64,000 nt of DNA from Bacteroidales bacterium. Lineage in GTDB: Bacteria > Bacteroidota > Bacteroidia > Bacteroidales > UBA12077. The stretch is taken from NCBI GenBank assembly GCA_028282785.1, contig JANQHE010000061.1, positions 195,170 through 259,169 on the forward strand, read 5' to 3'. Under the pieces are notes generated by a model. That model did no database searches. It was not told where the DNA came from and worked only from the letters and a program-made list of their open reading frames with translations. Positions 1 through 64,000 of the stretch are shown here, in pieces. Made by a program: the position numbers and the translations under genes. How positions within the stretch are numbered: position 1 is the stretch's first letter; every line of letters starts with the position of its first letter.

Positions 1-1634
1 ATGCACCTGAATTTTGGAAAGCGACGTTAATGCCTTTAAAAGAAGTTCACTTATATTCAAGCAATGTATTATTTGATAATTTTAACAGGGAAAAGGGCGA
101 TATTAAATATGTTCGTTCATTATCACTGATTGCAATTATTATTCTTTTAATTGCCAGCTTTAATTACATGAACCTGTCGACTGCAAGGTCGGCAAAAAGG
201 GCAAGAGAAGTAGGAATTCGTAAGACAGCCGGAGCTACAAGGAGAAAGTTAATATTCCAACATTTATCAGAAGCTATTGTACAAGTTTTTATCGCACTGG
301 TTGTATCATTGGCTATAATTGAACTTATAAATAATTACTATCAGGTTATTGGTACATCTGTATTTGTATACTTGATTAATGACCCAATAAGTATATTATA
401 TTTAGTTGCTTTGGTGTGCCTATTAGGAGCATTATCGGGTATGTACCCGGCTTTAGTATTAAGTGCTTACAAACCACAAGTTGTCCTTAAAGGAAAATTT
501 GAAACAGGCAAGAAAGGGCTTTGGCTTCGCCGTTTTTTAGTAATAATTCAGTTTATAGCAACTTTTATAATGCTTGTTGGAATATTAGTTGTTGATAGCC
601 AGTTAAGGTATACTTTTAATAAAGATAAAGGTTTTGATGATTCTCAAATAGTAAATATAAGGCTGAATAGCCGTGAAACCAGAGGGAACTTTGATGCTTT
701 AAAAACTGAATTTGAAAAGATTCCAGGTGTCAAGAATATTGCAACTTCAACTTCGATGCCAGGTTTAGGGTTTGGTAGAACAGGAGTACAACCTGAAGGT
801 TCAAGTGAGGAAGAAAATTGGATAGTTAGCATTATGTCAATGGATGAAAACTACATTCCTGTTATGGATATGAAATTATTAGAAGGTGAGAATTTTAGAA
901 AAGATATGAGTACTGAGCCTCTTCCTATTATTATAAATGAATCTTTAGCAAAAGCAGTGGGTTGGGAATCGTCTCTTAATAATAACCTGGCTTTGGGAAA
1001 CACAGAAACTCAGGTAATTGGAGTGGTTAAGGATTTCCATTTTACATCAATGAGGCATCAAATCGAACCTGTCATGATGACTTATAGGGCAGGTGTAAAT
1101 GGCATATTATCTATAAAAATCAGCGAAAAAGGAATAAGTAATACACTTGAAGAAATGAAAAAAGTATGGGATGAAATTAATACGGGAATACCCTTTGAGT
1201 ATCAATTCTATGATGAATCATTTAGGAACCTGTTTGAAAAAGAGGAAGATTTTTCCAAATTGTTTTTTAGATTTACTGTCCTTTCTGCTTTTGTAGCTAT
1301 CTTGGGCTTATTTGGGCTTGCAGCATTTTCGGCAGAACAAAGGACTAAAGAAATTGGTATTCGCAAAACATTTGGGGCAAGCTCTAAACAAATGATTATG
1401 TTGCAGTCATACGAGTATTTAAAGTTGGTATTATTAGCGATAATAATTGCATCGCCTATAGCATATTACCTCATGAAGGGTTGGTTGCAAGCATTTGTTT
1501 ACAGGATCGATTTAAGTTTTATTCCATTTGTTATTGCTTTGTTAATAGTATTTTCTGTAACTATATTAACGGTAAGTATTCAATCTTTCAAAGCTGCACA
1601 AAAGAATCCTGCAGAAACTTTGAAATACGAATAA
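1..1634 (+). CDS. FtsX/MacB-type ABC transporter permease; 5' end lies outside the window
   Basis: The frame is open from base 3, with no stop before the ATG at 30, so the gene continues upstream. The product matches the C-terminal two-thirds of the full-length paralogs at 24432..26795 and 58928..61300 (NYMNLSTARSAKRAREVGIRK vs NFMNLTTARSSNRAKEIGLRK; C-terminal KNPAETLKYE vs KNPAISLRYE). Confidence 0.85.
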   Translation, partial: APEFWKATLMPLKEVHLYSSNVLFDNFNREKGDIKYVRSLSLIAIIILLIASFNYMNLSTARSAKRAREVGIRKTAGATRRKLIFQHLSEAIVQVFIALVVSLAIIELINNYYQVIGTSVFVYLINDPISILYLVALVCLLGALSGMYPALVLSAYKPQVVLKGKFETGKKGLWLRRFLVIIQFIATFIMLVGILVVDSQLRYTFNKDKGFDDSQIVNIRLNSRETRGNFDALKTEFEKIPGVKNIATSTSMPGLGFGRTGVQPEGSSEEENWIVSIMSMDENYIPVMDMKLLEGENFRKDMSTEPLPIIINESLAKAVGWESSLNNNLALGNTETQVIGVVKDFHFTSMRHQIEPVMMTYRAGVNGILSIKISEKGISNTLEEMKKVWDEINTGIPFEYQFYDESFRNLFEKEEDFSKLFFRFTVLSAFVAILGLFGLAAFSAEQRTKEIGIRKTFGASSKQMIMLQSYEYLKLVLLAIIIASPIAYYLMKGWLQAFVYRIDLSFIPFVIALLIVFSVTILTVSIQSFKAAQKNPAETLKYE

Positions 1635-1656
1635 CGAAAGATGTAAGTTTTATATT

Positions 1657-1690
1657 ACCGGCTTATTAATCTTTGGTAAGCCGGTTTTTT
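1657..1690 (+). terminator. Rho-independent terminator
   Basis: A 9-bp stem (accggctta / taagccggt) followed by tttttt, about 20 nt after the stop codon. Confidence 0.7.
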
Positions 1691-1712
1691 ATATCTTTAA
1701 TAAAAAAATGTT

Positions 1713-2204
1713 ATGGCCGGCATATATTTCAAAGAATTGCAAAAGATTAATCTAAACCGCAAGTGGATATTTTTTATTGGGTTATACATTTTAATGTTTT
1801 GGGCCTTGGTTGAGCAGTTTTCCGAAGAATTAGATATAAGTGCTATCATATCGATCATATTTAGTTTGATTATACTTGTGGTTTTTAATGTAATTGTAAT
1901 TATCATGAAATTGGAAACATATATTGATGAAACAAAGATTTCATATCAATATAAACCATTTCATATTAAACCAAGAGAGGTTTTATGGAGTGAAGTTTCC
2001 GAATTCTATACAAGAGATTATAAACCCATAAGAGAGTATGGCGGGCATGGAATTCAAAGAAGGATAAGAAGAGGTAGGGCATTTACAATTTCGGGAAATA
2101 AAGGTTTGCAATTAATTCTTAAAGATGGGAGAAAAATTCTTTTAGGAACTAATAAACCTAAAGAACTTCAGATGGTAATAGAAAAAATAAAAAAGCAGAA
2201 CTAA
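1713..2204 (+). CDS. Hypothetical membrane protein (two N-terminal hydrophobic helices, soluble basic C-terminal domain)
   Basis: 163-aa ORF with an ATG start. Hydrophobic segments are IFFIGLYILMFWALV and IISIIFSLIILVVFNVIVII. No family recognised. Confidence 0.5.
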   Translation: MAGIYFKELQKINLNRKWIFFIGLYILMFWALVEQFSEELDISAIISIIFSLIILVVFNVIVIIMKLETYIDETKISYQYKPFHIKPREVLWSEVSEFYTRDYKPIREYGGHGIQRRIRRGRAFTISGNKGLQLILKDGRKILLGTNKPKELQMVIEKIKKQN

Positions 2205-2241
2205 CCTATCCTGCTTTTCTTAAATTCTGATTTATATTTAA

Positions 2242-2518
2242 TTAAAATAACTTATCCAATACTTCCTTCACATTTTCAAGGTCTGTATTAATATCAAATA
2301 TATGAGATGGCTTTAAATACACAATTTCATTTTCTCGTTTCAATTTTTCTTCTCCTCCACCAGTAGCTTAGCGTTATTAAATCATTTTTATTAACCTTTT
2401 TATCATTACTTGCTTTCATTAAAGTGGCTAAAGCTACAGCAGGAGCAGGGTGTATGTCGTTTTCTTCAAGTTCTTCAAATAATTTTCCTGCTTTAATTAG
2501 TTCATCGTTGTTTGCTGG
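2242..2518 (-). pseudogene. Possible gene remnant: frameshifted, with no start codon
   Basis: The minus strand reads PANNDELIKAGKLFEELEENDIHPAPAVALATLMKASNDKKVNKNDLITL. After a frame change it continues ENEIVYLKPSHIFDINTDLENVKEVLDKLF then a stop. No intact ORF appears in the track and I cannot name the family. Confidence 0.25.
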
Positions 2519-2606
2519 TTAAAAAGTTGCATTTTATTGTTAAGTATTTTGTAATATTGTGCATTAATAAATTATAGAAAAATATAATAAAGGCTAAAGA
2601 ATTGTT

Positions 2607-3578
2607 ATGTCAAAAATAGAAGCATTGAAACTGATCGGAAACACACCGATGATGCATTTAAAGACGCTTGACCCTAAACCGGGTGTAGAGATATATGCAA
2701 AGCTCGAGTTTATGAATCCTACAGGAAGTTATAAAGACCGGATTATTCAATATATGGTTCAAAAAGGTCTTGATGCAGGTAAGATCAATAAGAATACAAC
2801 ACTTGTTGAGGGAAGTTCAGGTAATACAGGAGCTTCAGTTGCTATGGTTGCTTCGAGCATGGGACTAAAATCAATTGTTTTTGTTCCGGATAAATGCAGT
2901 GATGAAAAGGTTGCTATCATTAAATCATACGGTGCAGAAGTGATCGTAAAGCCTGCTTCTGAATCATATGAAGATGCTGCAGCAAATAAAGCCAGTGAAA
3001 ATGAGAATTTTTACCATATCAACCAATATAACAGTCAGTTAAATCCTGAAGCTCATTATATGACTACAGGTAAAGAGATCTGGGATGATATGAACGGACA
3101 GATTGATGTATTTGTTGCTACAGCCTCTACAGGTGGAGCAATATCAGGGATTGGTAAACGATTAAAAGAAAATGATCCGAATATAAAAATTATCCTGGCA
3201 GATCCGGAAGGATCTGTTTATAAACCTTATTTTGACGGTAAAGAAGATTACTTGTCGTACAAGAAGCCATTTAAAGTAGAAGGAGCCGGTAAAGGTGTAC
3301 TTGTTGATGCTATGAACTTTGACATACTGAATGAAGCGATTTCATTTAATGATGAAAAAGCTATAGCTATGGTACTTCGTCTTGCTCGCGAAGAAGGCCT
3401 AATGGTAGGTGGTTCAAGTGGAGGTAATGTTTGGGCTGCTTTAGAAATTGCAAAGAAAATGGAAACTCCTGCTAAAATAGTAACTGTTATACCTGACAGC
3501 GGTTTTAAATATCTGAGCAAAATATTTAATCCCAAGTGGCTAAATGAAATTGGGCTTGGACATCTTGTGGTAGAATAA
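2607..3578 (+). CDS. PLP-dependent cysteine synthase / cystathionine beta-synthase family enzyme (copy 1 of a tandem pair)
   Basis: Carries the PLP-lysine motif NPTGSYKDR, the Asn-loop SSGNTGAS and the glycine-rich GSSGGN loop. Its 323 aa is typical of CysK/CysM-like enzymes. Confidence 0.85.
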   Translation: MSKIEALKLIGNTPMMHLKTLDPKPGVEIYAKLEFMNPTGSYKDRIIQYMVQKGLDAGKINKNTTLVEGSSGNTGASVAMVASSMGLKSIVFVPDKCSDEKVAIIKSYGAEVIVKPASESYEDAAANKASENENFYHINQYNSQLNPEAHYMTTGKEIWDDMNGQIDVFVATASTGGAISGIGKRLKENDPNIKIILADPEGSVYKPYFDGKEDYLSYKKPFKVEGAGKGVLVDAMNFDILNEAISFNDEKAIAMVLRLAREEGLMVGGSSGGNVWAALEIAKKMETPAKIVTVIPDSGFKYLSKIFNPKWLNEIGLGHLVVE

Positions 3579-3763
3579 CTACCCATAAGATAATATGCTA
3601 ATATTAATTCATATTTTTAAAATGAGCAGCTTGTTTGCCATGTCATTGGTATTTACTTGGATCTAACTAAAAACCAAGAAATCTTTTGCTGCTTAAAAAA
3701 GTTGCATTATCTTTCGAAGCATTCTTAAATTACAATAAACTTTAAAAAATATAAGGAATTATC

Positions 3764-4750
3764 ATGTCAAAAATAGAAGCATTGAAACTGATCGGAAACA
3801 CACCGATGGTACATTTAAAAACACTTGATCCTAAACCGGGTGTAGAGATATATGCAAAACTCGAGTTTATGAATCCTACAGGAAGTATAAAAGACCGAAT
3901 TATTCAATATATGGTTCAAAAAGGTCTTGATGCAGGTAAAATCAATGCTAATACAACACTTGTTGAGGGAAGTTCAGGTAATACAGCAGCTTCTGTTGCA
4001 ATGATTGCTTCGAGCATGGGGCTAAAATCAATTCTTTTTGTTCCTGATAAATGCAGTGAAGAGAAGATTGCAATAATTAAATCATATGGTGCAGAAGTGA
4101 TCGTAAAGTCTACTTCTTCTTCTGACCCTAACGATGAATATGGAGTTGCTGCCGGAATAAAAGCAAGTGAAAGTGAAGATTATTATTATATTGATCAATT
4201 TAACAGCATGTTAAATCCTGAAGCTCATTACATGACATTAGGTAAGGAAATAGTAGATGATATGAACGGAAAGATCGATGCATTTGTTGCTGCAGGATCT
4301 ACAGGGGGAACAATATCAGGTGTTGCCAAGCGCTTGAAAGAAAATGACCCAAATACAAAAATTATCCTGGCAGATCCGGAAGGGTCTATTAATAAGCCAT
4401 ATTTTGAGGGCAAAGAAGATTACATGTCATACAAGAAATCATTTGAAGTAGAAGGAGCAGGTAAAACCAAAATTGTTAAAACAATGGATTTTGACATACT
4501 GGATGAAGCAATCTCATTTAATGATGAAAATGCAATTGAAATGGTACTTCGTCTTGCACGCGATGAGGGTTTGATGGTTGGTGGTTCAGCCGGAGGTAAT
4601 GTTTGGGTTGCCTTAGAAGTTGCAAAGAGAATGGAAGCTCCTGCTAAAATTGTAACTGTTATACCTGACAGTGGATTTAAATATTTGAGCAAAATGTTTA
4701 ACTCTACATGGCTAAAAGAAAAAGGCTTTGGACACCTTATTGCTAATTAA
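3764..4750 (+). CDS. PLP-dependent cysteine synthase family enzyme (copy 2 of the tandem pair)
   Basis: Collinear with copy 1. The first ~45 nt after the ATG are identical. It has NPTGSIKDR, SSGNTAAS (G to A in the Asn-loop), and a short insertion near KSTSSSDPNDEYG. Confidence 0.85.
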   Translation: MSKIEALKLIGNTPMVHLKTLDPKPGVEIYAKLEFMNPTGSIKDRIIQYMVQKGLDAGKINANTTLVEGSSGNTAASVAMIASSMGLKSILFVPDKCSEEKIAIIKSYGAEVIVKSTSSSDPNDEYGVAAGIKASESEDYYYIDQFNSMLNPEAHYMTLGKEIVDDMNGKIDAFVAAGSTGGTISGVAKRLKENDPNTKIILADPEGSINKPYFEGKEDYMSYKKSFEVEGAGKTKIVKTMDFDILDEAISFNDENAIEMVLRLARDEGLMVGGSAGGNVWVALEVAKRMEAPAKIVTVIPDSGFKYLSKMFNSTWLKEKGFGHLIAN

Positions 4751-4869
4751 CCTGAAAATTTCAAAGAATTTTTCACCCAGGGGACTGACATTTTATAAAA
4801 CTTTACTATACAAATATTTATACTCGTTAACTAATTTGGTTTTAGAAAGACTTTATTCCAAAATTGAGT

Positions 4870-5030
4870 AATGAAAGATTTTATAAGGTCAGGATTAACC
4901 TCCAACGAGCCTGATACGACTGTTGGAGTCGTCAGGATATGACACAACCTTTGGTTGTCGTCGTTATTCATTAGGATTCAAGAATAATAAAGGTTAATTT
5001 ATAAGCACGATCATAAAACTATATAAATGA
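4870..5030 (+). ncRNA. Candidate structured RNA of unknown class upstream of a strong terminator
   Basis: Nested or alternative helices: ctccaac/gttggag, tcagg/cctga/tcagg (one cctga could pair with either tcagg) and acaacc/ggttgt. No ORF of 60 aa or more. The terminator at 5031..5064 follows. No known family recognised. Confidence 0.2.
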
Positions 5031-5064
5031 AAACACCGGGGTGTTAACTCTCGGTGTTTTTTAT
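5031..5064. terminator. Bidirectional-looking Rho-independent terminator
   Basis: An 8-bp stem (aaacaccg / cggtgttt) with a T-run on the plus side and an A-run on the 5' side. Confidence 0.65.
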
Positions 5065-5474
5065 TGACATTTTGCCAGGGCCGCAATTAATCTTTTGTGC
5101 AGATCAATTTCACAAAAGATCTGCTAACATTCGATAATTCTTTAAAATTAATTTGCTTTTTCTCTTAAATAGCGTGGATTAAAGTTGCTTCATCTTCGGA
5201 GGTAGCATCAAGTATCCAGCCTTTATCTTCGAATTGTTTACCTGTATTGATCAATTCTTATATATACTTCGTTGGTTTAAAAACTTTTGACATTTTTTTT
5301 TGTTTTGATTAAAAAACAAAGGATAAAAATATAAAAATTGTACGGTTTACTAACCTGAATAGTTCATGAATTTCTTGAGTTATTTTACTGATGTAGAAAT
5401 AACAAAAAGTTTAAAATCGTCAACTTCTTATTATCCTCAATAAGCTAAATTATTTTATCAATGTTTGATTTATT

Positions 5475-6854
5475 TTGTTTCAAACGTTTAAATACAGTTT
5501 AGAAAAAATTATATTTGAAACACTAAGAACGAATATTTATATGTTAAGAAAGGTATTTGATGCAATGCCTCTAAGCATTGTTACAGTGCATATTGTATTT
5601 ATTAAACAAGAATTCGAAAAAAAAATATATAAACCTTTAATAAAATACGCTAACAAAAGCTTCCAACTAAAATTTCAAACTTCTGATCTTGTTCATCATA
5701 AAGATGAAAATATTATCGAGCTAATTCCTGAAATAAAATTTGACTATGAAAGATTACAAAACACTTTTTTATCAAAAAAAAATTATACAACGGTTATAAA
5801 GTTATTAAAGCAAATTAAAGGTAATATTTACGAATTAACCTTCTTTAGTCATACTCCGGGAATCTTTAATATATTATTTAATGAAATAACTAAATATGAT
5901 TTATTAGTTGAAAACAACGATAAGCAAAATCAGCTTTTTGATTATTTAATTGAAAAATCTAATGACGCATTAAGAATAATTGATCTTGATTTTAATAAAG
6001 ATTTTTTTATCAATGATAATAACTCCTTAATAATAAGGAATTATTTTACAGATTTAAGTGAAATAGATAAGGCAATTATGGAAATATCCTATGAGTATGA
6101 GGATACTAAAAAAGTTTATTTGGAGGTACACGGAAAAAGAATCAGATATGCAGATGAAAAAGCATTCATGCATATAGTCAGAGATATAACAGATCGTGCG
6201 ACTCTGGAGAGAAAAATTTTGAGGAAAGTATTTGAAACGGAAGAAAAAGAACGAAGCCGGTTTGCTAAAGATTTACACGATAGTTTGGGAGCCTTACTAT
6301 CTGCCGTAAAACTAAAATTAAGTGTACTTGAAAATGAAAATATTAACAGGCAAGAGTCTTTGAAAATTGTAAAGCGTTGTAAAGATTTGATTACAACAGC
6401 AGTTCGTACTACAAGAGAAATAGCTAATAATATTAGACCTTATGAGATTGGAGATTTAGGATTAGTTGCAGCTATAAATAATCTTTGCAACCAAATTCAA
6501 ATTGATGGTAAATTAAATATAAAAGTTTTGACTGATAATCTGAGTGGGACGTTTGATCGTGAAATTGAGATAATTGTTTACAGAATAATTAATGAACTAA
6601 TTAATAATACAATTAAACATTCCGATGCCAAAAATATTTCTATAAAACTTTTTGATTTGTTTAATAAGTTGTTTTTAGTTTATACTGATGATGGGAAAGG
6701 ATTTGACATTCAGAAGGTAAATAGTAATAATATGAATGGTATGGGGCTCAAAAATATGATAAACCGTATAAAATCAATTAATGGTAAATGTGAGATTAAT
6801 AGTTCAGTAGGGTCAGGTGTTGAAGTGGTTATTGAAATAAACCTGATTAATTAA
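5475..6854 (+). CDS. Cytoplasmic sensor histidine kinase (HisKA_3 / NarX-type H-box plus HATPase_c)
   Basis: H-box FAKDLHDSLGALLSAV and ATPase boxes INELINNTIKHS, DDGKGF, GMGLKNM. No TM helices. The track start at 5475 is non-ATG; the ATG at 5541 (MLRKVFDAMPLSI) is the more likely start. Confidence 0.85.
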   Translation: MFQTFKYSLEKIIFETLRTNIYMLRKVFDAMPLSIVTVHIVFIKQEFEKKIYKPLIKYANKSFQLKFQTSDLVHHKDENIIELIPEIKFDYERLQNTFLSKKNYTTVIKLLKQIKGNIYELTFFSHTPGIFNILFNEITKYDLLVENNDKQNQLFDYLIEKSNDALRIIDLDFNKDFFINDNNSLIIRNYFTDLSEIDKAIMEISYEYEDTKKVYLEVHGKRIRYADEKAFMHIVRDITDRATLERKILRKVFETEEKERSRFAKDLHDSLGALLSAVKLKLSVLENENINRQESLKIVKRCKDLITTAVRTTREIANNIRPYEIGDLGLVAAINNLCNQIQIDGKLNIKVLTDNLSGTFDREIEIIVYRIINELINNTIKHSDAKNISIKLFDLFNKLFLVYTDDGKGFDIQKVNSNNMNGMGLKNMINRIKSINGKCEINSSVGSGVEVVIEINLIN

Positions 6855-6857
6855 AAT

Positions 6858-7508
6858 ATGAAAATTAAAGTTATTATAGCTGATGATCACCCTATTTTTA
6901 GAGAGGGGTTTAAATTAGTTATAAAATATTTAGACAATATTGAATGTGTTGGTGAGGCAACAAATGGAAAAGAGTTATTGAAAATATTAAACGAAAAAGA
7001 CACTGATATTGTTTTTTTAGATTTAAAAATGCCAATTATGGATGGATTTGAGGCTACAGAAGAAATAATCAAATTAAATTCTCACTTGAAAATAATTGTA
7101 TTAACATATTATGATAATTTAGAGTCTGTCAACAAAATGATAGATCTGGGTGTATATGGGTATATGTTAAAAGATGCTGATTATGAAAAGGTTGGTCAGG
7201 CTGTAGAGGCTGTAATGAATAATAAATATTACTTTTCGAATGAAATAATTGTAAAGCTTTCTCAAAAGTCGGTAATAGATCGGGAGGCTCAGAAAAAAAG
7301 GGAAGAACTGAAATTTATAACGGAAAAAGAAAAATTGCTCCTTAATTTACTCTGTCAAGGATTATCTGTAAAAGAAATTGCAAAGAAAATGTATGTTAGC
7401 GACAGAACGGTAGAAAAATATAAAGAAAGATTGATGCAAAAAACAAATACAAATACAACAGTTAAACTAGTTCTTTTTGCATTAAGAAATAATCTTGCAA
7501 ATCTATGA
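6858..7508 (+). CDS. NarL/LuxR-family response regulator
   Basis: Receiver domain (IIADDHP, FLDLKMP) plus a C-terminal HTH (LSVKEIAKKMYVSDRTVEKYK). It starts 4 nt after the kinase stop. Confidence 0.9.
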   Translation: MKIKVIIADDHPIFREGFKLVIKYLDNIECVGEATNGKELLKILNEKDTDIVFLDLKMPIMDGFEATEEIIKLNSHLKIIVLTYYDNLESVNKMIDLGVYGYMLKDADYEKVGQAVEAVMNNKYYFSNEIIVKLSQKSVIDREAQKKREELKFITEKEKLLLNLLCQGLSVKEIAKKMYVSDRTVEKYKERLMQKTNTNTTVKLVLFALRNNLANL

Positions 7509-7753
7509 TCAGATAGTCTTAAAAAGATATCATGTTATTTAAGGAATATTACAATAATTTCACCTAAAGCGTTGATTTTAAGAAAAAAATATACTTTACC
7601 CTTCTCTTCTTTTTCCTTTAACATCGTATAATTACGACAAAATTACCGCAAATAATGCTAATTTTTTTTAGAAAAATACCTACTCTATATTTCGTAAAAG
7701 TACCTTGTTAGAAATACGCTTGACTATAACTTTACTATGTATTTTGAAGAGTA

Positions 7754-8167
7754 TTGAAAATGATAAATATAATCATCGTTGATGATAATCCGATTTTTAG
7801 AAAAGGTATTAATGTTTTTTTGCAATCTGTGGAAGGATTTAAAGTTATTGCGGAAGCTTCAGATGGGAGCGATTTATTGAAACTCTTAGAAACCTTAACT
7901 CCTGATTTGGTTATAATCGATATTGAAATGGATGGCATGAACGGCATTGATCTCGCAAAAAAGGTTAACTATTTGTACCAGGATTTACCTTTGATTGGAC
8001 TTACCTTGTACTGGGAGTATACATTGTTTGATATTATCTCAGCCGGATATAAAGCATGTTTATATAAGCCCGACGCAACTATAAAGATTATAGATGTTAT
8101 AAACGAAGTACTAAATGGGAAATATTCTTTTCCCAAAAAACTCTTTACTAAAAAGAAACAATTCTAA
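7754..8167 (+). CDS. Stand-alone receiver (CheY-like) protein
   Basis: 137 aa consisting of a REC domain only (IIIVDDNP, VIIDIEMDGMNG), with no output domain. It sits directly upstream of the CheW and MCP genes. Confidence 0.8.
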   Translation: MKMINIIIVDDNPIFRKGINVFLQSVEGFKVIAEASDGSDLLKLLETLTPDLVIIDIEMDGMNGIDLAKKVNYLYQDLPLIGLTLYWEYTLFDIISAGYKACLYKPDATIKIIDVINEVLNGKYSFPKKLFTKKKQF

Positions 8168-8183
8168 TAAAACACAATACTTT

Positions 8184-8693
8184 ATGAATCAGATTAAAGA
8201 AATTAAAGAAAAAAGTAAAAGCTACCTTTCCTTTATGATTGGAGAGGAATTATTTGCTGCCCACGTTGGGCATGTGAATAATATAATAGAAGTCCCACGA
8301 ATAACAGAGATTCCTGATACTCCCGATTTTATAAAAGGGGCAATTGATTTAAGGGGAACAGTTTTGCCTGTGGTAGATGTTCGATTGAAATTTGGAATGG
8401 CACCAATTAAAATTACTCCACTAACTTGTGTTTTGGTATTAGAGATAAACCTTGGAGGTAATATTATATCTGTTGGTGCATTAGTTGATAATGTGCACGA
8501 AGTTCTTGAAATAAACAAGGGCCAAATACAATCTTCTCCACACATTCGAGGAATGCAGTCTGCAAATAAATTTATCGAAGGTATGGTCAAAATCAATGAA
8601 CAATTTTTGATGATTCTTAATGTAAATAAAATATTCGACTCAGAACATTTACATAAGATACAAGATCAGATTATAAGTACGCAGAAAACTTAA
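8184..8693 (+). CDS. cheW: CheW-like chemotaxis coupling protein
   Basis: CheW-domain pattern YLSFMIGEELFAAHVGHVNNIIEV...IKGAIDLRGTVLPVVDVRLKFG. The ATG at 8184 is preferred over the track start at 8115, which overlaps the upstream gene. Confidence 0.8.
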   Translation: MNQIKEIKEKSKSYLSFMIGEELFAAHVGHVNNIIEVPRITEIPDTPDFIKGAIDLRGTVLPVVDVRLKFGMAPIKITPLTCVLVLEINLGGNIISVGALVDNVHEVLEINKGQIQSSPHIRGMQSANKFIEGMVKINEQFLMILNVNKIFDSEHLHKIQDQIISTQKT

Positions 8694-8720
8694 AAATAAT
8701 ATTAATCAAAAATAAAAGTT

Positions 8721-10670
8721 ATGAGATTTAAGGATTTAAAAATTGGAACAAAAATGTATAGCGGTTTTATTTTTACCATTATTTTAACAATTGTAGTGGG
8801 TGTTATTGCTTATACAGGTATTTCAAAAATCGTATATCAATTAGAAATTTCGAAAATAGTGAACCGGATAATAGTAGACGCAGGCGATGCCCAGGCAGGC
8901 TCTCTCCGATATATAATTTACGGTGAAGAGAAATATTACGAGGTGGTCACAGAAGAAGCTAATAATATTTATAATCTGTCCGAAGAGGTAGAAAAACTCC
9001 TCCTTTCATCGGAAAACAAAAATATAGCAAATGATATTAAAATGAATATAGATAAATATGAAAAAGATAATATAAGATTTTATGAACTACAAAAGGAACG
9101 TGACGAAGTACATAATAATTGGATGAATGCAGCACTGGATGGAACAAAACAAATAGTTCACGTAATTGAAGAAGCTACTAATTTCTCGCGGGCTAACTCA
9201 AATGACTATTCTGCCGTTGAAAGAGTTTTTATGGTTCAAGAGGCACGCAATGCATTTAACCGGGTCAGAATAGCAGGTAATCAATATGTTAATAATAGCA
9301 ATGACGAGTTAGAGGCTAACTTGCGAAAAGAAATAATGACAATTAAACAGATATTCTTAGATGCTGAAAAGATAATGGTTTCTAATAAAACAAAAAAAGC
9401 TATGAAGTTGGCTTTAGAAAGCATTGAGAATTATGAAAAACAATTTAATAGATACCAGGAAATATTAGAAAAACAGAATGAAATCCAGGCTAGCCAGAGA
9501 AAAAATGCAGCTGAGCTTTTAGCAAAAGCAAGAGGATTGCGAGGAGGTGTTTATGATTATATTGAAAAAACTCGGGCAAGTGCATACACTCTTTTTATTA
9601 TTATTTTAATAGTTGCTGTATTTTCAGGGTTAATCATTGGGACAATTATAACTCGAATAATAACTAAACCTTTAGTAAAAGGTGTTGAATTTGCTAATAT
9701 TATTTCCAACGGGGATTTAACAAGAACCTTGGAGATCGACCAACGGGATGAAGTGGGAGATTTGGCTGAAGCAATGAAAAATATGATAGCTAAATTGAAA
9801 GATATTGTGACATCTGTTATTTCCGGTTCAGATAATATAGCATCCGCCAGTCAACAGGTAAGTAGTTCAGCTCAGGAAATGAGCCAGGGTGCAAACGAAC
9901 AAGCTGCATCGGTTGAGGAAATATCTTCCACAATGGAAGAGATAGCAGCAAACATCGAACAAAATTCCGATAATTCATCACAAACAGAGAAAATTGCATT
10001 ACTTGCTCAAAAAGGAATTGAAGATGTAAGTAGACAGTCACAAGATGCTCTTCATGCAAATAAAAAAATCTCGGAAAAAATCAGTATAATTACCGATATA
10101 GCGTTCCAAACAAATATTTTAGCTCTTAATGCTGCAGTTGAGGCAGCTCGTGCCGGTGAACACGGTAAAGGATTTGCCGTAGTAGCTGCTGAAGTTCGAA
10201 AATTAGCAGAACGTAGTAAGGTAGCTGCTGAAGAGATTGTTGGTTTGGCAAAAAATAGTTTAGAACTTACGGAGCTTACAGGAGCGAAAATGCAGGAATT
10301 ATTGCCGGAAGTAACAAAAACCGCACAGTTAGTTCAGGAAATTTCATCTGCGAGTAGAGAGCAAAATAGTGGTGCATTGCAAATTAATAATGCAACTCAG
10401 CAATTAAGTAACGTTACACAACAAAACGCAGCTGCCAGTGAAGAATTAGCAACAAGTTCAGAAGAAATGACAAGTCAATCGGAACAATTGCAGGAACTTG
10501 TTAGTTTCTTTAAGGTTGGTCAATTTACAATTAAGAAAAATGTTAAGAAGGTTACCACAAAGCCTGTAGAAACGGTAAAAAATATAGAAATTAAGCCTCA
10601 GGAAAAAGGGCTACAAAGTTTTTCACTTGAAGAAGAGTCGATAAGTGATTCTGAGTTTGAGAATTTTTAG
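8721..10670 (+). CDS. Methyl-accepting chemotaxis protein (two TM helices, ~260-aa periplasmic sensor, HAMP, MA domain)
   Basis: Highly conserved signalling hairpin ([44 protein letters not shown]), HAMP-like region ([21 protein letters not shown]), and a C-terminal ...SDSEFENF. Confidence 0.92.
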
Positions 10671-10681
10671 TAAGAATATTT

Positions 10682-10720
10682 AATTCTGAGGATAATTAAT
10701 TCTCAGAATTATTTCCTTTT
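10682..10720 (+). terminator. Hairpin after the MCP gene
   Basis: A 9-bp stem (aattctgag / ctcagaatt). The T-tract is weak (atttcctttt). Confidence 0.45.
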
Positions 10721-10747
10721 ACGATGGATTTTAAATAATTCTTTGCC

Positions 10748-11185
10748 ATGTCTTTATATTCACAATTGATTACATTTCTCATGGAGAAATCTAAGTATAT
10801 CAATAATTTAAATAATAAACCGAATCTATGTAAAAATAATGATACTTCCGAAGTATCAAAACTATTTAATTTATTTGAAAATGAATTGAAAAGTACACGT
10901 ATAAGGCAATTAAAGATAAATGAATTACTTGCTATATTACTAGATATATCTCACATACAAAAGAATAACGTAAACTTTGATAGTAAGACAATAGATTATC
11001 AGGTAAGTAAGTATTTAGAAAAATATTTGGATAACATTTTAAACAAAACTGAAGAATTTGGCAAGTATCATCCTTTATTTGGTTTTCAGATTTTTCGTAA
11101 AATGTTAAAAAATGCTTGGCTTAAGACAGAAAGTTATGAGCAAATTGAAAAATTAGAAAAATTGATTAATACGGACATTTTCTAA
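10748..11185 (+). CDS. Hypothetical protein
   Basis: 145-aa ORF with no recognisable motifs. A hairpin at 11227..11260 (aaaaggag / ctcctttt) follows. Confidence 0.45.
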   Translation: MSLYSQLITFLMEKSKYINNLNNKPNLCKNNDTSEVSKLFNLFENELKSTRIRQLKINELLAILLDISHIQKNNVNFDSKTIDYQVSKYLEKYLDNILNKTEEFGKYHPLFGFQIFRKMLKNAWLKTESYEQIEKLEKLINTDIF

Positions 11186-11295
11186 TAAAACAAATTTTAT
11201 ACACAAATTCTGCAACTTTAATAGTAAAAAGGAGTCTTTAGAATAGTCTCCTTTTATTTATATGAATTTTTTAAAACTATATGTAATAAAAATCT

Positions 11296-11325
11296 ACAGT
11301 TCGTTACTAACAAAATACAGTTCAT
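11296..11325 (+). promoter_or_regulatory. LytTR-type response-regulator binding site candidate: two 9-bp direct repeats with a 12-bp spacer
   Basis: ACAGTTCGT (11296..11304), a 12-nt spacer, then ACAGTTCAT (11317..11325). Both fit the published LytTR consensus [TA][AC][CA]GTTN[AG][TG] and its spacing. A near-consensus -7 box TACATTTT follows at 11327..11334, and the ATG is at 11403. Confidence 0.4.
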
Positions 11326-11402
11326 TACATTTTGGTGGATTAACGTTAAAAGTCGATATATTTTTGAATAGAAATTTAAAATGAAAAATTGTCGATAAAT
11401 AA

Positions 11403-12470
11403 ATGAAGATTTTAAACAGACAAATATCATCAAAAATAATTTTAAACATTCTGTTAGCAGTTGCTATAATTGGGATGTTTTTTATTTTATTGTCTGTTAA
11501 CAGAATGAATGTGGTTTTAAGTGCAGATTTAGGCTTTGATAAGGATAGTGTGGTTACTTTAAAAACAACAAAAAGTTCATTTGTACTTCCCGATAATTTG
11601 GTATTCTCATCTACATTGCCTGGATTTAATTCTGAAAGAGTTGTAAACGTTAGTTCGGAATATAATACTAAAGCTATGGAAATTACTCACCAATTAATTT
11701 CAGATCAATATTTGGACTTTTTTAATTATGAAATAATAGCTGAGAAACCTAGTTTATTTATGGATCATGATGATGGTCTGCTAATATATATTAATGAAAG
11801 TGCAGTTAAATTGTTAGGAATTGACTATATTGATGATGTTCCGGGTACTATATTAACGGACGATCGAAATAATAAGCTAATAGTTTGTGGCGTAGTTAGA
11901 GATTTTGAAAATTTAAATCTTACTTCAAATACACAACCAAAAATATTCCAGCTATCTTCAGGTCATTTAGCATACGCGTTTTATTCCGCATTAGAAGAAC
12001 AACCCTGGATAAAAGATATGAAGGTTGACATAAAAAAGCTTGGATTTTTAACTTTTCAAGAGAGAATAAAAAACGAACACATGATTTGGGAAGATGTTGT
12101 TTACAGTGCATTTTTATTTATCAACATATTTATATTGCTCATCTGTTTAGGACACATAGGAATAAAATATGCATATAAAAAAGAAGTAGACTTATTTAAG
12201 ATTTTAGGAGTAGGAATTCATGTTTTAACATTAGTGATATCAAAAACATATATCTATTTACTTGCAATAATAGGATTAGTCGTTGGTCCGATAGCGTTCT
12301 TAATTCAGAAATTGTGGTTAGAGGTATATGCTAACAGAGTAAATTTTGGTTTAGTCGATTTATTTATTATTCTATCCATGGCCCTTTTAACTGTGTACTT
12401 AGTTTGTTGTCCCAAGCGTAAACTTGTTGATCAGTTAAAAGGGAGGAATATTCAACACAATTCAATATAA
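11403..12470 (+). CDS. Single-module FtsX-like membrane permease (divergent)
   Basis: N-terminal TM helix and a periplasmic region with VCGVVRDFENLNL (compare IGVVKDFHFTSM in the FtsX paralogs), followed by C-terminal FtsX-like TM helices. Confidence 0.6.
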   Translation: MKILNRQISSKIILNILLAVAIIGMFFILLSVNRMNVVLSADLGFDKDSVVTLKTTKSSFVLPDNLVFSSTLPGFNSERVVNVSSEYNTKAMEITHQLISDQYLDFFNYEIIAEKPSLFMDHDDGLLIYINESAVKLLGIDYIDDVPGTILTDDRNNKLIVCGVVRDFENLNLTSNTQPKIFQLSSGHLAYAFYSALEEQPWIKDMKVDIKKLGFLTFQERIKNEHMIWEDVVYSAFLFINIFILLICLGHIGIKYAYKKEVDLFKILGVGIHVLTLVISKTYIYLLAIIGLVVGPIAFLIQKLWLEVYANRVNFGLVDLFIILSMALLTVYLVCCPKRKLVDQLKGRNIQHNSI

Positions 12471-12508
12471 ATTCACATTTTTAGTTATTTTAGGATTAGT
12501 TTTTTTCG

Positions 12509-12537
12509 AGCGAAACCTTATGGTTTCGCTTTTTTTT
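12509..12537 (+). terminator. Rho-independent terminator
   Basis: A 9-bp stem (agcgaaacc / ggtttcgct) with a ttat loop and a run of T residues. Confidence 0.75.
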
Positions 12538-12638
12538 CAAAGCTTTTGTCATTTAAGTAGATAAGTTTATATATTATTGGCAATAATGGATTAGAACATT
12601 TTTGGTAGTTTTCTGTTTCTTTTAAAATTGAAAATGAT

Positions 12639-12767
12639 ATGTCAAAAAAACTATGTAAAATAGATACAAAGAAGAAGTTAAAAGAAGAAAAAGCAAAGTA
12701 CGAATGTGAGAAATGTGGATTGTATTCGAGAAAGAAAAAGAAATTATGCAGATCAAATAAATTATAA
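12639..12767 (+). CDS. Small Lys/Cys-rich ORF (42 aa), possibly zinc-ribbon-like
   Basis: MSKKLCKIDTKKKLKEEKAKYECEKCGLYSRKKKKLCRSNKL. It is too short for the ORF track. It has four Cys (C6, C23, C26, C37) and a strong terminator follows immediately. Confidence 0.3.
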   Translation: MSKKLCKIDTKKKLKEEKAKYECEKCGLYSRKKKKLCRSNKL

Positions 12768-12800
12768 AAAAGCGCATTAACGAATGCGCTTTTAATTTTT
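12766..12800. terminator. Bidirectional terminator between convergent genes
   Basis: A 9-bp stem (aagcgcatt / aatgcgctt) with a 4-nt loop, an A-run on the 5' side and a T-run on the 3' side. Confidence 0.75.
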
Positions 12801-14881
12801 TAATTTCTAGGTTTAAAGGACCCCGCCTCTGAAATTATTAATGGGAACTTCTTTTTTATTTCTTTTTGTTGAACAGATGAAAGATCATTATAGCTCATAT
12901 TATATTTTTTAAAAGAATATTCCTCTCTAAATTCATAAATTACTGATCTGGCCATATCCTGGTATCCGATATATGCACTTAATATTGTGGTTTCATCATA
13001 ATAAAGGTCAGCAATATATTTTTCAGAACTTAAAACTGCTTCTTTAAACTTCGGTTTTAAATTTTCCGGTGTATTTTTTTTATTTGTCGCATCTATTTCA
13101 AAAAATGTAATTCCTTTTTTAACTATGTCCTTCTTATCTAATATTTCTATACCAACCAAAGGTGGAAGTTTTTTAGGCATTCCAATAAATCCACGTTGTA
13201 ATTTAGAAATCTTTGGATCAGTAACTTTTCCCATATGCGCTACTTTCAATAGTCCTATTTCACGTAGAGTTTGATTCAACTTATTCATATAATCCATTGA
13301 AAGATTTTTGTCAGCAAAAATGTTAATGGTAATAATGTCATGATCTAATTGGTTTATTTTAGATTTTTCTTGTAACAAAATTTCTTTTAAATCATCGTAA
13401 TTTGTAAGCTTTTTATTTACATATATTTTATCATCTGCCATTACCACATTAATGCAGAGCTCGCGTCGCTGAAGTAATTTGTAATTTTCCAATACAGGTA
13501 AATCTATATTTATATCATAATCTGCTAAGTAGTAATTTAGTGAATTAGTGTAGTTTGATTTCTCATATAAAGAATACTCTGCATCGTTCCACCATATTTT
13601 TAATTGATTGTTAACAACTTCATATTTAAGTTCAATTGTTTTCTTACCCGGTAAACTTAGAATAATATAGTTGCCTTGTAATTGGTATGGATATTCCTTC
13701 AACATAATATTTTCATCTAAAACTGAAAACTTAGTATTTTCAAACAGAACTTTCATTCCGTATGTTGTATTGGATGTATTTGTCCACATTCCTTTCATCT
13801 TATTCATGTTGCTTTGTAGTTCAAAGAATGAAAGATTAGTTAAAACACTTTTTGGACTGTTTAAGGTCAGATTTGCAAAAAGTATAAATGCAAATAGCGC
13901 TGCAGGAATAATTAATAAAGCTTTAAATTTTGCTAAAAATCCTGATTTGGTTTTGTTCATCATGTTAATTCGGTTTTTAATAGATATAAGGTTAAAGTTG
14001 TTTACAAGTTGTACTGAAGGAATGGATATAAATTGATTTAGTAATAATTCCTGATAATCCAGTAAATTGTAGCCTCGGTCAACTACATTACTGTCTGCAA
14101 GGTATTCATGGTTTGTTTTTATAGTTTTTTGTAAGAACCATACAAATGGATTGAACCACTGTAAAATTGCAATAGCATGTGCAATTAAAAGATCAACCGA
14201 GTGATATTGTTTGATATGCGCCTTTTCATGGGCAAGAATCTGTTCTATTTTTTGAGTTGAATAAATATCATTATTTAAAAATACATAGCCCATAAATGAA
14301 AAAGGAGGGAGGTTTTTATTCAGCTTAATAATTTTAATGCCATGATAACTTTCAACTTGATTTTTTGTAATGGTTTTAAAAACCCAATGAAATAATATAA
14401 CTATTCTTGAAAAGAATATTAGAACACCCAGAACGTAAATAGTAAATATTATTTGTACGATTGATAACTTGATTGATTGGTCTGGTGTTTCCGTAATTTT
14501 TAATGTGGAACTATTGTCAATTATATAGTTACTCTTTGTAGAACTCAAATTATTAAAATCAACTATTCCAGGTTCATCAAAATCCGAATTAAATTTGTAA
14601 GCTTCAATTTGCAAATAATCAGGATCTGTTAAAGCAATTAGTTGTTCATAATAAGTTCTGAATTTTCCAATTTCATTTATAGCATTTTCATATCTCCGGG
14701 TATCCTTAACATTTATATTTATGTGCATAAATGGAACCAATAAGGACAAAAGAATAATAGAAATCAGATAGATCCGATTAAATTTAAAATATGTTTCTTT
14801 TCGGAAAAAAAGCGCATAAACCAGGAACAGAATCGTAAGGCATAATCCTGATTCAAACAGATATAGTAAGAATTTAACCAT
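12800..14881 (-). CDS. BlaR1-like M56 family membrane metalloprotease/sensor with ExbD-like C-terminal segments
   Basis: HEKAHIKQYH (the HExxH of M56) follows the N-terminal TM helices. It overlaps the BlaI-like gene by 8 nt. The C-terminal half resembles ExbD periplasmic domains (see findings). Confidence 0.85.
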   Translation of the reverse strand: MVKFLLYLFESGLCLTILFLVYALFFRKETYFKFNRIYLISIILLSLLVPFMHININVKDTRRYENAINEIGKFRTYYEQLIALTDPDYLQIEAYKFNSDFDEPGIVDFNNLSSTKSNYIIDNSSTLKITETPDQSIKLSIVQIIFTIYVLGVLIFFSRIVILFHWVFKTITKNQVESYHGIKIIKLNKNLPPFSFMGYVFLNNDIYSTQKIEQILAHEKAHIKQYHSVDLLIAHAIAILQWFNPFVWFLQKTIKTNHEYLADSNVVDRGYNLLDYQELLLNQFISIPSVQLVNNFNLISIKNRINMMNKTKSGFLAKFKALLIIPAALFAFILFANLTLNSPKSVLTNLSFFELQSNMNKMKGMWTNTSNTTYGMKVLFENTKFSVLDENIMLKEYPYQLQGNYIILSLPGKKTIELKYEVVNNQLKIWWNDAEYSLYEKSNYTNSLNYYLADYDINIDLPVLENYKLLQRRELCINVVMADDKIYVNKKLTNYDDLKEILLQEKSKINQLDHDIITINIFADKNLSMDYMNKLNQTLREIGLLKVAHMGKVTDPKISKLQRGFIGMPKKLPPLVGIEILDKKDIVKKGITFFEIDATNKKNTPENLKPKFKEAVLSSEKYIADLYYDETTILSAYIGYQDMARSVIYEFREEYSFKKYNMSYNDLSSVQQKEIKKKFPLIISEAGSFKPRN

Positions 14882-15251
14882 TTTTTTTCTTGTCCTTTAT
14901 CTCATTTAACATTTTCATTACTTCGTCAACTTCATCTATATCCAGATCTTTATTTTCCGAAAAGAAATTAACTACTTGCTTTAAAGAATTGTTATAATAA
15001 TCTTTTAAAAGCCTGCTCATTTGTCCCTTTTTATAATCTTCTTTGGTTATTAAAGGATAGTATTCATAGGTATTTCCATACTTTTTAAATGATACTATTT
15101 CTTTTTTTACTAAAACTCTCACGATTGTAGATACTGAATTATAAGGCGGTTTTGGGTCGGGAAAATATTCCAGGATATCATTTATAAATCCTTTTTCAAT
15201 TTTCCATAGGATTTTCATGATACGCTCTTCAGCTTTTGTTAGTGTTGTCAT
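14874..15251 (-). CDS. BlaI/MecI/CopY-family transcriptional repressor
   Basis: 125 aa with a winged-helix N-terminus (LTKAEERIMKILW...). It shows the classic pairing and overlap with an M56 sensor gene. Confidence 0.85.
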   Translation of the reverse strand: MTTLTKAEERIMKILWKIEKGFINDILEYFPDPKPPYNSVSTIVRVLVKKEIVSFKKYGNTYEYYPLITKEDYKKGQMSRLLKDYYNNSLKQVVNFFSENKDLDIDEVDEVMKMLNEIKDKKKNG

Positions 15252-15254
15252 AGA

Positions 15255-15818
15255 TTATTTGTTTATATGCATTGGTTCGGCTTCTGAAATTACAGCAGGA
15301 ACAGCATTTTTAACAGCATCTTTTAAATGTTTAGGTAATTCATCATATGTTTTACCGAAGTGTTTCATGCTAAATTCATCCTTAACTTCATTACCGGCAG
15401 CTACTAATTCATTCATAACCTTAATAAACATTCCATAGGATGTTGATCTATCATTTTTTATGGAAATTACTCCTTTCGAGATTTGAATTTCACCAAAAGG
15501 CTCAACAAAAGCTGTTCGCTTTTCAGGTAAGTTTTCCTTATTATTAGGATTAGTTAAAAATTCTTTTGTTTTTTCTTTTAACAAACTTAAAGGCATTTGA
15601 TTTCCTTCAACCATTAATTGGTCGTTCGCATTAACTAAAACAACCCAAACATTACGTTCATTAAATTCAGGTGGTGGTACATCAGAAGGTGGAGATAACC
15701 TCCGTATCATTCCTGAATCTATATCCATAGTAGTTGCAACAAGGAAAAAGATCAATAGTAAAAAAGCAATATCAGCTAATGATCCTCCATTGATTTCTGG
15801 TAATTCTCGTTTTCTCAT
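15255..15818 (-). CDS. exbD: ExbD/TolR-family biopolymer transport protein with an extended C-terminal tail
   Basis: N-terminal TM helix ADIAFLLLIFFLVATT and a periplasmic ExbD-like domain. No exbB or tonB lies adjacent. Confidence 0.8.
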   Translation of the reverse strand: MRKRELPEINGGSLADIAFLLLIFFLVATTMDIDSGMIRRLSPPSDVPPPEFNERNVWVVLVNANDQLMVEGNQMPLSLLKEKTKEFLTNPNNKENLPEKRTAFVEPFGEIQISKGVISIKNDRSTSYGMFIKVMNELVAAGNEVKDEFSMKHFGKTYDELPKHLKDAVKNAVPAVISEAEPMHINK

Positions 15819-15867
15819 AGTATTTTACTAGTATAATGAATGGTTCAATTTAAATATGATACAATTT

Positions 15868-15926
15868 TACAACTTATTTTTAAATAATACAACTTAAAAT
15901 TAAGTTAAATTATTTAGTTTTAAGTT
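15868..15926. promoter_or_regulatory. Candidate operator cluster upstream of the exbD-blaI-blaR1-like operon
   Basis: TACAACTTA occurs twice, 20 bp apart (15868 and 15888). The second copy is part of the perfect palindrome AACTTA-aaat-TAAGTT (15891..15906), and there is a further TAAGTT at 15921. BlaI/CopY-family operators contain TACA/TGTA-type dyads. Confidence 0.3.
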
Positions 15927-16039
15927 ATAATTTTTTATTGTCAGGTTTCATGGTCCTTATAGCAAAATTTTAAAATGGAGTAATTCGAATAATTTTTGCA
16001 TAAATTTGTTTTGATATTAACCTTAATCTGCATAAAATA

Positions 16040-17494
16040 ATGACAAAAAAACGCTTGCCTTTATTAATCTTTGTATTAATGATATTATCTGCTTGTGAAA
16101 AGAATGGAACAAATTCAAATTTGGAAGGAACTACAGACAGTTTAATTCAAATAACAATTTTATATACAAATGATGAACATGGTTGGTTTCAGGAAACAAG
16201 TAACACTAATGGTGCTGCCGGACTAACCGGGCTTTGGAAAAACAAAGAAGGCTATGATGGTTCTGACAAATTTTTGGTCCTAAGTGGAGGGGATATGTGG
16301 ACAGGTGCAGCAGCTTCTACATGGTTTCAGGGAGAATCGATGGTTGAAGTGATGAATGCCATGGAATACGATGCGGCAGCAATCGGAAATCACGAATTCG
16401 ATTTTACCGTGAGTGTATTAAATCAAAGATTGGAAGAAATGGATTTTCCTTTACTTTCGGCTAATATTATCGAAAAAGAATCGGGAGAAATACCTGAATT
16501 TGCTCAACCTTATATTATAGAAAATGTGGATGGTATACAAGTAGGGATTATTGGATTATCTTCAACAAGCACTCCTTACACAACTTTTCCAGCATATGTT
16601 GAAGATTATGAGTTTACTTCATATACAGAAGCTTTAAATGAATATGCACCAAAAGCTGTTGCAGATGGAGCCAAAGTATTGATACTTATTAGTCATCTGT
16701 GCGTAAGTGAATTAAAGGATATTGCCGATGTGGCTAAATCCAATGGAATTTATATTATGGGTGCAGGACATTGTCACGAAGTTACAGCACAGAATTACAA
16801 TGATGTTATTATAATTGGTGCTGGAGATTATATGGAAGGATATGTAAAACTGGATTTTTATTACAATTTTACAAAAGATGTACTTCAGGATTTAAATTAT
16901 GAGACAGTATATAATGATGATAACAATATAGATGACGATGTAAAAACAATTGTTGACTACTGGATTGAACAAACAGACGCAGTTTTATCCGAAGTTCTCG
17001 GATATGCGTCAGAAGATATCAGTAGATTCTCTGTTGAGATGTATAACTTAGTATGCGATTCCTGGTTTTATACTTTCCCCGATGCTGATATTACAATTAC
17101 AAATACCGGCGGAATACGACAGGATATTTTTGCCGGAGATGTTAAACTGGAAACAATAGTAGGTCTGCTGCCTTTTGAAAATACGATTGTTGAACTGGAA
17201 CTGACAGGTTTGGAAGTTAAGAATTGTATTGATGGATTAATATATGGTGGCATGACAACTGCAGGAGGATATTTCCTGTCAGATGGCAGTCCCATAGATG
17301 ATCGGGCTGTTTATACCGTTTTAACTACTGATTATCTGTACTCGCAATCTTCCCTAAGCTTTGCACAATACGATCATACACCATACTATACTTCGGTACA
17401 CTACAGACAACCTTTAGTGGATTGGTTAAAGTCGTTAAATACGAGCAGTTCTGATCCTTTAAATAATTATTTGGATTCGCAATCCAGATGGTAA
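16040..17494 (+). CDS. Lipoprotein 5'-nucleotidase / metallophosphoesterase (UshA-like)
   Basis: Lipobox LSAC, phosphoesterase motifs (NDEHG, GGDMW, GNHEFD) and a C-terminal 5'-nucleotidase-type domain. Confidence 0.85.
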   Translation: MTKKRLPLLIFVLMILSACEKNGTNSNLEGTTDSLIQITILYTNDEHGWFQETSNTNGAAGLTGLWKNKEGYDGSDKFLVLSGGDMWTGAAASTWFQGESMVEVMNAMEYDAAAIGNHEFDFTVSVLNQRLEEMDFPLLSANIIEKESGEIPEFAQPYIIENVDGIQVGIIGLSSTSTPYTTFPAYVEDYEFTSYTEALNEYAPKAVADGAKVLILISHLCVSELKDIADVAKSNGIYIMGAGHCHEVTAQNYNDVIIIGAGDYMEGYVKLDFYYNFTKDVLQDLNYETVYNDDNNIDDDVKTIVDYWIEQTDAVLSEVLGYASEDISRFSVEMYNLVCDSWFYTFPDADITITNTGGIRQDIFAGDVKLETIVGLLPFENTIVELELTGLEVKNCIDGLIYGGMTTAGGYFLSDGSPIDDRAVYTVLTTDYLYSQSSLSFAQYDHTPYYTSVHYRQPLVDWLKSLNTSSSDPLNNYLDSQSRW

Positions 17495-17503
17495 AAAAGA
17501 AAT

Positions 17504-17564
17504 CATTGCGAATGAACTTTTAAAGCGAATGAAGCCTGCCAGCAGGCAGGCTTCATTCGCAATG
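17504..17564. terminator. Very strong hairpin between convergent genes, with an alternative outer pairing
   Basis: A 16-bp perfect stem (gcgaatgaagcctgcc / ggcaggcttcattcgc, 17525..17560) with a 4-nt loop. cattgcgaatga (17504..17515) can alternatively pair with tcattcgcaatg (17553..17564). It contains the CCTGCC/GGCAGG core seen elsewhere in the window. Confidence 0.6.
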
Positions 17565-17583
17565 ACCCCAAAGAGTTTATTAC

Positions 17584-20500
17584 TTATTTTATATCAACTT
17601 CAATCCATTTGGATCGATCAGGATCAGCCGGGATTTTTGGTTCTTTCACCGGGTTTTCTTCCAGCTCTTTCAATAACTCCTCAACTGCTTTTTCAATACA
17701 TGGATCAATTCCTTTTGCTGTTAAATGAGGCTCGTCAACAACTTCAATATCCGGATAAACACCTATTCCTTCAATAATCCATTCGTCATCTTCAAAAATA
17801 CCAAACCTTGGAACTGCAATGTATCCACCATCAACAAGCCCTGCATTTCCACTTATACCAACTAATCCTCCCCAGGTTCTGGTTCCGATTAATTTTCCCA
17901 ATCCTTTTTGTCTGAAGAAATATGGGAAAGCATCACCACCGGACGAAGAATAACCATTAATAAGCATAGCTTTTGGTCCATTATGAGCTATATTATGATA
18001 TTTCATAGGCTGTAAACCATTTCTATGCCAGTAACTTTGTGTTGTACGATTAAGCATATCTACCATATTTACAGGAATAAATCCACCACCATTATATCTG
18101 TCATCAATAATTAAGGCTTCCTTATGATGTTGTTCGTACATTCCTCTATGCAGTTCATAATTTCCTTCAAATGCAGTATTTGGTACATGTATATAACCAA
18201 TTCTACCACCTGATAATTTTTCAACCATCTTTCTTCTTTCATTTACCCAGTTTAAGTAGAATAAGTTAAGTTCGCTGCTGATTGTTTTTACTGTATAGGT
18301 TTTTGCACCTGTCGCTGAAGGTGTAGAGTTTACAGTTACCTCAATATGCTTGTTAGCTGTATTCTCCAGGAATTTATAAGGATTATCGGCCAACGTAACA
18401 TTATGTCCGTTTAAATTAATGAGATAATCTCCTTCCTTTATATCTATTCCTTGTTCTGTTAAAGGAGAACGGCGCTCATCATTCCAGTTTTCACCTTTAT
18501 AGATCTTTGATATGATATAACGGTTTGCACTTTCATCAGCTTTAAATTCCGCACCCAATAATCCACCATTTATTCTATCAACTCTTTCAAAGTCTCCATA
18601 ATTATCATAAGCATGTCCGGTATTTGATTCTGCAATTATTTCACCGAAAATATAATCTAAATCAGCTCTATGACTAACATATGGTAGTAGTTGAGCATAC
18701 TTGGCTTTTAGTCCGGTCCAATCAACATTATGAAGATTGGAAACATAAAAATAGTCTCTGAATATTCTCCATCCATCCGTATAAATTTGTTCCCATTCTT
18801 TTTTAGGATCTATTTTCATTTCAAGATTACTCAAATCTAATTTTCCATCACCTGCTTTTTGGTTAGGCGATATGCCAACAATACCATATTCACCATTCGC
18901 TTTGTAAATCATCTTTTTACCATCAGCAGAAACAGTTGCACCCATTACATGGGCGATAATTAGCTCATCTTTTTCTTTTTTAATATCATACTTACGCAAT
19001 CCATCTTCTCCTCCGTATAACACTCCACCTTCAACAGCCTCAAGAAAAAAGTAATTACCATCCATAACAGGCAGGTCCATTACCCGATTCTCAATTCCGG
19101 CAAAATCAATAGTTATGTTTAGCTCTTCAGTTTTATCCTCTTCCTTACCGTTCTTCTTCTTATCTTTTGAAGGAGCTTCTTCCGATTTTACATTAACCTC
19201 ATCATTTTTGAATTTGAATAACTTTGGACTGTCCTTTCTAAGAGCCAGGGCATATATTCTTGTCGCTTTATTATAAAGATATGTAAACTCATAACTTGAA
19301 AAATTCAAGTTAAAATCTCTGTTAGATAAAAAGAAAATGTAATTTCCATCTTTAGAAAATGCAGGACTAAACTCATTGAAAGTGTCGCCTGTTAATTTAT
19401 GATTTTGTCCTGAAGCGATGTTATAAACCCAAATAGCAGTATTGCTATTTTCACTATCATTAGTATAAACAATCCATTTTGAATCAGGAGAAAACTTATA
19501 ATCTCTGATTTCGTTAGCATTTGCGCTTGCTACATTTTTTATAGTGCCAGTGTTTACATCTAATAGTTTAAGTTTTAACGTGCGATCTGAAAATAATAAA
19601 TACTTGTTATCCGGAGACCAAATAGGTTCATAGATCCATGCTTTTGAGTTAGAAGTGATCTTTCTTGCTTTGGCACCTTTCTTATTTTCCAATAGATAAA
19701 TCTCATATTCACCGGTTTGATCTGATACATAAGAAATATATTTTCCATTCGGCGACCAGTTAGGATACATTTCGCGTATACCTTGAGTTTTAGTAAGATT
19801 TATTGTAAATCCATTTTCAGCCGGAACAGAGAAAATATCTCCACGTGCATCAAATAAAGCACGTTTTCCTCCAGGTGATATGGATGCGCTTTCGATAAAT
19901 TTCTTTACATTTTTATAATATGGAATAATGTTAGGATTATCGAAACTAAGGTTCACAGTTACTTTTTCTGTATTTCCGGTCTCAAGATCCAATGTATAAA
20001 TATATCCGCCATTTTCGTATGCTATCATTCCATTTTCGCCGGATGGCCACATAACATCAAATTCGGAATGAGTTGTGATTTGTTTTATATCTTTAGAGTC
20101 AATGTCGTAGCTATAAATATTCAAAGTTAGATCTCTGTCTGAGGCGAAATAAATTTTGTTTCCATACCACACAGGTATTTGATCTGTTCCAACAAAATCA
20201 GTAATCTTTTCCGACATGTTATTTTCCAGATCATAGATCCAAATATCAGAAGCACGACCTCCTTTGTAGCGTTTCCATGTACGGAATTCCCTACTAATAG
20301 GGGCAAATGCAAGTTTCTTGGCATCCGGCGATAATACTCCAAATCCTCCGTCAGTAATTTGAAAAGGTTTTTCCAAACCTCCTTCAATACCAACTAAATA
20401 ATACTTTCCATTTCTTTCTCCAAAAGGAGTTCTATTCATTCTAACCAGAATGTTCTTGCTGTCCGGAGTCCAGTCTAATACAACATTATCCCAACCACCG

Positions 20501-20850
20501 CGGGGAGGCATTTCGCCAACATCATTGTAATAAGTCAATTGTTTTGGAGTTCCACCTTTTGATGACATTACATAAACTTGTCTGCTTCCTGAATATTCGG
20601 CAGAAAAAGCAATCCACTGTCCATCTGGCGAAATTTTGGGAAATAATTCCAATCCTTTGTGAGATGTCAGTCTAACCGCATCACCACCATTCGCGTTTAC
20701 TGTCCAGATATCACCTGCATAAACAAATGCAATTAAATCATTATTGATATCGGGAAAACGCATTAATCGAGAATCATTTTCAGCTCTAATTATTGTAATA
20801 GAGCACAAAATCATAGCTGTAAATAAAATTAGGGATTTTAATTTTTGCAT
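17584..20850 (-). CDS. Tricorn-protease-like S41 family peptidase (beta-propellers plus PDZ plus S41 domain)
   Basis: 1088 aa with a signal peptide. It has repeated TolB/WD40-like propeller motifs (ISPDGQWIAF, LSPDAKKLAF, WSPNGKYISY, FSPDSKWIVY) and a C-terminal S41-like region (NGYSSSGGDAFPYFF, TWGGLVG). Confidence 0.85.
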   Translation of the reverse strand: MQKLKSLILFTAMILCSITIIRAENDSRLMRFPDINNDLIAFVYAGDIWTVNANGGDAVRLTSHKGLELFPKISPDGQWIAFSAEYSGSRQVYVMSSKGGTPKQLTYYNDVGEMPPRGGWDNVVLDWTPDSKNILVRMNRTPFGERNGKYYLVGIEGGLEKPFQITDGGFGVLSPDAKKLAFAPISREFRTWKRYKGGRASDIWIYDLENNMSEKITDFVGTDQIPVWYGNKIYFASDRDLTLNIYSYDIDSKDIKQITTHSEFDVMWPSGENGMIAYENGGYIYTLDLETGNTEKVTVNLSFDNPNIIPYYKNVKKFIESASISPGGKRALFDARGDIFSVPAENGFTINLTKTQGIREMYPNWSPNGKYISYVSDQTGEYEIYLLENKKGAKARKITSNSKAWIYEPIWSPDNKYLLFSDRTLKLKLLDVNTGTIKNVASANANEIRDYKFSPDSKWIVYTNDSENSNTAIWVYNIASGQNHKLTGDTFNEFSPAFSKDGNYIFFLSNRDFNLNFSSYEFTYLYNKATRIYALALRKDSPKLFKFKNDEVNVKSEEAPSKDKKKNGKEEDKTEELNITIDFAGIENRVMDLPVMDGNYFFLEAVEGGVLYGGEDGLRKYDIKKEKDELIIAHVMGATVSADGKKMIYKANGEYGIVGISPNQKAGDGKLDLSNLEMKIDPKKEWEQIYTDGWRIFRDYFYVSNLHNVDWTGLKAKYAQLLPYVSHRADLDYIFGEIIAESNTGHAYDNYGDFERVDRINGGLLGAEFKADESANRYIISKIYKGENWNDERRSPLTEQGIDIKEGDYLINLNGHNVTLADNPYKFLENTANKHIEVTVNSTPSATGAKTYTVKTISSELNLFYLNWVNERRKMVEKLSGGRIGYIHVPNTAFEGNYELHRGMYEQHHKEALIIDDRYNGGGFIPVNMVDMLNRTTQSYWHRNGLQPMKYHNIAHNGPKAMLINGYSSSGGDAFPYFFRQKGLGKLIGTRTWGGLVGISGNAGLVDGGYIAVPRFGIFEDDEWIIEGIGVYPDIEVVDEPHLTAKGIDPCIEKAVEELLKELEENPVKEPKIPADPDRSKWIEVDIK

Positions 20851-20965
20851 ATTAATTAATTTATTTGTTAAGTTTAATTCTTCTCTTTATAGATAACTAT
20901 TAAATAAGAAAGTTTAAAAAAAGTAGTACATTCGAATCATCAATTTGTTTAAAATAAGAACTGTG

Positions 20966-21298
20966 ATGGACGAAAAAACAATAAACGAAATTAAGGAAAA
21001 AATTATTATAGAGATTGAAAAAACCGAAAATTCGATTATTGAATATAAAGAAATTACCAAACCAATAGCCCCTGAAAATGCAATTGGAAGAATTTCCAGG
21101 ATGGATGCTATAAATAATAAAAGTGTAGCGGAAGCTGCTCTTAGAAAAGCAGAGGAAAAGCTCTCTAAATTAAAATATATGTTAAAGCAGGTAGGAGAAG
21201 ATGATTTTGGAATTTGTGCGAAATGTAAAAAACAAATTCCAATTGGAAGAATTTTGTTGATGCCGCAAAGTAGATACTGTGTAAATTGTGCATCGTAA
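20966..21298 (+). CDS. DksA/TraR-family C4 zinc-finger protein
   Basis: C-terminal CAKCKKQIPIGRILLMPQSRYCVNC. The ATG at 20966 is preferred over the TTG at 20945. Confidence 0.75.
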   Translation: MDEKTINEIKEKIIIEIEKTENSIIEYKEITKPIAPENAIGRISRMDAINNKSVAEAALRKAEEKLSKLKYMLKQVGEDDFGICAKCKKQIPIGRILLMPQSRYCVNCAS

Positions 21299-21310
21299 TA
21301 ATTTTCTAAA

Positions 21311-22279
21311 ATGAACCGAATCGACCGATTAACGGCAATATTAATTCATTTGCAATCAAAAAAAGTTGTTACGGCAAGTGAAATAGCTGATCGTTTTAAT
21401 ATTAGTAAAAGAACGGTTTACCGGGATATAAGAGCATTGGAAGAAGCCGGAATACCAATTGGTTCGGAGGCGGGTTTAGGTTATTTTATAGTTGACAGTT
21501 ATCACTTACCACCTGTGGGATTTTCAAAGGAAGAGGCAAGCGCACTATTAATTGCCAATAAACTTACGGAAAAATTGACCGACCGGAATCTTCAGGAAAA
21601 TCTGAACTCTGCGCTGTTCAAGATTAGATCAATCCTTAATGTTTCCGAAAAAGAATTCGTAGAAAAGATTGATCAACATATTGAAGTTTTTAGTTCTTCA
21701 CCGATCTTAAAGGAAAGCTTGCCTGAAAAAGTTATGGACACTATACTTAAAGGAGTTGATAAAAAGTTAACTCTAAAACTAACTTATAAATCATTTTCAA
21801 AGAATGAAGATACCTGCAGGGAAGTGGAACCTATCGGAATTTGCCATTACAGTTTTAATTGGCATTTAATAGCATATTGTAAGTTAAGAAATGATTACAG
21901 GGATTTTAGAATTGACAGGATAAAAAATATCCAACTTACTCAGGAAAAATTCACTCAAGAGAACAAACCTTCTATCCGTGATTATTTTAAAAATATAACT
22001 TCCAATAATGAAGTGTTTTTAGTAAAATTATTATTTAATAAAAGTATTCTGTCAGAAATCAATCAGGCTAAATTCTATTTTGGTTTTATCGAGGAGAGAG
22101 ATTTGGGAGAACAAATTGAAATGAGTTTTTTATGTAATTCGGAAGATTACATTGGAAAATGGGTAATTACCTTGTTGGATAAAGTTGAAATTCTTGAACC
22201 GGAATCACTTAAGTCTTATGTCATCAATTTAGTAGAAACACTTCAAAAAAAATATAAACCTGGCCGGACATATTCTTAA
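21311..22279 (+). CDS. YafY-family transcriptional regulator (HTH plus WYL-type domain)
   Basis: N-terminal HTH ISKRTVYRDIRALEEAGIPI. Length and central region are typical of HTH-WYL regulators. Confidence 0.75.
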   Translation: MNRIDRLTAILIHLQSKKVVTASEIADRFNISKRTVYRDIRALEEAGIPIGSEAGLGYFIVDSYHLPPVGFSKEEASALLIANKLTEKLTDRNLQENLNSALFKIRSILNVSEKEFVEKIDQHIEVFSSSPILKESLPEKVMDTILKGVDKKLTLKLTYKSFSKNEDTCREVEPIGICHYSFNWHLIAYCKLRNDYRDFRIDRIKNIQLTQEKFTQENKPSIRDYFKNITSNNEVFLVKLLFNKSILSEINQAKFYFGFIEERDLGEQIEMSFLCNSEDYIGKWVITLLDKVEILEPESLKSYVINLVETLQKKYKPGRTYS

Positions 22280-22539
22280 ATAGTATGGAACTTACAATAT
22301 TTATGAATAACGCAGGCAACCCAAGAAGATTAATGTCATGGTGTGACCGAAGCGTCATCACTTAACAAGAAATAATGCATAATAAAATTGACAAATTACT
22401 TATTATGTCTTCGTTACAAGATTAATCACTCCTTTCAGTGGTGAAAAGTTCATAAACTTTATCAATTCATCAGGCTAGTTGACATACTGTTGTCACAATT
22501 CAGATCCATCTTTGTTATATATTAAAAACTGATAAAAAG

Positions 22540-22983
22540 ATGGAAATAAAACAAGTGAATCAAACTAAAGTATTTGGTGAAGAAATCAAAACCACTTTAA
22601 AAAAGGTGGGCGAACACGTAAAAGTGTTACCTGAATCTATAGCGACAGAAATGCATCAAAGAGGATTCAAGATTGAAGGGCCTCAAGTATGGATTTACAA
22701 TGGAACAGATGGAAATCCTGAAACGGAATTTGATCTTTTGGTAGGTTTTCCGGTTTCGGAAAAAGCAATGGATCACAAAATTACGGCACTTGATGGTTTT
22801 AAATGTGCTACTATAATGCACAAAGGGGATTGGGCCAGGTTTCCCGAATCATATGGAAAAATTATAGGTGAATTAACGCAAAAAGGAGTGCAAATGACCG
22901 GTGAGTGCCGGGAGGTTTATCATCAGATTGATTTCGAGAATGTTGACAATAACTTGACTGAAATACAAGTTGGTATTAAATAA
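22540..22983 (+). CDS. Small GyrI-like / effector-binding-fold protein (tentative)
   Basis: 147-aa ORF. The resemblance to GyrI-like small-molecule-binding domains is by eye only. Confidence 0.45.
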   Translation: MEIKQVNQTKVFGEEIKTTLKKVGEHVKVLPESIATEMHQRGFKIEGPQVWIYNGTDGNPETEFDLLVGFPVSEKAMDHKITALDGFKCATIMHKGDWARFPESYGKIIGELTQKGVQMTGECREVYHQIDFENVDNNLTEIQVGIK

Positions 22984-23026
22984 TAATGTCTTAAATAAAG
23001 AGAATAAAGTTTCTAATTAAACCAAA

Positions 23027-23401
23027 ATGATTATGAAAACAAAAAGATTATTAATTACAACAATTTTAGGTGTAGCCGCTGGATTTGCATGTTATGGAAT
23101 GGCATCAAGCGGACAAAACGAAGTTCCAACTATACTGGCGGTAAACATTATTTTAGGTAGAACACTTATTGGTTTTGGCATTGGAATAAGTCGCTTTTCG
23201 CTAAAACATTGGTCAATACATGGAATAATAATGGGCTTGGTTTTTAGTCTGCCTGCCGGATTTGGCGCTATGCTGGGGCCTGAAATCCCGGAGTTCAGTA
23301 AAACGATGTTATTTACTTCTACAGTTGTAATGGGTATCATTTATGGATTCTTGATTGAGTTAATCACTACAGTGATTTTTAAAGCCAAAATGGTTGAGTA
23401 G
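23027..23401 (+). CDS. Small integral membrane protein (about 4 TM helices)
   Basis: 124 aa, hydrophobic throughout. No family recognised. Confidence 0.5.
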   Translation: MIMKTKRLLITTILGVAAGFACYGMASSGQNEVPTILAVNIILGRTLIGFGIGISRFSLKHWSIHGIIMGLVFSLPAGFGAMLGPEIPEFSKTMLFTSTVVMGIIYGFLIELITTVIFKAKMVE

Positions 23402-23425
23402 ACACTCACATTCAAAATAATTGTT

Positions 23426-23785
23426 ATGAATAAAGAAATATTAACAGATAAGAAACTAGTTAGTTTTTGTGGATTATATTGTGGCTCTTGCGGCAAGTAC
23501 CTTAAAGGTAAATGTGCCGGATGTACGGAAAATGAGAAAGCTGCCTGGTGTAAGATTCGTAAATGTTGCCTGGCAAAAGGAATAAATAGTTGTGCCGAAT
23601 GCGATGAATATTCTGATGTTAAGGAATGTAAGGTGTTCGATAATTTTGTTGCTAAAATGTTTGAGTTTGTTTTCAAATCGGAAAGAAAAGCAGGAATTAG
23701 AATGATAAAAGATTCAGGGTATGAAAAATTTGCAAAATACATGGCAGAAAACAAACTGGTCTCAATGAAAAGATCAAAAAACTAG
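23426..23785 (+). CDS. Cys-rich DUF3795-like protein
   Basis: CGLYCGSCGKYLKGKCAGC...CKIRKCC...CAECDEY cysteine pattern. Confidence 0.6.
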   Translation: MNKEILTDKKLVSFCGLYCGSCGKYLKGKCAGCTENEKAAWCKIRKCCLAKGINSCAECDEYSDVKECKVFDNFVAKMFEFVFKSERKAGIRMIKDSGYEKFAKYMAENKLVSMKRSKN

Positions 23786-23813
23786 CATAAGTCGCAATAT
23801 TCGTAAGAATATG

Positions 23814-23842
23814 ACATCCATTGATTTAATGGATGTTTTTTT
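23814..23842 (+). terminator. Rho-independent terminator
   Basis: A 9-bp stem (acatccatt / aatggatgt) followed by a T-run. Confidence 0.75.
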
Positions 23843-23879
23843 GTAAATTTGATTATAGTTAAACTAATAACAGCTTATT

Positions 23880-24338
23880 ATGAAAATTCGAAACTTAATA
23901 ACAATTATTCTGGTGTTGGCTATTGTTTCTTGTCAAACAGATGAAAAACCGGAAATGTCATCACTTGTTAAACAGGAAAAATACAAAGATGGAATTTTTC
24001 TTCATATAAGCAGTGGTTATGAAAATCCACAAAAGATATCAATGGCTTTAAGCCTTGCGGTTAAAATGACTGAAACAAAAGACGTAGCTGTTTTTTTCGA
24101 TATTAATGGAGTTAAAGTACTGGCTAAAGATGCGGAAGATATCCAAATGGAGCATTTTTTTACAGTTCAAAATGCGTTAGATACGTTAATCAAGAAAAAT
24201 GTATTGATAATGGCCTGTCCAATGTGTTTAGCACAGGCAGAAATTAATGCTGATAATTTAAAAGAAGGAATAACCATAGCTGAAAAAGAAAAATTCTTCA
24301 GTTTTACCAAAGGACGCATCTTAACACTCAGTTATTAA
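23880..24338 (+). CDS. Lipoprotein, DsrE/DsrF-like (tentative)
   Basis: Lipobox LAIVSC. Its size and the ACPMC motif are reminiscent of the DsrE family. Confidence 0.45.
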   Translation: MKIRNLITIILVLAIVSCQTDEKPEMSSLVKQEKYKDGIFLHISSGYENPQKISMALSLAVKMTETKDVAVFFDINGVKVLAKDAEDIQMEHFFTVQNALDTLIKKNVLIMACPMCLAQAEINADNLKEGITIAEKEKFFSFTKGRILTLSY

Positions 24339-24431
24339 AAAAGAAATTTCATTTTATTGGATAAACCATAACTTAAAGTTAAAGTCTAATTTCGGACACT
24401 TTATTTATTAGGTTTTAAAAAATATAATGAA

Positions 24432-26795
24432 ATGATTACAAACTACCTGAAGACTGCATTTAGAAATCTAAAAAAACATACGGTATATTCATTTATAAAT
24501 ATTATTGGCCTGGCCATAGGTATGGCGTGCAGTATTCTTATTTTATTATGGGTACAGGATGAGTTAAAATTTGATGGATGGCATTCAAAAAACGATCGGG
24601 TTGAACGCGTTCTTGTTCGTATTATGAATAATGGAGTACCCTATGAAGTAGCTGTTACACCGGCTGCTCTTGCTCCAAATATGCAAAAAGATTTTCCTGA
24701 AATAGAATATGTATGCCGTTTTAAAAACTGGGGTACCTGGTTATTTAAATACCGGGATGGTGAATATATCGGGGCAAATAGTGGTGCTATTGACTCAACA
24801 GCTTTTAATATATTCGATTTTAAATTTATTTCAGGAAATCCTGAAAATGCTTTAACCGATGCGCATAGTGTTGTATTAACAGAAGAGGTAGCAAAGAGAA
24901 TTTTTGGTAAAGAAAATGCTTTGGGAAAGATTCTTGAAGTCAGGGGCCGTGGAGCTTTTAAAGTAACCGGTGTTATTGAAGATGTGACTCATTCACATTT
25001 TGACTTTGAATTTTTATTCCCGTTCCAGGTAATTAAAGACGATGGAGAAAATATTGATGAAATGGGGCAGGGGGCTTATAATTTTACTACCTATTACTTG
25101 CTTAAAAAACCAGGGTTATCGGAAAAAGTTAATGAAAAGTTAAAGACATATCTGGATAAATTTGATGAGGAAAATACCACGGAATTATTTAATCAGAGTA
25201 TTAAAGATATTTACCTTCGTTCAACTTTTGCTTATGATTTTACCTTTAGAGGTGATTTAAATAATGTAATAACATTTTCGGCCATTGCATTCCTGGTATT
25301 GCTAATTGCTTGTATAAATTTTATGAATTTGACAACGGCACGGTCCAGTAACAGAGCCAAAGAAATTGGATTGCGAAAAGTTGTAGGTGCAAAGCGAAAG
25401 ACTGTTGTAAGCCAGTTTTTTACAGAGTCATTATTTATGTCCTTACTATCTTTTATTATTGCCATGATTGTTGTTTTATTATTAATACCTAAATTCAATA
25501 ACATATCAGGAAAAGAACTAACTTCCGGCTTACTGTTAGAGCCATACGTTTTATCCATGTTAATTGGAATAGCTATAATTACAGGATTATTGGCTGGTAG
25601 CTACCCTGCGCTATATTTATCAGCATTTAACCCGATTAAGGTGTTAAAAGGTAAGTTAAGTACCGGAGCAAAAAGTTCTATGTTAAGAAAATCATTAGTA
25701 ATTGTTCAGTTTACTTTATCAGTAGCCCTGATTATCTCAACAATTCTAATTTCAGAGCAAATAAAGTTCATAAAAAATAAGGACCTTGGATATAATAAAC
25801 GGGAGCTTGTTTTTGTGGGAATGAATAGAAATATTAACCAAAATTACGAAATTATTAAACAGGAATTATTAAATAACCCTGGTATTAAAGCTGTCTCTAC
25901 AAGCCGTGTATTGCCTGTTTATGCATGCCCTTCATTTTCATTAGAAGAATGGGAAGGTAAAGAAGATGACAGGTCCATGACTTTACATTTTATAGGTATA
26001 GGTTATGATTTCTTTAAAACGATGGAAATTGATATTCTTCAGGGAAGAGCATTTAGTGAAGAATTTGCATCTGATACAATAAATTCGATAATAATTAATG
26101 AAGAAGCAGTAAGGCAGCTTCAAATGGATGAACCAGTTGGAAAAACCTTAAATGTATTCGGCCAGCAAAGCTATATAGTTGGTGTGATGAGGGATTTCAA
26201 TTTTAACAATGTAAAAAATAAAATTGCTCCTTTAATGTTACATATAGCACCTGAACAGGCACGGTTGTGCTTTATTCGTTTAAACCCTGGTTATTCGCAA
26301 GAAACACTGGATTTTATAAAAGATACCTGGAAATCTTTTGAACCAGACTTCGATTTTAATTATCATTTTATGGATGAAAGATTAGATAGCCTTTATAGAG
26401 CAGAACAGAGAAGTAATACTTTGATCAATTACTTTACGATTTTTGCAATATTTATATCTTGTTTGGGAATATTTGGATTAGCATCTTTTATGGCTGAACA
26501 AAAAACGAAAGAAATAGGTATTAGAAAAGTAATGGGAGCTTCGGTTCCGGTTATCGTAAAAATGTTTTCCACAGAGTTTACCAAACTTGTATTAATTGGT
26601 AATATTTTGGCTTGGCCATTGGCATATTACGCCATGAACAAATGGTTAGAGAATTTTGCATATCATACAACCCTAAAATGGTGGATGTTTATCTTGGGAG
26701 CTTTATTATCTGTTGTTGTAGTTTTATTTACAATTAGTTACCAGTCCTATAAAGCAGCAATAAAGAATCCGGCAATAAGTTTAAGATACGAATAA
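24432..26795 (+). CDS. Two-module FtsX/MacB-type ABC transporter permease
   Basis: 787 aa with two FtsX modules, each preceded by a large periplasmic domain. Paralog of 1..1634, 58928..61300 and 63147..64000. Confidence 0.9.
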   Translation: MITNYLKTAFRNLKKHTVYSFINIIGLAIGMACSILILLWVQDELKFDGWHSKNDRVERVLVRIMNNGVPYEVAVTPAALAPNMQKDFPEIEYVCRFKNWGTWLFKYRDGEYIGANSGAIDSTAFNIFDFKFISGNPENALTDAHSVVLTEEVAKRIFGKENALGKILEVRGRGAFKVTGVIEDVTHSHFDFEFLFPFQVIKDDGENIDEMGQGAYNFTTYYLLKKPGLSEKVNEKLKTYLDKFDEENTTELFNQSIKDIYLRSTFAYDFTFRGDLNNVITFSAIAFLVLLIACINFMNLTTARSSNRAKEIGLRKVVGAKRKTVVSQFFTESLFMSLLSFIIAMIVVLLLIPKFNNISGKELTSGLLLEPYVLSMLIGIAIITGLLAGSYPALYLSAFNPIKVLKGKLSTGAKSSMLRKSLVIVQFTLSVALIISTILISEQIKFIKNKDLGYNKRELVFVGMNRNINQNYEIIKQELLNNPGIKAVSTSRVLPVYACPSFSLEEWEGKEDDRSMTLHFIGIGYDFFKTMEIDILQGRAFSEEFASDTINSIIINEEAVRQLQMDEPVGKTLNVFGQQSYIVGVMRDFNFNNVKNKIAPLMLHIAPEQARLCFIRLNPGYSQETLDFIKDTWKSFEPDFDFNYHFMDERLDSLYRAEQRSNTLINYFTIFAIFISCLGIFGLASFMAEQKTKEIGIRKVMGASVPVIVKMFSTEFTKLVLIGNILAWPLAYYAMNKWLENFAYHTTLKWWMFILGALLSVVVVLFTISYQSYKAAIKNPAISLRYE

Positions 26796-26796
26796 T

Positions 26797-26827
26797 TTTG
26801 AATTTTAATTCAGAACTTCTATATTTG
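26797..26827 (+). promoter_or_regulatory. Bacteroidota-type promoter candidate for the asnA leader
   Basis: -33 TTTG (26797..26800), a 19-nt spacer, then a perfect -7 box TATATTTG (26820..26827), matching the TTG/TAnnTTTG consensus. It lies about 15 nt upstream of the leader ATG. Confidence 0.5.
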
Positions 26828-26842
26828 GTCAATTATTGACAA

Positions 26843-26920
26843 ATGATGATTCAAATTACTAATAATAACCTTTCTAATAATTCTGTAAATAATTCTTTAC
26901 GGATAGGAAGGCAGTTATAG
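26843..26920 (+). CDS. Asn-rich leader peptide 1 (25 aa) of the asnA attenuator
   Basis: MMIQITNNNLSNNSVNNSLRIGRQL then a stop. It has 7 Asn codons in three clusters. Its last codons cover ggaaggc (26906..26912), which is complementary to the left arm of the terminator that follows. Confidence 0.6.
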   Translation: MMIQITNNNLSNNSVNNSLRIGRQL

Positions 26921-26942
26921 TAATCAAAAATATAGATTTTGT

Positions 26943-26976
26943 AAAGCCTTCCATGAACGGAAGGCTTTTTTGTTTT
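26943..26976 (+). terminator. Attenuator terminator 1
   Basis: A 10-bp stem (aaagccttcc / ggaaggcttt) with a 6-nt loop and a T-run (tttgtttt). Confidence 0.75.
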
Positions 26977-26983
26977 AGTTTTT

Positions 26984-27031
26984 ATGATTTTTAACGGAAT
27001 AAATAACAATAATAATAATTCTCCTCCTTAG
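26984..27031 (+). CDS. Asn-rich leader peptide 2 (15 aa) of the asnA attenuator
   Basis: MIFNGINNNNNNSPP then a stop. Six consecutive Asn codons lie at 27002..27019. The stop codon abuts gcagggaagg (27031..27040), which can pair with ccttctctgc (27068..27077) in the terminator's left arm. Confidence 0.65.
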   Translation: MIFNGINNNNNNSPP

Positions 27032-27063
27032 CAGGGAAGGCGATAATCGTATTATATATATCG

Positions 27064-27096
27064 AAACCCTTCTCTGCATTGCATTGAAGGGTTTTT
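27064..27096 (+). terminator. Attenuator terminator 2
   Basis: A 9-bp stem (aaacccttc / gaagggttt), extra pairing inside the loop (tgc/gca), and a T-run. It lies 34 nt upstream of the asnA ATG. Confidence 0.75.
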
Positions 27097-27129
27097 AGTT
27101 GTATGTTAAACCCTTTTAAATAAATTAAA

Positions 27130-36311: not shown

Positions 36312-37016
36312 TTATACAAACTTTTCTCGTTTCTGTAAATTAATTAATGCCCAAAGTAGAGAAATTACCGACCCGACAATTAACATTAAACGGTTCTGGC
36401 TTAAAATATTTTTCCAAACGGTTAAGCTAATATCACTTGGAACGTCAAAAGGGTTTAAGAATATGTTCCATTTACTGCTTCTTAAAGGTTCGTGCATAAT
36501 CCAAAATACCAGTCCTATGATAATCATTATTACTGCTGCACCGCTGGCATTTTTAACAAGGGTTGCAAATAAAAAAGACAAACAAGATAAAAATATTAAG
36601 GGATACATTACTTCATAAACCATTTTTAAAACCGGGATCCGAAGTACTGCAAATACTGTAAACCATGACATGGCAAATAAAATTATAACAGCCATTGCCA
36701 TACTAATTACGAAACGGATCAAATAGACTTTATAACGGTAATTTGGCACACCAAATACAATTTCTAACATCCTGGCATCTTTATCATTCTGTACATTAAA
36801 AATTACAGGATAAAATATTATTAATAAGCCGGGGAAAAGAATCACACCGTAAATATCATGTTCGGCAATTGATGCATTTTGAAATAGCATGATACCTATA
36901 ATGATTAAAAAGAATGCAATTGCTGCAATCAGGAAGTAAATGAACTTATTTGCAAATACAATCCTTAAATTGTATATCAAAATATCATATGCGAGTTTTA
37001 TTCGGTTCGATCTCAT
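36312..37016 (-). CDS. ABC-2-type membrane permease (6 TM helices)
   Basis: 234 aa and hydrophobic. Its start codon overlaps the stop of the RND-ABC fusion (TAATG), implying translational coupling. Confidence 0.65.
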   Translation of the reverse strand: MRSNRIKLAYDILIYNLRIVFANKFIYFLIAAIAFFLIIIGIMLFQNASIAEHDIYGVILFPGLLIIFYPVIFNVQNDKDARMLEIVFGVPNYRYKVYLIRFVISMAMAVIILFAMSWFTVFAVLRIPVLKMVYEVMYPLIFLSCLSFLFATLVKNASGAAVIMIIIGLVFWIMHEPLRSSKWNIFLNPFDVPSDISLTVWKNILSQNRLMLIVGSVISLLWALINLQKREKFV

Positions 37017-40000
37017 TACTTAACCATTTTTTCTTTAGTTAATAAATACAAATAGGCATCTTCCAGGTTAGCCTTTACAGGCTTTGCTTCCGGAGCTGGA
37101 ATTTTATCAGACAGGCAGCGGCAACGGATCATTTCACCATCTTTCATATGATGAATTATCGTAAATTCATCTTTTAATTTTTCGAACTTATCTTCCGTTA
37201 CATTTAGCATCCATACTTTTTCTTCTGCTAATTTCGCCATTTTTATAGGAGCTCCAAGGTATTTAACTTCTCCTTTTTTCATTACGGCAACCATATTACA
37301 CGAACTTGCTACATCTTCAATAATGTGAGTTGAGAAGATCACGATACGTTCACGGCTGAGTTCTACTAATAAATTCCTAAAACGGATCCGCTCGCGTGGG
37401 TCCAATCCGGCAGTTGGTTCATCTACGACAAGGATTTTTGGTAAATGAAGAAGAATCTGTGCAATCCCGATTCTCTGTTTCATTCCACCCGAGAAAGAGC
37501 CAATTTTTTCATCTTTATTATCATACATATGAACAGCATTCAAAACATACTCAACACGTTTTATCCTTTCTTCCTGGTTATAAAGTTTCTTTAAAATTCC
37601 CATATAATTAAGGAAGTCCCACGCAGTCATGTTTTCATACATTCCAAATTCCTGTGGAAGGTATCCGATCAAGCCTTGCAATTCTTCGCGTTTCTCTCGT
37701 ACATCGATATCGTTAATGGTAATTTGCCCATAACTTTGTTCAAGAATACCGCAAATGATCCTCATAAGCGTAGATTTCCCTGCACCATTTGGCCCCAGCA
37801 AGCCAAACATTCCGTTTTTAATATCAACAGATACTCCTTTAAGTGCTTTAAATGGTACTTTCTTTTTGCCTATTACAGGAATAACCAAAACAAATTTATA
37901 GAACCCCTTTCTTAATCCTTTAAATTTACCTTTTAAGCGGTTTACGTCAACCTTTTTCCTGTACAGGTTGTCAGATGTAACTTTTATAAGCACTAGGAAA
38001 TACCATAAGGCACCCATTGGGATTACTAAGCCTAATAACTCATACTTTTTAAAGAAAAGGAAAAGAGCAAGAGCAGGAAAGGCCCAAAAAAATAACCGGG
38101 ATACGAAAAGTATCAACAAGCTTAAAAGTTTGAATTTCTTTTCTGATTTTAGATTTCGTGCATATTTTTCAACTGGCACAAAGAAATAAGCAGTTAAAAT
38201 GTAAAGGAAAATTGGAAGTATAAAATACCAGAGTCCACTTTCAAGATGGAAATAGATGAAATACACAATAAATCCTATCAATGGAATTTGCCAGATAAGT
38301 TGGCTAAAGTCTTTGATAGTTGTGAATTCATGCTCAATTCCTAACCTTTTTCGGATATTAACTCCGGATTTCCATTCACGCACGAAACGGCTATCCCAGT
38401 CGTATATCTTTACAAGATTTCTAACCTTTATATGTAATGAGTCATCTTCACCAATAAGTTTTTCCGAGGCTTTTCTTAAACTATTTTGTATAAAATAAAT
38501 GGTAGCAGGAACGATTATGATCAACCCGATAAAATCGATAATTTGCCATACTCTTCGGTCAACTTCGGTAAATATAAAGTAGCTAACCGTTACCCAAATT
38601 GCAATTTGTATGATTTTGATATATAACTTCTGGCTTTGCATCCATTTTAGGGATGATTGTAAGCCGGAATTCAGAGTTGGAATAAAAACCAATGTAAGCA
38701 ATGTACTTACAGTTAAGCCTCCGATAATAGTTATTGCAAATGGAACTCCAATTAAAGTAACATATTCGGCTTTGCCAAGCGCTAATGGAATTAGTGCAAT
38801 AATCGTAGTTATAGCTGTGATAAGAATCGGGCGCACACGCGCTAAGCCTGCCATCATTAACGCACGAGATTCGGAATAGCCCCTTCGGCGAAGTACCCTG
38901 GAATAATCAATGAGGATAATTCCATTATTGACGACAATACCAAGCAGTATCAATAACCCGGTTAACACATTTGTATTTAACAAGGATGTTCCGGTTAGTA
39001 TCAATAATACCAGTGAACCAATTGCAGCCATCGGAATGGAGAACATCATTACAACAGGAGTGGAGAATGATTCGAAAACAGATGATAAAATCATGTAGAT
39101 GAGTATAAATGCCATGAGTAACAGAAATGCGAATTCTCCCAGTTCATTTTCATCGTGCACAACCTCCAAAGCAATTCCTGATGAAAGGGTCATTCCTTCA
39201 ACTAACTCATCAATCTCTAATCGTGCAGCTTCGAGCAAATCTTTTTCATCCTGAACTTCATTAATGAATTGATAAATTACTTCAAGTTGTTTTTCCTGGT
39301 TGGTTCTTTTTATAGCAGATAACCCTTCGGTAAAATTAAATTTGCTTATTTCCTGCATTTCAAATTGAGAACCCTGGTTTCCTCTAACATTTAAGGTTTT
39401 TAGTTCTTTTACATTTCGTTCTTTTTGAGTATTATAACCCACTGTTTTTATAAGGATATCATATTCTTCGGTTCCTTGTTTGAACGTTACTCCACTTGAG
39501 AATTCGTGCTGGAAAGAATTTAATTCGGAAAGTACCGATGCAACCGGGATATCATATAATGCCATGAGCTGCTTATCAAAATTAAGCATTAACTCGGGAC
39601 GTTTATCAGGAACCCGAATATCGATATTTTCGACAGATGTAAGTTGACCCAGGTAATATTTAACATCATTTGCCTGGTTGAGCATTTTATCAAAATCCTG
39701 CCCTTTAATGATTACTTTTTCGCGTTGTGCTCCAATTCCCAGCATTCTTCCAAATTCATCATCATCATAACTATCTCCGCCAAAACGTCCACTGGCCGGA
39801 GGATCCCAGCTGAATTCCGCCGGGCTGAGTTCTTCAAGCCTCTCTATGATCTCATTTTTAATTTTGGGGATCGAGAAATTCCGGATTTTTTTATAATCAT
39901 CAACTAAAAATATGGTAAGCGTAGCTTCTTCTTCATAGATCTGGCTGAGAACATCTTTCTTTTCATCTAAATCTTCCAGTTTCTTTTCAGCTTCTGCAAC

Positions 40001-41725
40001 CAGAATATCGGTATTTTCCAATGTTGTTCCACTTGGCATGGTAACATAAAGGGTAACATCTTTTATTTCTGCCTCTTGGGTCGAAATAATGCTAACTCCC
40101 AAACTTATTAAAAGTGCTGCAAAAAATATGATCAAAGCACCAAGAATTGTCCTTCCGGGCTTACGCATACAGGTTTTAAGAAGCACCAGGTAAATTTGAA
40201 TTAACCTGTTATGAAGCGATATTCTTTCGAACCGGATTGGTTTATCCTGTTTTCTAAATTTTAAGAATGCATGTGTGATCATAGGTATTAACAACAAGGC
40301 AACTACCAAAGAAACAAGCAAGGTTGAAATGATAGAAACTCCGATATGCTTTCCAATTAAACCAATAAAGAAATCCGTTGAAAATACAAATGGCAGAAAA
40401 ACAGTTACGGTTGTTAAAGTTGCTGCAAAAATAGATCGCCATACTTCTTTAGTTCCTTGAATAACCGCCTGATCAGGGTGAACCTTTTTAGCTGCAAGCC
40501 GATAAATATTTTCCAAAACAACGACACTATTATCTAACAACATTCCTATGGCCAGGGCCATCCCCAGAAGTGTTAAACTGTTAATGGTTATTCCGGCAGC
40601 ATAAAAGAAATTAAAAGCTGTATAAACTGATATTGGAATAGCCAGAGCAATGGCAACAACCAGCCTGAAATTCTTTAAAAAGATCCAAAGGATGAAAATA
40701 GCAAGTAAGCCTCCGAGAAGTGCCAGTTGAATAATAGAATCAATGTTCTTTTCCATGGTATCAGCGTCATTTCGTTGAATTACAAGCTCAATATCTTTTG
40801 TTTCAAATTCCTTATTCAGCTCTTTAATTTGGCCTTTCACCGCATTTGAGAGTGCTATTATATTAGCTTGTGAATCCTTTGTAATTGCTATGGTAACAGC
40901 TTCTTTTCCATTAACCCGGCTGTAAGAATCTTGCTCTTTTACTCCATAATGGATTTCAGCAATATCCTTTAATCTAATTTTACCTTGTTTTTTTACCACA
41001 ACATTATGAATATCCTGAATATCATCAAATTCAGAAATTACATTCACAAAGTGCAATTGGTTGTTGTTTGTTACCTTACCTGCAAAGGTCCTTGATTTAC
41101 TATTGTTACTTAATGCGGTCCTGACATCAGCAGGGGAAATCCCGTAACTATCACAAATATCCTGGTGTAATAGAACTTCTATCGATTTTTCCCTTCCTCC
41201 GAATACTTCTGCATTGGCAATTCCATCAATATTTTTTATTTTATTGATGATTTCCTGGTCAGTAATTTGTCTTACCCGGTCGATACCTCCGCCACCTCTA
41301 ACCTGGAGGGTCATAAACATGTTGTTTAATTGCTCAAGGTCGAATTTGAAAGTTTGAACCTGGAATTCTTCAGGCAATGTAGTTTTTACTTCATCTATTT
41401 TCTCAACCAATTTGAGGTAGGCAAACTTTAGATCGGTGTTTTTTTCGTAAGAAATCTGAATGGACCCCGATTGTTGCCCTGCAGTTGATTCAATCTTTTC
41501 AATTCCCTTTAGCGTTCCAATTGCACCTTCCAAGGGTATAATAGCCTGGTTTTCCATGTATTTTGGATCAACTTCCAGAGGCGAAGCAACCTGGACAAAT
41601 AGCATGGGGAATGTTGCATTTGGGTAAAGTTCAACAGCGAGCTGCTTATAGGATATATAACCAAGCATGGTTAATCCTGTAAACAACATGGCAATGAGTA
41701 CTTTTCTTTTTATAATGAAATTCAT
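37016..41725 (-). CDS. RND (AcrB-type) efflux permease fused to extra TM helices and an ABC ATPase domain
   Basis: A single 1569-aa ORF. Residues 1 to ~1018 are RND (paralog of 42254..45337). Residues 1287-1569 carry Walker A GPNGAGKST, signature FSGGMKQR, Walker B ILVVDEPTAGLD and an H-loop STH, and are a paralog of 52139..53029. Confidence 0.8.
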   Translation of the reverse strand: MNFIIKRKVLIAMLFTGLTMLGYISYKQLAVELYPNATFPMLFVQVASPLEVDPKYMENQAIIPLEGAIGTLKGIEKIESTAGQQSGSIQISYEKNTDLKFAYLKLVEKIDEVKTTLPEEFQVQTFKFDLEQLNNMFMTLQVRGGGGIDRVRQITDQEIINKIKNIDGIANAEVFGGREKSIEVLLHQDICDSYGISPADVRTALSNNSKSRTFAGKVTNNNQLHFVNVISEFDDIQDIHNVVVKKQGKIRLKDIAEIHYGVKEQDSYSRVNGKEAVTIAITKDSQANIIALSNAVKGQIKELNKEFETKDIELVIQRNDADTMEKNIDSIIQLALLGGLLAIFILWIFLKNFRLVVAIALAIPISVYTAFNFFYAAGITINSLTLLGMALAIGMLLDNSVVVLENIYRLAAKKVHPDQAVIQGTKEVWRSIFAATLTTVTVFLPFVFSTDFFIGLIGKHIGVSIISTLLVSLVVALLLIPMITHAFLKFRKQDKPIRFERISLHNRLIQIYLVLLKTCMRKPGRTILGALIIFFAALLISLGVSIISTQEAEIKDVTLYVTMPSGTTLENTDILVAEAEKKLEDLDEKKDVLSQIYEEEATLTIFLVDDYKKIRNFSIPKIKNEIIERLEELSPAEFSWDPPASGRFGGDSYDDDEFGRMLGIGAQREKVIIKGQDFDKMLNQANDVKYYLGQLTSVENIDIRVPDKRPELMLNFDKQLMALYDIPVASVLSELNSFQHEFSSGVTFKQGTEEYDILIKTVGYNTQKERNVKELKTLNVRGNQGSQFEMQEISKFNFTEGLSAIKRTNQEKQLEVIYQFINEVQDEKDLLEAARLEIDELVEGMTLSSGIALEVVHDENELGEFAFLLLMAFILIYMILSSVFESFSTPVVMMFSIPMAAIGSLVLLILTGTSLLNTNVLTGLLILLGIVVNNGIILIDYSRVLRRRGYSESRALMMAGLARVRPILITAITTIIALIPLALGKAEYVTLIGVPFAITIIGGLTVSTLLTLVFIPTLNSGLQSSLKWMQSQKLYIKIIQIAIWVTVSYFIFTEVDRRVWQIIDFIGLIIIVPATIYFIQNSLRKASEKLIGEDDSLHIKVRNLVKIYDWDSRFVREWKSGVNIRKRLGIEHEFTTIKDFSQLIWQIPLIGFIVYFIYFHLESGLWYFILPIFLYILTAYFFVPVEKYARNLKSEKKFKLLSLLILFVSRLFFWAFPALALFLFFKKYELLGLVIPMGALWYFLVLIKVTSDNLYRKKVDVNRLKGKFKGLRKGFYKFVLVIPVIGKKKVPFKALKGVSVDIKNGMFGLLGPNGAGKSTLMRIICGILEQSYGQITINDIDVREKREELQGLIGYLPQEFGMYENMTAWDFLNYMGILKKLYNQEERIKRVEYVLNAVHMYDNKDEKIGSFSGGMKQRIGIAQILLHLPKILVVDEPTAGLDPRERIRFRNLLVELSRERIVIFSTHIIEDVASSCNMVAVMKKGEVKYLGAPIKMAKLAEEKVWMLNVTEDKFEKLKDEFTIIHHMKDGEMIRCRCLSDKIPAPEAKPVKANLEDAYLYLLTKEKMVK

Positions 41726-41734
41726 TTTTTAATT

Positions 41735-41785
41735 TTCTCGCAGAGCCGCAAACCTGCCTGCCGTGAGGCAGGGACGCAAAGCTCT
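41735..41785 (-). repeat. Family-A flanking repeat, downstream copy
   Basis: cgcaaacctgcctgccgtgaggcagggacgcaaag. A 34-nt core is shared with 42213..42253, with 3 mismatches. It contains a 6-bp hairpin (cctgcc/ggcagg) with a tetraloop. Confidence 0.8.
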
Positions 41786-41787
41786 TA

Positions 41788-42165
41788 TTATAAATTATTC
41801 ACTATTCTTTTAATTCCATCTTTAATGAGTTTTTCATTAAAGTTTATTAATAAACCTAATTTTAATCCTGTAATTCTTAAGTAGGTTAATAATTGCTTGG
41901 GGTGAACAGGGGCAATTATTTCAACTGATTTTAGTTCTATTATTACTTTGTTTTCTACAACTAAATCAGCTCTAAAACCTATTTCCATTTTTCTATCCTT
42001 CCATATAACAGGAATTGCTTTTTGCCTCTCAACTTTTAAGCCTTGTTCTAATAATTCGTAATACAATATTTCTTCATAAACAGATTCTAATAAACCTGGT
42101 CCGAGCTGTACATGAATATTGTAACAGGTATTAATGATTATTTTTGAGAGTTCGTTTTCTGTCAT
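41788..42165 (-). CDS. GxxExxY family protein (PD-(D/E)XK-like small protein)
   Basis: 125 aa with the motif GPGLLESVY, plus ...DLVVENKVIIELK.... Confidence 0.8.
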   Translation of the reverse strand: MTENELSKIIINTCYNIHVQLGPGLLESVYEEILYYELLEQGLKVERQKAIPVIWKDRKMEIGFRADLVVENKVIIELKSVEIIAPVHPKQLLTYLRITGLKLGLLINFNEKLIKDGIKRIVNNL

Positions 42166-42212
42166 CGTTCTGGTTTTTCTTTGCGCCTTAGCTTTGTGAG
42201 ATTTTTATTTTT

Positions 42213-42253
42213 CACGCAAACCTGCCTGCCGACAGGCAGGGACGCCAAGAATA
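42213..42253 (-). repeat. Family-A flanking repeat, upstream copy
   Basis: cgcaaacctgcctgccgacaggcagggacgccaag, immediately after the stop of the RND gene. Confidence 0.8.
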
Positions 42254-45200
42254 TTAATTTTTATTAAATATCTTAATTTTTAAGCTATCAAATACATAAT
42301 ATACGCAAGGAATAACAACTAATGTTAGCAGGGTGGAAGTTACCAATCCTGCAATTACGGCAATTGCCATTGGTGAGCGTAAAGCTGCACTTTCACCGAT
42401 TCCAAATGTTAGTGGCAAGAGGGCTAAGATTGTTGTTAAACTTGTCATCATAATAGGGCGAATTCTGTTTTCACCGGCATTTATAATGGATTCTTTCAGT
42501 GATAATCCTTGTACTTTAAACTGATTTATAGCATCGACCAGAATAATGGAATCGTTTACGGCAATACCGGCAAGCATAATAATACCAATGTATGCCATAA
42601 TACTTAATGATTTTCCCAGGATAAGGAATGCCCAGATTGCTCCAACTCCTGCCAAAGGAATGGTTAATAAAATAGTAAGTGGGTGAATCATTGATTCAAA
42701 CTGGGACGCCATTACCATATAAACTAATATAATTGAAAGAATCAAAGCAAAACTCAAGCTTGACATTGCCTCCTGGCGTTTTTGTTCTTCGCCAACTATA
42801 CTAATTTGGTATTCCTGTGGTATATCAAGAGTGGCTATTTGTTCCCTTACACTTTCAACAGCCTGGTCAAATGGAACCGAGCGGTCAATATCTGCCATTA
42901 CTTTCCCAATTCTGTTCTGGTTTCTACGGAAAAGTTGCTTTGGCGAAGTAGATTTCTTTATAGTTGCCAACTCATACAATGGAACATTGTTATTACCATT
43001 TTTAAGAGTAATCGAATTGAATTCTGACAAACTCAGTTCAGGCAATTTTACGGTAATGTCGTTCATTTCGCCATCCTTTTCATACTTGCCTGCATCTTTT
43101 CCCATTAAAAGGTCCTTAAGCTGATTAATTATATCTTCAACACTCATATTGTAAATACCGGCTTTATAGCGGTCAATAACAACATCAATCTCCGGTGCGC
43201 CTTCTTCAATATTTGTTTTTATGTTAAGAAGTGCAGGAATTTCCTGAAGTTTAGCTTTTATTTCTGTTGATACCTGATCCAAAACAACCAAGTCTTTTCC
43301 TTTTACTTCTACCACTAGTGGAGCGTCATCAGTACCCATTATTGATTGCAAAGCGGTTTCATCTCTTATGATAGAGATTTCTGCGTCAGGAATTGTTCCC
43401 ATTAATTCTTCAACCGAAGAAATAATATATTGCGACTGCTCCAGATATTCATCTTTTAAGTGAATTTTTATGGTAGCTGTATTTTCATTTTGGAAAACCG
43501 ATTTTTCATTGGTTGAAGTACTTGAAGGGCCGATCTGGCTATAAACTATATTTAGTTTATCACCAAGCATTTCATTTAACATCGCTTCAATATTAGCAAC
43601 GGCCCCGGATGTCCTTTCCAGTTCGGTTCCTTCTTTAAGTTTTATTTCGATGCTAAATTCGCCGGCTCCACTTTTTGGAAGGTATTCTGATCCAACATAA
43701 GGAAAGATGTAAACCGTTAATGCTAATAAAAGAGTAGCAAAAACAATTACAAGCCCTTTTTTATCAAGGATCTTAGATAACAAATTACCATACCACCCAA
43801 TACGGACTGACTTGATTTTATTTTCTTTTTTGTGTTTTCTATATGCAAAATTGAAAAGCATTGGAATAACCAGAATTGCAACAAATAGTGATGCCAGCAA
43901 TGAGAATGCAACAGTCCAGGCCTGGTCTTTAAATAGTGCACCAGAAGCTCCATGCAAATAAACTATTGGCAAGAATACTACAATTGTGGTTAAGGTTGAA
44001 GCGACAATAGCACCACCAACTTCCGCAGTTCCGTGAATTGCAGCTTCTCGAACAGACATTCCCTGTTCCATATTCCGGAAGATATTTTCCATTACCACGA
44101 TTGCATTGTCAACCAGCATACCAGCCCCTAGGGCAAGCCCACCAAGGGTCATTATGTTTAAAGTGAGCCCATTAAAATACATTAAGTTGAAGGTAGCAAT
44201 AACTGAAATAGGTATTGCGAAACTGATGATCGCTGTTACCTTTAACCTTCTTAAGAAAATGAAAAGTACAAATACAGCTATTAAAATTCCTATTAATGCG
44301 GTTTCTTGTACTTCATCAATAGCAGTTTGAATAAATTTTCCCTGGTTTTGAACGATAATAAATTCATATCCGGGCAATGCTTTTTGAATAGATTCAAAAG
44401 ATTTAATTAAATCTTCAACCGCTTTTACAGTATTGAAACCGGTTTCTTTGTATATCGAAAGCCCAACGCATCGTTCACCATTAATTCGAACAACATTTTG
44501 AGGATCCTTATTCGTAAAACTTACGTTAGCAACATCTTTTAAGAAAATAGGGGTTTTTAAAACAGCATCCTGGTTTTGAGTTCCGTTTACCAGCTTATAG
44601 CTTAAAACTATATTCTCAATATCTTCAACTCTGCCTACAAGGCTTGAACCTTTAATGATATATTTTTTACCCATTTCAACAATAGTACCTCCGGAAACAT
44701 TTCTGTTCATGTTCTGGATTTCCTGTACAATCTGCCCTGTAGTTAAACCATAGGCATCTAATTTATATTGCTCGGTTTCAATCAATACTTCTTTTTCTTC
44801 GGTACCAGTAAGCGATACATCGGCAATGCCTTCTAACCTGATTAGTTCATTACGAATATAATTTTCACCAACTTTCCTCAACTCGTCCATGTCGGTAATC
44901 TCCGGATGTTTCATTCCTATGATCATTACCGGTGTCGCGTTAGGGTCGTGCTGTGTGATGGTGAATTCGTCGATATCCGAATTTTGGCTATATGCCGTTA
45001 GTGCTTTTTGAAGGTCCAAAAATGCTTCATCCATATCAGTTCCCCAGTTATACTCTACCGTTACCCGGGCAGAACCAACCATACATACTGAGGAAACCTG
45101 TGATACACCTTTTTGGCGAATAGATTGTGCTTCTATATCTTCTATAAACTGCTTTTCTAATTCTTCCGGTGGGCGTTCTCCTGCCTTAATTTCGACAAAT

Positions 45201-45337
45201 ATTCTGGGGGCATTCATATCGGGAAACAGGTCAACACTTAACCTTCCGAATGAAATGTATCCCAATAGAATAATTGCAATAACAATCATCGAAACCGTTA
45301 CAGGGTTATTAACCGAAAATTGTGTAATTTTTTTCAT
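42254..45337 (-). CDS. RND (AcrB/HAE1-type) efflux permease
   Basis: 1027 aa with the typical 12-TM/two-loop layout and motifs (GLALGAGMLVDNAIVVMENI, AGIAVNDSIILVD). Confidence 0.92.
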   Translation of the reverse strand: MKKITQFSVNNPVTVSMIVIAIILLGYISFGRLSVDLFPDMNAPRIFVEIKAGERPPEELEKQFIEDIEAQSIRQKGVSQVSSVCMVGSARVTVEYNWGTDMDEAFLDLQKALTAYSQNSDIDEFTITQHDPNATPVMIIGMKHPEITDMDELRKVGENYIRNELIRLEGIADVSLTGTEEKEVLIETEQYKLDAYGLTTGQIVQEIQNMNRNVSGGTIVEMGKKYIIKGSSLVGRVEDIENIVLSYKLVNGTQNQDAVLKTPIFLKDVANVSFTNKDPQNVVRINGERCVGLSIYKETGFNTVKAVEDLIKSFESIQKALPGYEFIIVQNQGKFIQTAIDEVQETALIGILIAVFVLFIFLRRLKVTAIISFAIPISVIATFNLMYFNGLTLNIMTLGGLALGAGMLVDNAIVVMENIFRNMEQGMSVREAAIHGTAEVGGAIVASTLTTIVVFLPIVYLHGASGALFKDQAWTVAFSLLASLFVAILVIPMLFNFAYRKHKKENKIKSVRIGWYGNLLSKILDKKGLVIVFATLLLALTVYIFPYVGSEYLPKSGAGEFSIEIKLKEGTELERTSGAVANIEAMLNEMLGDKLNIVYSQIGPSSTSTNEKSVFQNENTATIKIHLKDEYLEQSQYIISSVEELMGTIPDAEISIIRDETALQSIMGTDDAPLVVEVKGKDLVVLDQVSTEIKAKLQEIPALLNIKTNIEEGAPEIDVVIDRYKAGIYNMSVEDIINQLKDLLMGKDAGKYEKDGEMNDITVKLPELSLSEFNSITLKNGNNNVPLYELATIKKSTSPKQLFRRNQNRIGKVMADIDRSVPFDQAVESVREQIATLDIPQEYQISIVGEEQKRQEAMSSLSFALILSIILVYMVMASQFESMIHPLTILLTIPLAGVGAIWAFLILGKSLSIMAYIGIIMLAGIAVNDSIILVDAINQFKVQGLSLKESIINAGENRIRPIMMTSLTTILALLPLTFGIGESAALRSPMAIAVIAGLVTSTLLTLVVIPCVYYVFDSLKIKIFNKN

Positions 45338-45435
45338 AATTGTAAATTTCTCTCAAAGACACAATCCTGATAGTTATCGGGAGGCAAAGAATATTTAATT
45401 TTCACTATTTTTCTCATTTCTTCGTTTATTGCCAT
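45334..45435 (-). pseudogene. Deletion scar of a third GxxExxY cassette (33-codon residual ORF)
   Basis: The 5' region and first codons (ttcgtttattgccatcgtg; MAINEEMRKIV) parallel those of 41788..42165 (ttcgttttctgtcatcgtt; MTENELSKII). They run straight into a family-A-like element (45347..45393). The stop overlaps the RND ATG (ATGA). Confidence 0.5.
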
Positions 45436-45477
45436 CGTGATTAATATTCTTTTGTCTTTGTACTTTAATCTTTTATC

Positions 45478-46527
45478 TTACTTGATAACTTTAACTTTTG
45501 AGCGGTTGCGAAGTGTTTCGAATCCTTTTATAACTAAACGATCGTTTTTCTCCAAGCCAGAGATTATTTGTACTTCATCAGGATTTTCTAACCCGAAAGT
45601 TACAATACGTTCCTGAGCTAATCCTTTATCAACCACAAATACGGTACTTCCTCTTTGTTTAGCGAGAATCACATCTTTAGGTATTACGATTGTACTATCA
45701 ACCGATGCTACTATGATTTCGCCTTTTGCAAACATTCCCGGACGCAATAATAAACCGGAATTAGAAACGTCAATAACCGTTTTAAATGATCTGGTATCTG
45801 CATCAATAGCCGGAGATATTTGGGCTACTTTTCCAACCAATGTATCTTCAGGAATGGTGTAATTCGTAATTTTTACTTTTTGCCCAACTTTTACAAAACT
45901 TAGGTCCTTTTCCGCCAGGCTAATTTCCATATATAATTTACTATAATCCATTAACTTAAACATTAGTGAATTGGCAACAACTCTTGTACCCGGTGTGTAA
46001 TATGGCAAATCTACTATTACACCTGAAAAAGGGGCCTTAATATGCATCTTTTCCAAACGGATTAGGGCATCTTTATAACTATAATCGGCATTTATATAAT
46101 TAATTTCTGCATTTTTAAGTTCACTCAAAGTAACTCCACCTTTTTCGTAAAGAGATTGTTGTTTTTCGAAAGTTTGTTTCGTGATCTCTAGGTTTAGCTT
46201 TAATGAAAGAATCTTGATGTTATTTTCATATTCATCATCCTTCAAATAGATAATTTTATCGCCTTCATTAACCTTATCGCCTAAAGCATATTTTTTACCG
46301 GTAGTTGGATTGATCATAAGGTTATATTCACCGGCAATTTCGGATTTAAAGTTTATTTCTTTTACCGGATTAACTGTACCGGTAGTTTCAATAAATTTTT
46401 CAATTGACTGTAGTTTCAAATCCTGTACTGAAACCGGAACAGATATATCTTTATTTAAATCCTTTTCTTCGTTATTACACGATGCAAACATGATGATTGC
46501 GGCTAAGATTATAACTATTTTTCTCAT
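45478..46527 (-). CDS. Efflux membrane fusion protein (HlyD/AcrA family), lipoprotein
   Basis: Lipobox MFASC after the Met at 46527 (preferred over the track start at 46581), then coiled-coil and beta-barrel regions typical of MFPs. Confidence 0.85.
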   Translation of the reverse strand: MRKIVIILAAIIMFASCNNEEKDLNKDISVPVSVQDLKLQSIEKFIETTGTVNPVKEINFKSEIAGEYNLMINPTTGKKYALGDKVNEGDKIIYLKDDEYENNIKILSLKLNLEITKQTFEKQQSLYEKGGVTLSELKNAEINYINADYSYKDALIRLEKMHIKAPFSGVIVDLPYYTPGTRVVANSLMFKLMDYSKLYMEISLAEKDLSFVKVGQKVKITNYTIPEDTLVGKVAQISPAIDADTRSFKTVIDVSNSGLLLRPGMFAKGEIIVASVDSTIVIPKDVILAKQRGSTVFVVDKGLAQERIVTFGLENPDEVQIISGLEKNDRLVIKGFETLRNRSKVKVIK

Positions 46528-46552
46528 TGTGTATTTAATTTTTATTGTTTTC

Positions 46553-46610
46553 TTTTTTTGAACGCAGATGCCACGGATCAATATATTGAGCGCGGATAAC
46601 CGCTGATTTT
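46553..46610 (-). repeat. Family-B flanking repeat, downstream copy
   Basis: tgaacgcagatgccacggatcaatatattgagcgcggataaccgctgatttt. It has 5 mismatches over 52 nt against 47021..47080. Confidence 0.85.
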
Positions 46611-47010
46611 AACTATTTATCGCTTTAATATTTTTTCTTTTATTTTCAAATACTTTTCTTACAAATTCAGGCTTTTTGCCAAAATTTAGAAGTAAACCAA
46701 CTTCTTTGTCAGTTGCTCGTAAGTAGTTTAATAATTGCCATTCAAACTCTTCAACAATATATTCTGTAGCTTTTAGTTCAAGAATTATCAAATCATTTAC
46801 AACCAAATCTGCATAATATTCGCCTACTTCGACTCCCTTGTAATGTACTTTTATCTGTTTTTGAGCTTCTACATCAAAACCTTGATTTTTGAGTTCTAAA
46901 TACAGTGAATTTTGGTATACTTTTTCAAGAAATCCATATCCTAATTCATTGTAAACATTGTAAAATGTTTTAAGAATTTTATCAGTCAGTTCTTTATGTA
47001 TTAGGTTCAT
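46609..47010 (-). CDS. GxxExxY family protein (second paralog)
   Basis: Motif GYGFLEKVY, plus ...DLVVNDLIILELK.... The ATG at 47010 is preferred over the track start at 47037. Confidence 0.8.
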   Translation of the reverse strand: MNLIHKELTDKILKTFYNVYNELGYGFLEKVYQNSLYLELKNQGFDVEAQKQIKVHYKGVEVGEYYADLVVNDLIILELKATEYIVEEFEWQLLNYLRATDKEVGLLLNFGKKPEFVRKVFENKRKNIKAINS

Positions 47011-47020
47011 TACTTTTATA

Positions 47021-47080
47021 TTTTTTTTTGAATGCAAATGCCGCGGATCAATAAATTGAACGCGGATAACCGCTGATTTT
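47021..47080 (-). repeat. Family-B flanking repeat, upstream copy
   Basis: tgaatgcaaatgccgcggatcaataaattgaacgcggataaccgctgatttt, 10 nt upstream of the GxxExxY start codon. Confidence 0.85.
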
Positions 47081-47155
47081 TATCGTCCTGATTTTACATT
47101 TTGTTTTATATGTTGTGTTCATCTTATTTTCTAATCTGTTTGATTATCGTTCTAA

Positions 47156-48679
47156 TTAATTCGTATCGGATGATCTTATATTGTTTTGTAATTCCTGCGG
47201 AACAAATGATCTTCCATTTTCAAAATCCCAGAGCGATTGTATTTTCATGTTAAGCAACTCCAGTTTATAGTTTATGAGAGCATTTGCCAGATTCATTTTT
47301 TTCTGAGATAACTGGTTTTGGTACCTTTCCAGGTCGATACTGGTTAGATCTCCATTTTTGTACCTCTCCAGGTTTATATCATATGTTAATTGTGCATTTT
47401 TTTCGTTTTGTTCGGCAATTTTAATTTGCGAGTTTAAATTTTGAAGGTTTCTGAACACCTGCCTGATATTGATAACAATATTATCTTCTAAGGTTTTCAG
47501 GTCTAGTTCTCTGGATTCAATTGCAAGCTCTGCAGCACGTATTCTGGCTTTTCTTTCACCCCAGTCGAATACCGGAATGGAGAATGTAATTCCGACTTGA
47601 GGGCTTCGCGTAGGTTTTTCATAAACATTTGCAAAGTCTTCATTATTACCCATAATTCCAACCGAAAGATCCACATCACCTCTAAATTCATTTGTAGCAG
47701 AAGTTTCGATTAAGTCAAACTGAGCATTGTTCAAATCAATTTTTCTTTGTGATATTTCTAATCTTTGAGATAGCCCATTTTCTATAGCCTTTTCTAAATC
47801 AACAATAACGGGAGTATATTGTATATCTGTTTCAATTTCTACTTCCTCATATAATGAAATACCTATTAAACGCTTGAATTGGTCTTTTGAATTTTCTAGA
47901 TCAACCTTTGCATTTTCAAGGTTTGACTGGCTGGTTGCATAGTTCAATTCGCCTTGTAATAATTCCTCCTGTGCTGATAACCCTGCTTCAACTTTACTTT
48001 TTATAATTTCAAAACTTATTTTCTGGTTTTCAAATTCTTCTTCAGCAATTTGAACAGCCATTTGTTTTTGGTAAATTGCATAAAAAGCCTGGGTTACTTG
48101 CTGTTCAATACTAAGCATTTGGATTGAATAGGAGAGCGTAGCATTTTCAAGAGACAATTGCTGTCTTTCCAAATTCATTTTGGTTTTATTATATGTAAAT
48201 AAAGGTTGATTATAGCTTAAATATAAATTATTATTAAATCCCTCGTAGGTATTCGTAGTTTTTGTCGGGTTTAACGGATCAGTGAAATTATCAAACGTTT
48301 CAGTTGAGGTTGATTTATATTCGAAATCATTTCTTAATGATAAAGTACCATCTGTCCATTTAATAGGTTGTGAAATGACCAATCCGGCATTTGATAGTGT
48401 ATTTTCTGATGTGTACCACTGTGAATAATATTCGTCGTAAGTTTCACTATTTGAATACCGAATCGGTGTAACATTCAATGAAAAATGAGATTTAAGCATG
48501 GCCAATTGGGCATTTAAATACTCCCGGTTTTGTTCCATGGTTAGCCTGGATTGCTTAATATCAGGGCTATTTTCGAGAGCTGTACTCATGGCATCCTTAA
48601 GGGTTAATACCATTTGGCCTTTTGTTATCAAACCACTTATTATTAGTGTGCTTGTTATAAATATTTTTATTCTTAACAT
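47156..48679 (-). CDS. TolC-like outer membrane efflux protein
   Basis: 507 aa with a signal peptide and two repeats of the OEP pattern (LTLKDAMSTALENSPDIKQ...; coiled-coil rich). Confidence 0.85.
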   Translation of the reverse strand: MLRIKIFITSTLIISGLITKGQMVLTLKDAMSTALENSPDIKQSRLTMEQNREYLNAQLAMLKSHFSLNVTPIRYSNSETYDEYYSQWYTSENTLSNAGLVISQPIKWTDGTLSLRNDFEYKSTSTETFDNFTDPLNPTKTTNTYEGFNNNLYLSYNQPLFTYNKTKMNLERQQLSLENATLSYSIQMLSIEQQVTQAFYAIYQKQMAVQIAEEEFENQKISFEIIKSKVEAGLSAQEELLQGELNYATSQSNLENAKVDLENSKDQFKRLIGISLYEEVEIETDIQYTPVIVDLEKAIENGLSQRLEISQRKIDLNNAQFDLIETSATNEFRGDVDLSVGIMGNNEDFANVYEKPTRSPQVGITFSIPVFDWGERKARIRAAELAIESRELDLKTLEDNIVINIRQVFRNLQNLNSQIKIAEQNEKNAQLTYDINLERYKNGDLTSIDLERYQNQLSQKKMNLANALINYKLELLNMKIQSLWDFENGRSFVPQELQNNIRSSDTN

Positions 48680-48724
48680 ATTTATTTATTTAATCATTTT
48701 ATATTTTACTATTTGTTTTAAACA

Positions 48725-48770
48725 CTGACAGGCCTTTCTAACCCAGAATCCAACTCACAGGCTCTGTCAG
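48725..48770. other. Intergenic hairpin between the ABC module and the TolC-like gene
   Basis: ctgacaggcc / ggc(t)ctgtcag: a 10-bp stem with one bulge and a 25-nt loop. Confidence 0.5.
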
Positions 48771-48779
48771 GTTTTGCAT

Positions 48780-51700
48780 TTAATCGTTTTTAACCCATTT
48801 TATAGCATCTGAAAAAATCATTTTACTTACTGATTTATTTGTTTGTTCAACTTTTGCATTTTCCGGTGATATGTAAAAAGTTCCCATGTAGTTCCATCCG
48901 GCATCCAGTTCCTCATCCATCAACGTGATTTCTTCAACTCCATCATTATTGTGAATTTTAAAGTTATAGCTAGGTTTACGTTTATCACGGTTCCATTCGA
49001 TATTTATTTTTGCAATATGACAATAAAGATCATAATACCCGGCTTCATCTAATTCGGGAACCCATTCGGTGGTCCTTTCGTTTTCTCCTGACCTGGTGTA
49101 CATTGCGGAGCGTATATATTTTCCATAAAATCCGGTTCTTAAGACAGGTTTCCAAACAGGTGGTGGATTCCAGAAATGTAGTCCTGAATATTTATAACGA
49201 TCTTCTTTGTTTTTATTGATCAATACTTTTAAATAACTTTCATTTGATTCCTGAAAAACTTCAAACTTTGGGTCTTCATTATCAACTATAAATTCATTTT
49301 CATTGGCTAAATCAGTAAATAATGGATATTTTTTTATACCATCAAAAACCGGTATTTTTTTAAGTTCGTCAAATCCTGAAAATTCATAGATCAAATTATT
49401 GGGAAGGTTCTCGGATATATTAGTGAAGATATTCATTCGAGTGGGTTCTGTGGGAAATAATACTCCATACTCAATAGCCGATTCTGCCGGAAGAAATATT
49501 TTCTTAGAATAATCAGGTTGTTCCGGCCCATCATCTGAAAAGCTTCGTACATTGCTTTTATCATCCAAATCGATGGTCATGGTAATGATACCATCAATTT
49601 TCTCAGGGTTAGCTATTTTGCACCGAACCTGGTATTTTGTATACTCTCCGTCGAGTACTTTGTAGGTTTCCAAATCTTTAATTAAAAATCCAGGCATTTC
49701 TGTTTTGGTATACCAGTCTTCTATTTCACTACCAATCGGATCATTGAAAGTTTGTGATATTATGCTTTCTAATTCTTCAAACGGGAATGACTGATGATAG
49801 TTTGATGTAATTAACCGGTTAATTATATTGTTGAAATTTTCATCACCATAACGTGCCCTGAAAAGTGAGAATAAATAATCACCCTTTGCCAGGATGATAT
49901 CATTTATGGTCAGCTGGTCATCGTCATCATCCAGGCTTTCATCTTTTTCAACACCTGTTTTGATAAGATCTTCCAAACCGGATTCCATTAATTCCAGGTT
50001 GATTTTTTCTCCTTCACTAATTCCCCTCCAGAACCAACGGTATGATGAAACATTGTTTACATTTCGTTCTCGTAGATAAACTTCGAGTGCCAGATTCAGA
50101 ATTGGAAATTCTTCCGATTCTATTTGTGTAACTTGGCTGAAATAATGTGGAATTAAGCTGTAAGTGTATTTGTCAACAACATTTTCGAACTGGTACCATT
50201 CGGTTGGTGGTGCCATTAAGTTTCCTCTTACAAACCGTTTAAATATTCGGCACTGAAGCTCTTCCGGAGAAACTTCTTCGTTGTTTTCTTTCATTCGTTC
50301 TTCGAAACGGTTCTTACGTTTTACGAAGTCTGTTTCTTCCATGATTACACCTTTTTCCGGGTATAATATTATTTCCGGTTGCACAGCATCGCTTGTTACT
50401 GACCAGATGTGCTTATCTAAAGCAAAATGAATAGGAATTTCAACAAGTGAAAATCGGTTAAATCCATATTTTAGGTTAAGCAATGTTTCGTATTCATCTC
50501 TCAGTTCACGTATGATAGCTGGCATTGTATCCTTAAATTCAGTGAAATGCTCCAAATAAAAATCATTGCCTTTGGTTGAATAGATACTGTATTCAACAGA
50601 ATCAACCGTGATAGAATATTTATCGTATTCTGCAATAGTTAAACTAATTTTTGGCAGGGCATAATCATTTATAAAAGTAAAAGTCCCATTTTCGTGGTTT
50701 GTTGCATTACCCTGAGATACAGCAAGCAAATCAGGAAAGGTTTTAACGGTTAACTCAAATTGAGTAAAATCTTCTTTAAAATAAGCTGGTTTATTGGGTG
50801 CATATGTCACTCCGGCCTTTGGATACCACAATGATTCACTGGTTAAGCATACAAAGTCTTCCTGAATATATGCAAAACGTTTTTGAGCTTTAAAAATTTC
50901 AAGAGCAAAATTATCTTCATATTTTTCAGGTTGCTGATCTAAAAAGCATATATTTTCATTTATAGTACCGTGGTAATTAATTTCTATTTTGAGATTTTGC
51001 TCAGGTTTTAAACCTTGATTGTATTTGATCTTAATTAAATGTTTTTCTCTTTCGAATTGAGTTGGTACAGTGCCAACTTTTATTTCATTGATTTTTAAAT
51101 CAGGATTTAAACTGAACAATATAGTTTCGATGTTTTTCTCTGAATTATTAAAAACATTCATTAGACATTTAACATTTATTTCATTCCCAAGATGTTCTAA
51201 TTCAATATTGCAAGCATCAATTTGCACTACAGGTTCGTTTGAATACTTATTATTGATTGCAATAAATTCTTCTTTTTGCTTTAAAACATCCTTCTTTAGG
51301 TTTACATAAAAAAATCCAAAATAAACTCCAAGGGCAAGAAACATAAGAGCCAACGATAATGGAAAAATTCCCGAAGATTTAGATTGAGGGAGCCTGTTTA
51401 GTTTAAATACGGTAAACAATATTAGCCCAATTCCTATAAAAAAATATATCCCACGATGAACAGTTATTGCAGCCAGATCTCCAAAGCCGGCAATCATAGA
51501 ATTCATCATTGGAATTTTAAAGGCTATATAATCAAAAAGGTGGTAAAACTTCTCATCTAAATAAAAAATGGTAACCGCTATATAACCAAGCAGTATTATA
51601 AATGTAATTGCCTGGTTTTTTAGAAGTGTCATTAACAAAAATGAAAGCCCCAGAATAAAAACTAGTGTCGGAATACTTATTAAAAGAGGGTATAGAAAGA

Positions 51701-52136
51701 ATTCCCCAATTCCTTTAGCAGAGTCAGCACTTAGGAAAGAGAATCCGATTCCCATTATTAAAAGGATCAGGTTTAAAATGATAAATACCGATAATATTCC
51801 TAATGTTTTACCTAATATATATTGCCCGTTGGTCATTGACCTTGCATAGATAACCTCAACGGTATCATTTTTCCGGTCTTGTTTTAAGAACTCCGAAGCA
51901 AGAAATACAGCCACTATTGCCTGACCTAAATTTAAAATTATGAGGTTGGCATATGGAATGGCTGCCGGCAAAGCTCTGTACAACCATGGAGCACCGCTTT
52001 TTTCAACAAAAACTGCAACATTGAAAATACCTAACCCAATAATATAAAGCCCTGCAAAAATCCTAAAGAACCAACTTCGAAGCAAGGTTTTCATTTCGAA
52101 TTGTGAAACAATTCTTATGGTTTGAATTGAACTCAT
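48780..52136 (-). CDS. ABC-2-type permease fused to a large (~830 aa) extracytoplasmic domain that may be a catalytically dead M1-aminopeptidase-like domain
   Basis: The N-terminal ~280 aa is multi-TM. The rest is soluble. There is no HExxH anywhere in the protein. CRIFKRFVRGNLMAP sits where an M1 HELAHQWFGNLVT motif would be expected (by-eye alignment only). Confidence 0.6.
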   Translation of the reverse strand: MSSIQTIRIVSQFEMKTLLRSWFFRIFAGLYIIGLGIFNVAVFVEKSGAPWLYRALPAAIPYANLIILNLGQAIVAVFLASEFLKQDRKNDTVEVIYARSMTNGQYILGKTLGILSVFIILNLILLIMGIGFSFLSADSAKGIGEFFLYPLLISIPTLVFILGLSFLLMTLLKNQAITFIILLGYIAVTIFYLDEKFYHLFDYIAFKIPMMNSMIAGFGDLAAITVHRGIYFFIGIGLILFTVFKLNRLPQSKSSGIFPLSLALMFLALGVYFGFFYVNLKKDVLKQKEEFIAINNKYSNEPVVQIDACNIELEHLGNEINVKCLMNVFNNSEKNIETILFSLNPDLKINEIKVGTVPTQFEREKHLIKIKYNQGLKPEQNLKIEINYHGTINENICFLDQQPEKYEDNFALEIFKAQKRFAYIQEDFVCLTSESLWYPKAGVTYAPNKPAYFKEDFTQFELTVKTFPDLLAVSQGNATNHENGTFTFINDYALPKISLTIAEYDKYSITVDSVEYSIYSTKGNDFYLEHFTEFKDTMPAIIRELRDEYETLLNLKYGFNRFSLVEIPIHFALDKHIWSVTSDAVQPEIILYPEKGVIMEETDFVKRKNRFEERMKENNEEVSPEELQCRIFKRFVRGNLMAPPTEWYQFENVVDKYTYSLIPHYFSQVTQIESEEFPILNLALEVYLRERNVNNVSSYRWFWRGISEGEKINLELMESGLEDLIKTGVEKDESLDDDDDQLTINDIILAKGDYLFSLFRARYGDENFNNIINRLITSNYHQSFPFEELESIISQTFNDPIGSEIEDWYTKTEMPGFLIKDLETYKVLDGEYTKYQVRCKIANPEKIDGIITMTIDLDDKSNVRSFSDDGPEQPDYSKKIFLPAESAIEYGVLFPTEPTRMNIFTNISENLPNNLIYEFSGFDELKKIPVFDGIKKYPLFTDLANENEFIVDNEDPKFEVFQESNESYLKVLINKNKEDRYKYSGLHFWNPPPVWKPVLRTGFYGKYIRSAMYTRSGENERTTEWVPELDEAGYYDLYCHIAKINIEWNRDKRKPSYNFKIHNNDGVEEITLMDEELDAGWNYMGTFYISPENAKVEQTNKSVSKMIFSDAIKWVKND

Positions 52137-52138
52137 AG

Positions 52139-53029
52139 TTAAAAGCTGTTTTTGTTGGTTAAGTATTCCATAAAATAAACATAGGCATGTTCGAGGTTGG
52201 GTTCAATTTCAACTTTGTTTTTAACATCCAGTTTATCGCCGACCAATTGAACTTCCCAACCATCTTCTGCCGGTATAGTGGAAATTATGGCATATTTTTC
52301 TTTAAGCATTTCGTATTCAAAGCCAGAAGTTGTAACCTGCCAAACGTGGCCTTTTGTTTTATTAATTAACTCTTCCGGCGAACCTTTAAATCCTACTTCA
52401 CCTTTGTTTAAAAGAGCCAGATCTTTACAAACGCTGGAAATATCTCCAACTATATGTGTTGACAGAATAATGATCACATCTTTTTGACTTAATTCCGACA
52501 GTATATTTCTAAAACGAATTCGTTCTTCAGGATCTAATCCTGTTGTTGGTTCATCAACTATTATAATTTGAGGATCGCCTATGAGTGCCTGTGCAATTCC
52601 AAGCCTTCTTTTCATACCTCCGGAAAGCTTGTTAGCGCTCCGGTCACGAACATCAAATAAGCCAACTTTATCCAGCCATTCATCAACTTTTTCAGATCGT
52701 TCTTTTTTATTGCTAATCCCGGATAATCCGGCAGCATAACTAAGAAATTCCCATGTTTTTAGTTTTGTGAAAAAGCGAAAGTCTTGCGGTAGGTAACCTA
52801 ACATTCTGCGTATTTCTCCCCTGTTTTTTTGTAGGTCAAAGCCATTTACGCTTACTACTCCATCGGTTGGTTTCATTAAGGTTACTAATATTCTCATCAG
52901 ACTGGATTTACCTGCTCCATTTGGCCCCAATAAGCCAAACATACCATTCTCTATTTCGAGGTTTACATTGAAAAGGGCACGTTTGCCATTTTTATATATT
53001 TTATCAAGATTTTCTATTCGAATTTTCAT
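52139..53029 (-). CDS. ABC transporter ATP-binding protein (ABC-2/CcmA-like, with a C-terminal accessory domain)
   Basis: Walker A GPNGAGKSS, signature LSGGMKRR, Walker B IIIVDEPTTGLD. Its stop lies 2 nt before the permease start. Confidence 0.92.
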   Translation of the reverse strand: MKIRIENLDKIYKNGKRALFNVNLEIENGMFGLLGPNGAGKSSLMRILVTLMKPTDGVVSVNGFDLQKNRGEIRRMLGYLPQDFRFFTKLKTWEFLSYAAGLSGISNKKERSEKVDEWLDKVGLFDVRDRSANKLSGGMKRRLGIAQALIGDPQIIIVDEPTTGLDPEERIRFRNILSELSQKDVIIILSTHIVGDISSVCKDLALLNKGEVGFKGSPEELINKTKGHVWQVTTSGFEYEMLKEKYAIISTIPAEDGWEVQLVGDKLDVKNKVEIEPNLEHAYVYFMEYLTNKNSF

Positions 53030-53120
53030 TTGCCTAAATCTAATTTAGCATACCATGACAATTATTTTTAATATAAAGTATGACGCTTTAAACTATTTTC
53101 CGTTACACTAACTTTTGCTT

Positions 53121-53744
53121 TTACCAAGAAGTAATTCTTGCTTTTTCGGATTTTTCTAAATTTCTTACTTTAAACTTACCCCTGATGCGAAGGCTGGAAG
53201 TATCATTTAAGAAACCTTCCAAAATATTTACATTTGGATAAATATTTAAGTTTGATTTATCGGAGCAATCAATATTTAAATAGTTTATCGTGTATTTAAT
53301 CTTTTTTTCAGGTTCTTCCGCAGGGTTTTTCGTATTATAAATAAACAAATCACTTTCATCATTTAGAATAGTTTTTAAAGAATCTAAAGAAGATTCAGTG
53401 TAATACCTTAATGTAGAATTACCGGCGATTTTTATATTTTTAATGGTTGGGTTTGAAATACTAATTACATTCCTATGTTTACCATTTTTCTTTAGTACTA
53501 ACGTATTTTTGGTTTGTGAAATTAGATGCTTAATACTGTCATTGCTGATAGTGACTTGTGTTATGGTATCCTCCTGCAATTCAACAACCCAACCGGAATG
53601 TATTTCCAAATTACTAAAAAAATCATAGTTGTAAGTAAATTTTTCAGCGTCTATTATCGTAGACTTTACTTTAAGTTGGACAATAATCATTATAAAAATT
53701 GATATCAACAGAAGGCTAAATAATATGATATTGCTTTTTTTCAT
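53121..53744 (-). CDS. Membrane-anchored hypothetical protein (beta-rich; possibly DUF2807/GIN-like)
   Basis: 207 aa with an N-terminal TM helix and repetitive N/S/I-rich strands. The family assignment is a guess. Confidence 0.4.
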   Translation of the reverse strand: MKKSNIILFSLLLISIFIMIIVQLKVKSTIIDAEKFTYNYDFFSNLEIHSGWVVELQEDTITQVTISNDSIKHLISQTKNTLVLKKNGKHRNVISISNPTIKNIKIAGNSTLRYYTESSLDSLKTILNDESDLFIYNTKNPAEEPEKKIKYTINYLNIDCSDKSNLNIYPNVNILEGFLNDTSSLRIRGKFKVRNLEKSEKARITSW

Positions 53745-53760
53745 TGCTTTAAAATTTCAA

Positions 53761-54144
53761 TTATTTGTTTTGAATGTAATTCTTATACAATTCTTCCAAA
53801 TCTTTAAACTCAATATCCAGCAAACGAATTGTTTTAAAAATTTGCGGTAGTTCTTCTTTAATAAATTCTTCTTTGCGAAGTTTAAGAGTTGCTTTATAAG
53901 CATCTTCTGCAAGAAAATAACCAATGCCTCTTTTATTAAATATAATTCCTTTTTCTTGTAAAAAATTATAGGTTCTCATAACTGTATTTGGGTTTACTTC
54001 TGTGTTAATTGCCAATTCTCTAACAGATGGAATTCTATCTCCACCGTTCCATTTCTTCATCAGGATTTCATCCAGGAATAAATCCGTAATTTGAAGGTAT
54101 ATCGCTTTATTATCGTTGAATTCCATTTTAATATTCCTTTTCAT
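53761..54144 (-). CDS. GntR-family (YtrA-subfamily size) transcriptional regulator
   Basis: 127 aa with the winged HTH IPSVRELAINTEVNPNTVMRTYNFLQEKGII. It is embedded in an ABC transporter operon, as YtrA-type regulators usually are. Confidence 0.85.
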   Translation of the reverse strand: MKRNIKMEFNDNKAIYLQITDLFLDEILMKKWNGGDRIPSVRELAINTEVNPNTVMRTYNFLQEKGIIFNKRGIGYFLAEDAYKATLKLRKEEFIKEELPQIFKTIRLLDIEFKDLEELYKNYIQNK

Positions 54145-54913
54145 TAAGTTTTAAATATGATGTAAACCAGAATATTATGGGTAGTATATAAAATAACCCT
54201 AACTTAAAAATGAACTCATTTTGCTTTATATAGGTTTCTATACTTCTTTCAAAGAATTGATTTTTAACATCAGCAGGAAATATAATTTTACCTGTTATTT
54301 CAGTACTTATGGAAAAAAAGGTGATTATAATAAATCCTGCAATAGGAGTAAGGATCAAAGGATACTTCTTAAAGGTTGTAGCACCTAAAAAATATGCACT
54401 TTGAATAAGAATGAATATGAGTAATACCAGTGTAAAGTTTTCATCCTGAAGGTTTAATCCACTAAATTCCAAACCATAAATCCTAAGTACTATCCAATTA
54501 AAAAAGCTTGAGTAAGTTAAATAGCTTACCAACATAAATAATACGTAAGCTATTAATGAGATCAATATGTTAACAAAGAATTTTTCAAAAGTTGACCCTG
54601 GTGTGAGAAGGTAAAAATGCGATTTCATTTTATCCCGTAACTCAATGAATGAAAAACTTGATATGAATGCACCTCCAAGAAATAACATCACAAAGAAAAT
54701 AACAAAGTGAAATGACTCTAATATATGTTTTCTAAATTCTTCTTCTCCAAATTCAAACACCAGAAACATAATTATGGTGAATAAGCTGAACATAGCGCCG
54801 AGAATTAAAAGGTCCCGTTTAAGGTTTATATGAGCCTCTCTTCTTAATAAATGTGCAAACCTTTTTATATTGAAAAAACTATTTTTATTCATGTTTTTAT
54901 TCGTTAAAAGCAT
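54128..54913 (-). CDS. Multi-TM membrane protein (putative permease partner of the upstream ATPase)
   Basis: 261 aa with about 6 hydrophobic helices. It overlaps both neighbours by 17 nt. Confidence 0.55.
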   Translation of the reverse strand: MLLTNKNMNKNSFFNIKRFAHLLRREAHINLKRDLLILGAMFSLFTIIMFLVFEFGEEEFRKHILESFHFVIFFVMLFLGGAFISSFSFIELRDKMKSHFYLLTPGSTFEKFFVNILISLIAYVLFMLVSYLTYSSFFNWIVLRIYGLEFSGLNLQDENFTLVLLIFILIQSAYFLGATTFKKYPLILTPIAGFIIITFFSISTEITGKIIFPADVKNQFFERSIETYIKQNEFIFKLGLFYILPIIFWFTSYLKLNEKEY

Positions 54914-55733
54914 TATTTACAATTTTTTTATTCGTATTAATAGCTTTGTATAGCGTTTCGATATCTATTTTTGTAAATTCTTTTCCTGTATTCTTAGTTA
55001 ATGCAGAGTAACCACCAAATTCTTTTTCCGAATACAATAAACCATCTGTTTCATCCAGGGTTTTTATTTTCTTAAAAGAAAGATTTTGTTGAATTTCATC
55101 TAAGGTACGGTTAAAGATTACTTCACCTTTTTCGACAACAATAATGGTATCCAATATATTATCAAGGTCACGAACCTGGTGAGTAGATATTAAAAATAAC
55201 CTGTCATCATTAAAATAATTAGCAATTATTTTTCTGAATTTACTTTTTGATGGAATGTCAAGCCCATTAGTTGGTTCGTCCATTAATAAAATACTGCAAT
55301 TTGTAGAAACTGCAAATGCTATAAGGAGTTTCTTCTTTTGGCCAAAAGATAAATTGTTGATTTTACTATCAAAAGGCAATTCAAATTCAACCAATAAATC
55401 ATCCATGACTATCTTATCAAATTTAGGATAGAATATTGAATATATTTTAATATATTTTTCAATACTAATAGATGGAAATTCGAATTCTTCAGGTATATAA
55501 AATATATCCTGTAGAAAGTTTGGGTTCCTTTTTTTAGGGATAAATCCATTTACACTACAATTGCCTGATTTAGGGAATACCAAACCTGCTATAAGCTTTA
55601 ACATAGTTGTTTTACCAGCGCCATTGTGCCCTAATATTCCATAGACTTTACCTTCTTTTAAGTCAATGTTTAAATTTTGAAAAAGCTTATTTTTTTTTCG
55701 GTATCCAAATTCGAGATGTTCAATTTTTATCAT
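54897..55733 (-). CDS. ABC transporter ATP-binding protein
   Basis: Walker A GHNGAGKTT, signature LSFGQKKK, Walker B ILLMDEPTNGLD. Confidence 0.9.
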   Translation of the reverse strand: MIKIEHLEFGYRKKNKLFQNLNIDLKEGKVYGILGHNGAGKTTMLKLIAGLVFPKSGNCSVNGFIPKKRNPNFLQDIFYIPEEFEFPSISIEKYIKIYSIFYPKFDKIVMDDLLVEFELPFDSKINNLSFGQKKKLLIAFAVSTNCSILLMDEPTNGLDIPSKSKFRKIIANYFNDDRLFLISTHQVRDLDNILDTIIVVEKGEVIFNRTLDEIQQNLSFKKIKTLDETDGLLYSEKEFGGYSALTKNTGKEFTKIDIETLYKAINTNKKIVNNAFNE

Positions 55734-55747
55734 TTGCTTACAATATT

Positions 55748-55802
55748 AGTGTATTACATAACTAACACACTGCAAATGTAAAAATAAATTTCGAATTTAC
55801 AA
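55748..55802 (-). promoter_or_regulatory. Promoter candidate plus an inverted repeat upstream of the YtrA-type operon
   Basis: The minus strand reads TTG (55802..55800), a 19-nt spacer, then TACATTTG (55780..55773), matching TTG/TAnnTTTG. AGTGT-N14-ACACT (55748..55771) lies between the -7 box and the start codon. Confidence 0.35.
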
Positions 55803-56008
55803 ATACGATAAATAAAAAATTGGAGAAAGTAAGTATGGTATGGTATTATAAACGGCTAGGATCGTAAGAAAGAGATACCGAAGCCTCTTTGTTTTATTTG
55901 AAGCTAGAAGGCTATGTTGTTGACCAGTTACAGGAATTTATTACAATTTTCTATCAAAAATGAGAATTTATTAGTTAAATACTTGTAAGCGGTTAGTTAT
56001 AAGAATAT

Positions 56009-57367
56009 TTAAAATTGAAGGGTGAATATTGTTTTCTCTTCTGGTACTGATTCAACAGAAATACTTCCACCATGTAAACGCATAATTTGACGAGCAAGGC
56101 TCAAACCAATTCCAGAGCCTTGCTCTTTGGTTGTGTAAAATGGAAGAAAAATATCATCAATTACTTCTTTCTGAATTCCTTCGCCATCATCTTTAATTTC
56201 AATATTAACCTTTTCATCGGAAATAAAAGCAATAAGAGTAATGTGTTTGCTACATGCTTCTATTGAGTTCTTTATTAAATTTATTATAATCTGTTCTATT
56301 TGGGATTTATCTGCTATAATTTCTAAATCGTTTTTTTCAATTTTATAATTAAAACGAATGCTTTTATTTTCAAATTCGTTTCTCCAAAAAGATTTAATTT
56401 CAGGAAATAGAGATTCAATCTTTATTTGTTCAAAAACCGGATTAGGTAATTTTGAAATGGTTCTGAAGTTATCGACGAATTTTTGAAGCCCTGTATTTCT
56501 TTCTTTTATAATCTTAAGCCCTTCGGATATATCAGTTATAAGGTTATTGTTAATTTCATTAATTAGATATGGATTATTTGTTTCAGGATCAATGATAAGT
56601 TCATTTAGTGTATCAATAGTTGATGATATAGGTCCAATTGAATTCATTATTTCATGCCGAAGTATTCGAGTTAATTTCTGCCAGGCTTCAAGTTCCTTTT
56701 CATCTAACTCATTTTTAATGTTGTGTATAGAAACTATTTTCAGGTTTTCTTCATTTGTCCTAAAATCTGTTAAACGGACAGATAATTGCAACAGTTCCTC
56801 TTTGTTGTTTTTTAACGTTATAATTTTATGTTCAGAAGGCTTTAACTTATTAAGTAAAGTGTCCGAAAAATCCGTATAAAGATTATCTAAAACACGAATA
56901 TTTGAAAGGTTCTCAAGCCCTAACAAATCTTTAATTGCTTTATTGGCCAGCCTTATTTCACCATTTTCGGTAAAACTAATTAAGCCTATGCTTGCAATAT
57001 CTGTGAGTGTTTTAAAGTATTGATCCTGTTTAGTATTTTGTTCCTTAAGTTGTTGAATTTGTTTATTTACAATTTGTAACCTTCGACTTAATCTTAAATA
57101 GTTTATATCCTGCAATTCATTAGTCAGTAAAATTGAAGAGTCATCATATTTTATTGAGTCAAAAAATGCGATTAAGTCACGATTAATGTAATTCAATCTT
57201 CTAATCAGCAATATTACCTGAATAACAAATAAAACACCTAAATTTACGTTAATTATAATATCATGATATTTTTGGTTAGCAAAAAAGAATAAAAAGGAGG
57301 TTGCCGCTATTAAAACAACTCTGATTATAATGTTTATATAGAGATTTTTAAATATCATATTTTTCAA
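56009..57367 (-). CDS. Membrane sensor histidine kinase (NtrB/AtoS-like)
   Basis: Two N-terminal TM helices, a PAS-like segment, the H-box LRHEIMNSIGPI, and ATPase boxes NLIKNSIEA, DDGEGI, GSGIGLSLARQIM. Confidence 0.88.
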   Translation of the reverse strand: MKNMIFKNLYINIIIRVVLIAATSFLFFFANQKYHDIIINVNLGVLFVIQVILLIRRLNYINRDLIAFFDSIKYDDSSILLTNELQDINYLRLSRRLQIVNKQIQQLKEQNTKQDQYFKTLTDIASIGLISFTENGEIRLANKAIKDLLGLENLSNIRVLDNLYTDFSDTLLNKLKPSEHKIITLKNNKEELLQLSVRLTDFRTNEENLKIVSIHNIKNELDEKELEAWQKLTRILRHEIMNSIGPISSTIDTLNELIIDPETNNPYLINEINNNLITDISEGLKIIKERNTGLQKFVDNFRTISKLPNPVFEQIKIESLFPEIKSFWRNEFENKSIRFNYKIEKNDLEIIADKSQIEQIIINLIKNSIEACSKHITLIAFISDEKVNIEIKDDGEGIQKEVIDDIFLPFYTTKEQGSGIGLSLARQIMRLHGGSISVESVPEEKTIFTLQF

Positions 57368-58721
57368 TTTTTCTATATAATGTTTGACGGCCTACTTTTA
57401 ATTCCTTAGCAGTTTCGCTAATATTCCAGTTATTTCTTTCAAGTGCTTTTTTTATGATAATTTTTTCGCCCTCTTCAAGTGTTATTGGTTTATTTAATTC
57501 TTCATTGGTAGATTTTGATTTTTCAAAGAAGAAATCTTCTGTTTTTAATGTATGACCATTGCATAGAATTACTCCTTTTTCGATAGTGTGTTTTAATTCT
57601 CTTACATTTCCCGGCCATGAATATTCCTGGAATTTTTCCAGAGCTTTATTATTTATTTTAATTCCGGTTTTATTATAATGCTTTGAAAATTGATCCAGGT
57701 AATAGTCAGTTAGCACCAAAATGTCTTCTTTTCTTTCTCTGAGTGGGGGTAAATTGATCTGAACGGTATTGATTCTATAAAGTAGATCTTCTCTGAATAA
57801 ATTATCCTTTATTAATTGATTAATATCTTTATTTGTTGCAGAAATAAGCCTGATATTTAAGGGGATTAAATCATTGGATCCCACTTTGGATATCTGTCTG
57901 TTTTGTAGCGCGGTGAGAAGTTTAGCCTGCATCATAAATGATAGGTTACCAATTTCATCCAAGAATAAAGTTCCACCGGAAGCTGCTTCAAATTTACCGG
58001 TTCGATTTTCTTCAGCATCTGTAAATGCTCCTTTTACATGCCCAAACAGCTCACTTTCAAACAGAGTTTCAGTTAAGGCAGCCATATCTATGCTCATAAA
58101 AACTTCCTGGTTCCGAGATGATAATTGGTGGATTTTCCTTGCAATAAGCTCCTTGCCTGTTCCGTTTTCGCCTAAAATTATAACATTTGCATCAGTCTTA
58201 GCTACCTTTTCAATTGTTTCTAAAACTTTTTTCATTGTAAGAGAATTTCCTGTAATTAATTCAAAATCTTTATTTAAGTTTTGTTTTAATACATGTTGAT
58301 TTTGCTCTAAACTTCTAAGTCTTAATTTTGTTTTTCGCATTTCATATGCTGCTTGAAGCGTAGCTAGCAATTTTTGATTGTTCCAGGGCTTTTCAATAAA
58401 ATCAAATCCGCCTGCTTTTATTGTTTTTACTGCAAGTTCCGAATCACCGTAAGCAGTTATAAGAATTACAATAGTGTCAGGAGATATCCTTGAAATTTCC
58501 TTTAACCAGTATAATCCTTCGTTACCGGAATTAATTCCTGCCGAGAAATTCATGTCTAGCAAAACCAAATCAAAACTTTTCGATTTTAAAGTATTATTTA
58601 ATCGATTAGGATTGCTTAAAGTAATTACTTCTTTAGATTTATATTTTAGAAAAAGCTTTAAGGAACTTAAAACACTTTGATTATCATCTACTATTAAAAT
58701 GGTCGCTTCTTTTAATTCCAT
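57348..58721 (-). CDS. Sigma-54-dependent (NtrC-family) response regulator
   Basis: REC domain (ILIVDDN, VLLDMNF), an AAA+ sigma-54 interaction domain (GENGTGKE, GAFTDA, ESELFGH) and a C-terminal Fis-type HTH. The ATG at 58721 is preferred over the track start at 58772. Confidence 0.9.
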   Translation of the reverse strand: MELKEATILIVDDNQSVLSSLKLFLKYKSKEVITLSNPNRLNNTLKSKSFDLVLLDMNFSAGINSGNEGLYWLKEISRISPDTIVILITAYGDSELAVKTIKAGGFDFIEKPWNNQKLLATLQAAYEMRKTKLRLRSLEQNQHVLKQNLNKDFELITGNSLTMKKVLETIEKVAKTDANVIILGENGTGKELIARKIHQLSSRNQEVFMSIDMAALTETLFESELFGHVKGAFTDAEENRTGKFEAASGGTLFLDEIGNLSFMMQAKLLTALQNRQISKVGSNDLIPLNIRLISATNKDINQLIKDNLFREDLLYRINTVQINLPPLRERKEDILVLTDYYLDQFSKHYNKTGIKINNKALEKFQEYSWPGNVRELKHTIEKGVILCNGHTLKTEDFFFEKSKSTNEELNKPITLEEGEKIIIKKALERNNWNISETAKELKVGRQTLYRKIEKYDI

Positions 58722-58882
58722 TTTTATACTCAATTTATTAATCAAAATTATTGTTAATTTAAATAGATACAAAATGGATTGTATGATTTTGGAACATAAG
58801 ATGGATGATTTTGGAGCATTTTTTATATAATGGTAATTAACTTTAATTTATAATATATTGAAAATTAATAATTAAAATATTT

Positions 58883-58898
58883 TGGCATGAGTTTGGGG
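58883..58898 (+). promoter_or_regulatory. Weak sigma-54 (-24/-12) promoter candidate upstream of the FtsX-type permease gene
   Basis: TGGCAT-gagtt-TGGGG compared with the consensus TGGCAC-N5-TTGC. The -24 GG is present, but the -12 position reads GG rather than GC. It lies 30 nt upstream of the ATG and is divergent from the NtrC-like regulator. Confidence 0.25.
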
Positions 58899-58927
58899 TT
58901 TTAGCTCCAAACTTTAATTTTTAGAAT

Positions 58928-61300
58928 ATGTTTGTTAAAAATATTATTTTGTCAATAAGAATTATGTTAAGAAGTAAATTGTTTTCATTTCTTAACATCG
59001 TAGGTTTGGCCTTTGGATTAGCATGTACAATACTACTTTACTTGTGGATTACAGATGAATTAAACTATGATACAAACCATGAAAAAATCGAACGTATTTT
59101 TGTTGTGCAACATTGGCAACATTATGGCGATGAAGATTTTCATTGTTGGGTTTCTCCGGCACCGATGGCAAAGGCGTTTAAGGAGAAATATCCGGAGGTA
59201 GAGTTGACAGCCAGGTTTACATACTGTTATAACGGACTAGTGAGTTATGATGATAAAAAACTTATTCAAGATGTAAGAGCAGGAGATTCGGAATTACTTG
59301 ATATTTTAACATGTCCGTTCATATATGGGAATAAAGAAAATTTTGCAGATGGATTAAAAAATATTATCATTTCAAGAAAGATTTCTGAACAATATTTTGG
59401 GGAAGAAGATCCTGTTGGAAAGACTTTATTGATTGATGATCAATATGCGTTCACAGTTCAGGGGGTATTTGAAAATTTCCCGCAAAATATGAGTTACCGA
59501 TTCGAACTTTTAATTCCTTTTGAAAACCTAAAAGATTTTGATCGAAATCTGGAAAGTTGGGGTAATAATTTTTGCACTACGTTTGCTCTTTTATATCCTG
59601 AAATAGATTATCAGAAATTTGAGACAAAAGCAATAACATTTCTTGATGAAATGAAAAAAAATCCGGAAGATAATAAGAACGAAGTATTTCTAAATCCGCT
59701 TAAAAGAATTCACCTTTATGATATAAAAGGAGGCGGAGCAATTGAGGTAGTTAAAATATTTGGAATCATTGCTATTTTTATTCTACTTATAGCATGTTTT
59801 AATTATATGAATTTAGCAACGGCCAGAGCTGAGAACAGGGCTAAAGAAATCGCGGTCAGAAAAGTATTGAGTGCATCAAGACGTAAACTGATTTTACAAT
59901 TCTTAGGAGAATCGTTTGTATTTACATTTATAGCCCTTAACTTTTCCTTGATTATTGTGCGACTTCTGTTACCAGCCTTCAATAATATGGCAGGCAAAGA
60001 ATTGGTAATGGATTACTCTAGCACACTAGTAGTATTGAGTTTATTTATTATTTGGATTTTTACCAGTTTTTTTGCTGGTATGTATCCGGCATTTGTTTTA
60101 TCATCATTTAAAGTTACTAAAATACTAAAAGGGTCAAAAGGAAATAGTTCTAAAGGCGGGATTTTTAGGAAGGTTCTGGTTGTACTTCAATTCTCATTAT
60201 CAATAGGTTTAATAATTTGTTCTTTGATTATTAGTAAACAGATAGATTTTCTTAAAAATAAGGATTTGCGGTTTGATAAGAAAAACATGATTTATGTTCA
60301 AATACAAGGAAAAATGATGGATCATTACGATATTATTAAACAAGAATTACTGAAGAATTCAAATATAGTAAACTTAACAAGGACAACTCATTCAAATCCT
60401 TATATGATTGGAAGAAATGGTGGTGATTGGGATTGGAAAGATAGGGATCCAGCAGTTAATCCACTGGTTTCATCAATGATTGCCGATGAGGATTTTTTAA
60501 AGACATTTAAAATAAAACTTCTTTCGGGAAGATACTTTTCTCCCAATTTGATATCCGATACTATTAGTGAGCAAACCAATATATACAATATTGTAATTAA
60601 CCAGGCTTTCGCTAACATTATCGGAAACGAAGGAATAACCGAGAAAATATTAAACAGGGGAAGCAAACATAGATTTCCTGTTATAGGTGTTATAGATGAT
60701 TGGGCTCATTTGCCTGCCGACAGGGAAAATATGCCATTAGCCATATTTTATTATGAAGTAAACTACACGTATATTTTTATTAGAATTAACGGAACTAAGA
60801 TCTCCGAAACGGTTAAATATATAGAATCGGTATTTGCCGAATACAATCCAGGATTTGTTTTTGATTACGGTTTTCTTGAAGAGGGTTATGAAAATCTATA
60901 TAGCGATGAAGAACGAGCAAGTAAGATCATGAGATCTTTTACTTTATTTGCGATATTAATATCAAGTTTAGGATTGTTTGGTTTAGCTGCATTTTCAGCC
61001 CAAAAAAGAACGAAAGAAATTGGAATAAGAAAAGCACTTGGGGCTCCTGTGAAAAATATTATTCTGATGCTTTCAAAAGATATGACCAAATGGATACTTA
61101 TTTCGAATATCATTGCATGGCCCATAGCTTATTATTTTATGAATAGATTTTTAAATAATTATCCATATCATTATGAACCAACTATTTGGATTTTTATTTT
61201 AGCCGGACTAATAGCATTTGGACTGTCTTTATTTACTGTTTTATATCAGGCATTAGCTGCTTCCGTTAAAAATCCTGTTGATAGCCTAAGATACGAATAA
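58928..61300 (+). CDS. Two-module FtsX/MacB-type ABC transporter permease
   Basis: 790 aa, a paralog of 24432..26795 (NYMNLATARAENRAKEIAVRK; C-terminal KNPVDSLRYE). Confidence 0.9.
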   Translation: MFVKNIILSIRIMLRSKLFSFLNIVGLAFGLACTILLYLWITDELNYDTNHEKIERIFVVQHWQHYGDEDFHCWVSPAPMAKAFKEKYPEVELTARFTYCYNGLVSYDDKKLIQDVRAGDSELLDILTCPFIYGNKENFADGLKNIIISRKISEQYFGEEDPVGKTLLIDDQYAFTVQGVFENFPQNMSYRFELLIPFENLKDFDRNLESWGNNFCTTFALLYPEIDYQKFETKAITFLDEMKKNPEDNKNEVFLNPLKRIHLYDIKGGGAIEVVKIFGIIAIFILLIACFNYMNLATARAENRAKEIAVRKVLSASRRKLILQFLGESFVFTFIALNFSLIIVRLLLPAFNNMAGKELVMDYSSTLVVLSLFIIWIFTSFFAGMYPAFVLSSFKVTKILKGSKGNSSKGGIFRKVLVVLQFSLSIGLIICSLIISKQIDFLKNKDLRFDKKNMIYVQIQGKMMDHYDIIKQELLKNSNIVNLTRTTHSNPYMIGRNGGDWDWKDRDPAVNPLVSSMIADEDFLKTFKIKLLSGRYFSPNLISDTISEQTNIYNIVINQAFANIIGNEGITEKILNRGSKHRFPVIGVIDDWAHLPADRENMPLAIFYYEVNYTYIFIRINGTKISETVKYIESVFAEYNPGFVFDYGFLEEGYENLYSDEERASKIMRSFTLFAILISSLGLFGLAAFSAQKRTKEIGIRKALGAPVKNIILMLSKDMTKWILISNIIAWPIAYYFMNRFLNNYPYHYEPTIWIFILAGLIAFGLSLFTVLYQALAASVKNPVDSLRYE

Positions 61301-61317
61301 TATAAAATCTTGTAATT

Positions 61318-62856
61318 ATGAAAACAAAAAAAAATCTAAAGTTAAATAAGGCGTGGTTTCTGTTTATCATTAATTTATTTATTGTTTATAATACTACATC
61401 AGCTCAAATAAACCCAAATCAGGCTTTGTTGTATAGGGCAGTTATGTCCAGAAATCTTTCATTACTAGACTCTCTTACGTCTTTAAATGATTTTAAACCT
61501 AATGAAGTATTTAAGGTTGGATTACCTGTATTGCATATGGCATGTCTGGGAGGAGATATGGATATTGTTAAATTACTTGTATCTAAAGGTGCCGATGTAA
61601 ACCTGTTAGACCTTAAAGGTAATACTCCTGCATATTCTGCAATTTTAAGGGGGCATATACATATCCTGAATTATTTAATCTTACAAAATATTGATCTTAA
61701 AATAAAAAACAACAATGGACAAAATCTAATTGGTTATTTGGTTAAAAACGGACAAACTAACCAGAATGAGATAGCATGTTTATTAATTGATAAAGGAATA
61801 GATATTAATTCTTTAGATATTTTTGGAAAAACACCGATGTATTACGCTATATTGAATCGTTTGGAAAGCGTTGGTATATTGCTTTTGAATAATGGGGCAG
61901 ATGTAAATTGGAAGGATAAAAACTCAGGTAAATCTTTTTTGCATTATTGTGCTATATATGATTGCCCCAGTATAGCCCGGGAACTTATTAATTCTGAACA
62001 TAAAATTAATATTGTTGATAATGAAAGTATTATTCCGTTGATTTATGCGTATAAGTATAATAATTATAATGTAGCAAAGATTTTAGAGGATAATAAAACC
62101 GATAAGAGATTATTTTCTAATTTTGAAAACAGGAAGGCTTTCAGAGAAGAACTTGAAAATGGACAAGCGGTTTGTTGGTATTTAAACCACAGAGGATGGG
62201 CCATAAATACACAAACCGAATTGCTTATTTTTGATTACGAAGAAGGAACGAATAAACCATCTACACCTTCTGTTTTTAATGGATGGGTGGACTCTAATGA
62301 ATTAAAAGATAAATCTGTTATTAGTCTATATACCTGTTGGCATGGATACGAAAATGAAGGTTCGCCAATGCATGATTTAGAAGGTGAAATAAATAATATT
62401 GATTATATTCTTAATAATGACGATCGGTTTAAAGGGGAAGATTATTATATTAAAATGAATGAAAATGAGTCTATAAGTTTAAGAAATCTTAATATAACTT
62501 CATTTAGGTCAGATTATATGACTTTAGGTTATCTTATTGAAGGGAATGACCTTACAATTTTATATACAGGATTTCCGGATACCGCAAATCTTGAATCAAA
62601 TTTGGAATTACTCAGGTCGAAAGTAAAGAAAATTGATATATTGTTAATATCAGCCATAGGCATGGATAAAGATCCAGGCACAGTTATCAACTGGTCAGAT
62701 TATATAATTAAGTGTTTTAGTCCTAAATATATTATTCCTAAGGATAATAAAAGAAACGAAGATATGAATTTAATGCTTAAAAAGGAATTTGAAGCGAAGT
62801 ACCCCGGGTCTATTTGGTATATAGCAAGATATCCTGGAGACAGAATACATATATAA
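61318..62856 (+). CDS. Secreted ankyrin-repeat protein with a C-terminal domain of unknown function
   Basis: Signal peptide, followed by at least 5 ankyrin-like repeats (LHMACLGGDMDIVKLLVSKGADVN, NTPAYSAILRGHIHILNYLI, KTPMYYAILNRLESVGILLLNNGADVN...). The ~250-aa C-terminal region is not recognised. Confidence 0.75.
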   Translation: MKTKKNLKLNKAWFLFIINLFIVYNTTSAQINPNQALLYRAVMSRNLSLLDSLTSLNDFKPNEVFKVGLPVLHMACLGGDMDIVKLLVSKGADVNLLDLKGNTPAYSAILRGHIHILNYLILQNIDLKIKNNNGQNLIGYLVKNGQTNQNEIACLLIDKGIDINSLDIFGKTPMYYAILNRLESVGILLLNNGADVNWKDKNSGKSFLHYCAIYDCPSIARELINSEHKINIVDNESIIPLIYAYKYNNYNVAKILEDNKTDKRLFSNFENRKAFREELENGQAVCWYLNHRGWAINTQTELLIFDYEEGTNKPSTPSVFNGWVDSNELKDKSVISLYTCWHGYENEGSPMHDLEGEINNIDYILNNDDRFKGEDYYIKMNENESISLRNLNITSFRSDYMTLGYLIEGNDLTILYTGFPDTANLESNLELLRSKVKKIDILLISAIGMDKDPGTVINWSDYIIKCFSPKYIIPKDNKRNEDMNLMLKKEFEAKYPGSIWYIARYPGDRIHI

Positions 62857-62905
62857 TATTAATATAGAAAAGATAAAATTCAGGTGGATTACAATTTTAT
62901 TGTGC

Positions 62906-62939
62906 GTCCGAAAAAGTACAATTTTGTGCATTTTCGGAC
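62906..62939 (+). terminator. Hairpin after the ankyrin gene
   Basis: A 9-bp perfect stem (gtccgaaaa / ttttcggac) with a 16-nt loop. The T-tract is modest (agttgttttt). Confidence 0.5.
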
Positions 62940-63146
62940 AGTTGTTTTTATATGAAACTGATATTAATGTGCACATAAACAAGTATATAGAATTGTACGG
63001 CACGATATCTGATAATATTAAAATTATTATGGGGAAAAATGACAAATCACTTTAACATAACTTTAACATTTGTGCATTGAATTTTAAAGCGATAAAAGAT
63101 AGATTTGTACGAGATGTTTCGTAATTAAAACTAAAAAAATCATATT

Positions 63147-64000
63147 ATGTTCAAAAATCTTTTCAAAACCGCTATTCGAAATATTTTTAAGGATTTCGGG
63201 TATAGTAGTTTAAACATTTTGGGATTAACGATTGGTATTACCAGTGCTCTTTTATTAATTATATATATATCTGATGAAATTAGTTATGATAAATACCATG
63301 AAAAAGCTGACCGTATTTATCGTGTTGCATCATATATTCAGGAAACAGATGATGATTTCACATGGATAGTTGCTCAAATTCCATTTGGTCCTCAGGTAGT
63401 TGAAGATTATCCGGAAGTTGAGCATTCGGTTAGATTTATAGGTGGCGGAAGAGAATTATTTAAATATGAAGATATAGAGTTTTTTGAAGAAGAATTCTTT
63501 TATGCGGATTCGAATATATTCGATGTATTCTCATATAAATTTGTTAAAGGCTCCCCGGAAGGAGCTTTAATAGAACCATATACAATTGTCGTATCAGAAA
63601 AAATTGCAGCTAAGTATTTCGGAAAAAAAGATCCAATTGGTAAAACGCTCGTAAATGGTGAGGATACATATAGAGTTACCGGAGTTATAAAGGAAGTTCC
63701 ATACAACTCTCATTTTAGATTTGATGCACTAATGTCCAGAAAAAGTTTACCGGCAGAAATGGGAAGTTGGGGTAATTTTGGAGTCTATACCTATCTATTA
63801 TTACCTGAAGAACTGGATTATAAGGAATTTGAATATAAGATATCCGAAATGTATGATAAATATATGGCTGAAATTTTTGAAAGGTTAGACATTAAAATTC
63901 AGTATATTTTGCAACCCATAACAGATATACACCTTAAATCAACCTATGAAGGTGAACCGGAACCTACTGGCAGTTACGCATATGTAATAATTTTTGCTAT
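63147..64000 (+). CDS. FtsX/MacB-type ABC transporter permease; 3' end lies outside the window
   Basis: ATG at 63147. MFKNLFKTAIRNIFKDFGYSSLNILGLTIGITSALLLIIY matches the N-termini of the paralogs. The frame is open to the window end, so the ORF is absent from the track because it has no stop. Confidence 0.85.
   Translation, partial: MFKNLFKTAIRNIFKDFGYSSLNILGLTIGITSALLLIIYISDEISYDKYHEKADRIYRVASYIQETDDDFTWIVAQIPFGPQVVEDYPEVEHSVRFIGGGRELFKYEDIEFFEEEFFYADSNIFDVFSYKFVKGSPEGALIEPYTIVVSEKIAAKYFGKKDPIGKTLVNGEDTYRVTGVIKEVPYNSHFRFDALMSRKSLPAEMGSWGNFGVYTYLLLPEELDYKEFEYKISEMYDKYMAEIFERLDIKIQYILQPITDIHLKSTYEGEPEPTGSYAYVIIFA

Follow-up and report, generated by a model that had tools for sequence, protein, structure and literature searches.

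A probable tandem asparagine attenuator upstream of asnA in a Bacteroidales bacterium

The window (the whole 64-kb stretch of DNA that we analyzed) includes asnA, whose product scores 387 bits with TIGR00669, above the cut-off of 292.8 for an AsnA equivalog. The gene upstream of asnA encodes a MacB/FtsX-type permease, and downstream lie a fragment of a TrlF-family ATPase and a RhuM-family gene. Between the permease gene and asnA we see a putative promoter followed by two modules (Table 1). Each module has a short leader ORF with many Asn codons, a terminator hairpin, and a segment (arm 2) that is complementary to the left arm of that hairpin. The coordinates that the original prediction gave for the promoter, the ORFs, the arms, the terminators and the start codon of asnA were borne out when we re-inspected the sequence. 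So were the pairings it had proposed: GGAAGGC with GCCTTCC in module 1, and a 10-bp helix in module 2 between GCAGGGAAGG and CCTTCTCTGC, in the left arm of terminator 2 (nine Watson-Crick pairs and one G-U pair).

Table 1. Features of the asnA leader, with positions in the window.
Feature	Position	Strand	Details
Putative Bacteroidetes-type promoter	26797..26827	+	-33 box TTTG (26797-26800), 19-nt spacer, -7 box TATATTTG (26820-26827)
Leader ORF 1	26843..26920	+	MMIQITNNNLSNNSVNNSLRIGRQL; 7 Asn codons (6 AAT and 1 AAC)
Module 1 helix 1:2 (anti-antiterminator or pause hairpin)	26855..26924	+	predicted to hold arm 2 when no ribosome is present
Module 1 arm 2, GGAAGGC	26906..26912	+	predicted to form the antiterminator with the left arm of terminator 1 (GCCTTCC, 26946-26952)
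Terminator 1	26943..26976	+	10-bp stem (26943-26968), then T-tract TTTTTTGTTTT
Leader ORF 2	26984..27031	+	MIFNGINNNNNNSPP; 7 Asn codons, six of them consecutive, then SPP-stop
Module 2 arm 2, GCAGGGAAGG (27031-27040) plus extension	27031..27045	+	can pair with CCTTCTCTGC (27068-27077) and its neighbours
Terminator 2	27063..27096	+	stem (27063-27095) with an inner 3-bp extension, then T-run
Conserved box ATGTTAAACCCTTT	27105..27118	+	pairing is possible between 27108-27116 and the right arm of terminator 2 (27086-27094)
asnA (aspartate-ammonia ligase)	27130..28110	+	candidate regulated gene; TIGR00669 and PF03590

Promoters of the Bacteroidetes are defined by -33 and -7 motifs of this kind. 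When 12 members of the clade are aligned, both boxes fall in the same columns, and T31, A32, T35, T36 and G38 are invariant. The modules differ in where arm 2 lies: that of module 1 is part of the ORF and precedes the stop codon by 2-4 codons, and that of module 2 starts with the final base of the stop codon. Terminator 2 has a short T-tract (TTTTT, or 5 T). Only 8 nt separate terminator 1 from ORF 2, which leaves no room for another promoter, so asnA would be transcribed only if both checks are passed.

Both leader ORFs stand out from the rest of the window. Among the 683 small ATG ORFs (8-45 amino acids) on both strands of the window, which is 32% GC, ORF 2 ranks first by Asn fraction (47%) and ORF 1 ranks third (28%). 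ORF 2 is also the only one of these ORFs with a run of at least four Asn. The 306-nt leader folds more stably than its dinucleotide shuffles (z = -4.7). The predicted energies of the alternative hairpins are -14.9 kcal/mol for terminator 1 versus -16.1 kcal/mol for antiterminator 1, and -16.5 kcal/mol for terminator 2 versus -18.7 kcal/mol for antiterminator 2. Which hairpins form in the predicted folds depends on the ribosome. With no ribosome, we obtain helix 1:2 and both terminators (the minimum-energy fold of 26843-26976 includes helix 1:2 of module 1). If a ribosome is stalled at the last Asn codon, then the antiterminators form in the RNA that it leaves free, and if it sits at the stop codon, the terminators alone are left.

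Together, these elements probably form a transcription attenuator of the trp/his/phe type, which would act through the ribosome and sense charged tRNA-Asn with two complete modules in series. Transcription would start at the promoter directly before the first leader ORF. With ample Asn-tRNA, the ribosome would pass the Asn codons and cover arm 2; with arm 2 masked, the terminator hairpin (3:4) would form, and RNA polymerase would stop at the T-tract. When Asn-tRNA is scarce, the ribosome would stall with an Asn codon in its A site and its leading edge just before arm 2. The free arm 2 would then pair with the left arm of the terminator (2:3), and the polymerase would read on. Two such checks in series would give low basal expression of asnA and a steeper, multiplicative response. 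For this scheme to operate, the leaders would be translated, translation and transcription would be coupled in this organism, and read-through would respond to asparagine. We know of no demonstration of translation-transcription coupling in Bacteroidota.

No exact copy of the window's AsnA is on record, and we gathered relatives by searching for homologs of AsnA and then looking up their contigs. Both modules are present in all 11 of the relatives that we fetched (AsnA identity of 66-98%), and the small ORFs, the Asn runs, both terminators and both antiterminator helices are conserved. Leader ORF 1 is kept as M.QITNNNLSNNSVNN.L..GRLL, and leader ORF 2 is kept with 3-10 Asn and then Pro codons. 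Within this clade, the loops and spacers have changed, while the arms and the Asn codons were kept. Another 15 or so loci that are more distant have one or two modules, with differing arm sequences. The distant carriers include three cultured Hymenobacter species, namely H. endophyticus, H. pini and H. frigidus (loci L012, L020 and L048), as well as MAGs that are labelled as Flavobacteriales, Bacteroidales, Anaerolineales or Pseudomonadota. The single-module form occurs in cultured Hymenobacter species and the double form in many Bacteroidales and Flavobacteriales.

To look more broadly, we considered 152 asnA loci. Small ORFs with a run of at least three Asn are found on the coding strand in 14 of the upstream regions; the counts for the controls are 2 (opposite strand), 0 (downstream) and 1 (far upstream). 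Asn is the only amino acid with such a bias to the upstream coding strand at these 152 loci. The element is not frequent: only about 9% of the sampled asnA loci have it. The leaders are 20-35% Asn, versus 1-4% for the AsnA protein, and they prefer AAT even in genomes of 54-63% GC where asnA itself uses AAC.

These results bear on a rival explanation. According to it, both hairpins are constitutive terminators, with terminator 1 serving as the end of the permease gene, and the ORFs owe their many Asn codons to chance in the AAT-rich, low-complexity DNA of a 32%-GC genome. The genome is indeed AT-rich; terminator 1 lies 148 nt past the stop codon of the permease gene and could also stop permease transcripts; and among near-identical strains, the length of the Asn run in leader 2 varies by repeat slippage. 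However, the same arrangement is found with asnA where the gene before it is unrelated or divergent, which argues that the modules belong to asnA, not to the upstream gene, and on this ground we rejected terminator 1 as a mere permease terminator. In some loci (L066, L040), the upstream gene has a terminator of its own. Nor would chance in AT-rich DNA explain why the leader, terminator and antiterminator are also found together in the 54-63% GC genomes, or why the enrichment of Asn runs is confined to the coding strand upstream of asnA. Furthermore, a conserved putative promoter lies between the permease gene and ORF 1, and constitutive terminators leave unexplained both the complementarity of arm 2 to the left arm of the terminator and the covariation that we describe below. 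We consider this explanation to be extremely unlikely.

Across lineages, arms 2, 3 and 4 change together. Examples of matched sets of arms are GGAAGGC/GCCTTCC/GGAAGGC, GGGGGGC/GCCCTCC/GGAGGGC, CGTTGGGCG/CGCCCGACG, and AGCTGGGGTT/AACCCCAGCT. For antiterminator 1 in the wider family, 6 of the 8 pairs have changed on both sides, and the score was reached by 0 of 500 shuffles. For module 2 of the wider family, the MAFFT alignment was out of register at arm 2, and we replaced it with duplex predictions for each locus, with shuffles, and with a comparison of arms from the same locus to arms from other loci. Antiterminator helices were predicted in 23 modules. The duplex of arm 2 with the left arm from its own locus is at -11.85 kcal/mol, versus -8.57 kcal/mol with the left arms of other loci (permutation P < 5e-5). 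The arms of module 2 differ in other lineages yet still match. Within the clade, the antiterminator of module 2 is 93% paired, with one-sided changes (among G-C, G-U and A-U) only. More broadly, we found no covariation of the antiterminators within the close clade, where the arms are almost invariant, so the evidence for it comes only from the wider family, which is harder to align. Depending on the locus, arm 2 of module 1 falls in all three reading frames, which suggests that this arm is constrained as RNA.

The other helices can be assessed within the clade. For the structure of the terminated state, pairing is 85% and both sides have changed in 9 pairs; none of 500 shuffles does as well. 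Pairing in terminator 1 is 96%, and terminator 2 is conserved as well. Helix 1:2 of module 1 consists of two helices, which are 86% and 94% paired, and both sides have changed in 7 of the pairs. Its counterpart in module 2 is weak, with pairing at 69% and no better than shuffles, so when no ribosome is present, module 2 might default to read-through. In the wider family, the duplex energies of helix 1:2 are not better than shuffles for most modules. Finally, the pairing of the box before asnA with the right arm of terminator 2 (4:5) is 92% paired in the clade. This pairing is absent outside the window's clade, which rules it out as a general feature of the family.

If a stalled ribosome controls access to arm 2, then the distance from the Asn codons to this arm matters. 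In 42 modules, many of which are phylogenetically related, we measured from where the last Asn codon begins to the first paired base of arm 2. The median is +15 nt (interquartile range 14-16), and arm 2 always starts at most 12 nt past the stop codon. This spacing matches the footprint of a ribosome and would place the arm at the edge of the stalled ribosome. Overall, the original prediction of an attenuator holds up at the level of sequence: besides this spacing and the terminator and antiterminator alternatives in the predicted folds, the ORFs and their Asn runs are kept in the aligned upstream regions of the 11 relatives, and the antiterminators show compensatory change in the wider family.

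A real switch could instead be operated by a protein or a small RNA acting in trans, or by a metabolite, through binding to the leader RNA, with the ORFs being incidental or serving only to load ribosomes. Some conserved blocks go beyond what a ribosome-based model needs (namely GGAAGGCTATT and the box ATGTTAAACCCTT before asnA), and in E. coli, asnA is controlled by AsnC, a DNA-binding protein of the Lrp family that acts at the promoter. But among lineages whose arms are wholly different, the features that are most consistent are the Asn codons, their frames, and the spacing from Asn to arm 2, while an RNA that binds a ligand or a protein would conserve the binding site instead. Also, a scan of 26000-28000 with Rfam found no match to a riboswitch or a T-box, even at E <= 10. 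Neither of the immediate neighbours of asnA is an AsnC/Lrp-family regulator, although the regulator could be encoded elsewhere. We judge control by such a factor to be highly improbable.

The identity of the signal is a separate question. Asn is the dominant repeated codon of both modules at nearly all loci, and some of the module-2 leaders (L001, L002, L006) mix Asn with Phe, Tyr and His codons. Also, the Asn run is in every case followed by Pro codons in module 2, but hardly ever in module 1. The Pro codons of leader 2 vary synonymously (CCT, CCC, CCA or CCG). Base pairing is poorly supported as the cause of the conservation of this C-rich tract; because Pro is kept despite the synonymous variation, and given the poor support for pairing, we favour a role at the level of decoding. 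The Pro codons, or Pro-stop, might slow the ribosome while it is over arm 2, and this would secure termination when asparagine is abundant.

The mixed codons and the difference between the modules in Pro codons could also indicate that the leaders sense another or an additional signal, such as the speed of translation, the queuosine status of tRNAs with GUN anticodons, or proline or EF-P via Pro-Pro. The two modules might even read different signals, as in the mgtCBR leader of Salmonella, the one tandem attenuator that has been described, which reads two different signals (PMC3641672). However, a ribosome that is slowed at Pro would cover arm 2 and favour termination rather than induction, so Pro is not positioned as an inducing signal. 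Asn dominates in nearly all loci, and asnA makes asparagine. A signal other than charged tRNA-Asn, or in addition to it, seems quite unlikely to us.

In the 64-kb window, there is no match to Rfam 15 at the gathering score. The best match is to Phe_leader (RF01859), at 33 bits versus a gathering score of 55; we rejected it as a member of that family, as the match is mostly to the terminator and there is no run of Phe. The original prediction also stated that no attenuator with Asn codons, and no tandem one for asnA, was known. This stands for Rfam 15 and for the searchable full text of the literature, where we found no description of an Asn leader or of an attenuator for asnA. Surveys that are available by subscription only (such as those by Lyubetsky and colleagues) are outside this scope. 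As far as we could check, the asparagine attenuator appears to be undescribed, and a prior description is possible.

The comparative evidence supports well the assignment of this leader to the classical class of leader-peptide attenuators, as an Asn-specific and tandem member. Like trpL, hisL, pheL, thrL, leuL and ilvL, it has a short ORF that is rich in codons for the end product. It is also predicted to have the helices 2:3 and 3:4 and the intrinsic terminator of the classical enterobacterial attenuators, while their helix 1:2 is supported in module 1 and weak in module 2. As in those systems, arm 2 would be freed by a stalled ribosome and masked by one that has reached the stop codon. The pheL leader ends with FTFP-stop, and several of the asnA leaders likewise end with Pro-stop. 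Unlike the classical enterobacterial attenuators, this one is for asparagine, has asnA as its single target gene, and has two complete modules in series. Also, the asnA leader has no sequence homology to those leaders, its putative promoter is of the Bacteroidetes type, and start sites in its host lack a Shine-Dalgarno sequence. Translation initiation in Bacteroidota differs from that in E. coli.

Attenuation by leader peptides as such is not new to Bacteroidetes, where cases are known or predicted. Examples are the Bacteroid-trp motif (RF01692; PMC2864571) and, in Flavobacterium psychrophilum, the leaders of ilvE, hisG, aromatic and trp genes (PMC9723704 supplement). Leader-peptide attenuators in Bacteroidota have been predicted or are backed by transcript maps alone (PMC9723704). 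These leaders share with the asnA leader the phylum, the predicted mechanism, and the kind of evidence (comparative sequence or transcript maps). Unlike the asnA leader, all of them are described as single modules, and none is specific for Asn or lies before asnA.

Tandem attenuators as such have one precedent, which is the mgtCBR leader of Salmonella, with mgtM and mgtP (Lee and Groisman 2012, PMC3641672). Both leaders have two short ORFs and steps of attenuation in series, and one of the ORFs of mgtCBR reads tRNA charging, via Pro codons. Unlike in mgtCBR, both asnA modules use Asn codons as the signal, and both have a canonical intrinsic terminator of their own. Tandem T-boxes and tandem riboswitches exist too, and tandem copies sharpen the response.

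Asparagine supply is controlled by other means in other bacteria. In Firmicutes, T-box leaders that are specific for Asn precede asnA and asnS, as was reportedly described by Vitreschak and by Wels in 2008. As we propose for the asnA leader, these T-boxes allow read-through of a terminator before a gene for asparagine supply when tRNA-Asn is uncharged, but a T-box binds the uncharged tRNA directly and does not need translation. Control by AsnC in E. coli acts on the same gene and, like the feedback that we propose, responds to asparagine; AsnC acts at the promoter instead.

If the asnA leader is an attenuator, then asparagine would join the short list of amino acids for which sensing by a leader-peptide attenuator is known or predicted, and asnA would have a third and unrelated type of control, beside AsnC in E. 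coli and the Asn T-boxes of Firmicutes. It would also be clean evidence for functional coupling of translation and transcription in Bacteroidota. Conserved modules in series that read the same signal would be a test case for how tandem attenuators affect the basal level and the steepness of the response. This is directly testable because the single-module form is in cultured Hymenobacter and the double form is in many Bacteroidales and Flavobacteriales.

We see about an even chance that a broader picture is right in all of its parts. In this picture, the leader would be the first ribosome-mediated sensor of asparagine and would represent an undescribed and widely spread family (present in several Bacteroidota orders as well as in MAGs with the label Chloroflexota or Pseudomonadota). 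The usual form would be two modules in series with the same signal and a multiplicative, switch-like response. The Pro-Pro or Pro-stop of leader 2 would hold the ribosome on the antiterminator arm, and the clade's box before asnA would pair with the right arm of the terminator in read-through transcripts.

We also noticed that the leader ORFs are unannotated in the assemblies of all 11 relatives that we fetched. In one of these 11 assemblies, asnA is mis-called so that it extends across the terminator.

The leader of asnA in the window is likely a leader-peptide attenuator that works by the mechanism originally proposed, and comparative evidence supports this interpretation. In that mechanism, two short Asn-rich ORFs would be translated, their translation would be coupled to transcription, and the outcome would respond to the charging of Asn-tRNA. 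The original prediction had listed a promoter, two leader ORFs, two terminators, and pairs of complementary arms ahead of asnA, and all of these are present at the coordinates it gave. The promoter boxes match the -33/-7 consensus of Bacteroidetes promoters.

Features of the asnA leader and its surroundings
Feature	Coordinates	Strand	Details
MacB/FtsX-type permease gene	ends 26795		upstream of the leader
Predicted promoter	TTTG 26797-26800; TATATTTG 26820-26827	+	19-nt spacer
ORF1	26843-26920	+	peptide MMIQITNNNLSNNSVNNSLRIGRQL
Terminator 1	26943-26968	+	10-bp stem, then TTTTTTGTTTT
ORF2	26984-27031	+	peptide MIFNGINNNNNNSPP
Terminator 2	27063-27095	+	T-run after stem
Conserved box	27105-27118		ATGTTAAACCCTT; 12 nt upstream of asnA ATG; all 12 members of the close clade
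asnA	start 27130	+	AsnA equivalog; TIGR00669 387 bits (cut-off 292.8); PF03590

Each module consists of a leader ORF, a terminator, and a competing antiterminator, in which a segment (arm 2) pairs with the left arm of the terminator. In module 1, GGAAGGC (26906-26912) is exactly complementary to GCCTTCC (26946-26952). In module 2, GCAGGGAAGG (27031-27040) and CCTTCTCTGC (27068-27077) form 9 Watson-Crick pairs and one G-U pair. The leader goes beyond what chance would yield in an AT-rich genome: it folds with z = -4.7 relative to dinucleotide shuffles, and when the window's 683 small ATG ORFs are ranked by Asn fraction, ORF2 comes first and ORF1 third. The gap between the T-tract of terminator 1 and the ORF2 start codon is just 8 nt, so module 2 has no promoter of its own and the modules would act in series.

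Folding energies bear out the terminator/antiterminator alternatives that had been claimed for both modules. When module 1 is free of ribosomes, a long hairpin (26855-26924, with CCUUUCUA and UCUGUAAA paired to UUUACGGA and UAGGAAGG) is predicted to sequester arm 2, so that terminator 1 forms (-14.9 kcal/mol). When only the RNA from 26905 onward is available, arm 2 is predicted to pair with the left arm of the terminator (-16.1 kcal/mol), and this pairing stays when the complete terminator sequence is included in the fold. Position 26905 would be the first free base beyond a ribosome with the last Asn codon (26891) in its A site; once the ribosome reaches the stop codon, the terminator would be the sole option. 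For module 2, the predicted energies are -18.7 kcal/mol for the antiterminator (27031-27077) and -16.5 kcal/mol for terminator 2. Here the final base of the stop codon is also the first base of arm 2, which would be left just exposed by a ribosome at the last Asn codon (27017) and masked by one at Pro-Pro-stop.

Pro codons lie within 4 codons past the last Asn in 18 of 20 module-2 leaders, and within 6 codons in all 20. The corresponding count for module-1 leaders is 2 of 22. Pro is conserved while its codons change synonymously (CCT, CCC, CCA, CCG), and all five short leaders whose stop codon is just ahead of arm 2 end in Pro-stop. Pro-Pro, or termination after Pro, slows the ribosome. Because a ribosome slowed at Pro-Pro or Pro-stop would sit right over arm 2, we infer that these codons have a parking function, which would ensure that transcription terminates when Asn is in good supply.

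The length of the Asn run in leader 2 evolves quickly: 6 codons in the window (27002-27019), versus 10 in L161 (664-693), a relative whose AsnA is 98% identical, and 3-7 in other relatives. This points to slippage on AAT repeats, which may tune sensitivity. Phe, Tyr, and His codons are interspersed with Asn in the module-2 leaders of one lineage (L001 119-166, MRVNNFSHNFFNTPP; L002 2354-2398, MKMNFNNNFFYTSP; L006 2342-2389, MVHTNFNYYFFNAPP), a mixture that might broaden the signal.

Conservation of the small ORFs and their Asn runs upstream of related asnA genes had been proposed as a check, and both are conserved in relatives. Scans of genome and metagenome collections for AsnA yielded 160 loci, with best identities to the window's AsnA of 59% and 70%. 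Two modules, each with an Asn-rich small ORF and then a terminator, are found ahead of asnA at L001, L002, L006, L025, L038, L066, L081, L085, and L123, and one module at L012, L020, and L048 (from three cultured Hymenobacter species), L040, and L060. A protein search gave closer relatives with 66-98% AsnA identity, which are Bacteroidales MAGs wherever the source names them. Both modules are present in all ten contexts fetched for these; the L162 locus is truncated within leader 2. Leader 1 of the close relatives follows the pattern M.QITNNNLSNNSVNN.L..GRLL, and leader 2 follows M....INNNNN(N), then S/R/G, then PP. In a pairwise alignment with L081 (70% AsnA identity), the promoter boxes, Asn codons, all helix arms, and terminators are kept, and the terminator loops, spacers, and N-terminal leader codons have diverged. 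The upstream neighbour of asnA differs by locus (MacB-type permease, PorV, a divergent ABC ATPase, and others) and in some loci has its own terminator, so the modules belong to asnA.

The leader ORFs are annotated as genes in 0 of 11 fetched contexts. At L169, the asnA gene call (801-1892, 363 amino acids) begins within the leader-2 region and crosses terminator 2; the gene actually starts at 909. In the Hymenobacter loci L012 (2315-2483), L020 (2353 onward), and L048 (2313-2453), a spacer of about 140-170 nt with a conserved GC-rich hairpin (AACTCCCGC..GGGAG) lies between the single Asn module and asnA.

Across 152 asnA loci, small ORFs on the coding strand upstream of asnA contain Asn runs (at least 3 identical residues) at 14 loci. 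The control counts are 2 for the opposite strand, 0 for downstream sequence, and 1 for sequence far upstream, and none of the other residues has a similar run bias upstream of asnA at these loci. Asn makes up 20-35% of the leaders versus 1-4% of AsnA (window and 13 loci; about 1% of AsnA in Hymenobacter). AAT is favoured in the leaders, including those from GC-rich genomes that use AAC in asnA itself (AAT:AAC of 7:2 in the leader versus 0:3 in asnA for L012, and 4:3 versus 0:9 for L040).

A complement to the terminator's left arm follows the Asn run in 23 modules, in most cases far above shuffles. Between lineages, the arms covary three ways (for example, GGAAGGC/GCCTTCC/GGAAGGC and GGGGGGC/GCCCTCC/GGAGGGC; further examples are CGTTGGGCG/CGCCCGACG, GCGGGTTGG/CCAACAGCCCGC, and AGCTGGGGTT/AACCCCAGCT). 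In the module-1 alignment of 13 loci, 6 of 8 pairs of antiterminator 1 have both-sided changes, and its covariation score is reached by 0 of 500 shuffles and is maximal at slide 0. Arm 2 also forms a stronger duplex with its own left arm than with those of other loci (mean of -11.85 versus -8.57 kcal/mol; 0 of 20,000 permutations). The GGAAGG of arm 2 occurs in differing frames (GGA AGG in the window, T GGA AGG CT in L012, TGG GAA GGT in L066), which indicates a constraint at the RNA level.

Arm 2 begins to pair at a median distance of 15 nt after the last regulatory Asn codon, counted from that codon's first base (interquartile range 14-16; n = 42, a count that overstates independence because many of the modules are related). 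This distance is 11-19 nt in 36 of the 42 modules, and arm 2 starts at most 12 nt past the stop codon in every one, in a search that set no lower bound. The spacing rule is kept across lineages with unrelated arm sequences. From toeprinting, a ribosome that has the last Asn codon in its A site is expected to reach about this far with its front edge.

In alignment A4, made up of 12 sequences from the close clade, pairing reaches 85% for the terminated or ribosome-free structure, both sides have changed at 9 pairs, and no shuffle equals it on any measure. The long hairpin of module 1 that sequesters arm 2 is well supported in A4; the corresponding short helix of module 2 lacks such support, at 69% paired in A4, and a duplex-energy comparison likewise puts it no higher than shuffles. 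The antiterminator cores are about 97% (module 1) and 93% (module 2) paired. Their changes are one-sided only (such as G-U in the window versus A-U in relatives), as expected because the segment must pair with two partners, and these 12 sequences show no independent covariation of the antiterminators. The conserved box before asnA is also found in L081 and L161-L171 and is missing from the more distant asnA loci of the wider family. The box and the right arm of terminator 2 are complementary, which predicts a helix between them (92% paired, with one-sided changes only) in the read-through RNA.

None of the Rfam 15 families matches at its gathering score. The best match, Phe_leader, was rejected (33 bits versus a gathering score of 55), as its alignment is mainly to the terminator. 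Leader-peptide attenuation has been predicted in Bacteroidetes for trp (Bacteroid-trp; PMC2864571) and in Flavobacterium psychrophilum for ilvE, hisG, and aromatic operons (PMC9723704), so neither the mechanism nor the phylum is new. The only tandem leader-ORF attenuator that we found in the literature searched is that of Salmonella mgtCBR (mgtM and mgtP; PMC3641672). Neither an Asn-codon leader nor any attenuator ahead of asnA is described in the literature open to full-text search; subscription-only surveys may mention one. New relative to that literature are the Asn specificity, asnA as the target, and the conserved tandem layout with the same signal.

At L049 (2314-2409; from a MAG labelled Aminicenantes) and L086 (1321-1416), the ORF upstream of asnA is also Asn-rich but of another kind. 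Its peptide ends in ...NN(K/H)NNNWVV(T/P)ATQ. After the ORF come a hairpin (TTGGGTGG/CCACCCAA) that lacks a T-run and then a strong GGAGG Shine-Dalgarno sequence. This variant may act on translation instead of transcription.

Relative to L161, a 95%-identical MAG contig, the window contains about 3.1 kb of inserted sequence (28289-31355) between two copies of a direct repeat of roughly 308 nt (27981-28288 and 31356-31668; 84-99% identical). The repeat takes in the final 130 nt of asnA together with the asnA terminator. Among the cargo are a TrlF-family AAA ATPase fragment from the C-terminal end (28159-28731), a seemingly split RhuM-family gene (28765-29367 and 29400-29783), and ORFs at 29847-30752 and 30749-31318. 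The insertion resembles the decayed remains of an integrative or defence islet, with the 3' end of asnA as its putative attachment site.

What the first reader, a model, noticed from the sequence alone, without database searches (positions are those of the whole stretch)
37016..41725. RND efflux permease fused in-frame to an ABC ATPase whose first beta-strand is split from its Walker A core by a ~178-aa membrane insertion
Seen in sequence: a single uninterrupted 1569-aa ORF.
- Residues 1 to ~1018 (41725..~38672) form a complete AcrB-type RND permease, paralogous to the neighbour at 42254..45337.
- Two extra hydrophobic helices follow (aa ~1019-1090).
- Next comes LHIKVRNLVKIY (aa 1097-1108, 38437..38402). 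This matches the N-terminal strand of the stand-alone paralog ATPase at 52139..53029 (KIRIENLDKIY).
- About 178 aa with roughly four hydrophobic helices follow (38401..37868).
- Only then comes the rest of the nucleotide-binding domain (37867..37019): FKALKGVSVDIKNGMFGLLGPNGAGKST, FSGGMKQR, ILVVDEPTAGLD and the H-loop.
- In the stand-alone paralog the two pieces are contiguous (ENLDKIYKNGKRALFNVNLEIENGMFGLLGPNGAGKSS).

The extra helices come in even numbers (2, then about 4). After the 12-TM RND core, both NBD pieces therefore stay cytoplasmic, so the architecture is topologically coherent rather than a random fusion.

Established knowledge: RND pumps are proton-motive-force antiporters, and ABC domains hydrolyse ATP. 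I am not aware of a characterised protein that combines them.

Inference: either the ATPase gates or assists the RND pump, or the NBD is tethered to the RND body to serve the downstream translationally coupled ABC-2 permease (36312..37016, TAATG overlap).
Basis: partly seen in the sequence, partly recalled or inferred. Interest (0 to 1): 0.9.

Follow-up and report, generated by a model that had tools for sequence, protein, structure and literature searches.

The report
RND efflux pump fused to ABC ATPase
A proton-driven-type (RND) efflux pump subunit and an ATP-driven (ABC) motor are encoded as one conserved 178-kDa protein, the motor's first strand split off by a four-helix membrane insertion; I found no published description of this architecture, present in at least 265 bacterial species.

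Summary
Window 37016..41725(-) is one 1569-aa ORF with five parts:
- a complete AcrB-type RND permease (aa 2-1018);
- two extra TM helices;
- a 12-residue strand (aa 1097-1108) that is the missing beta-1/A-loop strand of an ABC nucleotide-binding domain (NBD);
- a 177-aa insertion with an amphipathic helix and four TM helices;
- the rest of a catalytically complete ABC-2-type NBD.

It is not an assembly artefact. The same single ORF of about 1570 aa occurs in 67 of the 80 related genomes fetched, cultured Marinifilum, Labilibaculum and Ancylomarina included. It also occurs in metagenome contigs, some with cluster members labelled KSB1 or Latescibacterota. The linker/insertion domain was found nowhere outside this fusion.

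The gene sits in a conserved cluster: free ABC ATPase, giant ABC-2-like permease, (OMF), MFP, RND1, RND2::NBD, 6-TM ABC-2 permease.

Most likely an ABC-2 exporter (fused NBD plus downstream permease) is tethered to a two-paralog RND pump, giving a two-stage, dual-energy efflux machine. Direct ATP drive of the RND body is a live alternative, because both RNDs lack AcrB's D408 and K940. No literature description was found. This is a new variant of high interest.

The parts
37016..41725 (-). Whole 1569-aa (178 kDa) RND2::NBD fusion ORF
   Evidence: The same single ORF occurs in 67 of 80 related loci.
38672..41725 (-). RND permease domain, aa 1-1018 (12 TMs plus two periplasmic loops). TM4 reads LLDNS (40526..40540), TM10 reads VVNNG (38921..38935) and TM11 reads RVRPIL (38822..38839).
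   Evidence: Pfam ACR_tran covers profile positions 3-1016 of 1021. Alignment to MdtB. Motif invariance.
38483..38626 (-). Two extra TM helices (TM13 and TM14, aa about 1034-1081) that return the chain to the cytoplasm
   Evidence: Hydropathy, AF2 helices 16-36 and 40-69 of the modelled segment, charge distribution.
38402..38437 (-). Displaced NBD beta-1 strand with the A-loop tyrosine (aa 1097-1108, LHIKVRNLVKIY; Y1108)
   Evidence: Aligns to the N-terminus of the paralog. AF2 strand with pLDDT about 90. The motif I.I.N[LV].K.[YF] is kept in all 14 divergent full-length relatives. The splice test gains +4 to +13 bits in the listed models that cover the N-terminal strand.
37871..38401 (-). 177-aa insertion between beta-1 and beta-2 (aa 1109-1285). 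It holds a conserved amphipathic helix (aa 1113-1128, 38342..38389), four TM helices (aa 1139-1252, 37970..38311) and a basic cytoplasmic helix.
   Evidence: No Pfam family. Found only inside proteins with this fusion architecture. No homology to the ABC-2 permease.
37019..37870 (-). NBD core plus C-terminal domain (aa 1286-1569). Walker A 37769..37795, Q-loop 37649..37663, signature 37472..37495, Walker B 37400..37435, H-loop 37319..37336.
   Evidence: Pfam ABC_tran. PDB sequence matches to ABCA1/3/4/7 and TM_1403. Foldseek matches to 4yer, NosF and LptB. Motifs invariant.
36312..37016 (-). 234-aa six-TM ABC-2 (type V) permease, the presumed membrane partner of the fused NBD
   Evidence: Present directly downstream in 75 of 80 loci. 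50 of 60 orthologs hit PF12698. The AF2 model's top 50 PDB matches are all type-V ABC membrane domains.
42254..45337 (-). RND1, a 1027-aa unfused RND paralog (TM4 reads DN, TM10 reads ND)
   Evidence: Conserved directly upstream in 72 of 80 loci. Motifs.
45478..46581 (-). Membrane fusion protein (periplasmic adaptor), 367 aa
   Evidence: Pfam HlyD_D23 and HlyD_3. Conserved in 67 of 80 loci.
47156..48679 (-). Outer-membrane factor (TolC-like), 507 aa
   Evidence: Pfam OEP, E 3e-50. Found in 64 of 80 loci. Absent from the cluster in L082.
48780..52136 (-). 1118-aa protein with seven N-terminal TMs (ABC-2-like) and a region of about 840 aa, presumed extracytoplasmic, ending in Golvesin_C
   Evidence: Its C-terminus is seen upstream of the pump in 55 loci. 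Full ortholog in L082.
52139..53029 (-). Free 296-aa ABC-2-type ATPase, 40% identical to the aligned C-terminal segment of the fusion, with a contiguous beta-1
   Evidence: Ortholog in L082.
53761..54144 (-). 127-aa short GntR/YtrA-type (PmtR-like) regulator at the head of the cluster
   Evidence: NCBIfam PmtR-like, E 8e-12, below the curated cut-off.

Best explanation
**What is shown.** The gene encodes one inner-membrane polypeptide made of:
- an AcrB-type RND permease (RND2, 12 TMs);
- a two-TM return linker;
- an ABC-2-class ATPase whose first strand, carrying the A-loop tyrosine Y1108, is separated from its core by an amphipathic helix and a four-TM bundle.

All catalytic ABC motifs are intact. 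The NBD is the most conserved part of the protein.

The gene belongs to an ancient conserved cluster: free ATPase, giant ABC-2-like permease, (OMF), MFP, RND1, RND2::NBD, 6-TM ABC-2 permease.

**What is inferred.**
- The displaced strand folds back onto the NBD core and completes the ATP site. The insertion leaves the NBD at its membrane-facing A-loop surface and pins the NBD flat against the membrane beside the RND body.
- Two fused NBDs dimerise and drive two copies of the 234-aa type-V permease. They could come from a 1 RND1 : 2 RND2 heterotrimer, analogous to MdtB2C.
- The result would be an ATP-driven ABC-2 exporter bolted onto an RND/MFP/OMF pump. The ABC half would move substrate out of the cytoplasm or inner leaflet. 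The RND half would capture it at the periplasmic face and expel it through the adaptor and the outer-membrane channel.
- The fusion would thus hard-wire a two-stage relay that other Gram-negative bacteria achieve with separate pumps. The substrate is unknown.
For: - **Architecture.**
- **The split strand is real.** The paralog alignment supports it. AF2 predicts a 10-residue DSSP strand at pLDDT about 90. The only other strands in the model belong to the NBD, so its pairing partner must be an NBD strand (inferred, since no coordinates were available). The motif is invariant, including the aromatic residue, in 67 close and 14 divergent members. Splicing aa 1094-1108 onto the core makes 18 of the 21 listed ABC-ATPase HMMs align from profile position 1-4 (or the equivalent N-terminal strand) and gain 4-13 bits. 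The native upstream 15 aa and a reversed strand add about 0 bits.
- **The fusion is real and old.** 265 species-representative genomes encode a relative. 67 of 80 loci carry the single ORF. The linker domain occurs only in proteins with this architecture. Contigs whose cluster members are labelled KSB1 and Latescibacterota carry it.
- **Partner permease.** It lies downstream in 75 of 80 loci. It matches ABC2_membrane_3 in 50 of 60 orthologs and has a type-V fold resembling NosY, ABCG2 and PmtCD.
- **Tandem RND paralogs with one MFP**, as in MdtABC. The B2C heterotrimer precedent is in PMC4462101.
- **Two-stage efflux concept.** PMC4338810.
- **Insertion site.** The A-loop region faces the membrane domains (PMC3971661). 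CFTR tolerates an insertion at the same beta-1/beta-2 site (PMC2217481).
Against: - No experiment or multimer model links the NBD to the permease or to the RND cycle.
- RND pumps are trimers and ABC motors are dimers. The 1:2 stoichiometry that resolves this mismatch is a guess.
- A free paralogous ATPase in the same cluster could be the true dimer partner.
- Both RNDs lack AcrB's D408 and K940, so the RND half may not be an ordinary proton antiporter.
- Docking of beta-1 is read from the DSSP and pLDDT output, not from coordinates.
- The permease's Pfam hit in this window is below the gathering score, and its Foldseek E-values are weak (4e-3 or higher).
Confidence: 0.5

Rival explanations
1. 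ATP-driven or ATP-gated RND pump. NBD closure and opening are transmitted through the covalent TM13/14 linker and the four-TM bundle directly to the RND transmembrane domain. This replaces or supplements the proton relay. The small permease is an accessory.
For: - TM4 reads D-N and TM10 reads N-N in RND2, invariant in 67 close and nearly all of 14 divergent members.
- RND1 also lacks D408 and K940.
- In AcrB each of these residues is essential, and D408 is the residue that is protonated during the cycle (PMC8277102).
- The NBD is the most conserved part of the protein.
- The fusion is never found split.
Against: - No RND protein has the coupling helix that ABC motors normally grip.
- A canonical type-V permease partner is conserved next door.
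- D407, R971 and T978 equivalents are retained, and 58 of 69 RND1 orthologs have an Asp in TM10. Proton coupling by a variant relay therefore remains plausible.
- I could not determine whether the DN/NN pattern is simply typical of this RND clade outside ABC-linked operons.
Confidence: 0.2
2. Heterodimeric ABC motor. The fused NBD pairs with the free 296-aa paralog, and the two dissimilar permeases (1118 aa and 234 aa) form one asymmetric ABC-2 transporter. A single RND2 protomer per RND trimer anchors it.
For: - The free ATPase and giant permease pair is conserved upstream of the pump in at least 55 loci and in the most divergent relative.
- The two NBDs are 40-44% identical and share the GMFGLLGPNGAGKS motif and the C-terminal domain.
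- This arrangement resolves the trimer/dimer mismatch with one fused subunit.
Against: - Both NBDs have fully consensus catalytic motifs. Heterodimeric ABC motors often carry one degenerate site.
- The solved PmtCD exporter listed by the fold search was reported with C2 symmetry (entry title). The cluster's regulator and permease weakly resemble the Pmt system.
- Each ATPase gene is directly followed by its own permease gene, the usual sign of two separate transporters.
Confidence: 0.17
3. The NBD is a non-transport regulatory module, for example an ATP/energy sensor or an assembly switch for the RND pump. The downstream membrane protein is not a transporter.
For: - The conserved residues of the insertion are interfacial Trp and Pro plus a basic amphipathic helix. 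None looks like a polar translocation path.
- The permease hits to Pfam are weak.
Against: - All hydrolytic residues are invariant: Walker B Glu, H-loop His, Q-loop Gln and the signature motif.
- The partner has the type-V ABC membrane fold.
Confidence: 0.08
4. Artefact: a sequencing or assembly frameshift, or a pseudogene, joined two or three separate genes.
For: One relative (L001/L066, a single MAG chromosome record) has the RND and ABC parts as two overlapping ORFs.
Against: - That split would be removed by deleting one A from an A4 run.
- 67 independent genomes, cultured isolates included, carry the intact ORF of about 1570 aa.
- 14 divergent full-length representatives do too.
- Composition is uniform across the junction.
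Confidence: 0.01

Closest known systems
MdtABC-TolC / MuxABC-type RND tripartite pumps with two tandem RND paralogs (HAE-1 RND, AcrB fold)
   Same: - Full-length ACR_tran permease with 12 TMs and two large periplasmic loops.
- Two paralogous RND genes in tandem behind one adaptor gene, and usually an outer-membrane factor gene.
- MdtB is the best PDB sequence match for the RND part.
   Different: - A 550-aa C-terminal extension carries six more TMs and an ABC ATPase.
- The AcrB D408 and K940 equivalents are Asn.
- Scores are far below the NCBIfam family cut-offs (463 against 1250 bits).
- Heterotrimer formation was not tested here.
ABC-2 / type V exporters with separate ATPase and 6-TM permease (DrrAB, NosFY, PmtCD, GldAF; eukaryotic ABCA/ABCG)
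   Same: - NBD class: best NCBIfam models are GldA and DrrA, and best PDB matches are ABCA1/3/4/7, TM_1403 and NosF.
- A C-terminal domain follows the NBD.
- The downstream 234-aa permease has the type-V fold.
- A short GntR/YtrA-type regulator sits at the head of the cluster, as in the Pmt system.
   Different: - The ATPase is covalently fused to an RND permease.
- Its beta-1/A-loop strand is separated from the core by a 177-aa membrane insertion.
- Scores are below the equivalog cut-offs for GldA and DrrA.
MacAB-TolC (ABC-driven tripartite efflux)
   Same: An ABC ATPase encoded together with a membrane fusion protein and a TolC-like channel.
   Different: - MacB has its own type-VII membrane and periplasmic domains and no RND component.
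- Here the periplasmic machinery is an RND pair and the ABC membrane partner is a minimal type-V permease.
CFTR NBD1 regulatory insertion
   Same: An insertion at the same structural site, between strands 1 and 2 of the NBD beta-subdomain (PMC2217481).
   Different: - The CFTR insertion is about 30 aa, soluble, mobile and phosphorylated.
- Here it is 177 aa with an amphipathic helix and four transmembrane helices.
Functional cooperation of single-component inner-membrane exporters with RND tripartite pumps
   Same: The inferred logic: one transporter moves substrate across or out of the inner membrane, and the RND complex removes it across the outer membrane (PMC4338810).
   Different: - In known cases the two pumps are separate proteins with no physical link.
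- Here they are one polypeptide in one operon.

Membership tests
RND superfamily, AcrB/AcrD/AcrF type (Pfam PF00873) | Full-length match to the ACR_tran profile above the gathering score | tested here: met
   532 bits against a cut-off of 28. Profile positions 3-1016 of 1021 are covered by aa 2-1018.
RND superfamily, AcrB/AcrD/AcrF type (Pfam PF00873) | 12 TM helices with two large periplasmic loops (after TM1 and TM7) | tested here: met
   Hydropathy peaks at aa about 3-21, 331-552 and 860-1019, with hydrophilic stretches of about 300 aa between them. End-to-end alignment to CmeB, ZneA and other solved RNDs.
HAE-1 RND proton antiporters (AcrB/MexB/MdtB) | Proton-relay triad D407, D408 and K940, plus R971 and T978 | tested here: not met
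   - TM4 reads D398-N399 and TM10 reads N933-N934. R965 and T973/T974 are kept.
- The pattern is invariant in the family.
- The canonical residues are defined in PMC8277102.
HAE-1 RND proton antiporters (AcrB/MexB/MdtB) | Score above the NCBIfam subfamily or equivalog cut-offs | tested here: not met
   The best model is RND_permease_2 at 463 bits against a cut-off of 1250. MdtC scores 291 against 1774 and AcrB scores 170 against 2150.
MdtB2C-type heterotrimeric RND | Two paralogous RND genes in tandem in one operon with a single adaptor | tested here: met
   RND1 lies directly upstream of RND2 in 72 of 80 loci, preceded by a single MFP.
MdtB2C-type heterotrimeric RND | The two paralogs assemble into one 2:1 trimer | not testable with these tools
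   No multimer prediction or biochemistry is available.
ABC ATPase (Pfam PF00005) | ABC_tran match above the gathering score, with Walker A, Q-loop, signature, Walker B Glu, D-loop and H-loop | tested here: met
   105 bits against a cut-off of 25. Motifs located and invariant in 105 aligned relatives.
ABC ATPase (Pfam PF00005) | A-loop aromatic on beta-1, contiguous with the core (about 25 residues before Walker A) | tested here: not met
   - Y1108 lies 203 residues before Walker A.
- The 15 residues immediately upstream of the core add no HMM score.
- The strand is present but displaced.
ABC-2 / type V exporter (DrrAB-like) | NBD of the DrrA/GldA/ABCA class | tested here: inconclusive
   The best NCBIfam models are GldA (174 bits) and DrrA (164 bits), but both are below their cut-offs of 402 and 312. 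The best PDB sequence hits are ABCA4, ABCA1 and ABCA3.
ABC-2 / type V exporter (DrrAB-like) | Adjacent six-TM permease with the ABC-2 membrane fold | tested here: met
   - Six hydropathy peaks.
- 50 of 60 orthologs hit PF12698, best E 1e-8. The copy in this window scores only 17 bits, below the gathering score.
- The top 50 Foldseek PDB matches are all type-V ABC membrane domains, with TM-scores of 0.45-0.64.
ABC-2 / type V exporter (DrrAB-like) | ATP-dependent export by an NBD2-TMD2 complex | not testable with these tools
   Requires biochemistry or a complex structure.

The most novel reading that the evidence does not exclude
A dual-energy or ATP-driven RND machine.
- The ABC motor is mechanically coupled to the RND transmembrane domain through the covalent TM13/14 linker and the four-TM bundle.
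- ATP hydrolysis then drives or gates the RND transport cycle in a pump whose two RND subunits have both lost AcrB's D408 and K940.
- This would be the first transporter in which a primary-active ABC engine powers a secondary-active RND body.
Probability: 0.2. Interest if true: 0.95.

Novelty: new variant of a known kind. Interest (0 to 1): 0.8.

Why it matters
- **Two energy classes in one protein.** RND pumps (proton-driven) and ABC pumps (ATP-driven) are treated as separate energy classes of efflux machinery. Here evolution has welded one of each into a single polypeptide. It has kept them welded across Bacteroidota and contigs with cluster members labelled KSB1 and Latescibacterota, inside an operon that also keeps a second RND, a second ABC pair, an adaptor and usually an outer-membrane channel.
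- **Open questions become testable.** The system makes these concrete questions testable in cultured organisms (Marinifilum, Labilibaculum, Ancylomarina):
  - Can inner-membrane export and trans-envelope expulsion be physically channelled?
  - Can ATP hydrolysis be coupled to an RND cycle?
  - How do a trimeric and a dimeric machine fit together?
- **A natural split NBD.** The A-loop strand sits about 200 residues from Walker A, separated from the core by a four-TM bundle. This shows how far the ABC fold tolerates insertion. It gives a ready-made handle for studying NBD folding and membrane tethering.
- **Annotation.** The protein is currently labelled only 'efflux RND transporter permease subunit' or 'hypothetical protein', so the ABC half is invisible in annotation.

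Tried and rejected
1. **Assembly or frameshift artefact: rejected.** 67 intact orthologous ORFs exist. The single split case would be restored to the fused frame by deleting one A from an A4 run.
2. **Local beta-1 hypothesis: rejected.** The idea was that FYKFVLVIPVIG, just upstream of the core, is the real first strand, as suggested by the phmmer alignment to 4yer starting at chain residue 5. AF2 makes that stretch helix and coil. It adds about 0 bits to most of the ABC HMMs listed, at most about 2.4.
3. **The 2+4 extra TMs as a degenerate ABC-2 permease domain: not supported.** This would place beta-1 in the coupling loop. hhalign against the permease family gives a probability below 1%, Pfam finds nothing, and Foldseek matched only the NBD part.
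4. **RND2-specific loss of the proton relay as evidence for ATP drive: weakened.** RND1 shares the TM4 D-N motif, and 11 of 69 RND1 orthologs also read N-N in TM10. I had no outgroup RNDs in the fetched data to say whether this is clade-typical; my scan found only the two operon RNDs, and the TM10 pattern of that scan was flawed.
5. **PSSM test of beta-1 from local stand-alone ATPases: abandoned.** Only two such sequences were available. The NCBIfam splice test replaced it.
6. **Promoter and terminator scan: uninformative.** Counts equal the shuffled expectation.
7. **One PDB search was wasted.** It used a mistyped residue and requested no alignments.
8. **Six literature searches for any RND-ABC fusion found nothing**. 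The library lacks most subscription journals and TCDB/InterPro, so absence is not proof.

Full report
**1. The observation**

Window 37016..41725 (minus strand) is one uninterrupted ORF of 1569 aa, about 178 kDa. Pfam places a full-length ACR_tran domain at aa 2-1018 (E 3e-159). It places an ABC_tran domain at aa 1295-1439 (E 7e-30). Both are far above the gathering score.

Hydropathy shows the 12 RND helices plus six more, in a 2 + 4 pattern. The neighbour at 42254..45337 is an unfused RND paralog with about 27% identity. The stop codon overlaps the start of a 234-aa membrane protein gene as TAATG. GC content is even across the junctions.

**2. Is the NBD really split?**

Four independent lines say yes.

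- Paralog alignment. MAFFT aligns the N-terminus of the stand-alone paralogous ATPase (52139..53029, MKIRIENLDKIY) to aa 1097-1108 (LHIKVRNLVKIY). It then opens a gap of about 180 residues and resumes at KNGKRAL / KKKVPFKAL.
- Structure prediction. I ran AlphaFold2 on aa 1019-1569 with 105 homologs (mean pLDDT 85.6, pTM 0.70).
  - It predicts aa 1099-1108 as a 10-residue beta-strand at pLDDT about 90.
  - The only other strands in the model belong to the NBD, so the DSSP ladder partner must be an NBD strand.
  - The residues immediately upstream of beta-2 are helix and coil.
  - I could not inspect coordinates, so docking is inferred from the DSSP and pLDDT output.
- Conservation. The motif I.I.N[LV].K.[YF](D/G) is conserved in 105 close relatives, with I1099, V1105, K1106 and Y1108 invariant. 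It is also kept in all 14 divergent full-length representatives, whose linker identity falls to about 20%. By position this aromatic residue is the A-loop residue that stacks on the adenine ring (definition in PMC3971661).
- Splice test. I joined aa 1094-1108 directly to the core (aa 1286-1569).
  - 18 of the 21 listed NCBIfam ABC-ATPase models then align from profile position 1-4 or the equivalent N-terminal strand, and gain 4-13 bits. The other three do not reach the strand. Examples: GldA 188.0 against 179.0, GlcV 126.7 against 113.3, LptB 124.6 against 117.1.
  - The native 15 upstream residues and a reversed strand add about nothing, and those alignments start at profile position 5 or later, mostly 10-16.

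The insertion (aa 1109-1285) holds three elements:
- a conserved basic amphipathic helix (RFxREWKxGxxIRxRLG);
- four TM helices;
- a basic cytoplasmic helix.

K+R counts are 34 in the predicted cytoplasmic segments against 4 in the periplasmic loops. The insertion site, between strands 1 and 2, is where CFTR NBD1 carries its 30-residue regulatory insertion (PMC2217481).

**3. Is the fusion real and conserved?**

- Protein search. Searching with aa 1025-1569 returned relatives of 51-85% identity. Many carry PF00873 and PF00005 in one protein. The sources name them 'efflux RND transporter permease subunit' or 'ABC-type multidrug transport system ATPase subunit'.
- Genome scan. A scan of one genome per GTDB species found 265 genomes encoding a relative.
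  - Cultured examples: Marinifilum breve, M. flexuosum, M. fragile, Labilibaculum filiforme, L. manganireducens, Ancylomarina euxinus and Perlabentimonas gracilis.
  - Of the 80 loci fetched, 66 have a single ORF of 1544-1643 aa. L022 adds one more that my pattern missed.
  - Most of the remaining loci are cut by contig ends. L076 has a shorter 1365-aa ORF.
- The one split case. L001/L066, a single MAG chromosome record, would be restored to the fused frame by deleting one A from an A4 run in the linker.
- The linker alone. Searching aa 1019-1290 against 1.84 billion representative proteins gave only 94 hits. Every full-length hit is 1550-1585 aa, with the linker at about 1020-1290. The insertion domain therefore exists only inside this fusion, and no intermediate without the insertion was seen.
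- Divergent members. Their RND identity is 33-38%. Some cluster members are labelled candidate division KSB1 and Latescibacterota, and one hit is labelled Krumholzibacterium.
- Conservation by region. It is highest in the NBD (50-66% in divergent members), then the RND part (33-54%), then the linker (18-39%).

**4. Genomic context**

tblastn of the window's neighbouring proteins against the 80 loci shows fixed synteny:

| Gene | Loci with the gene (of 80) |
|---|---|
| OMF | 64 |
| MFP | 67 |
| RND1 | 72 |
| RND2::NBD | 80 |
| 234-aa permease | 75 |

The missing cases are mostly limited by the length of flank fetched.

The C-terminus of the 1118-aa protein encoded upstream (48780..52136) is seen in front of the OMF in 55 loci.

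The most divergent relative (L082/L083, a marine metagenome contig) has this order: ATPase (297 aa), a 1124-aa protein (Golvesin_C, faint Peptidase_M1), MFP, RND1, RND2::NBD, ABC-2 permease. Its genes overlap and there is no OMF in the cluster.

The 234-aa protein has six TMs. 50 of 60 orthologs hit ABC2_membrane_3. Its AF2 model (pLDDT 76.7) matches only type-V ABC membrane domains in the PDB: NosY, ABCG2, ABCG25, PmtCD, ABCG5/8 and CcmB. TM-scores are 0.45-0.64 and E-values are weak.

The 1118-aa protein has seven N-terminal TMs with a faint ABC2_membrane_2 signal. About 840 residues follow, presumably extracytoplasmic. A short GntR/YtrA-type, PmtR-like regulator heads the cluster.

The cluster therefore looks like a two-ATPase, two-permease ABC-2 operon. 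An RND/MFP/OMF module sits between the two pairs, and the second ATPase is fused to the second RND.

**5. The RND half**

Alignment to MdtB shows the AcrB D407 equivalent retained (D398). D408 is Asn (N399) and K940 is Asn (N933). R971 and T978 equivalents are kept. This pattern is invariant in 67 close members and nearly so in 14 divergent members.

In AcrB these residues form the proton relay. Substituting any one of them abolishes transport, and D408 is the residue that is protonated during the cycle (PMC8277102).

RND1 also reads D-N in TM4. In TM10 it reads N-D in 58 of 69 orthologs and N-N in 11. The deviation is therefore a trait of both paralogs and is not a loss specific to RND2. I could not determine whether it is common in RNDs that are not linked to ABC genes.

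**6. Mechanism**

Shown:
- the architecture;
- the intact catalytic motifs;
- the displaced A-loop strand;
- the conserved permease partner;
- the tandem RNDs with one adaptor.

Inferred (confidence about 0.5):
- The strand folds back to complete the ATP site.
- The insertion leaves the NBD at its A-loop surface. The review in PMC3971661 describes that region as contacted by membrane-domain loops in exporters. The insertion would then anchor the NBD against the membrane next to the RND body.
- Two fused NBDs dimerise and drive two 234-aa permeases. The resulting ABC-2 exporter would hand substrate to the RND/MFP/OMF pump. This would be a hard-wired form of the known cooperation between inner-membrane exporters and tripartite pumps (PMC4338810).
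- A 1 RND1: 2 RND2 heterotrimer, by analogy with MdtB2C (PMC4462101), would supply exactly two NBDs. This is a guess.

Rivals:
- direct ATP drive or gating of the RND cycle (0.2), favoured by the missing D408 and K940;
- a heterodimeric motor with the free paralogous ATPase (0.17);
- a regulatory ATP sensor (0.08);
- an artefact (0.01).

The substrate is unknown.

**7. Comparison with known systems and novelty**

The RND part is an AcrB-fold RND, but it fails the HAE-1 relay test and the NCBIfam cut-offs. The NBD is a DrrA/GldA/ABCA-class ABC ATPase, also below the equivalog cut-offs, with a non-contiguous A-loop. The closest systems are:
- MdtABC-type pumps;
- ABC-2 type V exporters (NosFY, PmtCD);
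- MacAB-TolC;
- the CFTR regulatory insertion, for the insertion site.

Six full-text searches found no description of an RND-ABC fusion. A check of a comprehensive 2021 review of tripartite pumps, of which only the first 300,000 of about 748,000 characters are held, also found none. The library omits most subscription journals, and I could not query TCDB or InterPro, so a brief database note elsewhere cannot be excluded.

I rate it a new variant of known kinds: an unprecedented combination plus a split NBD. There is a 0.2 chance that it is categorically new, namely an ATP-coupled RND.

**8. Verdict**

The function remains open but is sharply testable in cultured hosts. Interest: 0.8.

Noticed in passing
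window 46609..47037(-) and 41788..42165(-): - Two homologous small PD-(D/E)XK / GxxExxY genes (142 and 125 aa) occupy intergenic gaps inside the efflux operon, one between OMF and MFP and one between RND1 and RND2::NBD.
- Only 7 of 80 related loci have such a gene at these sites.
- They look like sporadic, possibly selfish, insertions that the operon tolerates.
   Followed up: partly
window 48780..52136(-): - This 1118-aa protein has seven N-terminal TMs with a faint ABC2_membrane_2 signal. About 840 residues follow, ending in a Golvesin_C domain.
- The ortholog in L082 shows a faint Peptidase_M1 signal.
- There is no PDB sequence match.
- It is conserved with the free ATPase upstream of the pump in at least 55 loci. 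The function of the large domain is unknown.
   Followed up: partly
window 53761..54144(-) and 53121..53744(-): - A 127-aa short GntR/YtrA-type regulator (PmtR-like, E 8e-12, below the cut-off) heads the cluster.
- A 207-aa single-TM protein follows, with a weak DUF2807-like signal.
- Together with the PmtCD-like permease fold, this suggests descent from a Pmt/Ytr-type operon with two ATPases and two permeases.
   Followed up: no
window 40526..40540 and 38921..38935 (RND2); RND1 aa 410-411 and 928-929 (within 42254..45337): - Both RND paralogs lack AcrB's D408 and K940. TM4 reads D-N in both. TM10 reads N-N in RND2 and N-D or N-N in RND1.
- It is unexplained whether this is a general trait of this RND clade or is linked to the ABC association.
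   Followed up: partly
L001 7960..8020 (same genome as L066, OY760934.1): - This is the only relative in which the RND and ABC parts are separate ORFs.
- It has a 17-nt overlap that would be removed by deleting one A from an A4 run in the linker.
- This is probably a sequencing error. If it is real, it is a natural split exactly at the linker before beta-1.
   Followed up: yes
window 35843..36256(-) and 35242..35838(-): - Downstream of the permease lie a 137-aa protein with 3-4 TMs and a 198-aa soluble protein. Neither matches any family.
- They are found after the operon only in the closest relatives, 7 and 3 loci respectively.
   Followed up: no

Follow-up and report, generated by a model that had tools for sequence, protein, structure and literature searches.

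We note that the seven genes considered here all lie on the minus strand of a 64,000-nucleotide stretch of Bacteroidales DNA (hereafter the window), and that an ORF scan returned the same ORFs, with the same ends, as an earlier note on this DNA had reported. In order, they encode a stand-alone ABC NBD of 296 aa with a C-terminal accessory domain (ATPase1; 52139..53029; Pfam ABC_tran 2.6e-31); a large ABC-2 permease of 1118 aa (BigPerm; 48780..52136; Golvesin_C match and Pfam matches of orthologs); a TolC-like outer membrane factor (OMF) of 507 aa (47156..48679; OEP 3e-50 in three matched stretches, and an NCBIfam TIGR01844 match of 1.6e-29 that is below the family cut-off); an MFP, or periplasmic adaptor (45478..46527; HlyD_D23 2.5e-23, and TIGR01730 RND_mfp at 183.7 bits, above the cut-off of 94.9 bits); a conventional 12-TM RND permease of 1027 aa (RND1; 42254..45337; ACR_tran 1.4e-218 over the whole model); an RND-NBD fusion of 1569 aa (37016..41725; ACR_tran 3.1e-159 and ABC_tran 7.1e-30 in one ORF); and a 6-TM ABC-2-like permease of 234 aa (SmallPerm; 36312..37016; ABC2_membrane_3 E=0.003, a weak match). 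Pfam and NCBIfam profile searches upheld the domain assignments made in the earlier note, and the long minus-strand run it described was confirmed, in that ORFs of at least 150 aa between 35242 and 58772 are all on that strand. For the MFP the scan gave an ORF of 45478-46581 with a TTG start; the ATG at 46527 chosen earlier is to be preferred, as it provides a lipoprotein signal (MRKIVIILAAIIMFASC) and a length of 349 aa, like that of the orthologs (349-356 aa), and the MFP is probably a lipoprotein starting there.

That these genes are separated by only short gaps holds except at two junctions, where small ORFs of the GxxExxY (PD-(D/E)XK) family, both previously overlooked, intervene on the same strand. 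GxxExxY_a (46609..47037; PDDEXK_3 4.9e-39, TIGR04256 1.6e-38) occupies the OMF-MFP spacer and is flanked by a 24-nt direct repeat (47055-47078 and 46585-46608) that occurs nowhere else in the window, where chance would give 0 matches; it is missing from loci L001 and L002 and stands outside the conserved cassette. GxxExxY_b (41788..42165; PDDEXK_3 2.8e-41), 48% identical to GxxExxY_a, occupies the RND1-fusion spacer between the copies of a 31-nt hairpin-containing direct repeat (42215-42245 and 41747-41777), likewise unique in the window, and a GxxExxY ORF is found in the same spacer in six other loci (L005, L009, L049, L082, L118 and L132). At the tightest junctions the ATPase1 stop and the BigPerm start are 2 nt apart, and the fusion stop overlaps the SmallPerm start by 1 nt (TAATG), an overlap through which SmallPerm is predicted to be translationally coupled to the fusion. 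Scans for regulatory sites barely exceeded expectation and gave no useful signal, with 84 promoter-like sites (78 expected) and 14 terminator-like ones (12 expected).

The order ABC ATPase, large ABC-2 permease, TolC-like OMF, MFP, RND, RND-NBD fusion and small ABC-2-like permease was kept, on one strand, in 46/46 complete genome loci, with median intergenic gaps of 11-27 bp at all six junctions. These loci belong to a set of 60 with a full-length fusion, among which no counter-example to the order was found; the other 14 are incomplete, being cut by contig or flank ends or having genes split by frameshifts. Wherever DNA downstream of the fusion was available, SmallPerm followed. Carriers include Bacteroidales families, Marivirga, Saprospiraceae, Calditrichota, Zixibacteria, Krumholzibacteriota, KSB1 and Latescibacterota, and candidates among cultured species are Marinifilum fragile, Prolixibacter bellariivorans, Draconibacterium orientale and Parabacteroides massiliensis. 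The reverse approach, in which 80 metagenome loci were recovered via BigPerm alone (31-71% identity), led to the same genes: among testable loci an ATPase preceded BigPerm in 69/69, TolC followed it in 64/64, TolC and MFP together followed it in 49/49, and RND1 was present downstream in 35/35, while the linker-bearing fusion was reached in 27 of the 28 loci with enough downstream DNA. Rather than ABC modules and an RND set occurring as independent neighbours, the relatives show the opposite.

Some variants were found at the edges of this distribution. The divergent loci L163, L165 and L166 (~25% RND identity) have no OMF gene and keep the other six components, including a homologous SmallPerm; L168 carries a distant fusion as an orphan gene, and L164 a short-linker fusion without a downstream permease. 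One locus, whose neighbouring genes suggest an origin in Planctomycetota/Verrucomicrobiota, is permuted to MFP, ATPase, ABC-2 permease, RND, BigPerm homolog (E 2.3e-23), RND-NBD and OEP. No flanking gene was conserved in the approximately 160 loci examined, where the commonest flanking family occurred in 9, and the same survey of neighbouring genes found no substrate clue. The module upstream of the cassette in the window (ABC ATPase3, a 261-aa membrane protein and a GntR regulator, assigned by Pfam; 53761..55733, minus strand) occurs in about nine metagenome loci, including 5/27 of those having the full 10 kb upstream, and lies outside the core cassette. The gene content, the strict co-inheritance and the operon-like spacing are demonstrated, and the composite same-strand locus that the earlier note had described is borne out by order, spacing and divergent lineages. 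The seven genes are, on this comparative evidence, not chance neighbours and appear to form a rigidly conserved operon of Bacteroidota and allied phyla; we found no literature on the cassette, which is uncharacterised.

The description of an ATPase welded to an RND gene was right as to the fusion, an ACR_tran and an ABC_tran domain being joined in one 1569-aa ORF, and wrong as to a simple RND plus NBD, since some 255 aa with six predicted TM helices intervene. The RND domain (aa 1 to ~1030; 38636..41725; ACR_tran over aa 2-1018) is followed by two extra TM helices after RND TM12 (aa 1034-1083; 38477..38626; hydropathy, and AF2 helices at pLDDT 79-89), a displaced NBD first β-strand and A-loop (aa 1099-1108, IKVRNLVKIY; 38402..38431), a four-TM insertion between NBD β1 and β2 (aa 1143-1251; 37973..38299; hydropathy, helices at pLDDT 78-88) and the rest of the NBD with its C-terminal accessory domain (aa ~1285-1569; 37019..37873), all on the minus strand. 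Four of the six extra helices thus separate the first β-strand of the NBD, which has the same pattern as ATPase1 residues 3-12 (IRIENLDKIY), from the remaining domain. I1099, L1104, K1106, Y1108, R1113 and W1118 are invariant across an alignment of fusions with 36-69% identity to the one in the window, and some 20 representative clusters contain a homologous four-TM insertion; in short-linker fusions this β-strand leads into a soluble insert instead of a membrane insertion. AF2 modelled the C-terminal half poorly (pLDDT 68.8, pTM 0.38), so the model neither confirms that the displaced β1 rejoins the NBD nor shows how the six helices pack.

So unusual an architecture, in a gene that is split by frameshifts in some MAGs (L034, L035 and L061), might be put down to mis-assembly or to a lost stop codon joining an RND gene to an ABC ATPase gene. 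We consider the chance of this negligible. The architecture recurs in at least 120 clusters at 68-99% identity, of about 1555-1590 aa save for two partial sequences (1356 and 1481 aa), and these more than 120 independent clusters include complete genomes of cultured Marinifilum and Labilibaculum; approximately 32 representative clusters (50% identity level) share it down to 24% RND identity, and the linker itself holds invariant residues. Cluster recurrence, deep representatives and genome synteny led us to reject the artefact, and the fusion, itself demonstrated, is old, to judge from its spread.

The earlier note had also proposed that an ATPase plus permease module was copied to both ends of the RND operon, with one copy then fused. 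The resemblance of the two ATPase domains that prompted this is real, at 41% identity over 271 aa with the C-terminal accessory domain included, and six TM helices, a D..E loop and a KN motif occur at collinear positions in the two permeases. In a neighbor-joining tree with 40 stand-alone ATPases and 100 bootstraps, however, the fused NBDs group together in 100/100 and the free ATPases in 98/100, as separate clades, and these two were exclusive sisters in 0/100 bootstraps. The unrelated stand-alone ATPases are 38-48% identical to each clade, as near as the clades are to each other (39-41%), and BigPerm and SmallPerm showed no significant similarity by BLASTP (E=0.039, over just 31 aa) or by profile-profile comparison (hhalign, P=0.08). 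Any duplication would be older than the whole sampled ABC-2 ATPase subfamily and so not specific to this locus, and we regard module duplication as highly improbable. Both NBDs have intact catalytic motifs: Walker A, Q-loop, signature, Walker B with the catalytic Glu, and H-loop are invariant in 26 ATPase1 orthologs, and the fused NBD motifs are all invariant in 59.

BigPerm begins with an ABC-2-type membrane domain of six TM helices (aa ~1-290), continues with a periplasmic domain that is M1-aminopeptidase-like but without the zinc motif (aa ~300-960) and ends in a Golvesin_C/xanthan-lyase-type module (aa ~1004-1115). Golvesin_C was the sole Pfam match of the window protein; 34 aligned orthologs matched Golvesin_C (34), Peptidase_M1 (17) and ABC2_membrane_2 (10), and a PDB profile search returned xanthan lyase 6f2p (1.5e-9) as well as M1 peptidases. 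In the AF2 model (pLDDT 76.5, pTM 0.73) the best Foldseek matches of the ectodomain were IRAP, ERAP1 and PepN (E~4e-17, ~650 columns). The ectodomain shares the multi-domain fold of M1 zinc aminopeptidases (PepN, ERAP1, IRAP, tricorn factor F3), but differs from them in having only 10-12% identity, in being joined to an ABC-2 membrane domain and in lacking HExxH, a motif missing from 84/85 orthologs searched. Its pseudo-enzyme character is thus demonstrated, and we read this pseudo-M1-aminopeptidase as a non-catalytic domain for binding or scaffolding.

Among known systems, the cassette resembles MdtABC-TolC in having one MFP gene followed by two tandem, divergent RND genes (RND1 and the RND part of the fusion are 28% identical), and among solved structures MdtB (9lyq_B, 3.7e-69) comes closest to the fused RND domain; heteromeric RND pumps are established from the MdtBC heterotrimer (PMC8277102). 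In contrast, the cassette RNDs score 410 and 364 bits, and 291 and 258 bits, against MdtB/MdtC equivalog cut-offs of 1774 and 1584, their subfamily has a TM4 D-N rather than D-D and no TM10 Lys, and MdtC lacks the NBD, the added TM helices and any obligatory ABC-2 partner. MacAB-TolC likewise encodes an ABC ATPase with an MFP and a TolC-like OMF, and its ABC permease has a large periplasmic domain; MacB, however, belongs to the type VII ABC transporters and has its NBD fused at the N-terminus, along with FtsX and MacB_PCD domains, whereas the cassette permeases match neither family, being ABC-2-type instead, and the cassette adds an RND pump. Elsewhere in the window, a divergent neighbour gene (58928-61300) does match the FtsX and MacB_PCD families. 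A further comparison is with ABC-2 (type V) exporters such as DrrAB, Wzm-Wzt and GldAFG. The NBDs reach their highest scores on the drrA and GldA models; each permease has six TM helices, and orthologs give ABC2_membrane matches (for SmallPerm, ABC2_membrane_3 in 4/33, best 9.5e-8). GldF and GldG of Bacteroidota also bring together an ABC-2 permease and a large periplasmic protein. The cassette differs from these exporters in that ATPase1 scores 197.6 and 188.3 bits, below the NCBIfam cut-offs of 312 and 402.6, that one NBD is RND-fused and split by a membrane insertion, that one permease bears a pseudo-M1 peptidase and a CBM-like domain, and that it is always encoded with MFP and RND genes.

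How these parts might work together can be read in several ways. The ATPase1/BigPerm transporter and the tripartite RND pump might be co-regulated but physically separate, with just the fused NBD and SmallPerm attached to the pump; operons often combine related but distinct transporters, and the apparent translational coupling within ATPase1-BigPerm and within fusion-SmallPerm suggests two sub-modules. Against this, every case that could be tested showed co-inheritance, forward and reverse, across phyla and to ~25% RND identity, which is tighter than is typical of merely co-regulated neighbours, and in the permuted locus the BigPerm homolog adjoins the fusion and the free ATPase adjoins the small permease, which speaks against two fixed, independent pairs. 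We think this arrangement rather unlikely. Alternatively, the ABC parts might not transport at all, the fused NBD, the six helices and SmallPerm acting as an ATP-dependent RND gate, assembly factor or regulator; if true, the system would be an ATP-gated or ATP-primed RND. The NBD is wired straight to RND TM12, the membrane insertion in its β1-β2 hairpin could pass on conformational change, and SmallPerm is only marginally ABC-2-like. Yet short-linker fusions keep the NBD without the membrane insertion, a second full ABC set with an 830-aa ectodomain, seemingly a transporter that handles substrate, is always there, and the charged TM residues of the RND domains (TM4 Asp and TM11 RxRP, retained in both) are those of plain PMF-driven relatives of the subfamily. 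This makes a purely regulatory role for the ABC parts a distinctly poor prospect.

We therefore lean, with a little more belief than doubt, towards the seven genes being one ancient, self-contained operon for a single composite envelope-spanning exporter. It appears to join a proton-driven RND pump, by a covalent fusion, to an ATP-driven ABC-2 transporter with which the pump is always encoded; how the parts assemble beyond that fusion, in what stoichiometry, which way transport runs and on what substrate are what we infer. The comparative data strengthen the earlier suggestion that the ABC and RND parts may share one MFP/TolC channel and one transcript. ABC-2 permeases are not known to dock to MFPs, so sharing a channel may mean feeding the RND, and RND trimers and ABC dimers are mismatched in symmetry, so the stoichiometry of a composite exporter has to be assumed. 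RND1 and the RND domain of the fusion would form a heteromeric pump using the single MFP and the single TolC-like OMF, with an ABC-2-type (type V-like) transporter made of the fused NBD, the free ATPase, SmallPerm and BigPerm tethered covalently to it, BigPerm supplying the periplasmic pseudo-M1-aminopeptidase/carbohydrate-binding-type ectodomain. Powered by ATP, the ABC part might flip or extract a substrate that is amphipathic and may bear glycan, taking it from the cytoplasm or the inner leaflet; the dead-peptidase/CBM ectodomain would bind or guide it in the periplasm, and the adjacent RND heterotrimer would use the proton gradient to expel it via the MFP/OMF duct.

We note that an ORF scan reproduced the coordinates of all seven cassette genes proposed in the earlier note, and that domain searches confirmed its naming of the ABC ATPase, TolC-like OMF, MFP, RND and RND-ABC fusion. 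All are on the minus strand and stand in the following order: the stand-alone ABC ATPase (ATPase1, 52139-53029); BigPerm, a large permease of 1118 aa (48780-52136), whose own Pfam match is to Golvesin_C only, the rest being assigned via its orthologs; the TolC-like OMF (47156-48679); the MFP (45478-46527 or 46581); the RND permease RND1 (42254-45337); the 1569-aa fusion (37016-41725), with a complete ACR_tran domain at aa 2-1018 and ABC_tran at aa 1295-1439; and SmallPerm, a weakly ABC-2-like protein of 234 aa with six TM helices (36312-37016). ATPase1 and BigPerm are separated by 2 nt, and the fusion and SmallPerm overlap by one base in the sequence TAATG. The seven-gene inventory stands, but two GxxExxY ORFs occupying the OMF-MFP and RND1-fusion “gaps” had been overlooked. 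The spacer between BigPerm and the OMF (48680-48779) is 100 bp long as compared to ~20 bp in most relatives, and contains an inverted repeat, CCTGACAG...CCTGTCAG. At the fusion start (41690-41725) public gene calls begin 12 codons 3' of the longest ORF start, giving a protein of 1557 rather than 1569 aa.

All three classes of an RND tripartite efflux system (RND permease, MFP and OMF) are encoded in the cassette. ACR_tran matched RND1 with 728.6 bits over model positions 1-1020 of 1021 and the fusion with 532.2 bits over positions 3-1016, and the MFP scored 183.7 bits with TIGR01730 RND_mfp (cut-off 94.9); the OMF matched OEP in 3 stretches (171.1 bits) and fell under the cut-offs of both TIGR01844 and TIGR01845. 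The two RND domains are 28% identical, and the order MFP-RND1-fusion was seen in all loci, so that one MFP is accompanied by two tandem paralogous RNDs, as in MdtABC. Neither protein reaches orthology with the MdtABC components: RND1 and the fusion scored 410.5 and 291.5 bits with the MdtC model NF007905 (cut-off 1774), and 364 and 258.2 bits with the MdtB model NF007798 (cut-off 1584). The proton relay of AcrB consists of a TM4 Asp-Asp pair, a TM10 Lys and a TM11 Arg, whereas TM4 has Asp-Asn, TM10 has Asn-Asn or Asn-Asp without Lys, and TM11 retains RxRP in RND1, in the fusion and also in six plain RNDs from their subfamily. This pattern is a trait of the RND subfamily as judged from the residues compared, and since the TM4 and TM10 residues differ from those of AcrB, the proton-coupling chemistry of the cassette RNDs (42254-45337 and 38636-41725) may differ from the AcrB paradigm. 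A loss of the relay specific to the fusion, which would imply an ATP-driven RND, was considered and rejected; because the plain RNDs share the pattern, there is no hint of lost proton coupling in the fused RND.

The fusion is real and old. At least 120 clusters of database sequences (68-99% identity) carry the ACR_tran and ABC_tran pair, all of ~1555-1590 aa save two partial sequences (1356 and 1481 aa), and complete Marinifilum and Labilibaculum genomes are among the carriers. When the linker and NBD half of the protein was searched against 1.84 billion representatives, ~32 RND+NBD clusters were present among the best 150 matches, with RND identities to the window fusion of down to 24%. RND TM12 is separated from the Walker A motif by ~255 residues, in which six TM helices are predicted. 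The first two of these are followed by a conserved segment, IKVRNLVKIY, which matches the first β-strand and A-loop Tyr of the free ATPase (IRIENLDKIY); I1099, L1104, K1106, Y1108, R1113 and W1118 are invariant among alignment members 36-69% identical to the window fusion. Since this strand precedes them, the other four helices probably represent an insertion in the NBD β1-β2 hairpin that splits off β1 and the A-loop Tyr (strand and helices together span 37973-38431, aa 1099-1251), a reading supported by the short-linker relatives described below, in which the same strand is followed by a soluble insert of ~50 aa. To our knowledge no ABC NBD with a membrane insertion at this site has been described. 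An AF2 model of the C-terminal 540 aa (pLDDT 68.8, with low confidence around β1 and Walker A) is too weak to show how the split NBD might reassemble.

The linkage of the seven genes was examined in both directions. In the forward direction, one genome per GTDB species was scanned with an alignment of the RND and linker, and neighbours were annotated by BLASTP with the window proteins. Of the 79 loci obtained, 75 match the fusion and 4 are plain RNDs. The independent distribution of ABC modules and RND set in relatives, against which the earlier note had weighed its hybrid ABC-2/RND machine, was not seen: 46 of the 60 loci with a full-length fusion carry all seven genes in one order and strand, the remaining 14 either run into the flank or contig end or contain genes split by frameshifts, and there are no counter-examples. 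At each junction the median spacer lies between 11 and 27 bp. Carriers are found in many families of Bacteroidales (including Bacteroides, Parabacteroides, Odoribacter, Alistipes and Proteiniphilum), in Marivirga, Saprospiraceae and Flavilitoribacter, and, outside Bacteroidota, in MAGs of Calditrichota, Zixibacteria, Krumholzibacteriota, KSB1 and Latescibacterota. In the reverse direction, metagenome contigs were scanned with an alignment of BigPerm only, giving 80 loci at 31-71% identity. The gene upstream of BigPerm is the ATPase in 69/69 loci, and downstream the OMF was found in 64/64, OMF plus MFP in 49/49, RND1 in 35/35 and the linker-bearing fusion in 27/28. Because of these neighbour counts, the upstream ABC module does not stand without the RND set at any of the distances reached.

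More divergent relatives were also identified. Three loci (L163, L165 and L166), with fusions at ~25% RND identity, have the same cassette without the OMF gene; they keep ATPase, BigPerm, MFP, RND, fusion and SmallPerm, and HMMs show their big and small permeases to be homologous to those of the window. Three others (L167, L168 and L164) encode short-linker RND-NBD fusions of 1423-1458 aa without the extra TM helices. In L167 (586-16192) the parts are permuted, in the order MFP, ATPase, ABC-2 permease, RND, BigPerm homolog (E 2.3e-23, without the C-terminal module), RND-NBD and OEP, and the neighbouring genes suggest a Planctomycetota/Verrucomicrobiota origin. The other two are less informative: in L168 the fusion (10001-14377) is an orphan gene, and the L164 fusion (2276-6547), the upstream side of which is cut by the contig end, has genes for a diacylglycerol kinase and a GT4 glycosyltransferase in place of a downstream permease. 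Based on the two-way co-inheritance, the operon-like spacing, the covalent RND-NBD link and the presence of the same parts in permuted order, we argue that the cassette would act as one functional unit. The permuted locus also bears on how the ABC parts might be arranged. They could form two homodimeric modules or a single four-part heterocomplex; the partners have different neighbours in the permuted locus, and this changed adjacency leads us to lean toward the heterocomplex.

Both NBDs appear to fall within one broad subfamily of ABC-2-type ATPases. The best NCBIfam matches of ATPase1, drrA (197.6 bits, cut-off 312) and GldA (TIGR03522, 188.3 bits, cut-off 402.6), are below cut-off, as is the GldA match of the fusion (173.9 bits), so that the GldAFG equivalog assignment does not extend to the cassette. 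MacAB-TolC differs in having an FtsX and MacB_PCD permease with an N-terminal NBD, a match found on no cassette protein. The catalytic motifs are all canonical and invariantly kept in both NBDs, and a degenerate ATP site, looked for as the mark of an obligate NBD heterodimer, was not found. The likeness of the two NBDs, which the earlier note had taken as a sign that an ATPase and permease module was duplicated to both ends of the RND set, is genuine (41% identity), but locus-specific duplication is not supported by the sequence comparisons. When 40 stand-alone ATPases were included in an NJ tree, one clade held the fused NBDs (100/100) and another the free ATPases (98/100), and these two clades were exclusive sisters in 0/100; unrelated ATPases are just as close, being 38-48% identical to each clade. 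The two permeases have no detectable homology to each other.

ABC2_membrane_2 matched 10/34 BigPerm orthologs (best E 2e-7) and ABC2_membrane_3 matched 4/33 SmallPerm orthologs (best E 9.5e-8); the window SmallPerm matched the latter under the gathering score (E=0.003), and no PDB sequence match to it was found. The Pfam matches of its orthologs give BigPerm a putative N-terminal ABC-2 membrane domain and a Peptidase_M1-like middle, Peptidase_M1 being matched in 17/34. A structure model of BigPerm (pLDDT 76.5, pTM 0.73), predicted from an alignment of database homologs at 52-86% identity (A3), was matched by Foldseek to IRAP, ERAP1 and PepN (E 4e-17 to 5e-15, probability 1.00, ~650 columns). 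The ectodomain thus shares the fold of M1 zinc aminopeptidases but not their motifs: neither the HExxH(+E) zinc-binding motif nor GxMEN was found in the window BigPerm, HExxH is absent in 51/51 close orthologs, and it occurs once among 34 diverse orthologs at a non-homologous position, leaving 84/85 overall without it. The ectodomain is therefore best described as a dead, or pseudo, M1 peptidase. For the C-terminal module of BigPerm, the alignment was with the C-terminal domain of a Paenibacillus xanthan lyase (6f2p, 1.5e-9).

The two GxxExxY/PDDEXK_3 ORFs (46609-47037, between OMF and MFP, and 41788-42165, between RND1 and fusion; both minus strand) share 48% identity. Both are flanked on either side by a direct repeat of their own, found nowhere else in the window (24 nt for the unit 46585-47078; 31 nt, with a GC-rich hairpin, for the unit 41747-42245), with ~470 bp from repeat to repeat. 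The presence of a GxxExxY ORF in the same RND1-fusion spacer of unrelated loci (L005, L009, L049, L082, L118 and L132) suggests that such cassette-like units insert recurrently; in those loci the ORFs have no exact repeats of at least 12 nt around them.

Clustering of all flanking ORFs revealed no conserved ORF beyond the seven genes, and hence no neighbour that could hint at the substrate. The best flanking family is a GntR regulator accompanied by an ABC pair. In the window it lies just upstream on the same strand (53761-55733), where the GntR gene stands with a third ABC ATPase gene and one for a membrane protein of 261 aa; this trio, also upstream of the cassette in ~9 metagenome loci, may be a lineage-specific regulator module. 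Further upstream on the same strand (56009-58772) are a histidine kinase and a sigma-54-dependent response regulator; neither this pair nor the downstream ORFs (35242-36256) are conserved beside the cassette elsewhere. Beyond the kinase and regulator, a MacB-type permease gene with both MacB_PCD and FtsX (58928-61300), unrelated to the cassette, is transcribed divergently, and a RhuM-family virulence protein gene (33952-34998, plus strand, 6.5e-114) lies downstream of the minus-strand block at the strand switch. Scans for sigma-70 promoters, with a consensus unsuited to Bacteroidota, and for intrinsic terminators showed no enrichment over shuffles, the sole minus-strand terminator-like site being inside BigPerm; the Bacteroidota -7 motif TAnnTTTG is absent in all intergenic spacers, and an Rfam scan of the whole window gave no matches.

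We propose a composite exporter, the assembly, stoichiometry, substrate and transcript structure of which we infer. The ATP-driven ABC-2-type part would extract or flip the substrate, the pseudo-peptidase/CBM ectodomain would handle it in the periplasm, and the heteromeric RND would expel it via the single MFP/OMF duct. Among known systems, the cassette would work most like MdtABC-TolC combined with an ABC-2 exporter. Tripartite efflux systems are classed by energy source, RND and MFS pumps using the proton gradient and ABC pumps ATP, and the idea of a partnership of primary and secondary active transporters has so far rested on the functional cooperation of separate pumps. We speculate, with doubt slightly outweighing belief, that the cassette represents a previously unrecognised class of dual-energy tripartite exporter, in which a PMF-driven RND heterotrimer and an ATP-driven ABC-2 heterocomplex form one obligate machine. 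In this reading the ABC part would hand the substrate straight to the RND part for export through one MFP/OMF duct, and the subunits might combine as RND1(2):fusion(1), so that the single fused NBD would pair with the free ATPase and SmallPerm with BigPerm. Full-text literature searches found no paper on RND-ABC or RND-NBD fusions. Heterotrimeric MdtBC is mentioned in a comprehensive review of tripartite systems from 2021, the first 300,000 characters of which contain no occurrence of “ABC-2” (PMC8277102). The databases name the cassette proteins only “efflux RND transporter permease subunit” or “hypothetical protein”.

If the dual-energy machine is real, it would provide direct genetic evidence for an obligate partnership of primary and secondary active transporters, and a tractable model for how an RND pump that captures from the periplasm is supplied with substrate from the cytoplasm or inner leaflet. 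It would also bring together two structural oddities, an NBD whose β1 is split off by four TM helices and an ABC-2 permease with a dead M1 peptidase. The cassette represents an uncharacterised envelope system in the gut genera Bacteroides, Parabacteroides, Odoribacter and Alistipes, and many FCB-group bacteria from sediments and marine habitats have the same system.

Follow-up and report, generated by a model that had tools for sequence, protein, structure and literature searches.

Intervening sequences (IVSs) of about 0.43–0.45 kb that carry one open reading frame (ORF) of about 120 amino acids are found in the 23S rRNA genes of Leptospira and Coxiella; their cargo is a four-helix bundle (S23p; PF05635). 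They have terminal inverted repeats of about 25–30 nucleotides (nt), a sporadic distribution and a sense-orientation insertion into transcribed regions (PMC4990558). In Coxiella, the IVS is 428–444 nt in length, has a 28-bp terminal stem and is cut by RNase III (PMC4990558). Here we analysed a 64,000-nt stretch of DNA from a Bacteroidales bacterium (the window) and describe a gene bracketed by repeat arms (cassette A) that resembles these IVSs in its length, its single ORF, its sporadic distribution and its orientation, and in part in its terminal repeats. It differs from them in that its cargo has a predicted PD-(D/E)XK fold (PF13366) rather than a four-helix bundle; that it lies in the spacer of an mRNA operon, between protein-coding genes, whereas IVSs lie in helix 9, 25 or 45 of 23S rRNA; and that its arms are octamer arrays, direct as well as inverted, without the wobble signature of an RNA stem. 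The package of gene and arms, which recurs in many bacterial phyla, seems to be a type of insertable gene cassette that has been overlooked.

Parts of this architecture recur in other systems. Like the gene cassettes of integrons (ORF plus attC), GxxExxY cassettes, so called here after the protein family of their cargo, have an ORF that is co-oriented with incoming transcription, with no promoter of its own detected, and an imperfectly palindromic repeat beside it; the ORF is bracketed by direct repeats, and its loss leaves one repeat. Unlike in integrons, there is no IntI or attI nearby and no cassette array (48 window ORFs, Pfam), the arms (CTTTGCG...GCGAGA and ATCAGCG...GCGTTCAAAAAAA) do not contain the GTTRRRY core of attC, and the cassettes are single, scattered in operon spacers and always loaded with the same protein family. 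IS200/IS605 and REP/RAYT elements also combine a small gene with short, hairpin-forming flanking repeats that are specific to the protein subfamily, and gene-less copies exist; however, no HUH/Y1 transposase is present here (PF13366 is the only Pfam match of the cargo), gene-less arms are rare whereas REP sequences are dispersed in hundreds of copies, and the arms are tandem octamers rather than single REP hairpins. Free-standing homing endonuclease genes (phage seg and mob, and the PD-(D/E)XK enzyme I-Ssp6803I) are likewise small nuclease genes in spacers between conserved genes and vary in presence among close relatives, as does a second cassette in the same operon, cassette B (L002 versus L001). 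Yet homing leaves no flanking repeats whereas GxxExxY cassettes have arms, and cassette A has long been fixed and under constraint. The ends of class II transposons (the hexamers of Ac/Ds, the 12-mers of En/Spm and the end sites of Tn7 and Mu) consist of copies of short motifs, in both orientations, that bind the protein of the element. GxxExxY arms are alike in this build from motif copies, but the cassette is far smaller, the enzyme class is different and no short target-site duplication was noted in passing.

Cassettes A and B lie in one operon, which was delimited by Pfam and NCBIfam matches. All features are on the minus strand:

37016..48679, minus strand, host operon
47156–48679, minus strand, outer-membrane factor (OMP)
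46609..47010, minus strand, GxxExxY-2, 133 amino acids, cargo of cassette B (PF13366, E = 4.9e-39)
45478–46527, minus strand, membrane-fusion protein (MFP)
42254..45337, minus strand, RND permease, 1027 amino acids
41788..42165, minus strand, GxxExxY-1, 125 amino acids, cargo of cassette A, predicted PD-(D/E)XK fold (PF13366, TIGR04256)
37016..41725, minus strand, RND+ABC fusion protein, 1569 amino acids

An earlier reading of the sequence alone (the sequence-only reading) had placed a GxxExxY gene of 125 amino acids between the RND gene and the RND–ABC fusion, and both the ORF and the profile matches agree with it. A Pfam scan of 48 ORFs of the window returned neither an integrase nor a transposase, and an Rfam scan of positions 41500–47300 returned nothing relevant.

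GxxExxY-1 matches PF13366 (PDDEXK_3), its sole Pfam match, and TIGR04256 (GxxExxY) over its full length (E = 2.8e-41, 141 bits against a cut-off of 22, and E = 4.2e-44, 149.6 bits against a cut-off of 35, respectively). Close homologs number in the thousands, and the PF13366/TIGR04256 family comprises about 19,600 clusters at 50% identity; GxxExxY-1 and GxxExxY-2 are 48% identical in a pairwise comparison. The motif that names the family reads G24-L-L-E27-S-V-Y30, with G24, E27 and Y30 100% conserved across 148 sequences. In the same 148 members E27, D67, E77 and K79 are invariant, so that the PD-(D/E)XK catalytic motif (D67 and E77-L-K79) is present; it maps to strands E64–70 and E74–79 of an AlphaFold2 model (pLDDT 88). 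The closest structural matches of this model in Foldseek are Cas4 SSO0001 (TM 0.59), LHK-Exo, lambda exonuclease and Bax1, with E values of about 1e-3, and a sequence search of the PDB retrieved no solved homolog. The model, which is a confident one, suggests a minimal PD-(D/E)XK fold with structural neighbours of the Cas4 and lambda-exonuclease type, and GxxExxY-1 is a predicted nuclease. We rejected membership of a known defence system: PADLOC gave no match except a weak one to Cas4b (E = 0.005) and PHROGs a weak CRISPR-associated match.

Both sides of the gene carry a direct repeat of 35 nt (41747–41781 and 42215–42249; 32/35 identical, 468 nt apart), to which the similarity is confined. 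The window holds two exact matches to the repeat pattern of the sequence-only reading, whereas 100 shuffles give an expectation of 0.00, and a chance origin is therefore ruled out. The direct repeat with its hairpins, in the same orientation on both sides, was thus correctly recognized, although outer limits of 41735 and 42253 were slightly generous. Each copy also folds, as had been claimed, into a cctgcc/ggcagg hairpin, with a stem of 7–8 bp (CCUGCC(U)/GGCAGG). The 52-nt hairpin context has a folding energy of −23 kcal/mol (z = −2.0) and the 88-nt upstream spacer one of −26.5 kcal/mol (z = −3.1); hairpins with this stem occur four times in the window (0.01 expected).

The repeats are part of larger structures that we term arms. 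An arm consists of about three tandem octamers, TCW-CGCAAAG-N-CGCAAAG-N-CGCAAAG or the complement; we call tandem CTTnGCGn units ending in GAGA or GTGA ‘L’, and their complement, TCWCGCnAAG..., ‘R’. In the window, cassette A has the layout L(hairpin)–R–gene–L(hairpin):

42221..42240, minus strand, 20-nt palindromic insertion in the extra upstream arm (alignment and fold)
42212..42249, minus strand, extra upstream arm, L orientation, sense strand CTTGGCGTC–hairpin–TTTGCGTGA
42179..42201, minus strand, degenerate upstream arm, R orientation, sense strand TCTCACAAAGCTAAGGCGCAAAG
41736..41781, minus strand, downstream arm, L orientation, matching the family arm consensus
41753..41772, minus strand, 20-nt palindromic insertion (cctgcc..ggcagg hairpin) in the downstream arm (alignment of relatives and fold)

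The downstream arm has three octamer units (sense strand CTTTGCGTC–hairpin–TTTGCGGCTCTGCGAGA) and includes the repeat copy at 41747–41781; the extra upstream arm starts 4 nt after the RND stop codon and includes the copy at 42215–42249. The R arm, an inverted counterpart to the downstream arm, stops 13 nt short of the ATG of GxxExxY-1; its intact form, in relative L001, is TCTCACGCAAAGGCGCCAAGCCGCAAAG. In the window the two are partial partners (42179–42201 and 41736–41781), interrupted by the 20-nt hairpin. The two copies noticed earlier are the two L arms; the inverted partner, the GxxExxY-2 gene with its own repeat and the position of the hairpin as just the inner 20 nt of a larger unit had been overlooked. 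The cassette A repeats are therefore two same-orientation copies of an octamer-built arm, not a duplicated host hairpin. No octamer array and no solo arm was found elsewhere in the 64-kb window, which rules out a general REP-like genome repeat. A sequence scan detected no terminator-like sites at the arms, no excess of promoter-like sites and no promoter belonging to the cassette itself.

The hairpin is younger than the arms. It occupies the same within-octamer position in the downstream and extra upstream arms and is present in the window, L002 and L005, and absent in L001, L006 and L007. In L001 and the outgroup L006, the direct repeat reads CTT[G/T]GCGTC[T/A]TTGCGGCTCTGCGAGA, without a hairpin. 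Because both repeat copies there are hairpin-free, the 20 nt were a later insertion into both arms; on the aligned sequences, the cctgcc/ggcagg hairpin is a secondary insertion inside the arms and not a landing site.

Orthologous operons were traced through the rare RND–ABC fusion in Marinifilaceae-like Bacteroidales. Operon synteny is kept in L001–L006, L175–L177, L181 and L182. The junction between the RND gene and the RND–ABC fusion differs among the more distant of these genomes (amino-acid identity of the RND–ABC fusion in brackets):

L006 (86%), cassette present
L175 (84%), junction of 23 nt, no arm
L181 (83%), cassette with composite arms (R,R..L–gene–R..L,L)
L182 (79%), junction of 128 nt, no arm
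L176 (77%), PF05635 ‘23S rRNA IVS protein’ gene with arms of its own
L177, Marinifilum fragile (70%), junction of 26 nt, no arm

Neither a GxxExxY gene nor the hairpin or the repeat is present at this junction in L175, L182 or L177. The proposal that the gene is an inserted cassette is upheld by these gene-free junctions and by the unrelated PF05635 gene in L176, although the comparison is only partly as foreseen, as all seven nearer relatives, whose RND genes are at least 78% identical at the nucleotide level, have cassette A at the same place. The arm-less ancestral junctions further indicate that the cassette arrived with its arms.

These junctions also bear on the mechanism first suggested for the locus, in which a foreign gene inserted at a pre-existing host intergenic hairpin and the repeats arose by target-site duplication or as hybrid att sites derived from that hairpin. 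That direct repeats flank both GxxExxY genes agrees with this account, as does the OMP–MFP site in L001 and L003, which lacks the gene and has exactly one repeat copy, identical to the downstream copy; a single-repeat, gene-less junction thus exists at the cassette B site, but the gene-free cassette A junctions hold neither repeat nor hairpin. The repeat is absent from the unoccupied junctions of L175, L177 and L182, contrary to what a target-site duplication predicts, and with neither arm nor hairpin there, a pre-existing hairpin as the landing site is contradicted for cassette A. Duplicated target or att sites also do not explain why the octamer grammar recurs at unrelated loci in other phyla or why both arms are hairpin-free in L001 and L006; moreover, the lone copy in L001 is part of a cassette that has decayed (see below) and the 48 scanned ORFs include no integrase or transposase. 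We regard this account as extremely improbable.

Cassette A is old. Against L006, the synonymous divergence of GxxExxY-1 (pS 0.67) matches that of the operon (0.71–0.79 in neighbouring genes) and the cassette is present in all close relatives, which together indicate vertical inheritance. Its non-synonymous divergence is lower (pN 0.042 versus 0.076–0.108; pN/pS 0.06 versus 0.11–0.15), and 24 of 26 positions of the downstream arm are conserved in L006 (by eye, hairpin left out) with synonymous sites near saturation. Cassette A is thus under strong purifying selection and co-diverges with the operon.

This history counts against an active element, since the cassette has been in place since before the split with a pS of about 0.67. 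A constraint above that of the neighbours is easier to reconcile with a gene that is addictive or useful to the host than with an active transposon. Under such an explanation, GxxExxY-1 would be a resident gene (for example, for defence, repair or a toxin-like nuclease) with arms that serve as operators or insulators and play no part in movement, spread by ordinary horizontal transfer and recombination. We judge this unlikely. In its favour are purifying selection stronger than on the flanking efflux genes (pN/pS 0.02–0.06), long vertical inheritance at the cassette A junction, conserved arms and a repeat dialect that tracks the protein subfamily in the manner of operator–repressor pairs (see below). 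It fits less well with sharply bounded arms around cassettes in unrelated intergenic sites of many phyla, with patchy occupancy in orthologous operons, including a different cargo family at one junction, with the dispensability of the cassette B gene in L001, L003 and L006, or with the silence of PADLOC beyond the weak Cas4b match.

Proteins 85–90% identical to GxxExxY-1 also occur at unrelated loci:

L008 (a Chlorobi metagenome-assembled genome), flanked by genes for a HepT toxin and an acetyltransferase
L009, between two giant ORFs
L011, flanked by genes for a SpoU methylase and a cupin

The same octamer grammar is found in the flanks of all three homologs. As this grammar is common to unrelated loci in other phyla, the repeats travel with the gene. 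Synonymous sites at such loci are saturated (pS 0.73–0.83), so the high protein identity across phyla reflects constraint, and recent horizontal spread as its cause is ruled out. The saturation also weighs against the preferred model, as recent transposition is not seen.

A wider set (set 1, one genome per species) returned 80 loci of GxxExxY-1 relatives, of which 72 were usable, from Bacteroidota, Planctomycetota, Acidobacteriota, Verrucomicrobiota, Cyanobacteria, Desulfobacterota, Chloroflexota and others. At 60/72 loci the gene has octamer arrays no more than 150 nt away, on both sides in 42, compared with 17/1698 control windows (1%) from the same loci. Inverted-repeat flanks (score of ≥14) were found at 58% of the 72 loci, compared with 0% of displaced and 12% of cross-locus controls, and direct-repeat flanks (score of ≥16) at 21%, compared with 1% of displaced, 5% of cross-locus and 0% of shuffled controls. 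Inverted arms often lie just 1–10 nt from the ATG and the stop codon. Among 133 arms surveyed, 89 have three units, the period is 8 nt (173 intervals) or 9 nt (54 intervals), and the outer T-C is present in 83–86%, giving an edge consensus of T-C-W. Cassettes are mostly co-oriented with the upstream neighbouring gene (41/50 and 20/21), which fits a dependence on read-through transcription. No other small gene family was found beside stray arms in the fetched loci, solo arms are rare (an observation that counts against the preferred model), and a search of plasmids for multi-copy cassettes gave seven matches, all single-copy.

The inverted arms also speak to whether the cassette acts as RNA. 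Their mismatches on the sense strand comprise 130 G.U and 201 A.C pairs, and 476/807 are transversions; without a G.U excess, and with mostly transversions, the arms are better explained at the DNA level than at the RNA level. This is at odds with an RNA-level IVS, in which the arms would pair in the transcript and enclose the ORF, and an RNase III cut would free the cassette RNA and separate the cistrons. Direct-only arms, such as those of cassette B, could not enclose an ORF, and neither the octamer period nor the conserved outer TCW edge is readily explained by a function as RNA. There are also parallels: in size (about 450 nt), in having one small ORF and in their terminal inverted repeats (25–40 nt), the cassettes match the Coxiella IVS (PMC4990558), cassettes are co-oriented with their neighbours, the arms form stable local hairpins and a PF05635 IVS-protein gene sits at the very same junction in L176. 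On balance, we consider an RNA-level explanation quite unlikely.

Cassette B carries a direct repeat whose sequence is unrelated to that of cassette A (46553–46610 and 47023–47080; 58 nt, 53/58 (91%) identical, spacing 470), and in the window its arms are direct only:

47081..47155, minus strand, probable relic of an older, internally deleted cassette (alignment to the L175 and L181 cassettes)
47023..47080, minus strand, upstream same-orientation arm, 53/58 identical to the downstream copy
46553..46610, minus strand, downstream arm, dialect B, four ATCnGyG units

The downstream arm is a canonical downstream (L-type) arm of this second dialect. We fetched 80 metagenomic relatives of GxxExxY-2 (set 2, 68–82% identical; 66 used for dialect counts), the flanks of which contain arrays of ATC[C/A]GCG(T) and (A)CGC[G/T]GAT, direct in 43%, inverted in 49% and either in 52/63. 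The dialects differ between the sets: set 1 has A-type arrays at 63/72 loci and B-type arrays at 2/72, and set 2 has them at 0/66 and 40/66, respectively. With both dialects present in a single operon, the dialect follows the protein subfamily and not the host, for the two subfamilies that were sampled among about 19,600 clusters at 50% identity.

Occupancy of the cassette B site varies among close relatives. The GxxExxY-2 gene is present in the window, L002 and L005 and absent in L001, L003 and L006, even though the RND genes of L001 and L002 are 99.0% identical. At this OMP–MFP junction, L175 and L181 have a canonical R–gene–L cassette, the window, L002 and L005 have L–gene–L, and L001, L003 and L006 have one L arm and no gene; the single copy in L001 is identical to the downstream arm of the window (58/58). 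The relic comprises a degenerate R arm (47129–47155), then ATGAAC (47117–47122) and then about 35 nt, and matches the intact R–gene–L cassettes of L175 and L181 at 20/23, 10/12 and 51/61 positions; the arm at 47023–47080 would be its L arm. As the gene-less site can be aligned with both arms (R and L) and the ATG region of the intact cassettes, it is an internally deleted older copy rather than a virgin site, and the window junction, from these alignments, probably combines the relic with a live gene and an additional L arm. The window, L002 and L005 share 99.5% identity in the GxxExxY-2 gene, whereas their flanking genes differ by 4–7%; the downstream arm is invariant, and in the upstream arm the window and L005 differ at 6/58 positions. 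This near-identity could reflect recent exchange between strains or re-acquisition at an arm. Loss through arm–arm recombination accounts equally well for the gene-less L001 site, and mismatch maps fit both gain and loss, the strains being mosaic. The seemingly empty site is itself a decayed older cassette, and the polymorphism may be a simple deletion between repeats.

The architecture extends beyond nucleases. Genes for PF05635 four-helix-bundle proteins show the same layout of gene plus arms in three of four examined cases, with different unit sequences: inverted arms of the GGGCAGAG type in L176, where the PF05635 gene and its analogous arms take the junction that cassette A occupies in the window; arrays of (GGGGAAAA)n and (CTTTTCCC)n on a Nostoc plasmid; and (AAAAGCT)x15 and (AAAAGCC)x10 on a Pseudanabaena plasmid, between cas6 and cas4. 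The gene on a Calothrix plasmid has just a short repeat about 150 nt upstream. PF05635 genes with arms link the GxxExxY cassettes to the classic IVSs of rRNA genes that carry an ORF. The arms might therefore be a generic vehicle rather than nuclease-specific sites. That an unrelated family has the same architecture also speaks against the preferred model, as the arms could be a device for expression or insulation.

The reading that we favour, with moderate confidence, is that the locus holds one copy of a widespread gene-plus-arms cassette with a PD-(D/E)XK nuclease-fold cargo, the arms of which arrived with the gene. The occurrence of arms in either orientation, their asymmetric conserved edge, their tracking of the subfamily and the lack of a G.U excess point to arrays bound by protein as double-stranded DNA. 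Such a cassette, of about 0.45 kb and with arms a few to a few tens of nt from the start and stop codons, would use its octamer arrays as double-stranded binding or cleavage sites for its own nuclease, which would mediate, or would once have mediated, the insertion or retention of the cassette. Arms in the same orientation may have arisen by tandem insertion and subsequent decay or by arm-by-arm recombination, and recombination between them could lead to loss of the gene and possibly to its regain. Most economically, and as a prediction from sequence, the GxxExxY nuclease is likely to recognise the arms of its own cassette; what connects the two is a correlation, in the sense of co-inheritance.

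The pattern of a gene with cognate repeat arms is robust and apparently undescribed: full-text searches of the literature found no description of the association, which descriptions of the families in databases could still mention, and the single survey that covers PF13366/TIGR04256 gives the function as ‘unknown’ and notes ‘multiple transfers’ (PMC3424549). More speculatively, and with low confidence, GxxExxY proteins may be the nucleases of a class of elements that has not been recognised before. These elements, autonomous and of minimal size (about 450 bp), would be mobile or self-retaining and would end in subfamily-specific arrays of octamer binding sites; PF05635 rRNA IVSs might then belong to the same super-class of ‘armed ORF cassettes’, which would colonise transcribed spacers of operons and rRNA genes across most bacterial phyla.

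An anonymous, large protein family thereby becomes a testable system, with subfamily-specific arms, insertions in operon spacers and an architecture in common with PF05635. The arms also explain the frequent mis-annotated N-terminal extensions and spurious small ORFs around GxxExxY genes. If the nuclease does bind or cut its own arms, the cassette would be a new minimal mobile or self-retaining element, and it would offer a mechanism for the movement of rRNA IVSs, a question that dates from the 1990s.

The two same-orientation repeat arms of cassette A, the GxxExxY-1 gene and its octamer arms at the junction between the RND gene and the RND–ABC fusion, each carry a 20-nt palindrome.

Window 41753-41772 and 42221-42240: 20-nt palindrome, one copy in each of these two arms.
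Window 17525-17560 and 33782-33819: extra hairpins with a CCTGCC/GGCAGG stem.

In the window and in the orthologous operons L002 and L005, the palindrome occupies the identical position within an octamer in both arms; both arms lack it in L006 and in L001, although L001 and L002 share 99% identity. This pattern implies arm-to-arm gene conversion, two site-specific insertions or allele exchange between strains. The window holds four hairpins with the CCTGCC/GGCAGG stem, against 0.01 expected, and these may constitute a small, genome-specific family to which the 20-nt insert of the cassette arms belongs. One of the two extra hairpins is a perfect 36-nt palindrome with convergent genes on either side.

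The operon that houses the cassette has an unusual efflux architecture, in which an RND–ABC fusion accompanies a separate RND permease.

Window 37016-41725: 1569-aa protein in which an RND permease is fused to an ABC ATPase domain.

Across its best-scoring 120 homologues, which include those of Marinifilum, Labilibaculum, Ancylomarina and related MAGs, the fusion shows 68–99% amino acid identity, and the separate RND permease is always upstream.

At the OMP–MFP junction of the same operon, the window, L002 and L005 represent three strains in which the GxxExxY-2 gene of cassette B (46609-47010) varies at only 2 of its 402 nt, versus 4–7% for its flanking genes, and the edges of this low-divergence tract coincide roughly with the arms. 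The gene-less OMP–MFP junction of L006 retains a solitary arm of the same dialect (B, ATCnGyG-type units), immediately preceded by a roughly 40-nt (AAT)n microsatellite (L006:1585-1625). The dialect-B arms of GxxExxY-2 relatives (L095–L174) show a strand asymmetry: on the sense strand, A·C mismatches exceed G·U mismatches by 135 to 70.

Arms of short tandem units also lie on both sides of genes of PF05635 (‘23S rRNA IVS protein’), a four-helix-bundle family unrelated to GxxExxY, with unit sequences that differ from those of the GxxExxY arms.

L176:5990-6470, L179:230-920 and L180:330-800: PF05635 genes with tandem-unit arms.

In the orthologous operon L176, one such gene occupies the RND–RND-ABC junction, the site of cassette A in the window; a second, on a Pseudanabaena plasmid, lies between cas6 and cas4 with arms of (AAAAGCT)x15 and (AAAAGCC)x10.

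Two further regions were recorded in the window.

Window 28765-29783, 30749-31318 and 33952-34998: RhuM/AbiEii region.
Window 2607-3578 and 3764-4750 (within 2580-4750): a tandem pair of paralogous genes for PLP-dependent enzymes.

The former, which resembles a small islet of a defensive or mobile kind, contains a RhuM-family gene broken into two open reading frames (28765-29367 and 29400-29783), close to an intact RhuM gene and a gene for an AbiEii-type nucleotidyltransferase toxin. The latter pair lies inside a tandem duplication of about 1.16 kb, the copies of which are 81–90% identical.

Some GxxExxY family members have two GxxExxY domains in tandem (270–295 aa; for example, P0241–P0244). 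Several-arm arrays occur at some cassette loci, including L011:3900-4750, an unrelated locus, and L181:5712-6500, a more distant orthologous operon. With L for CTTnGCGn-type units and R for their complement, the former reads L-R-gene-L-R...L-R, plus the 5′ start of another copy, and the latter R,R..L-gene-R..L,L. Such arrays suggest that insertion and decay have recurred at the same spot.
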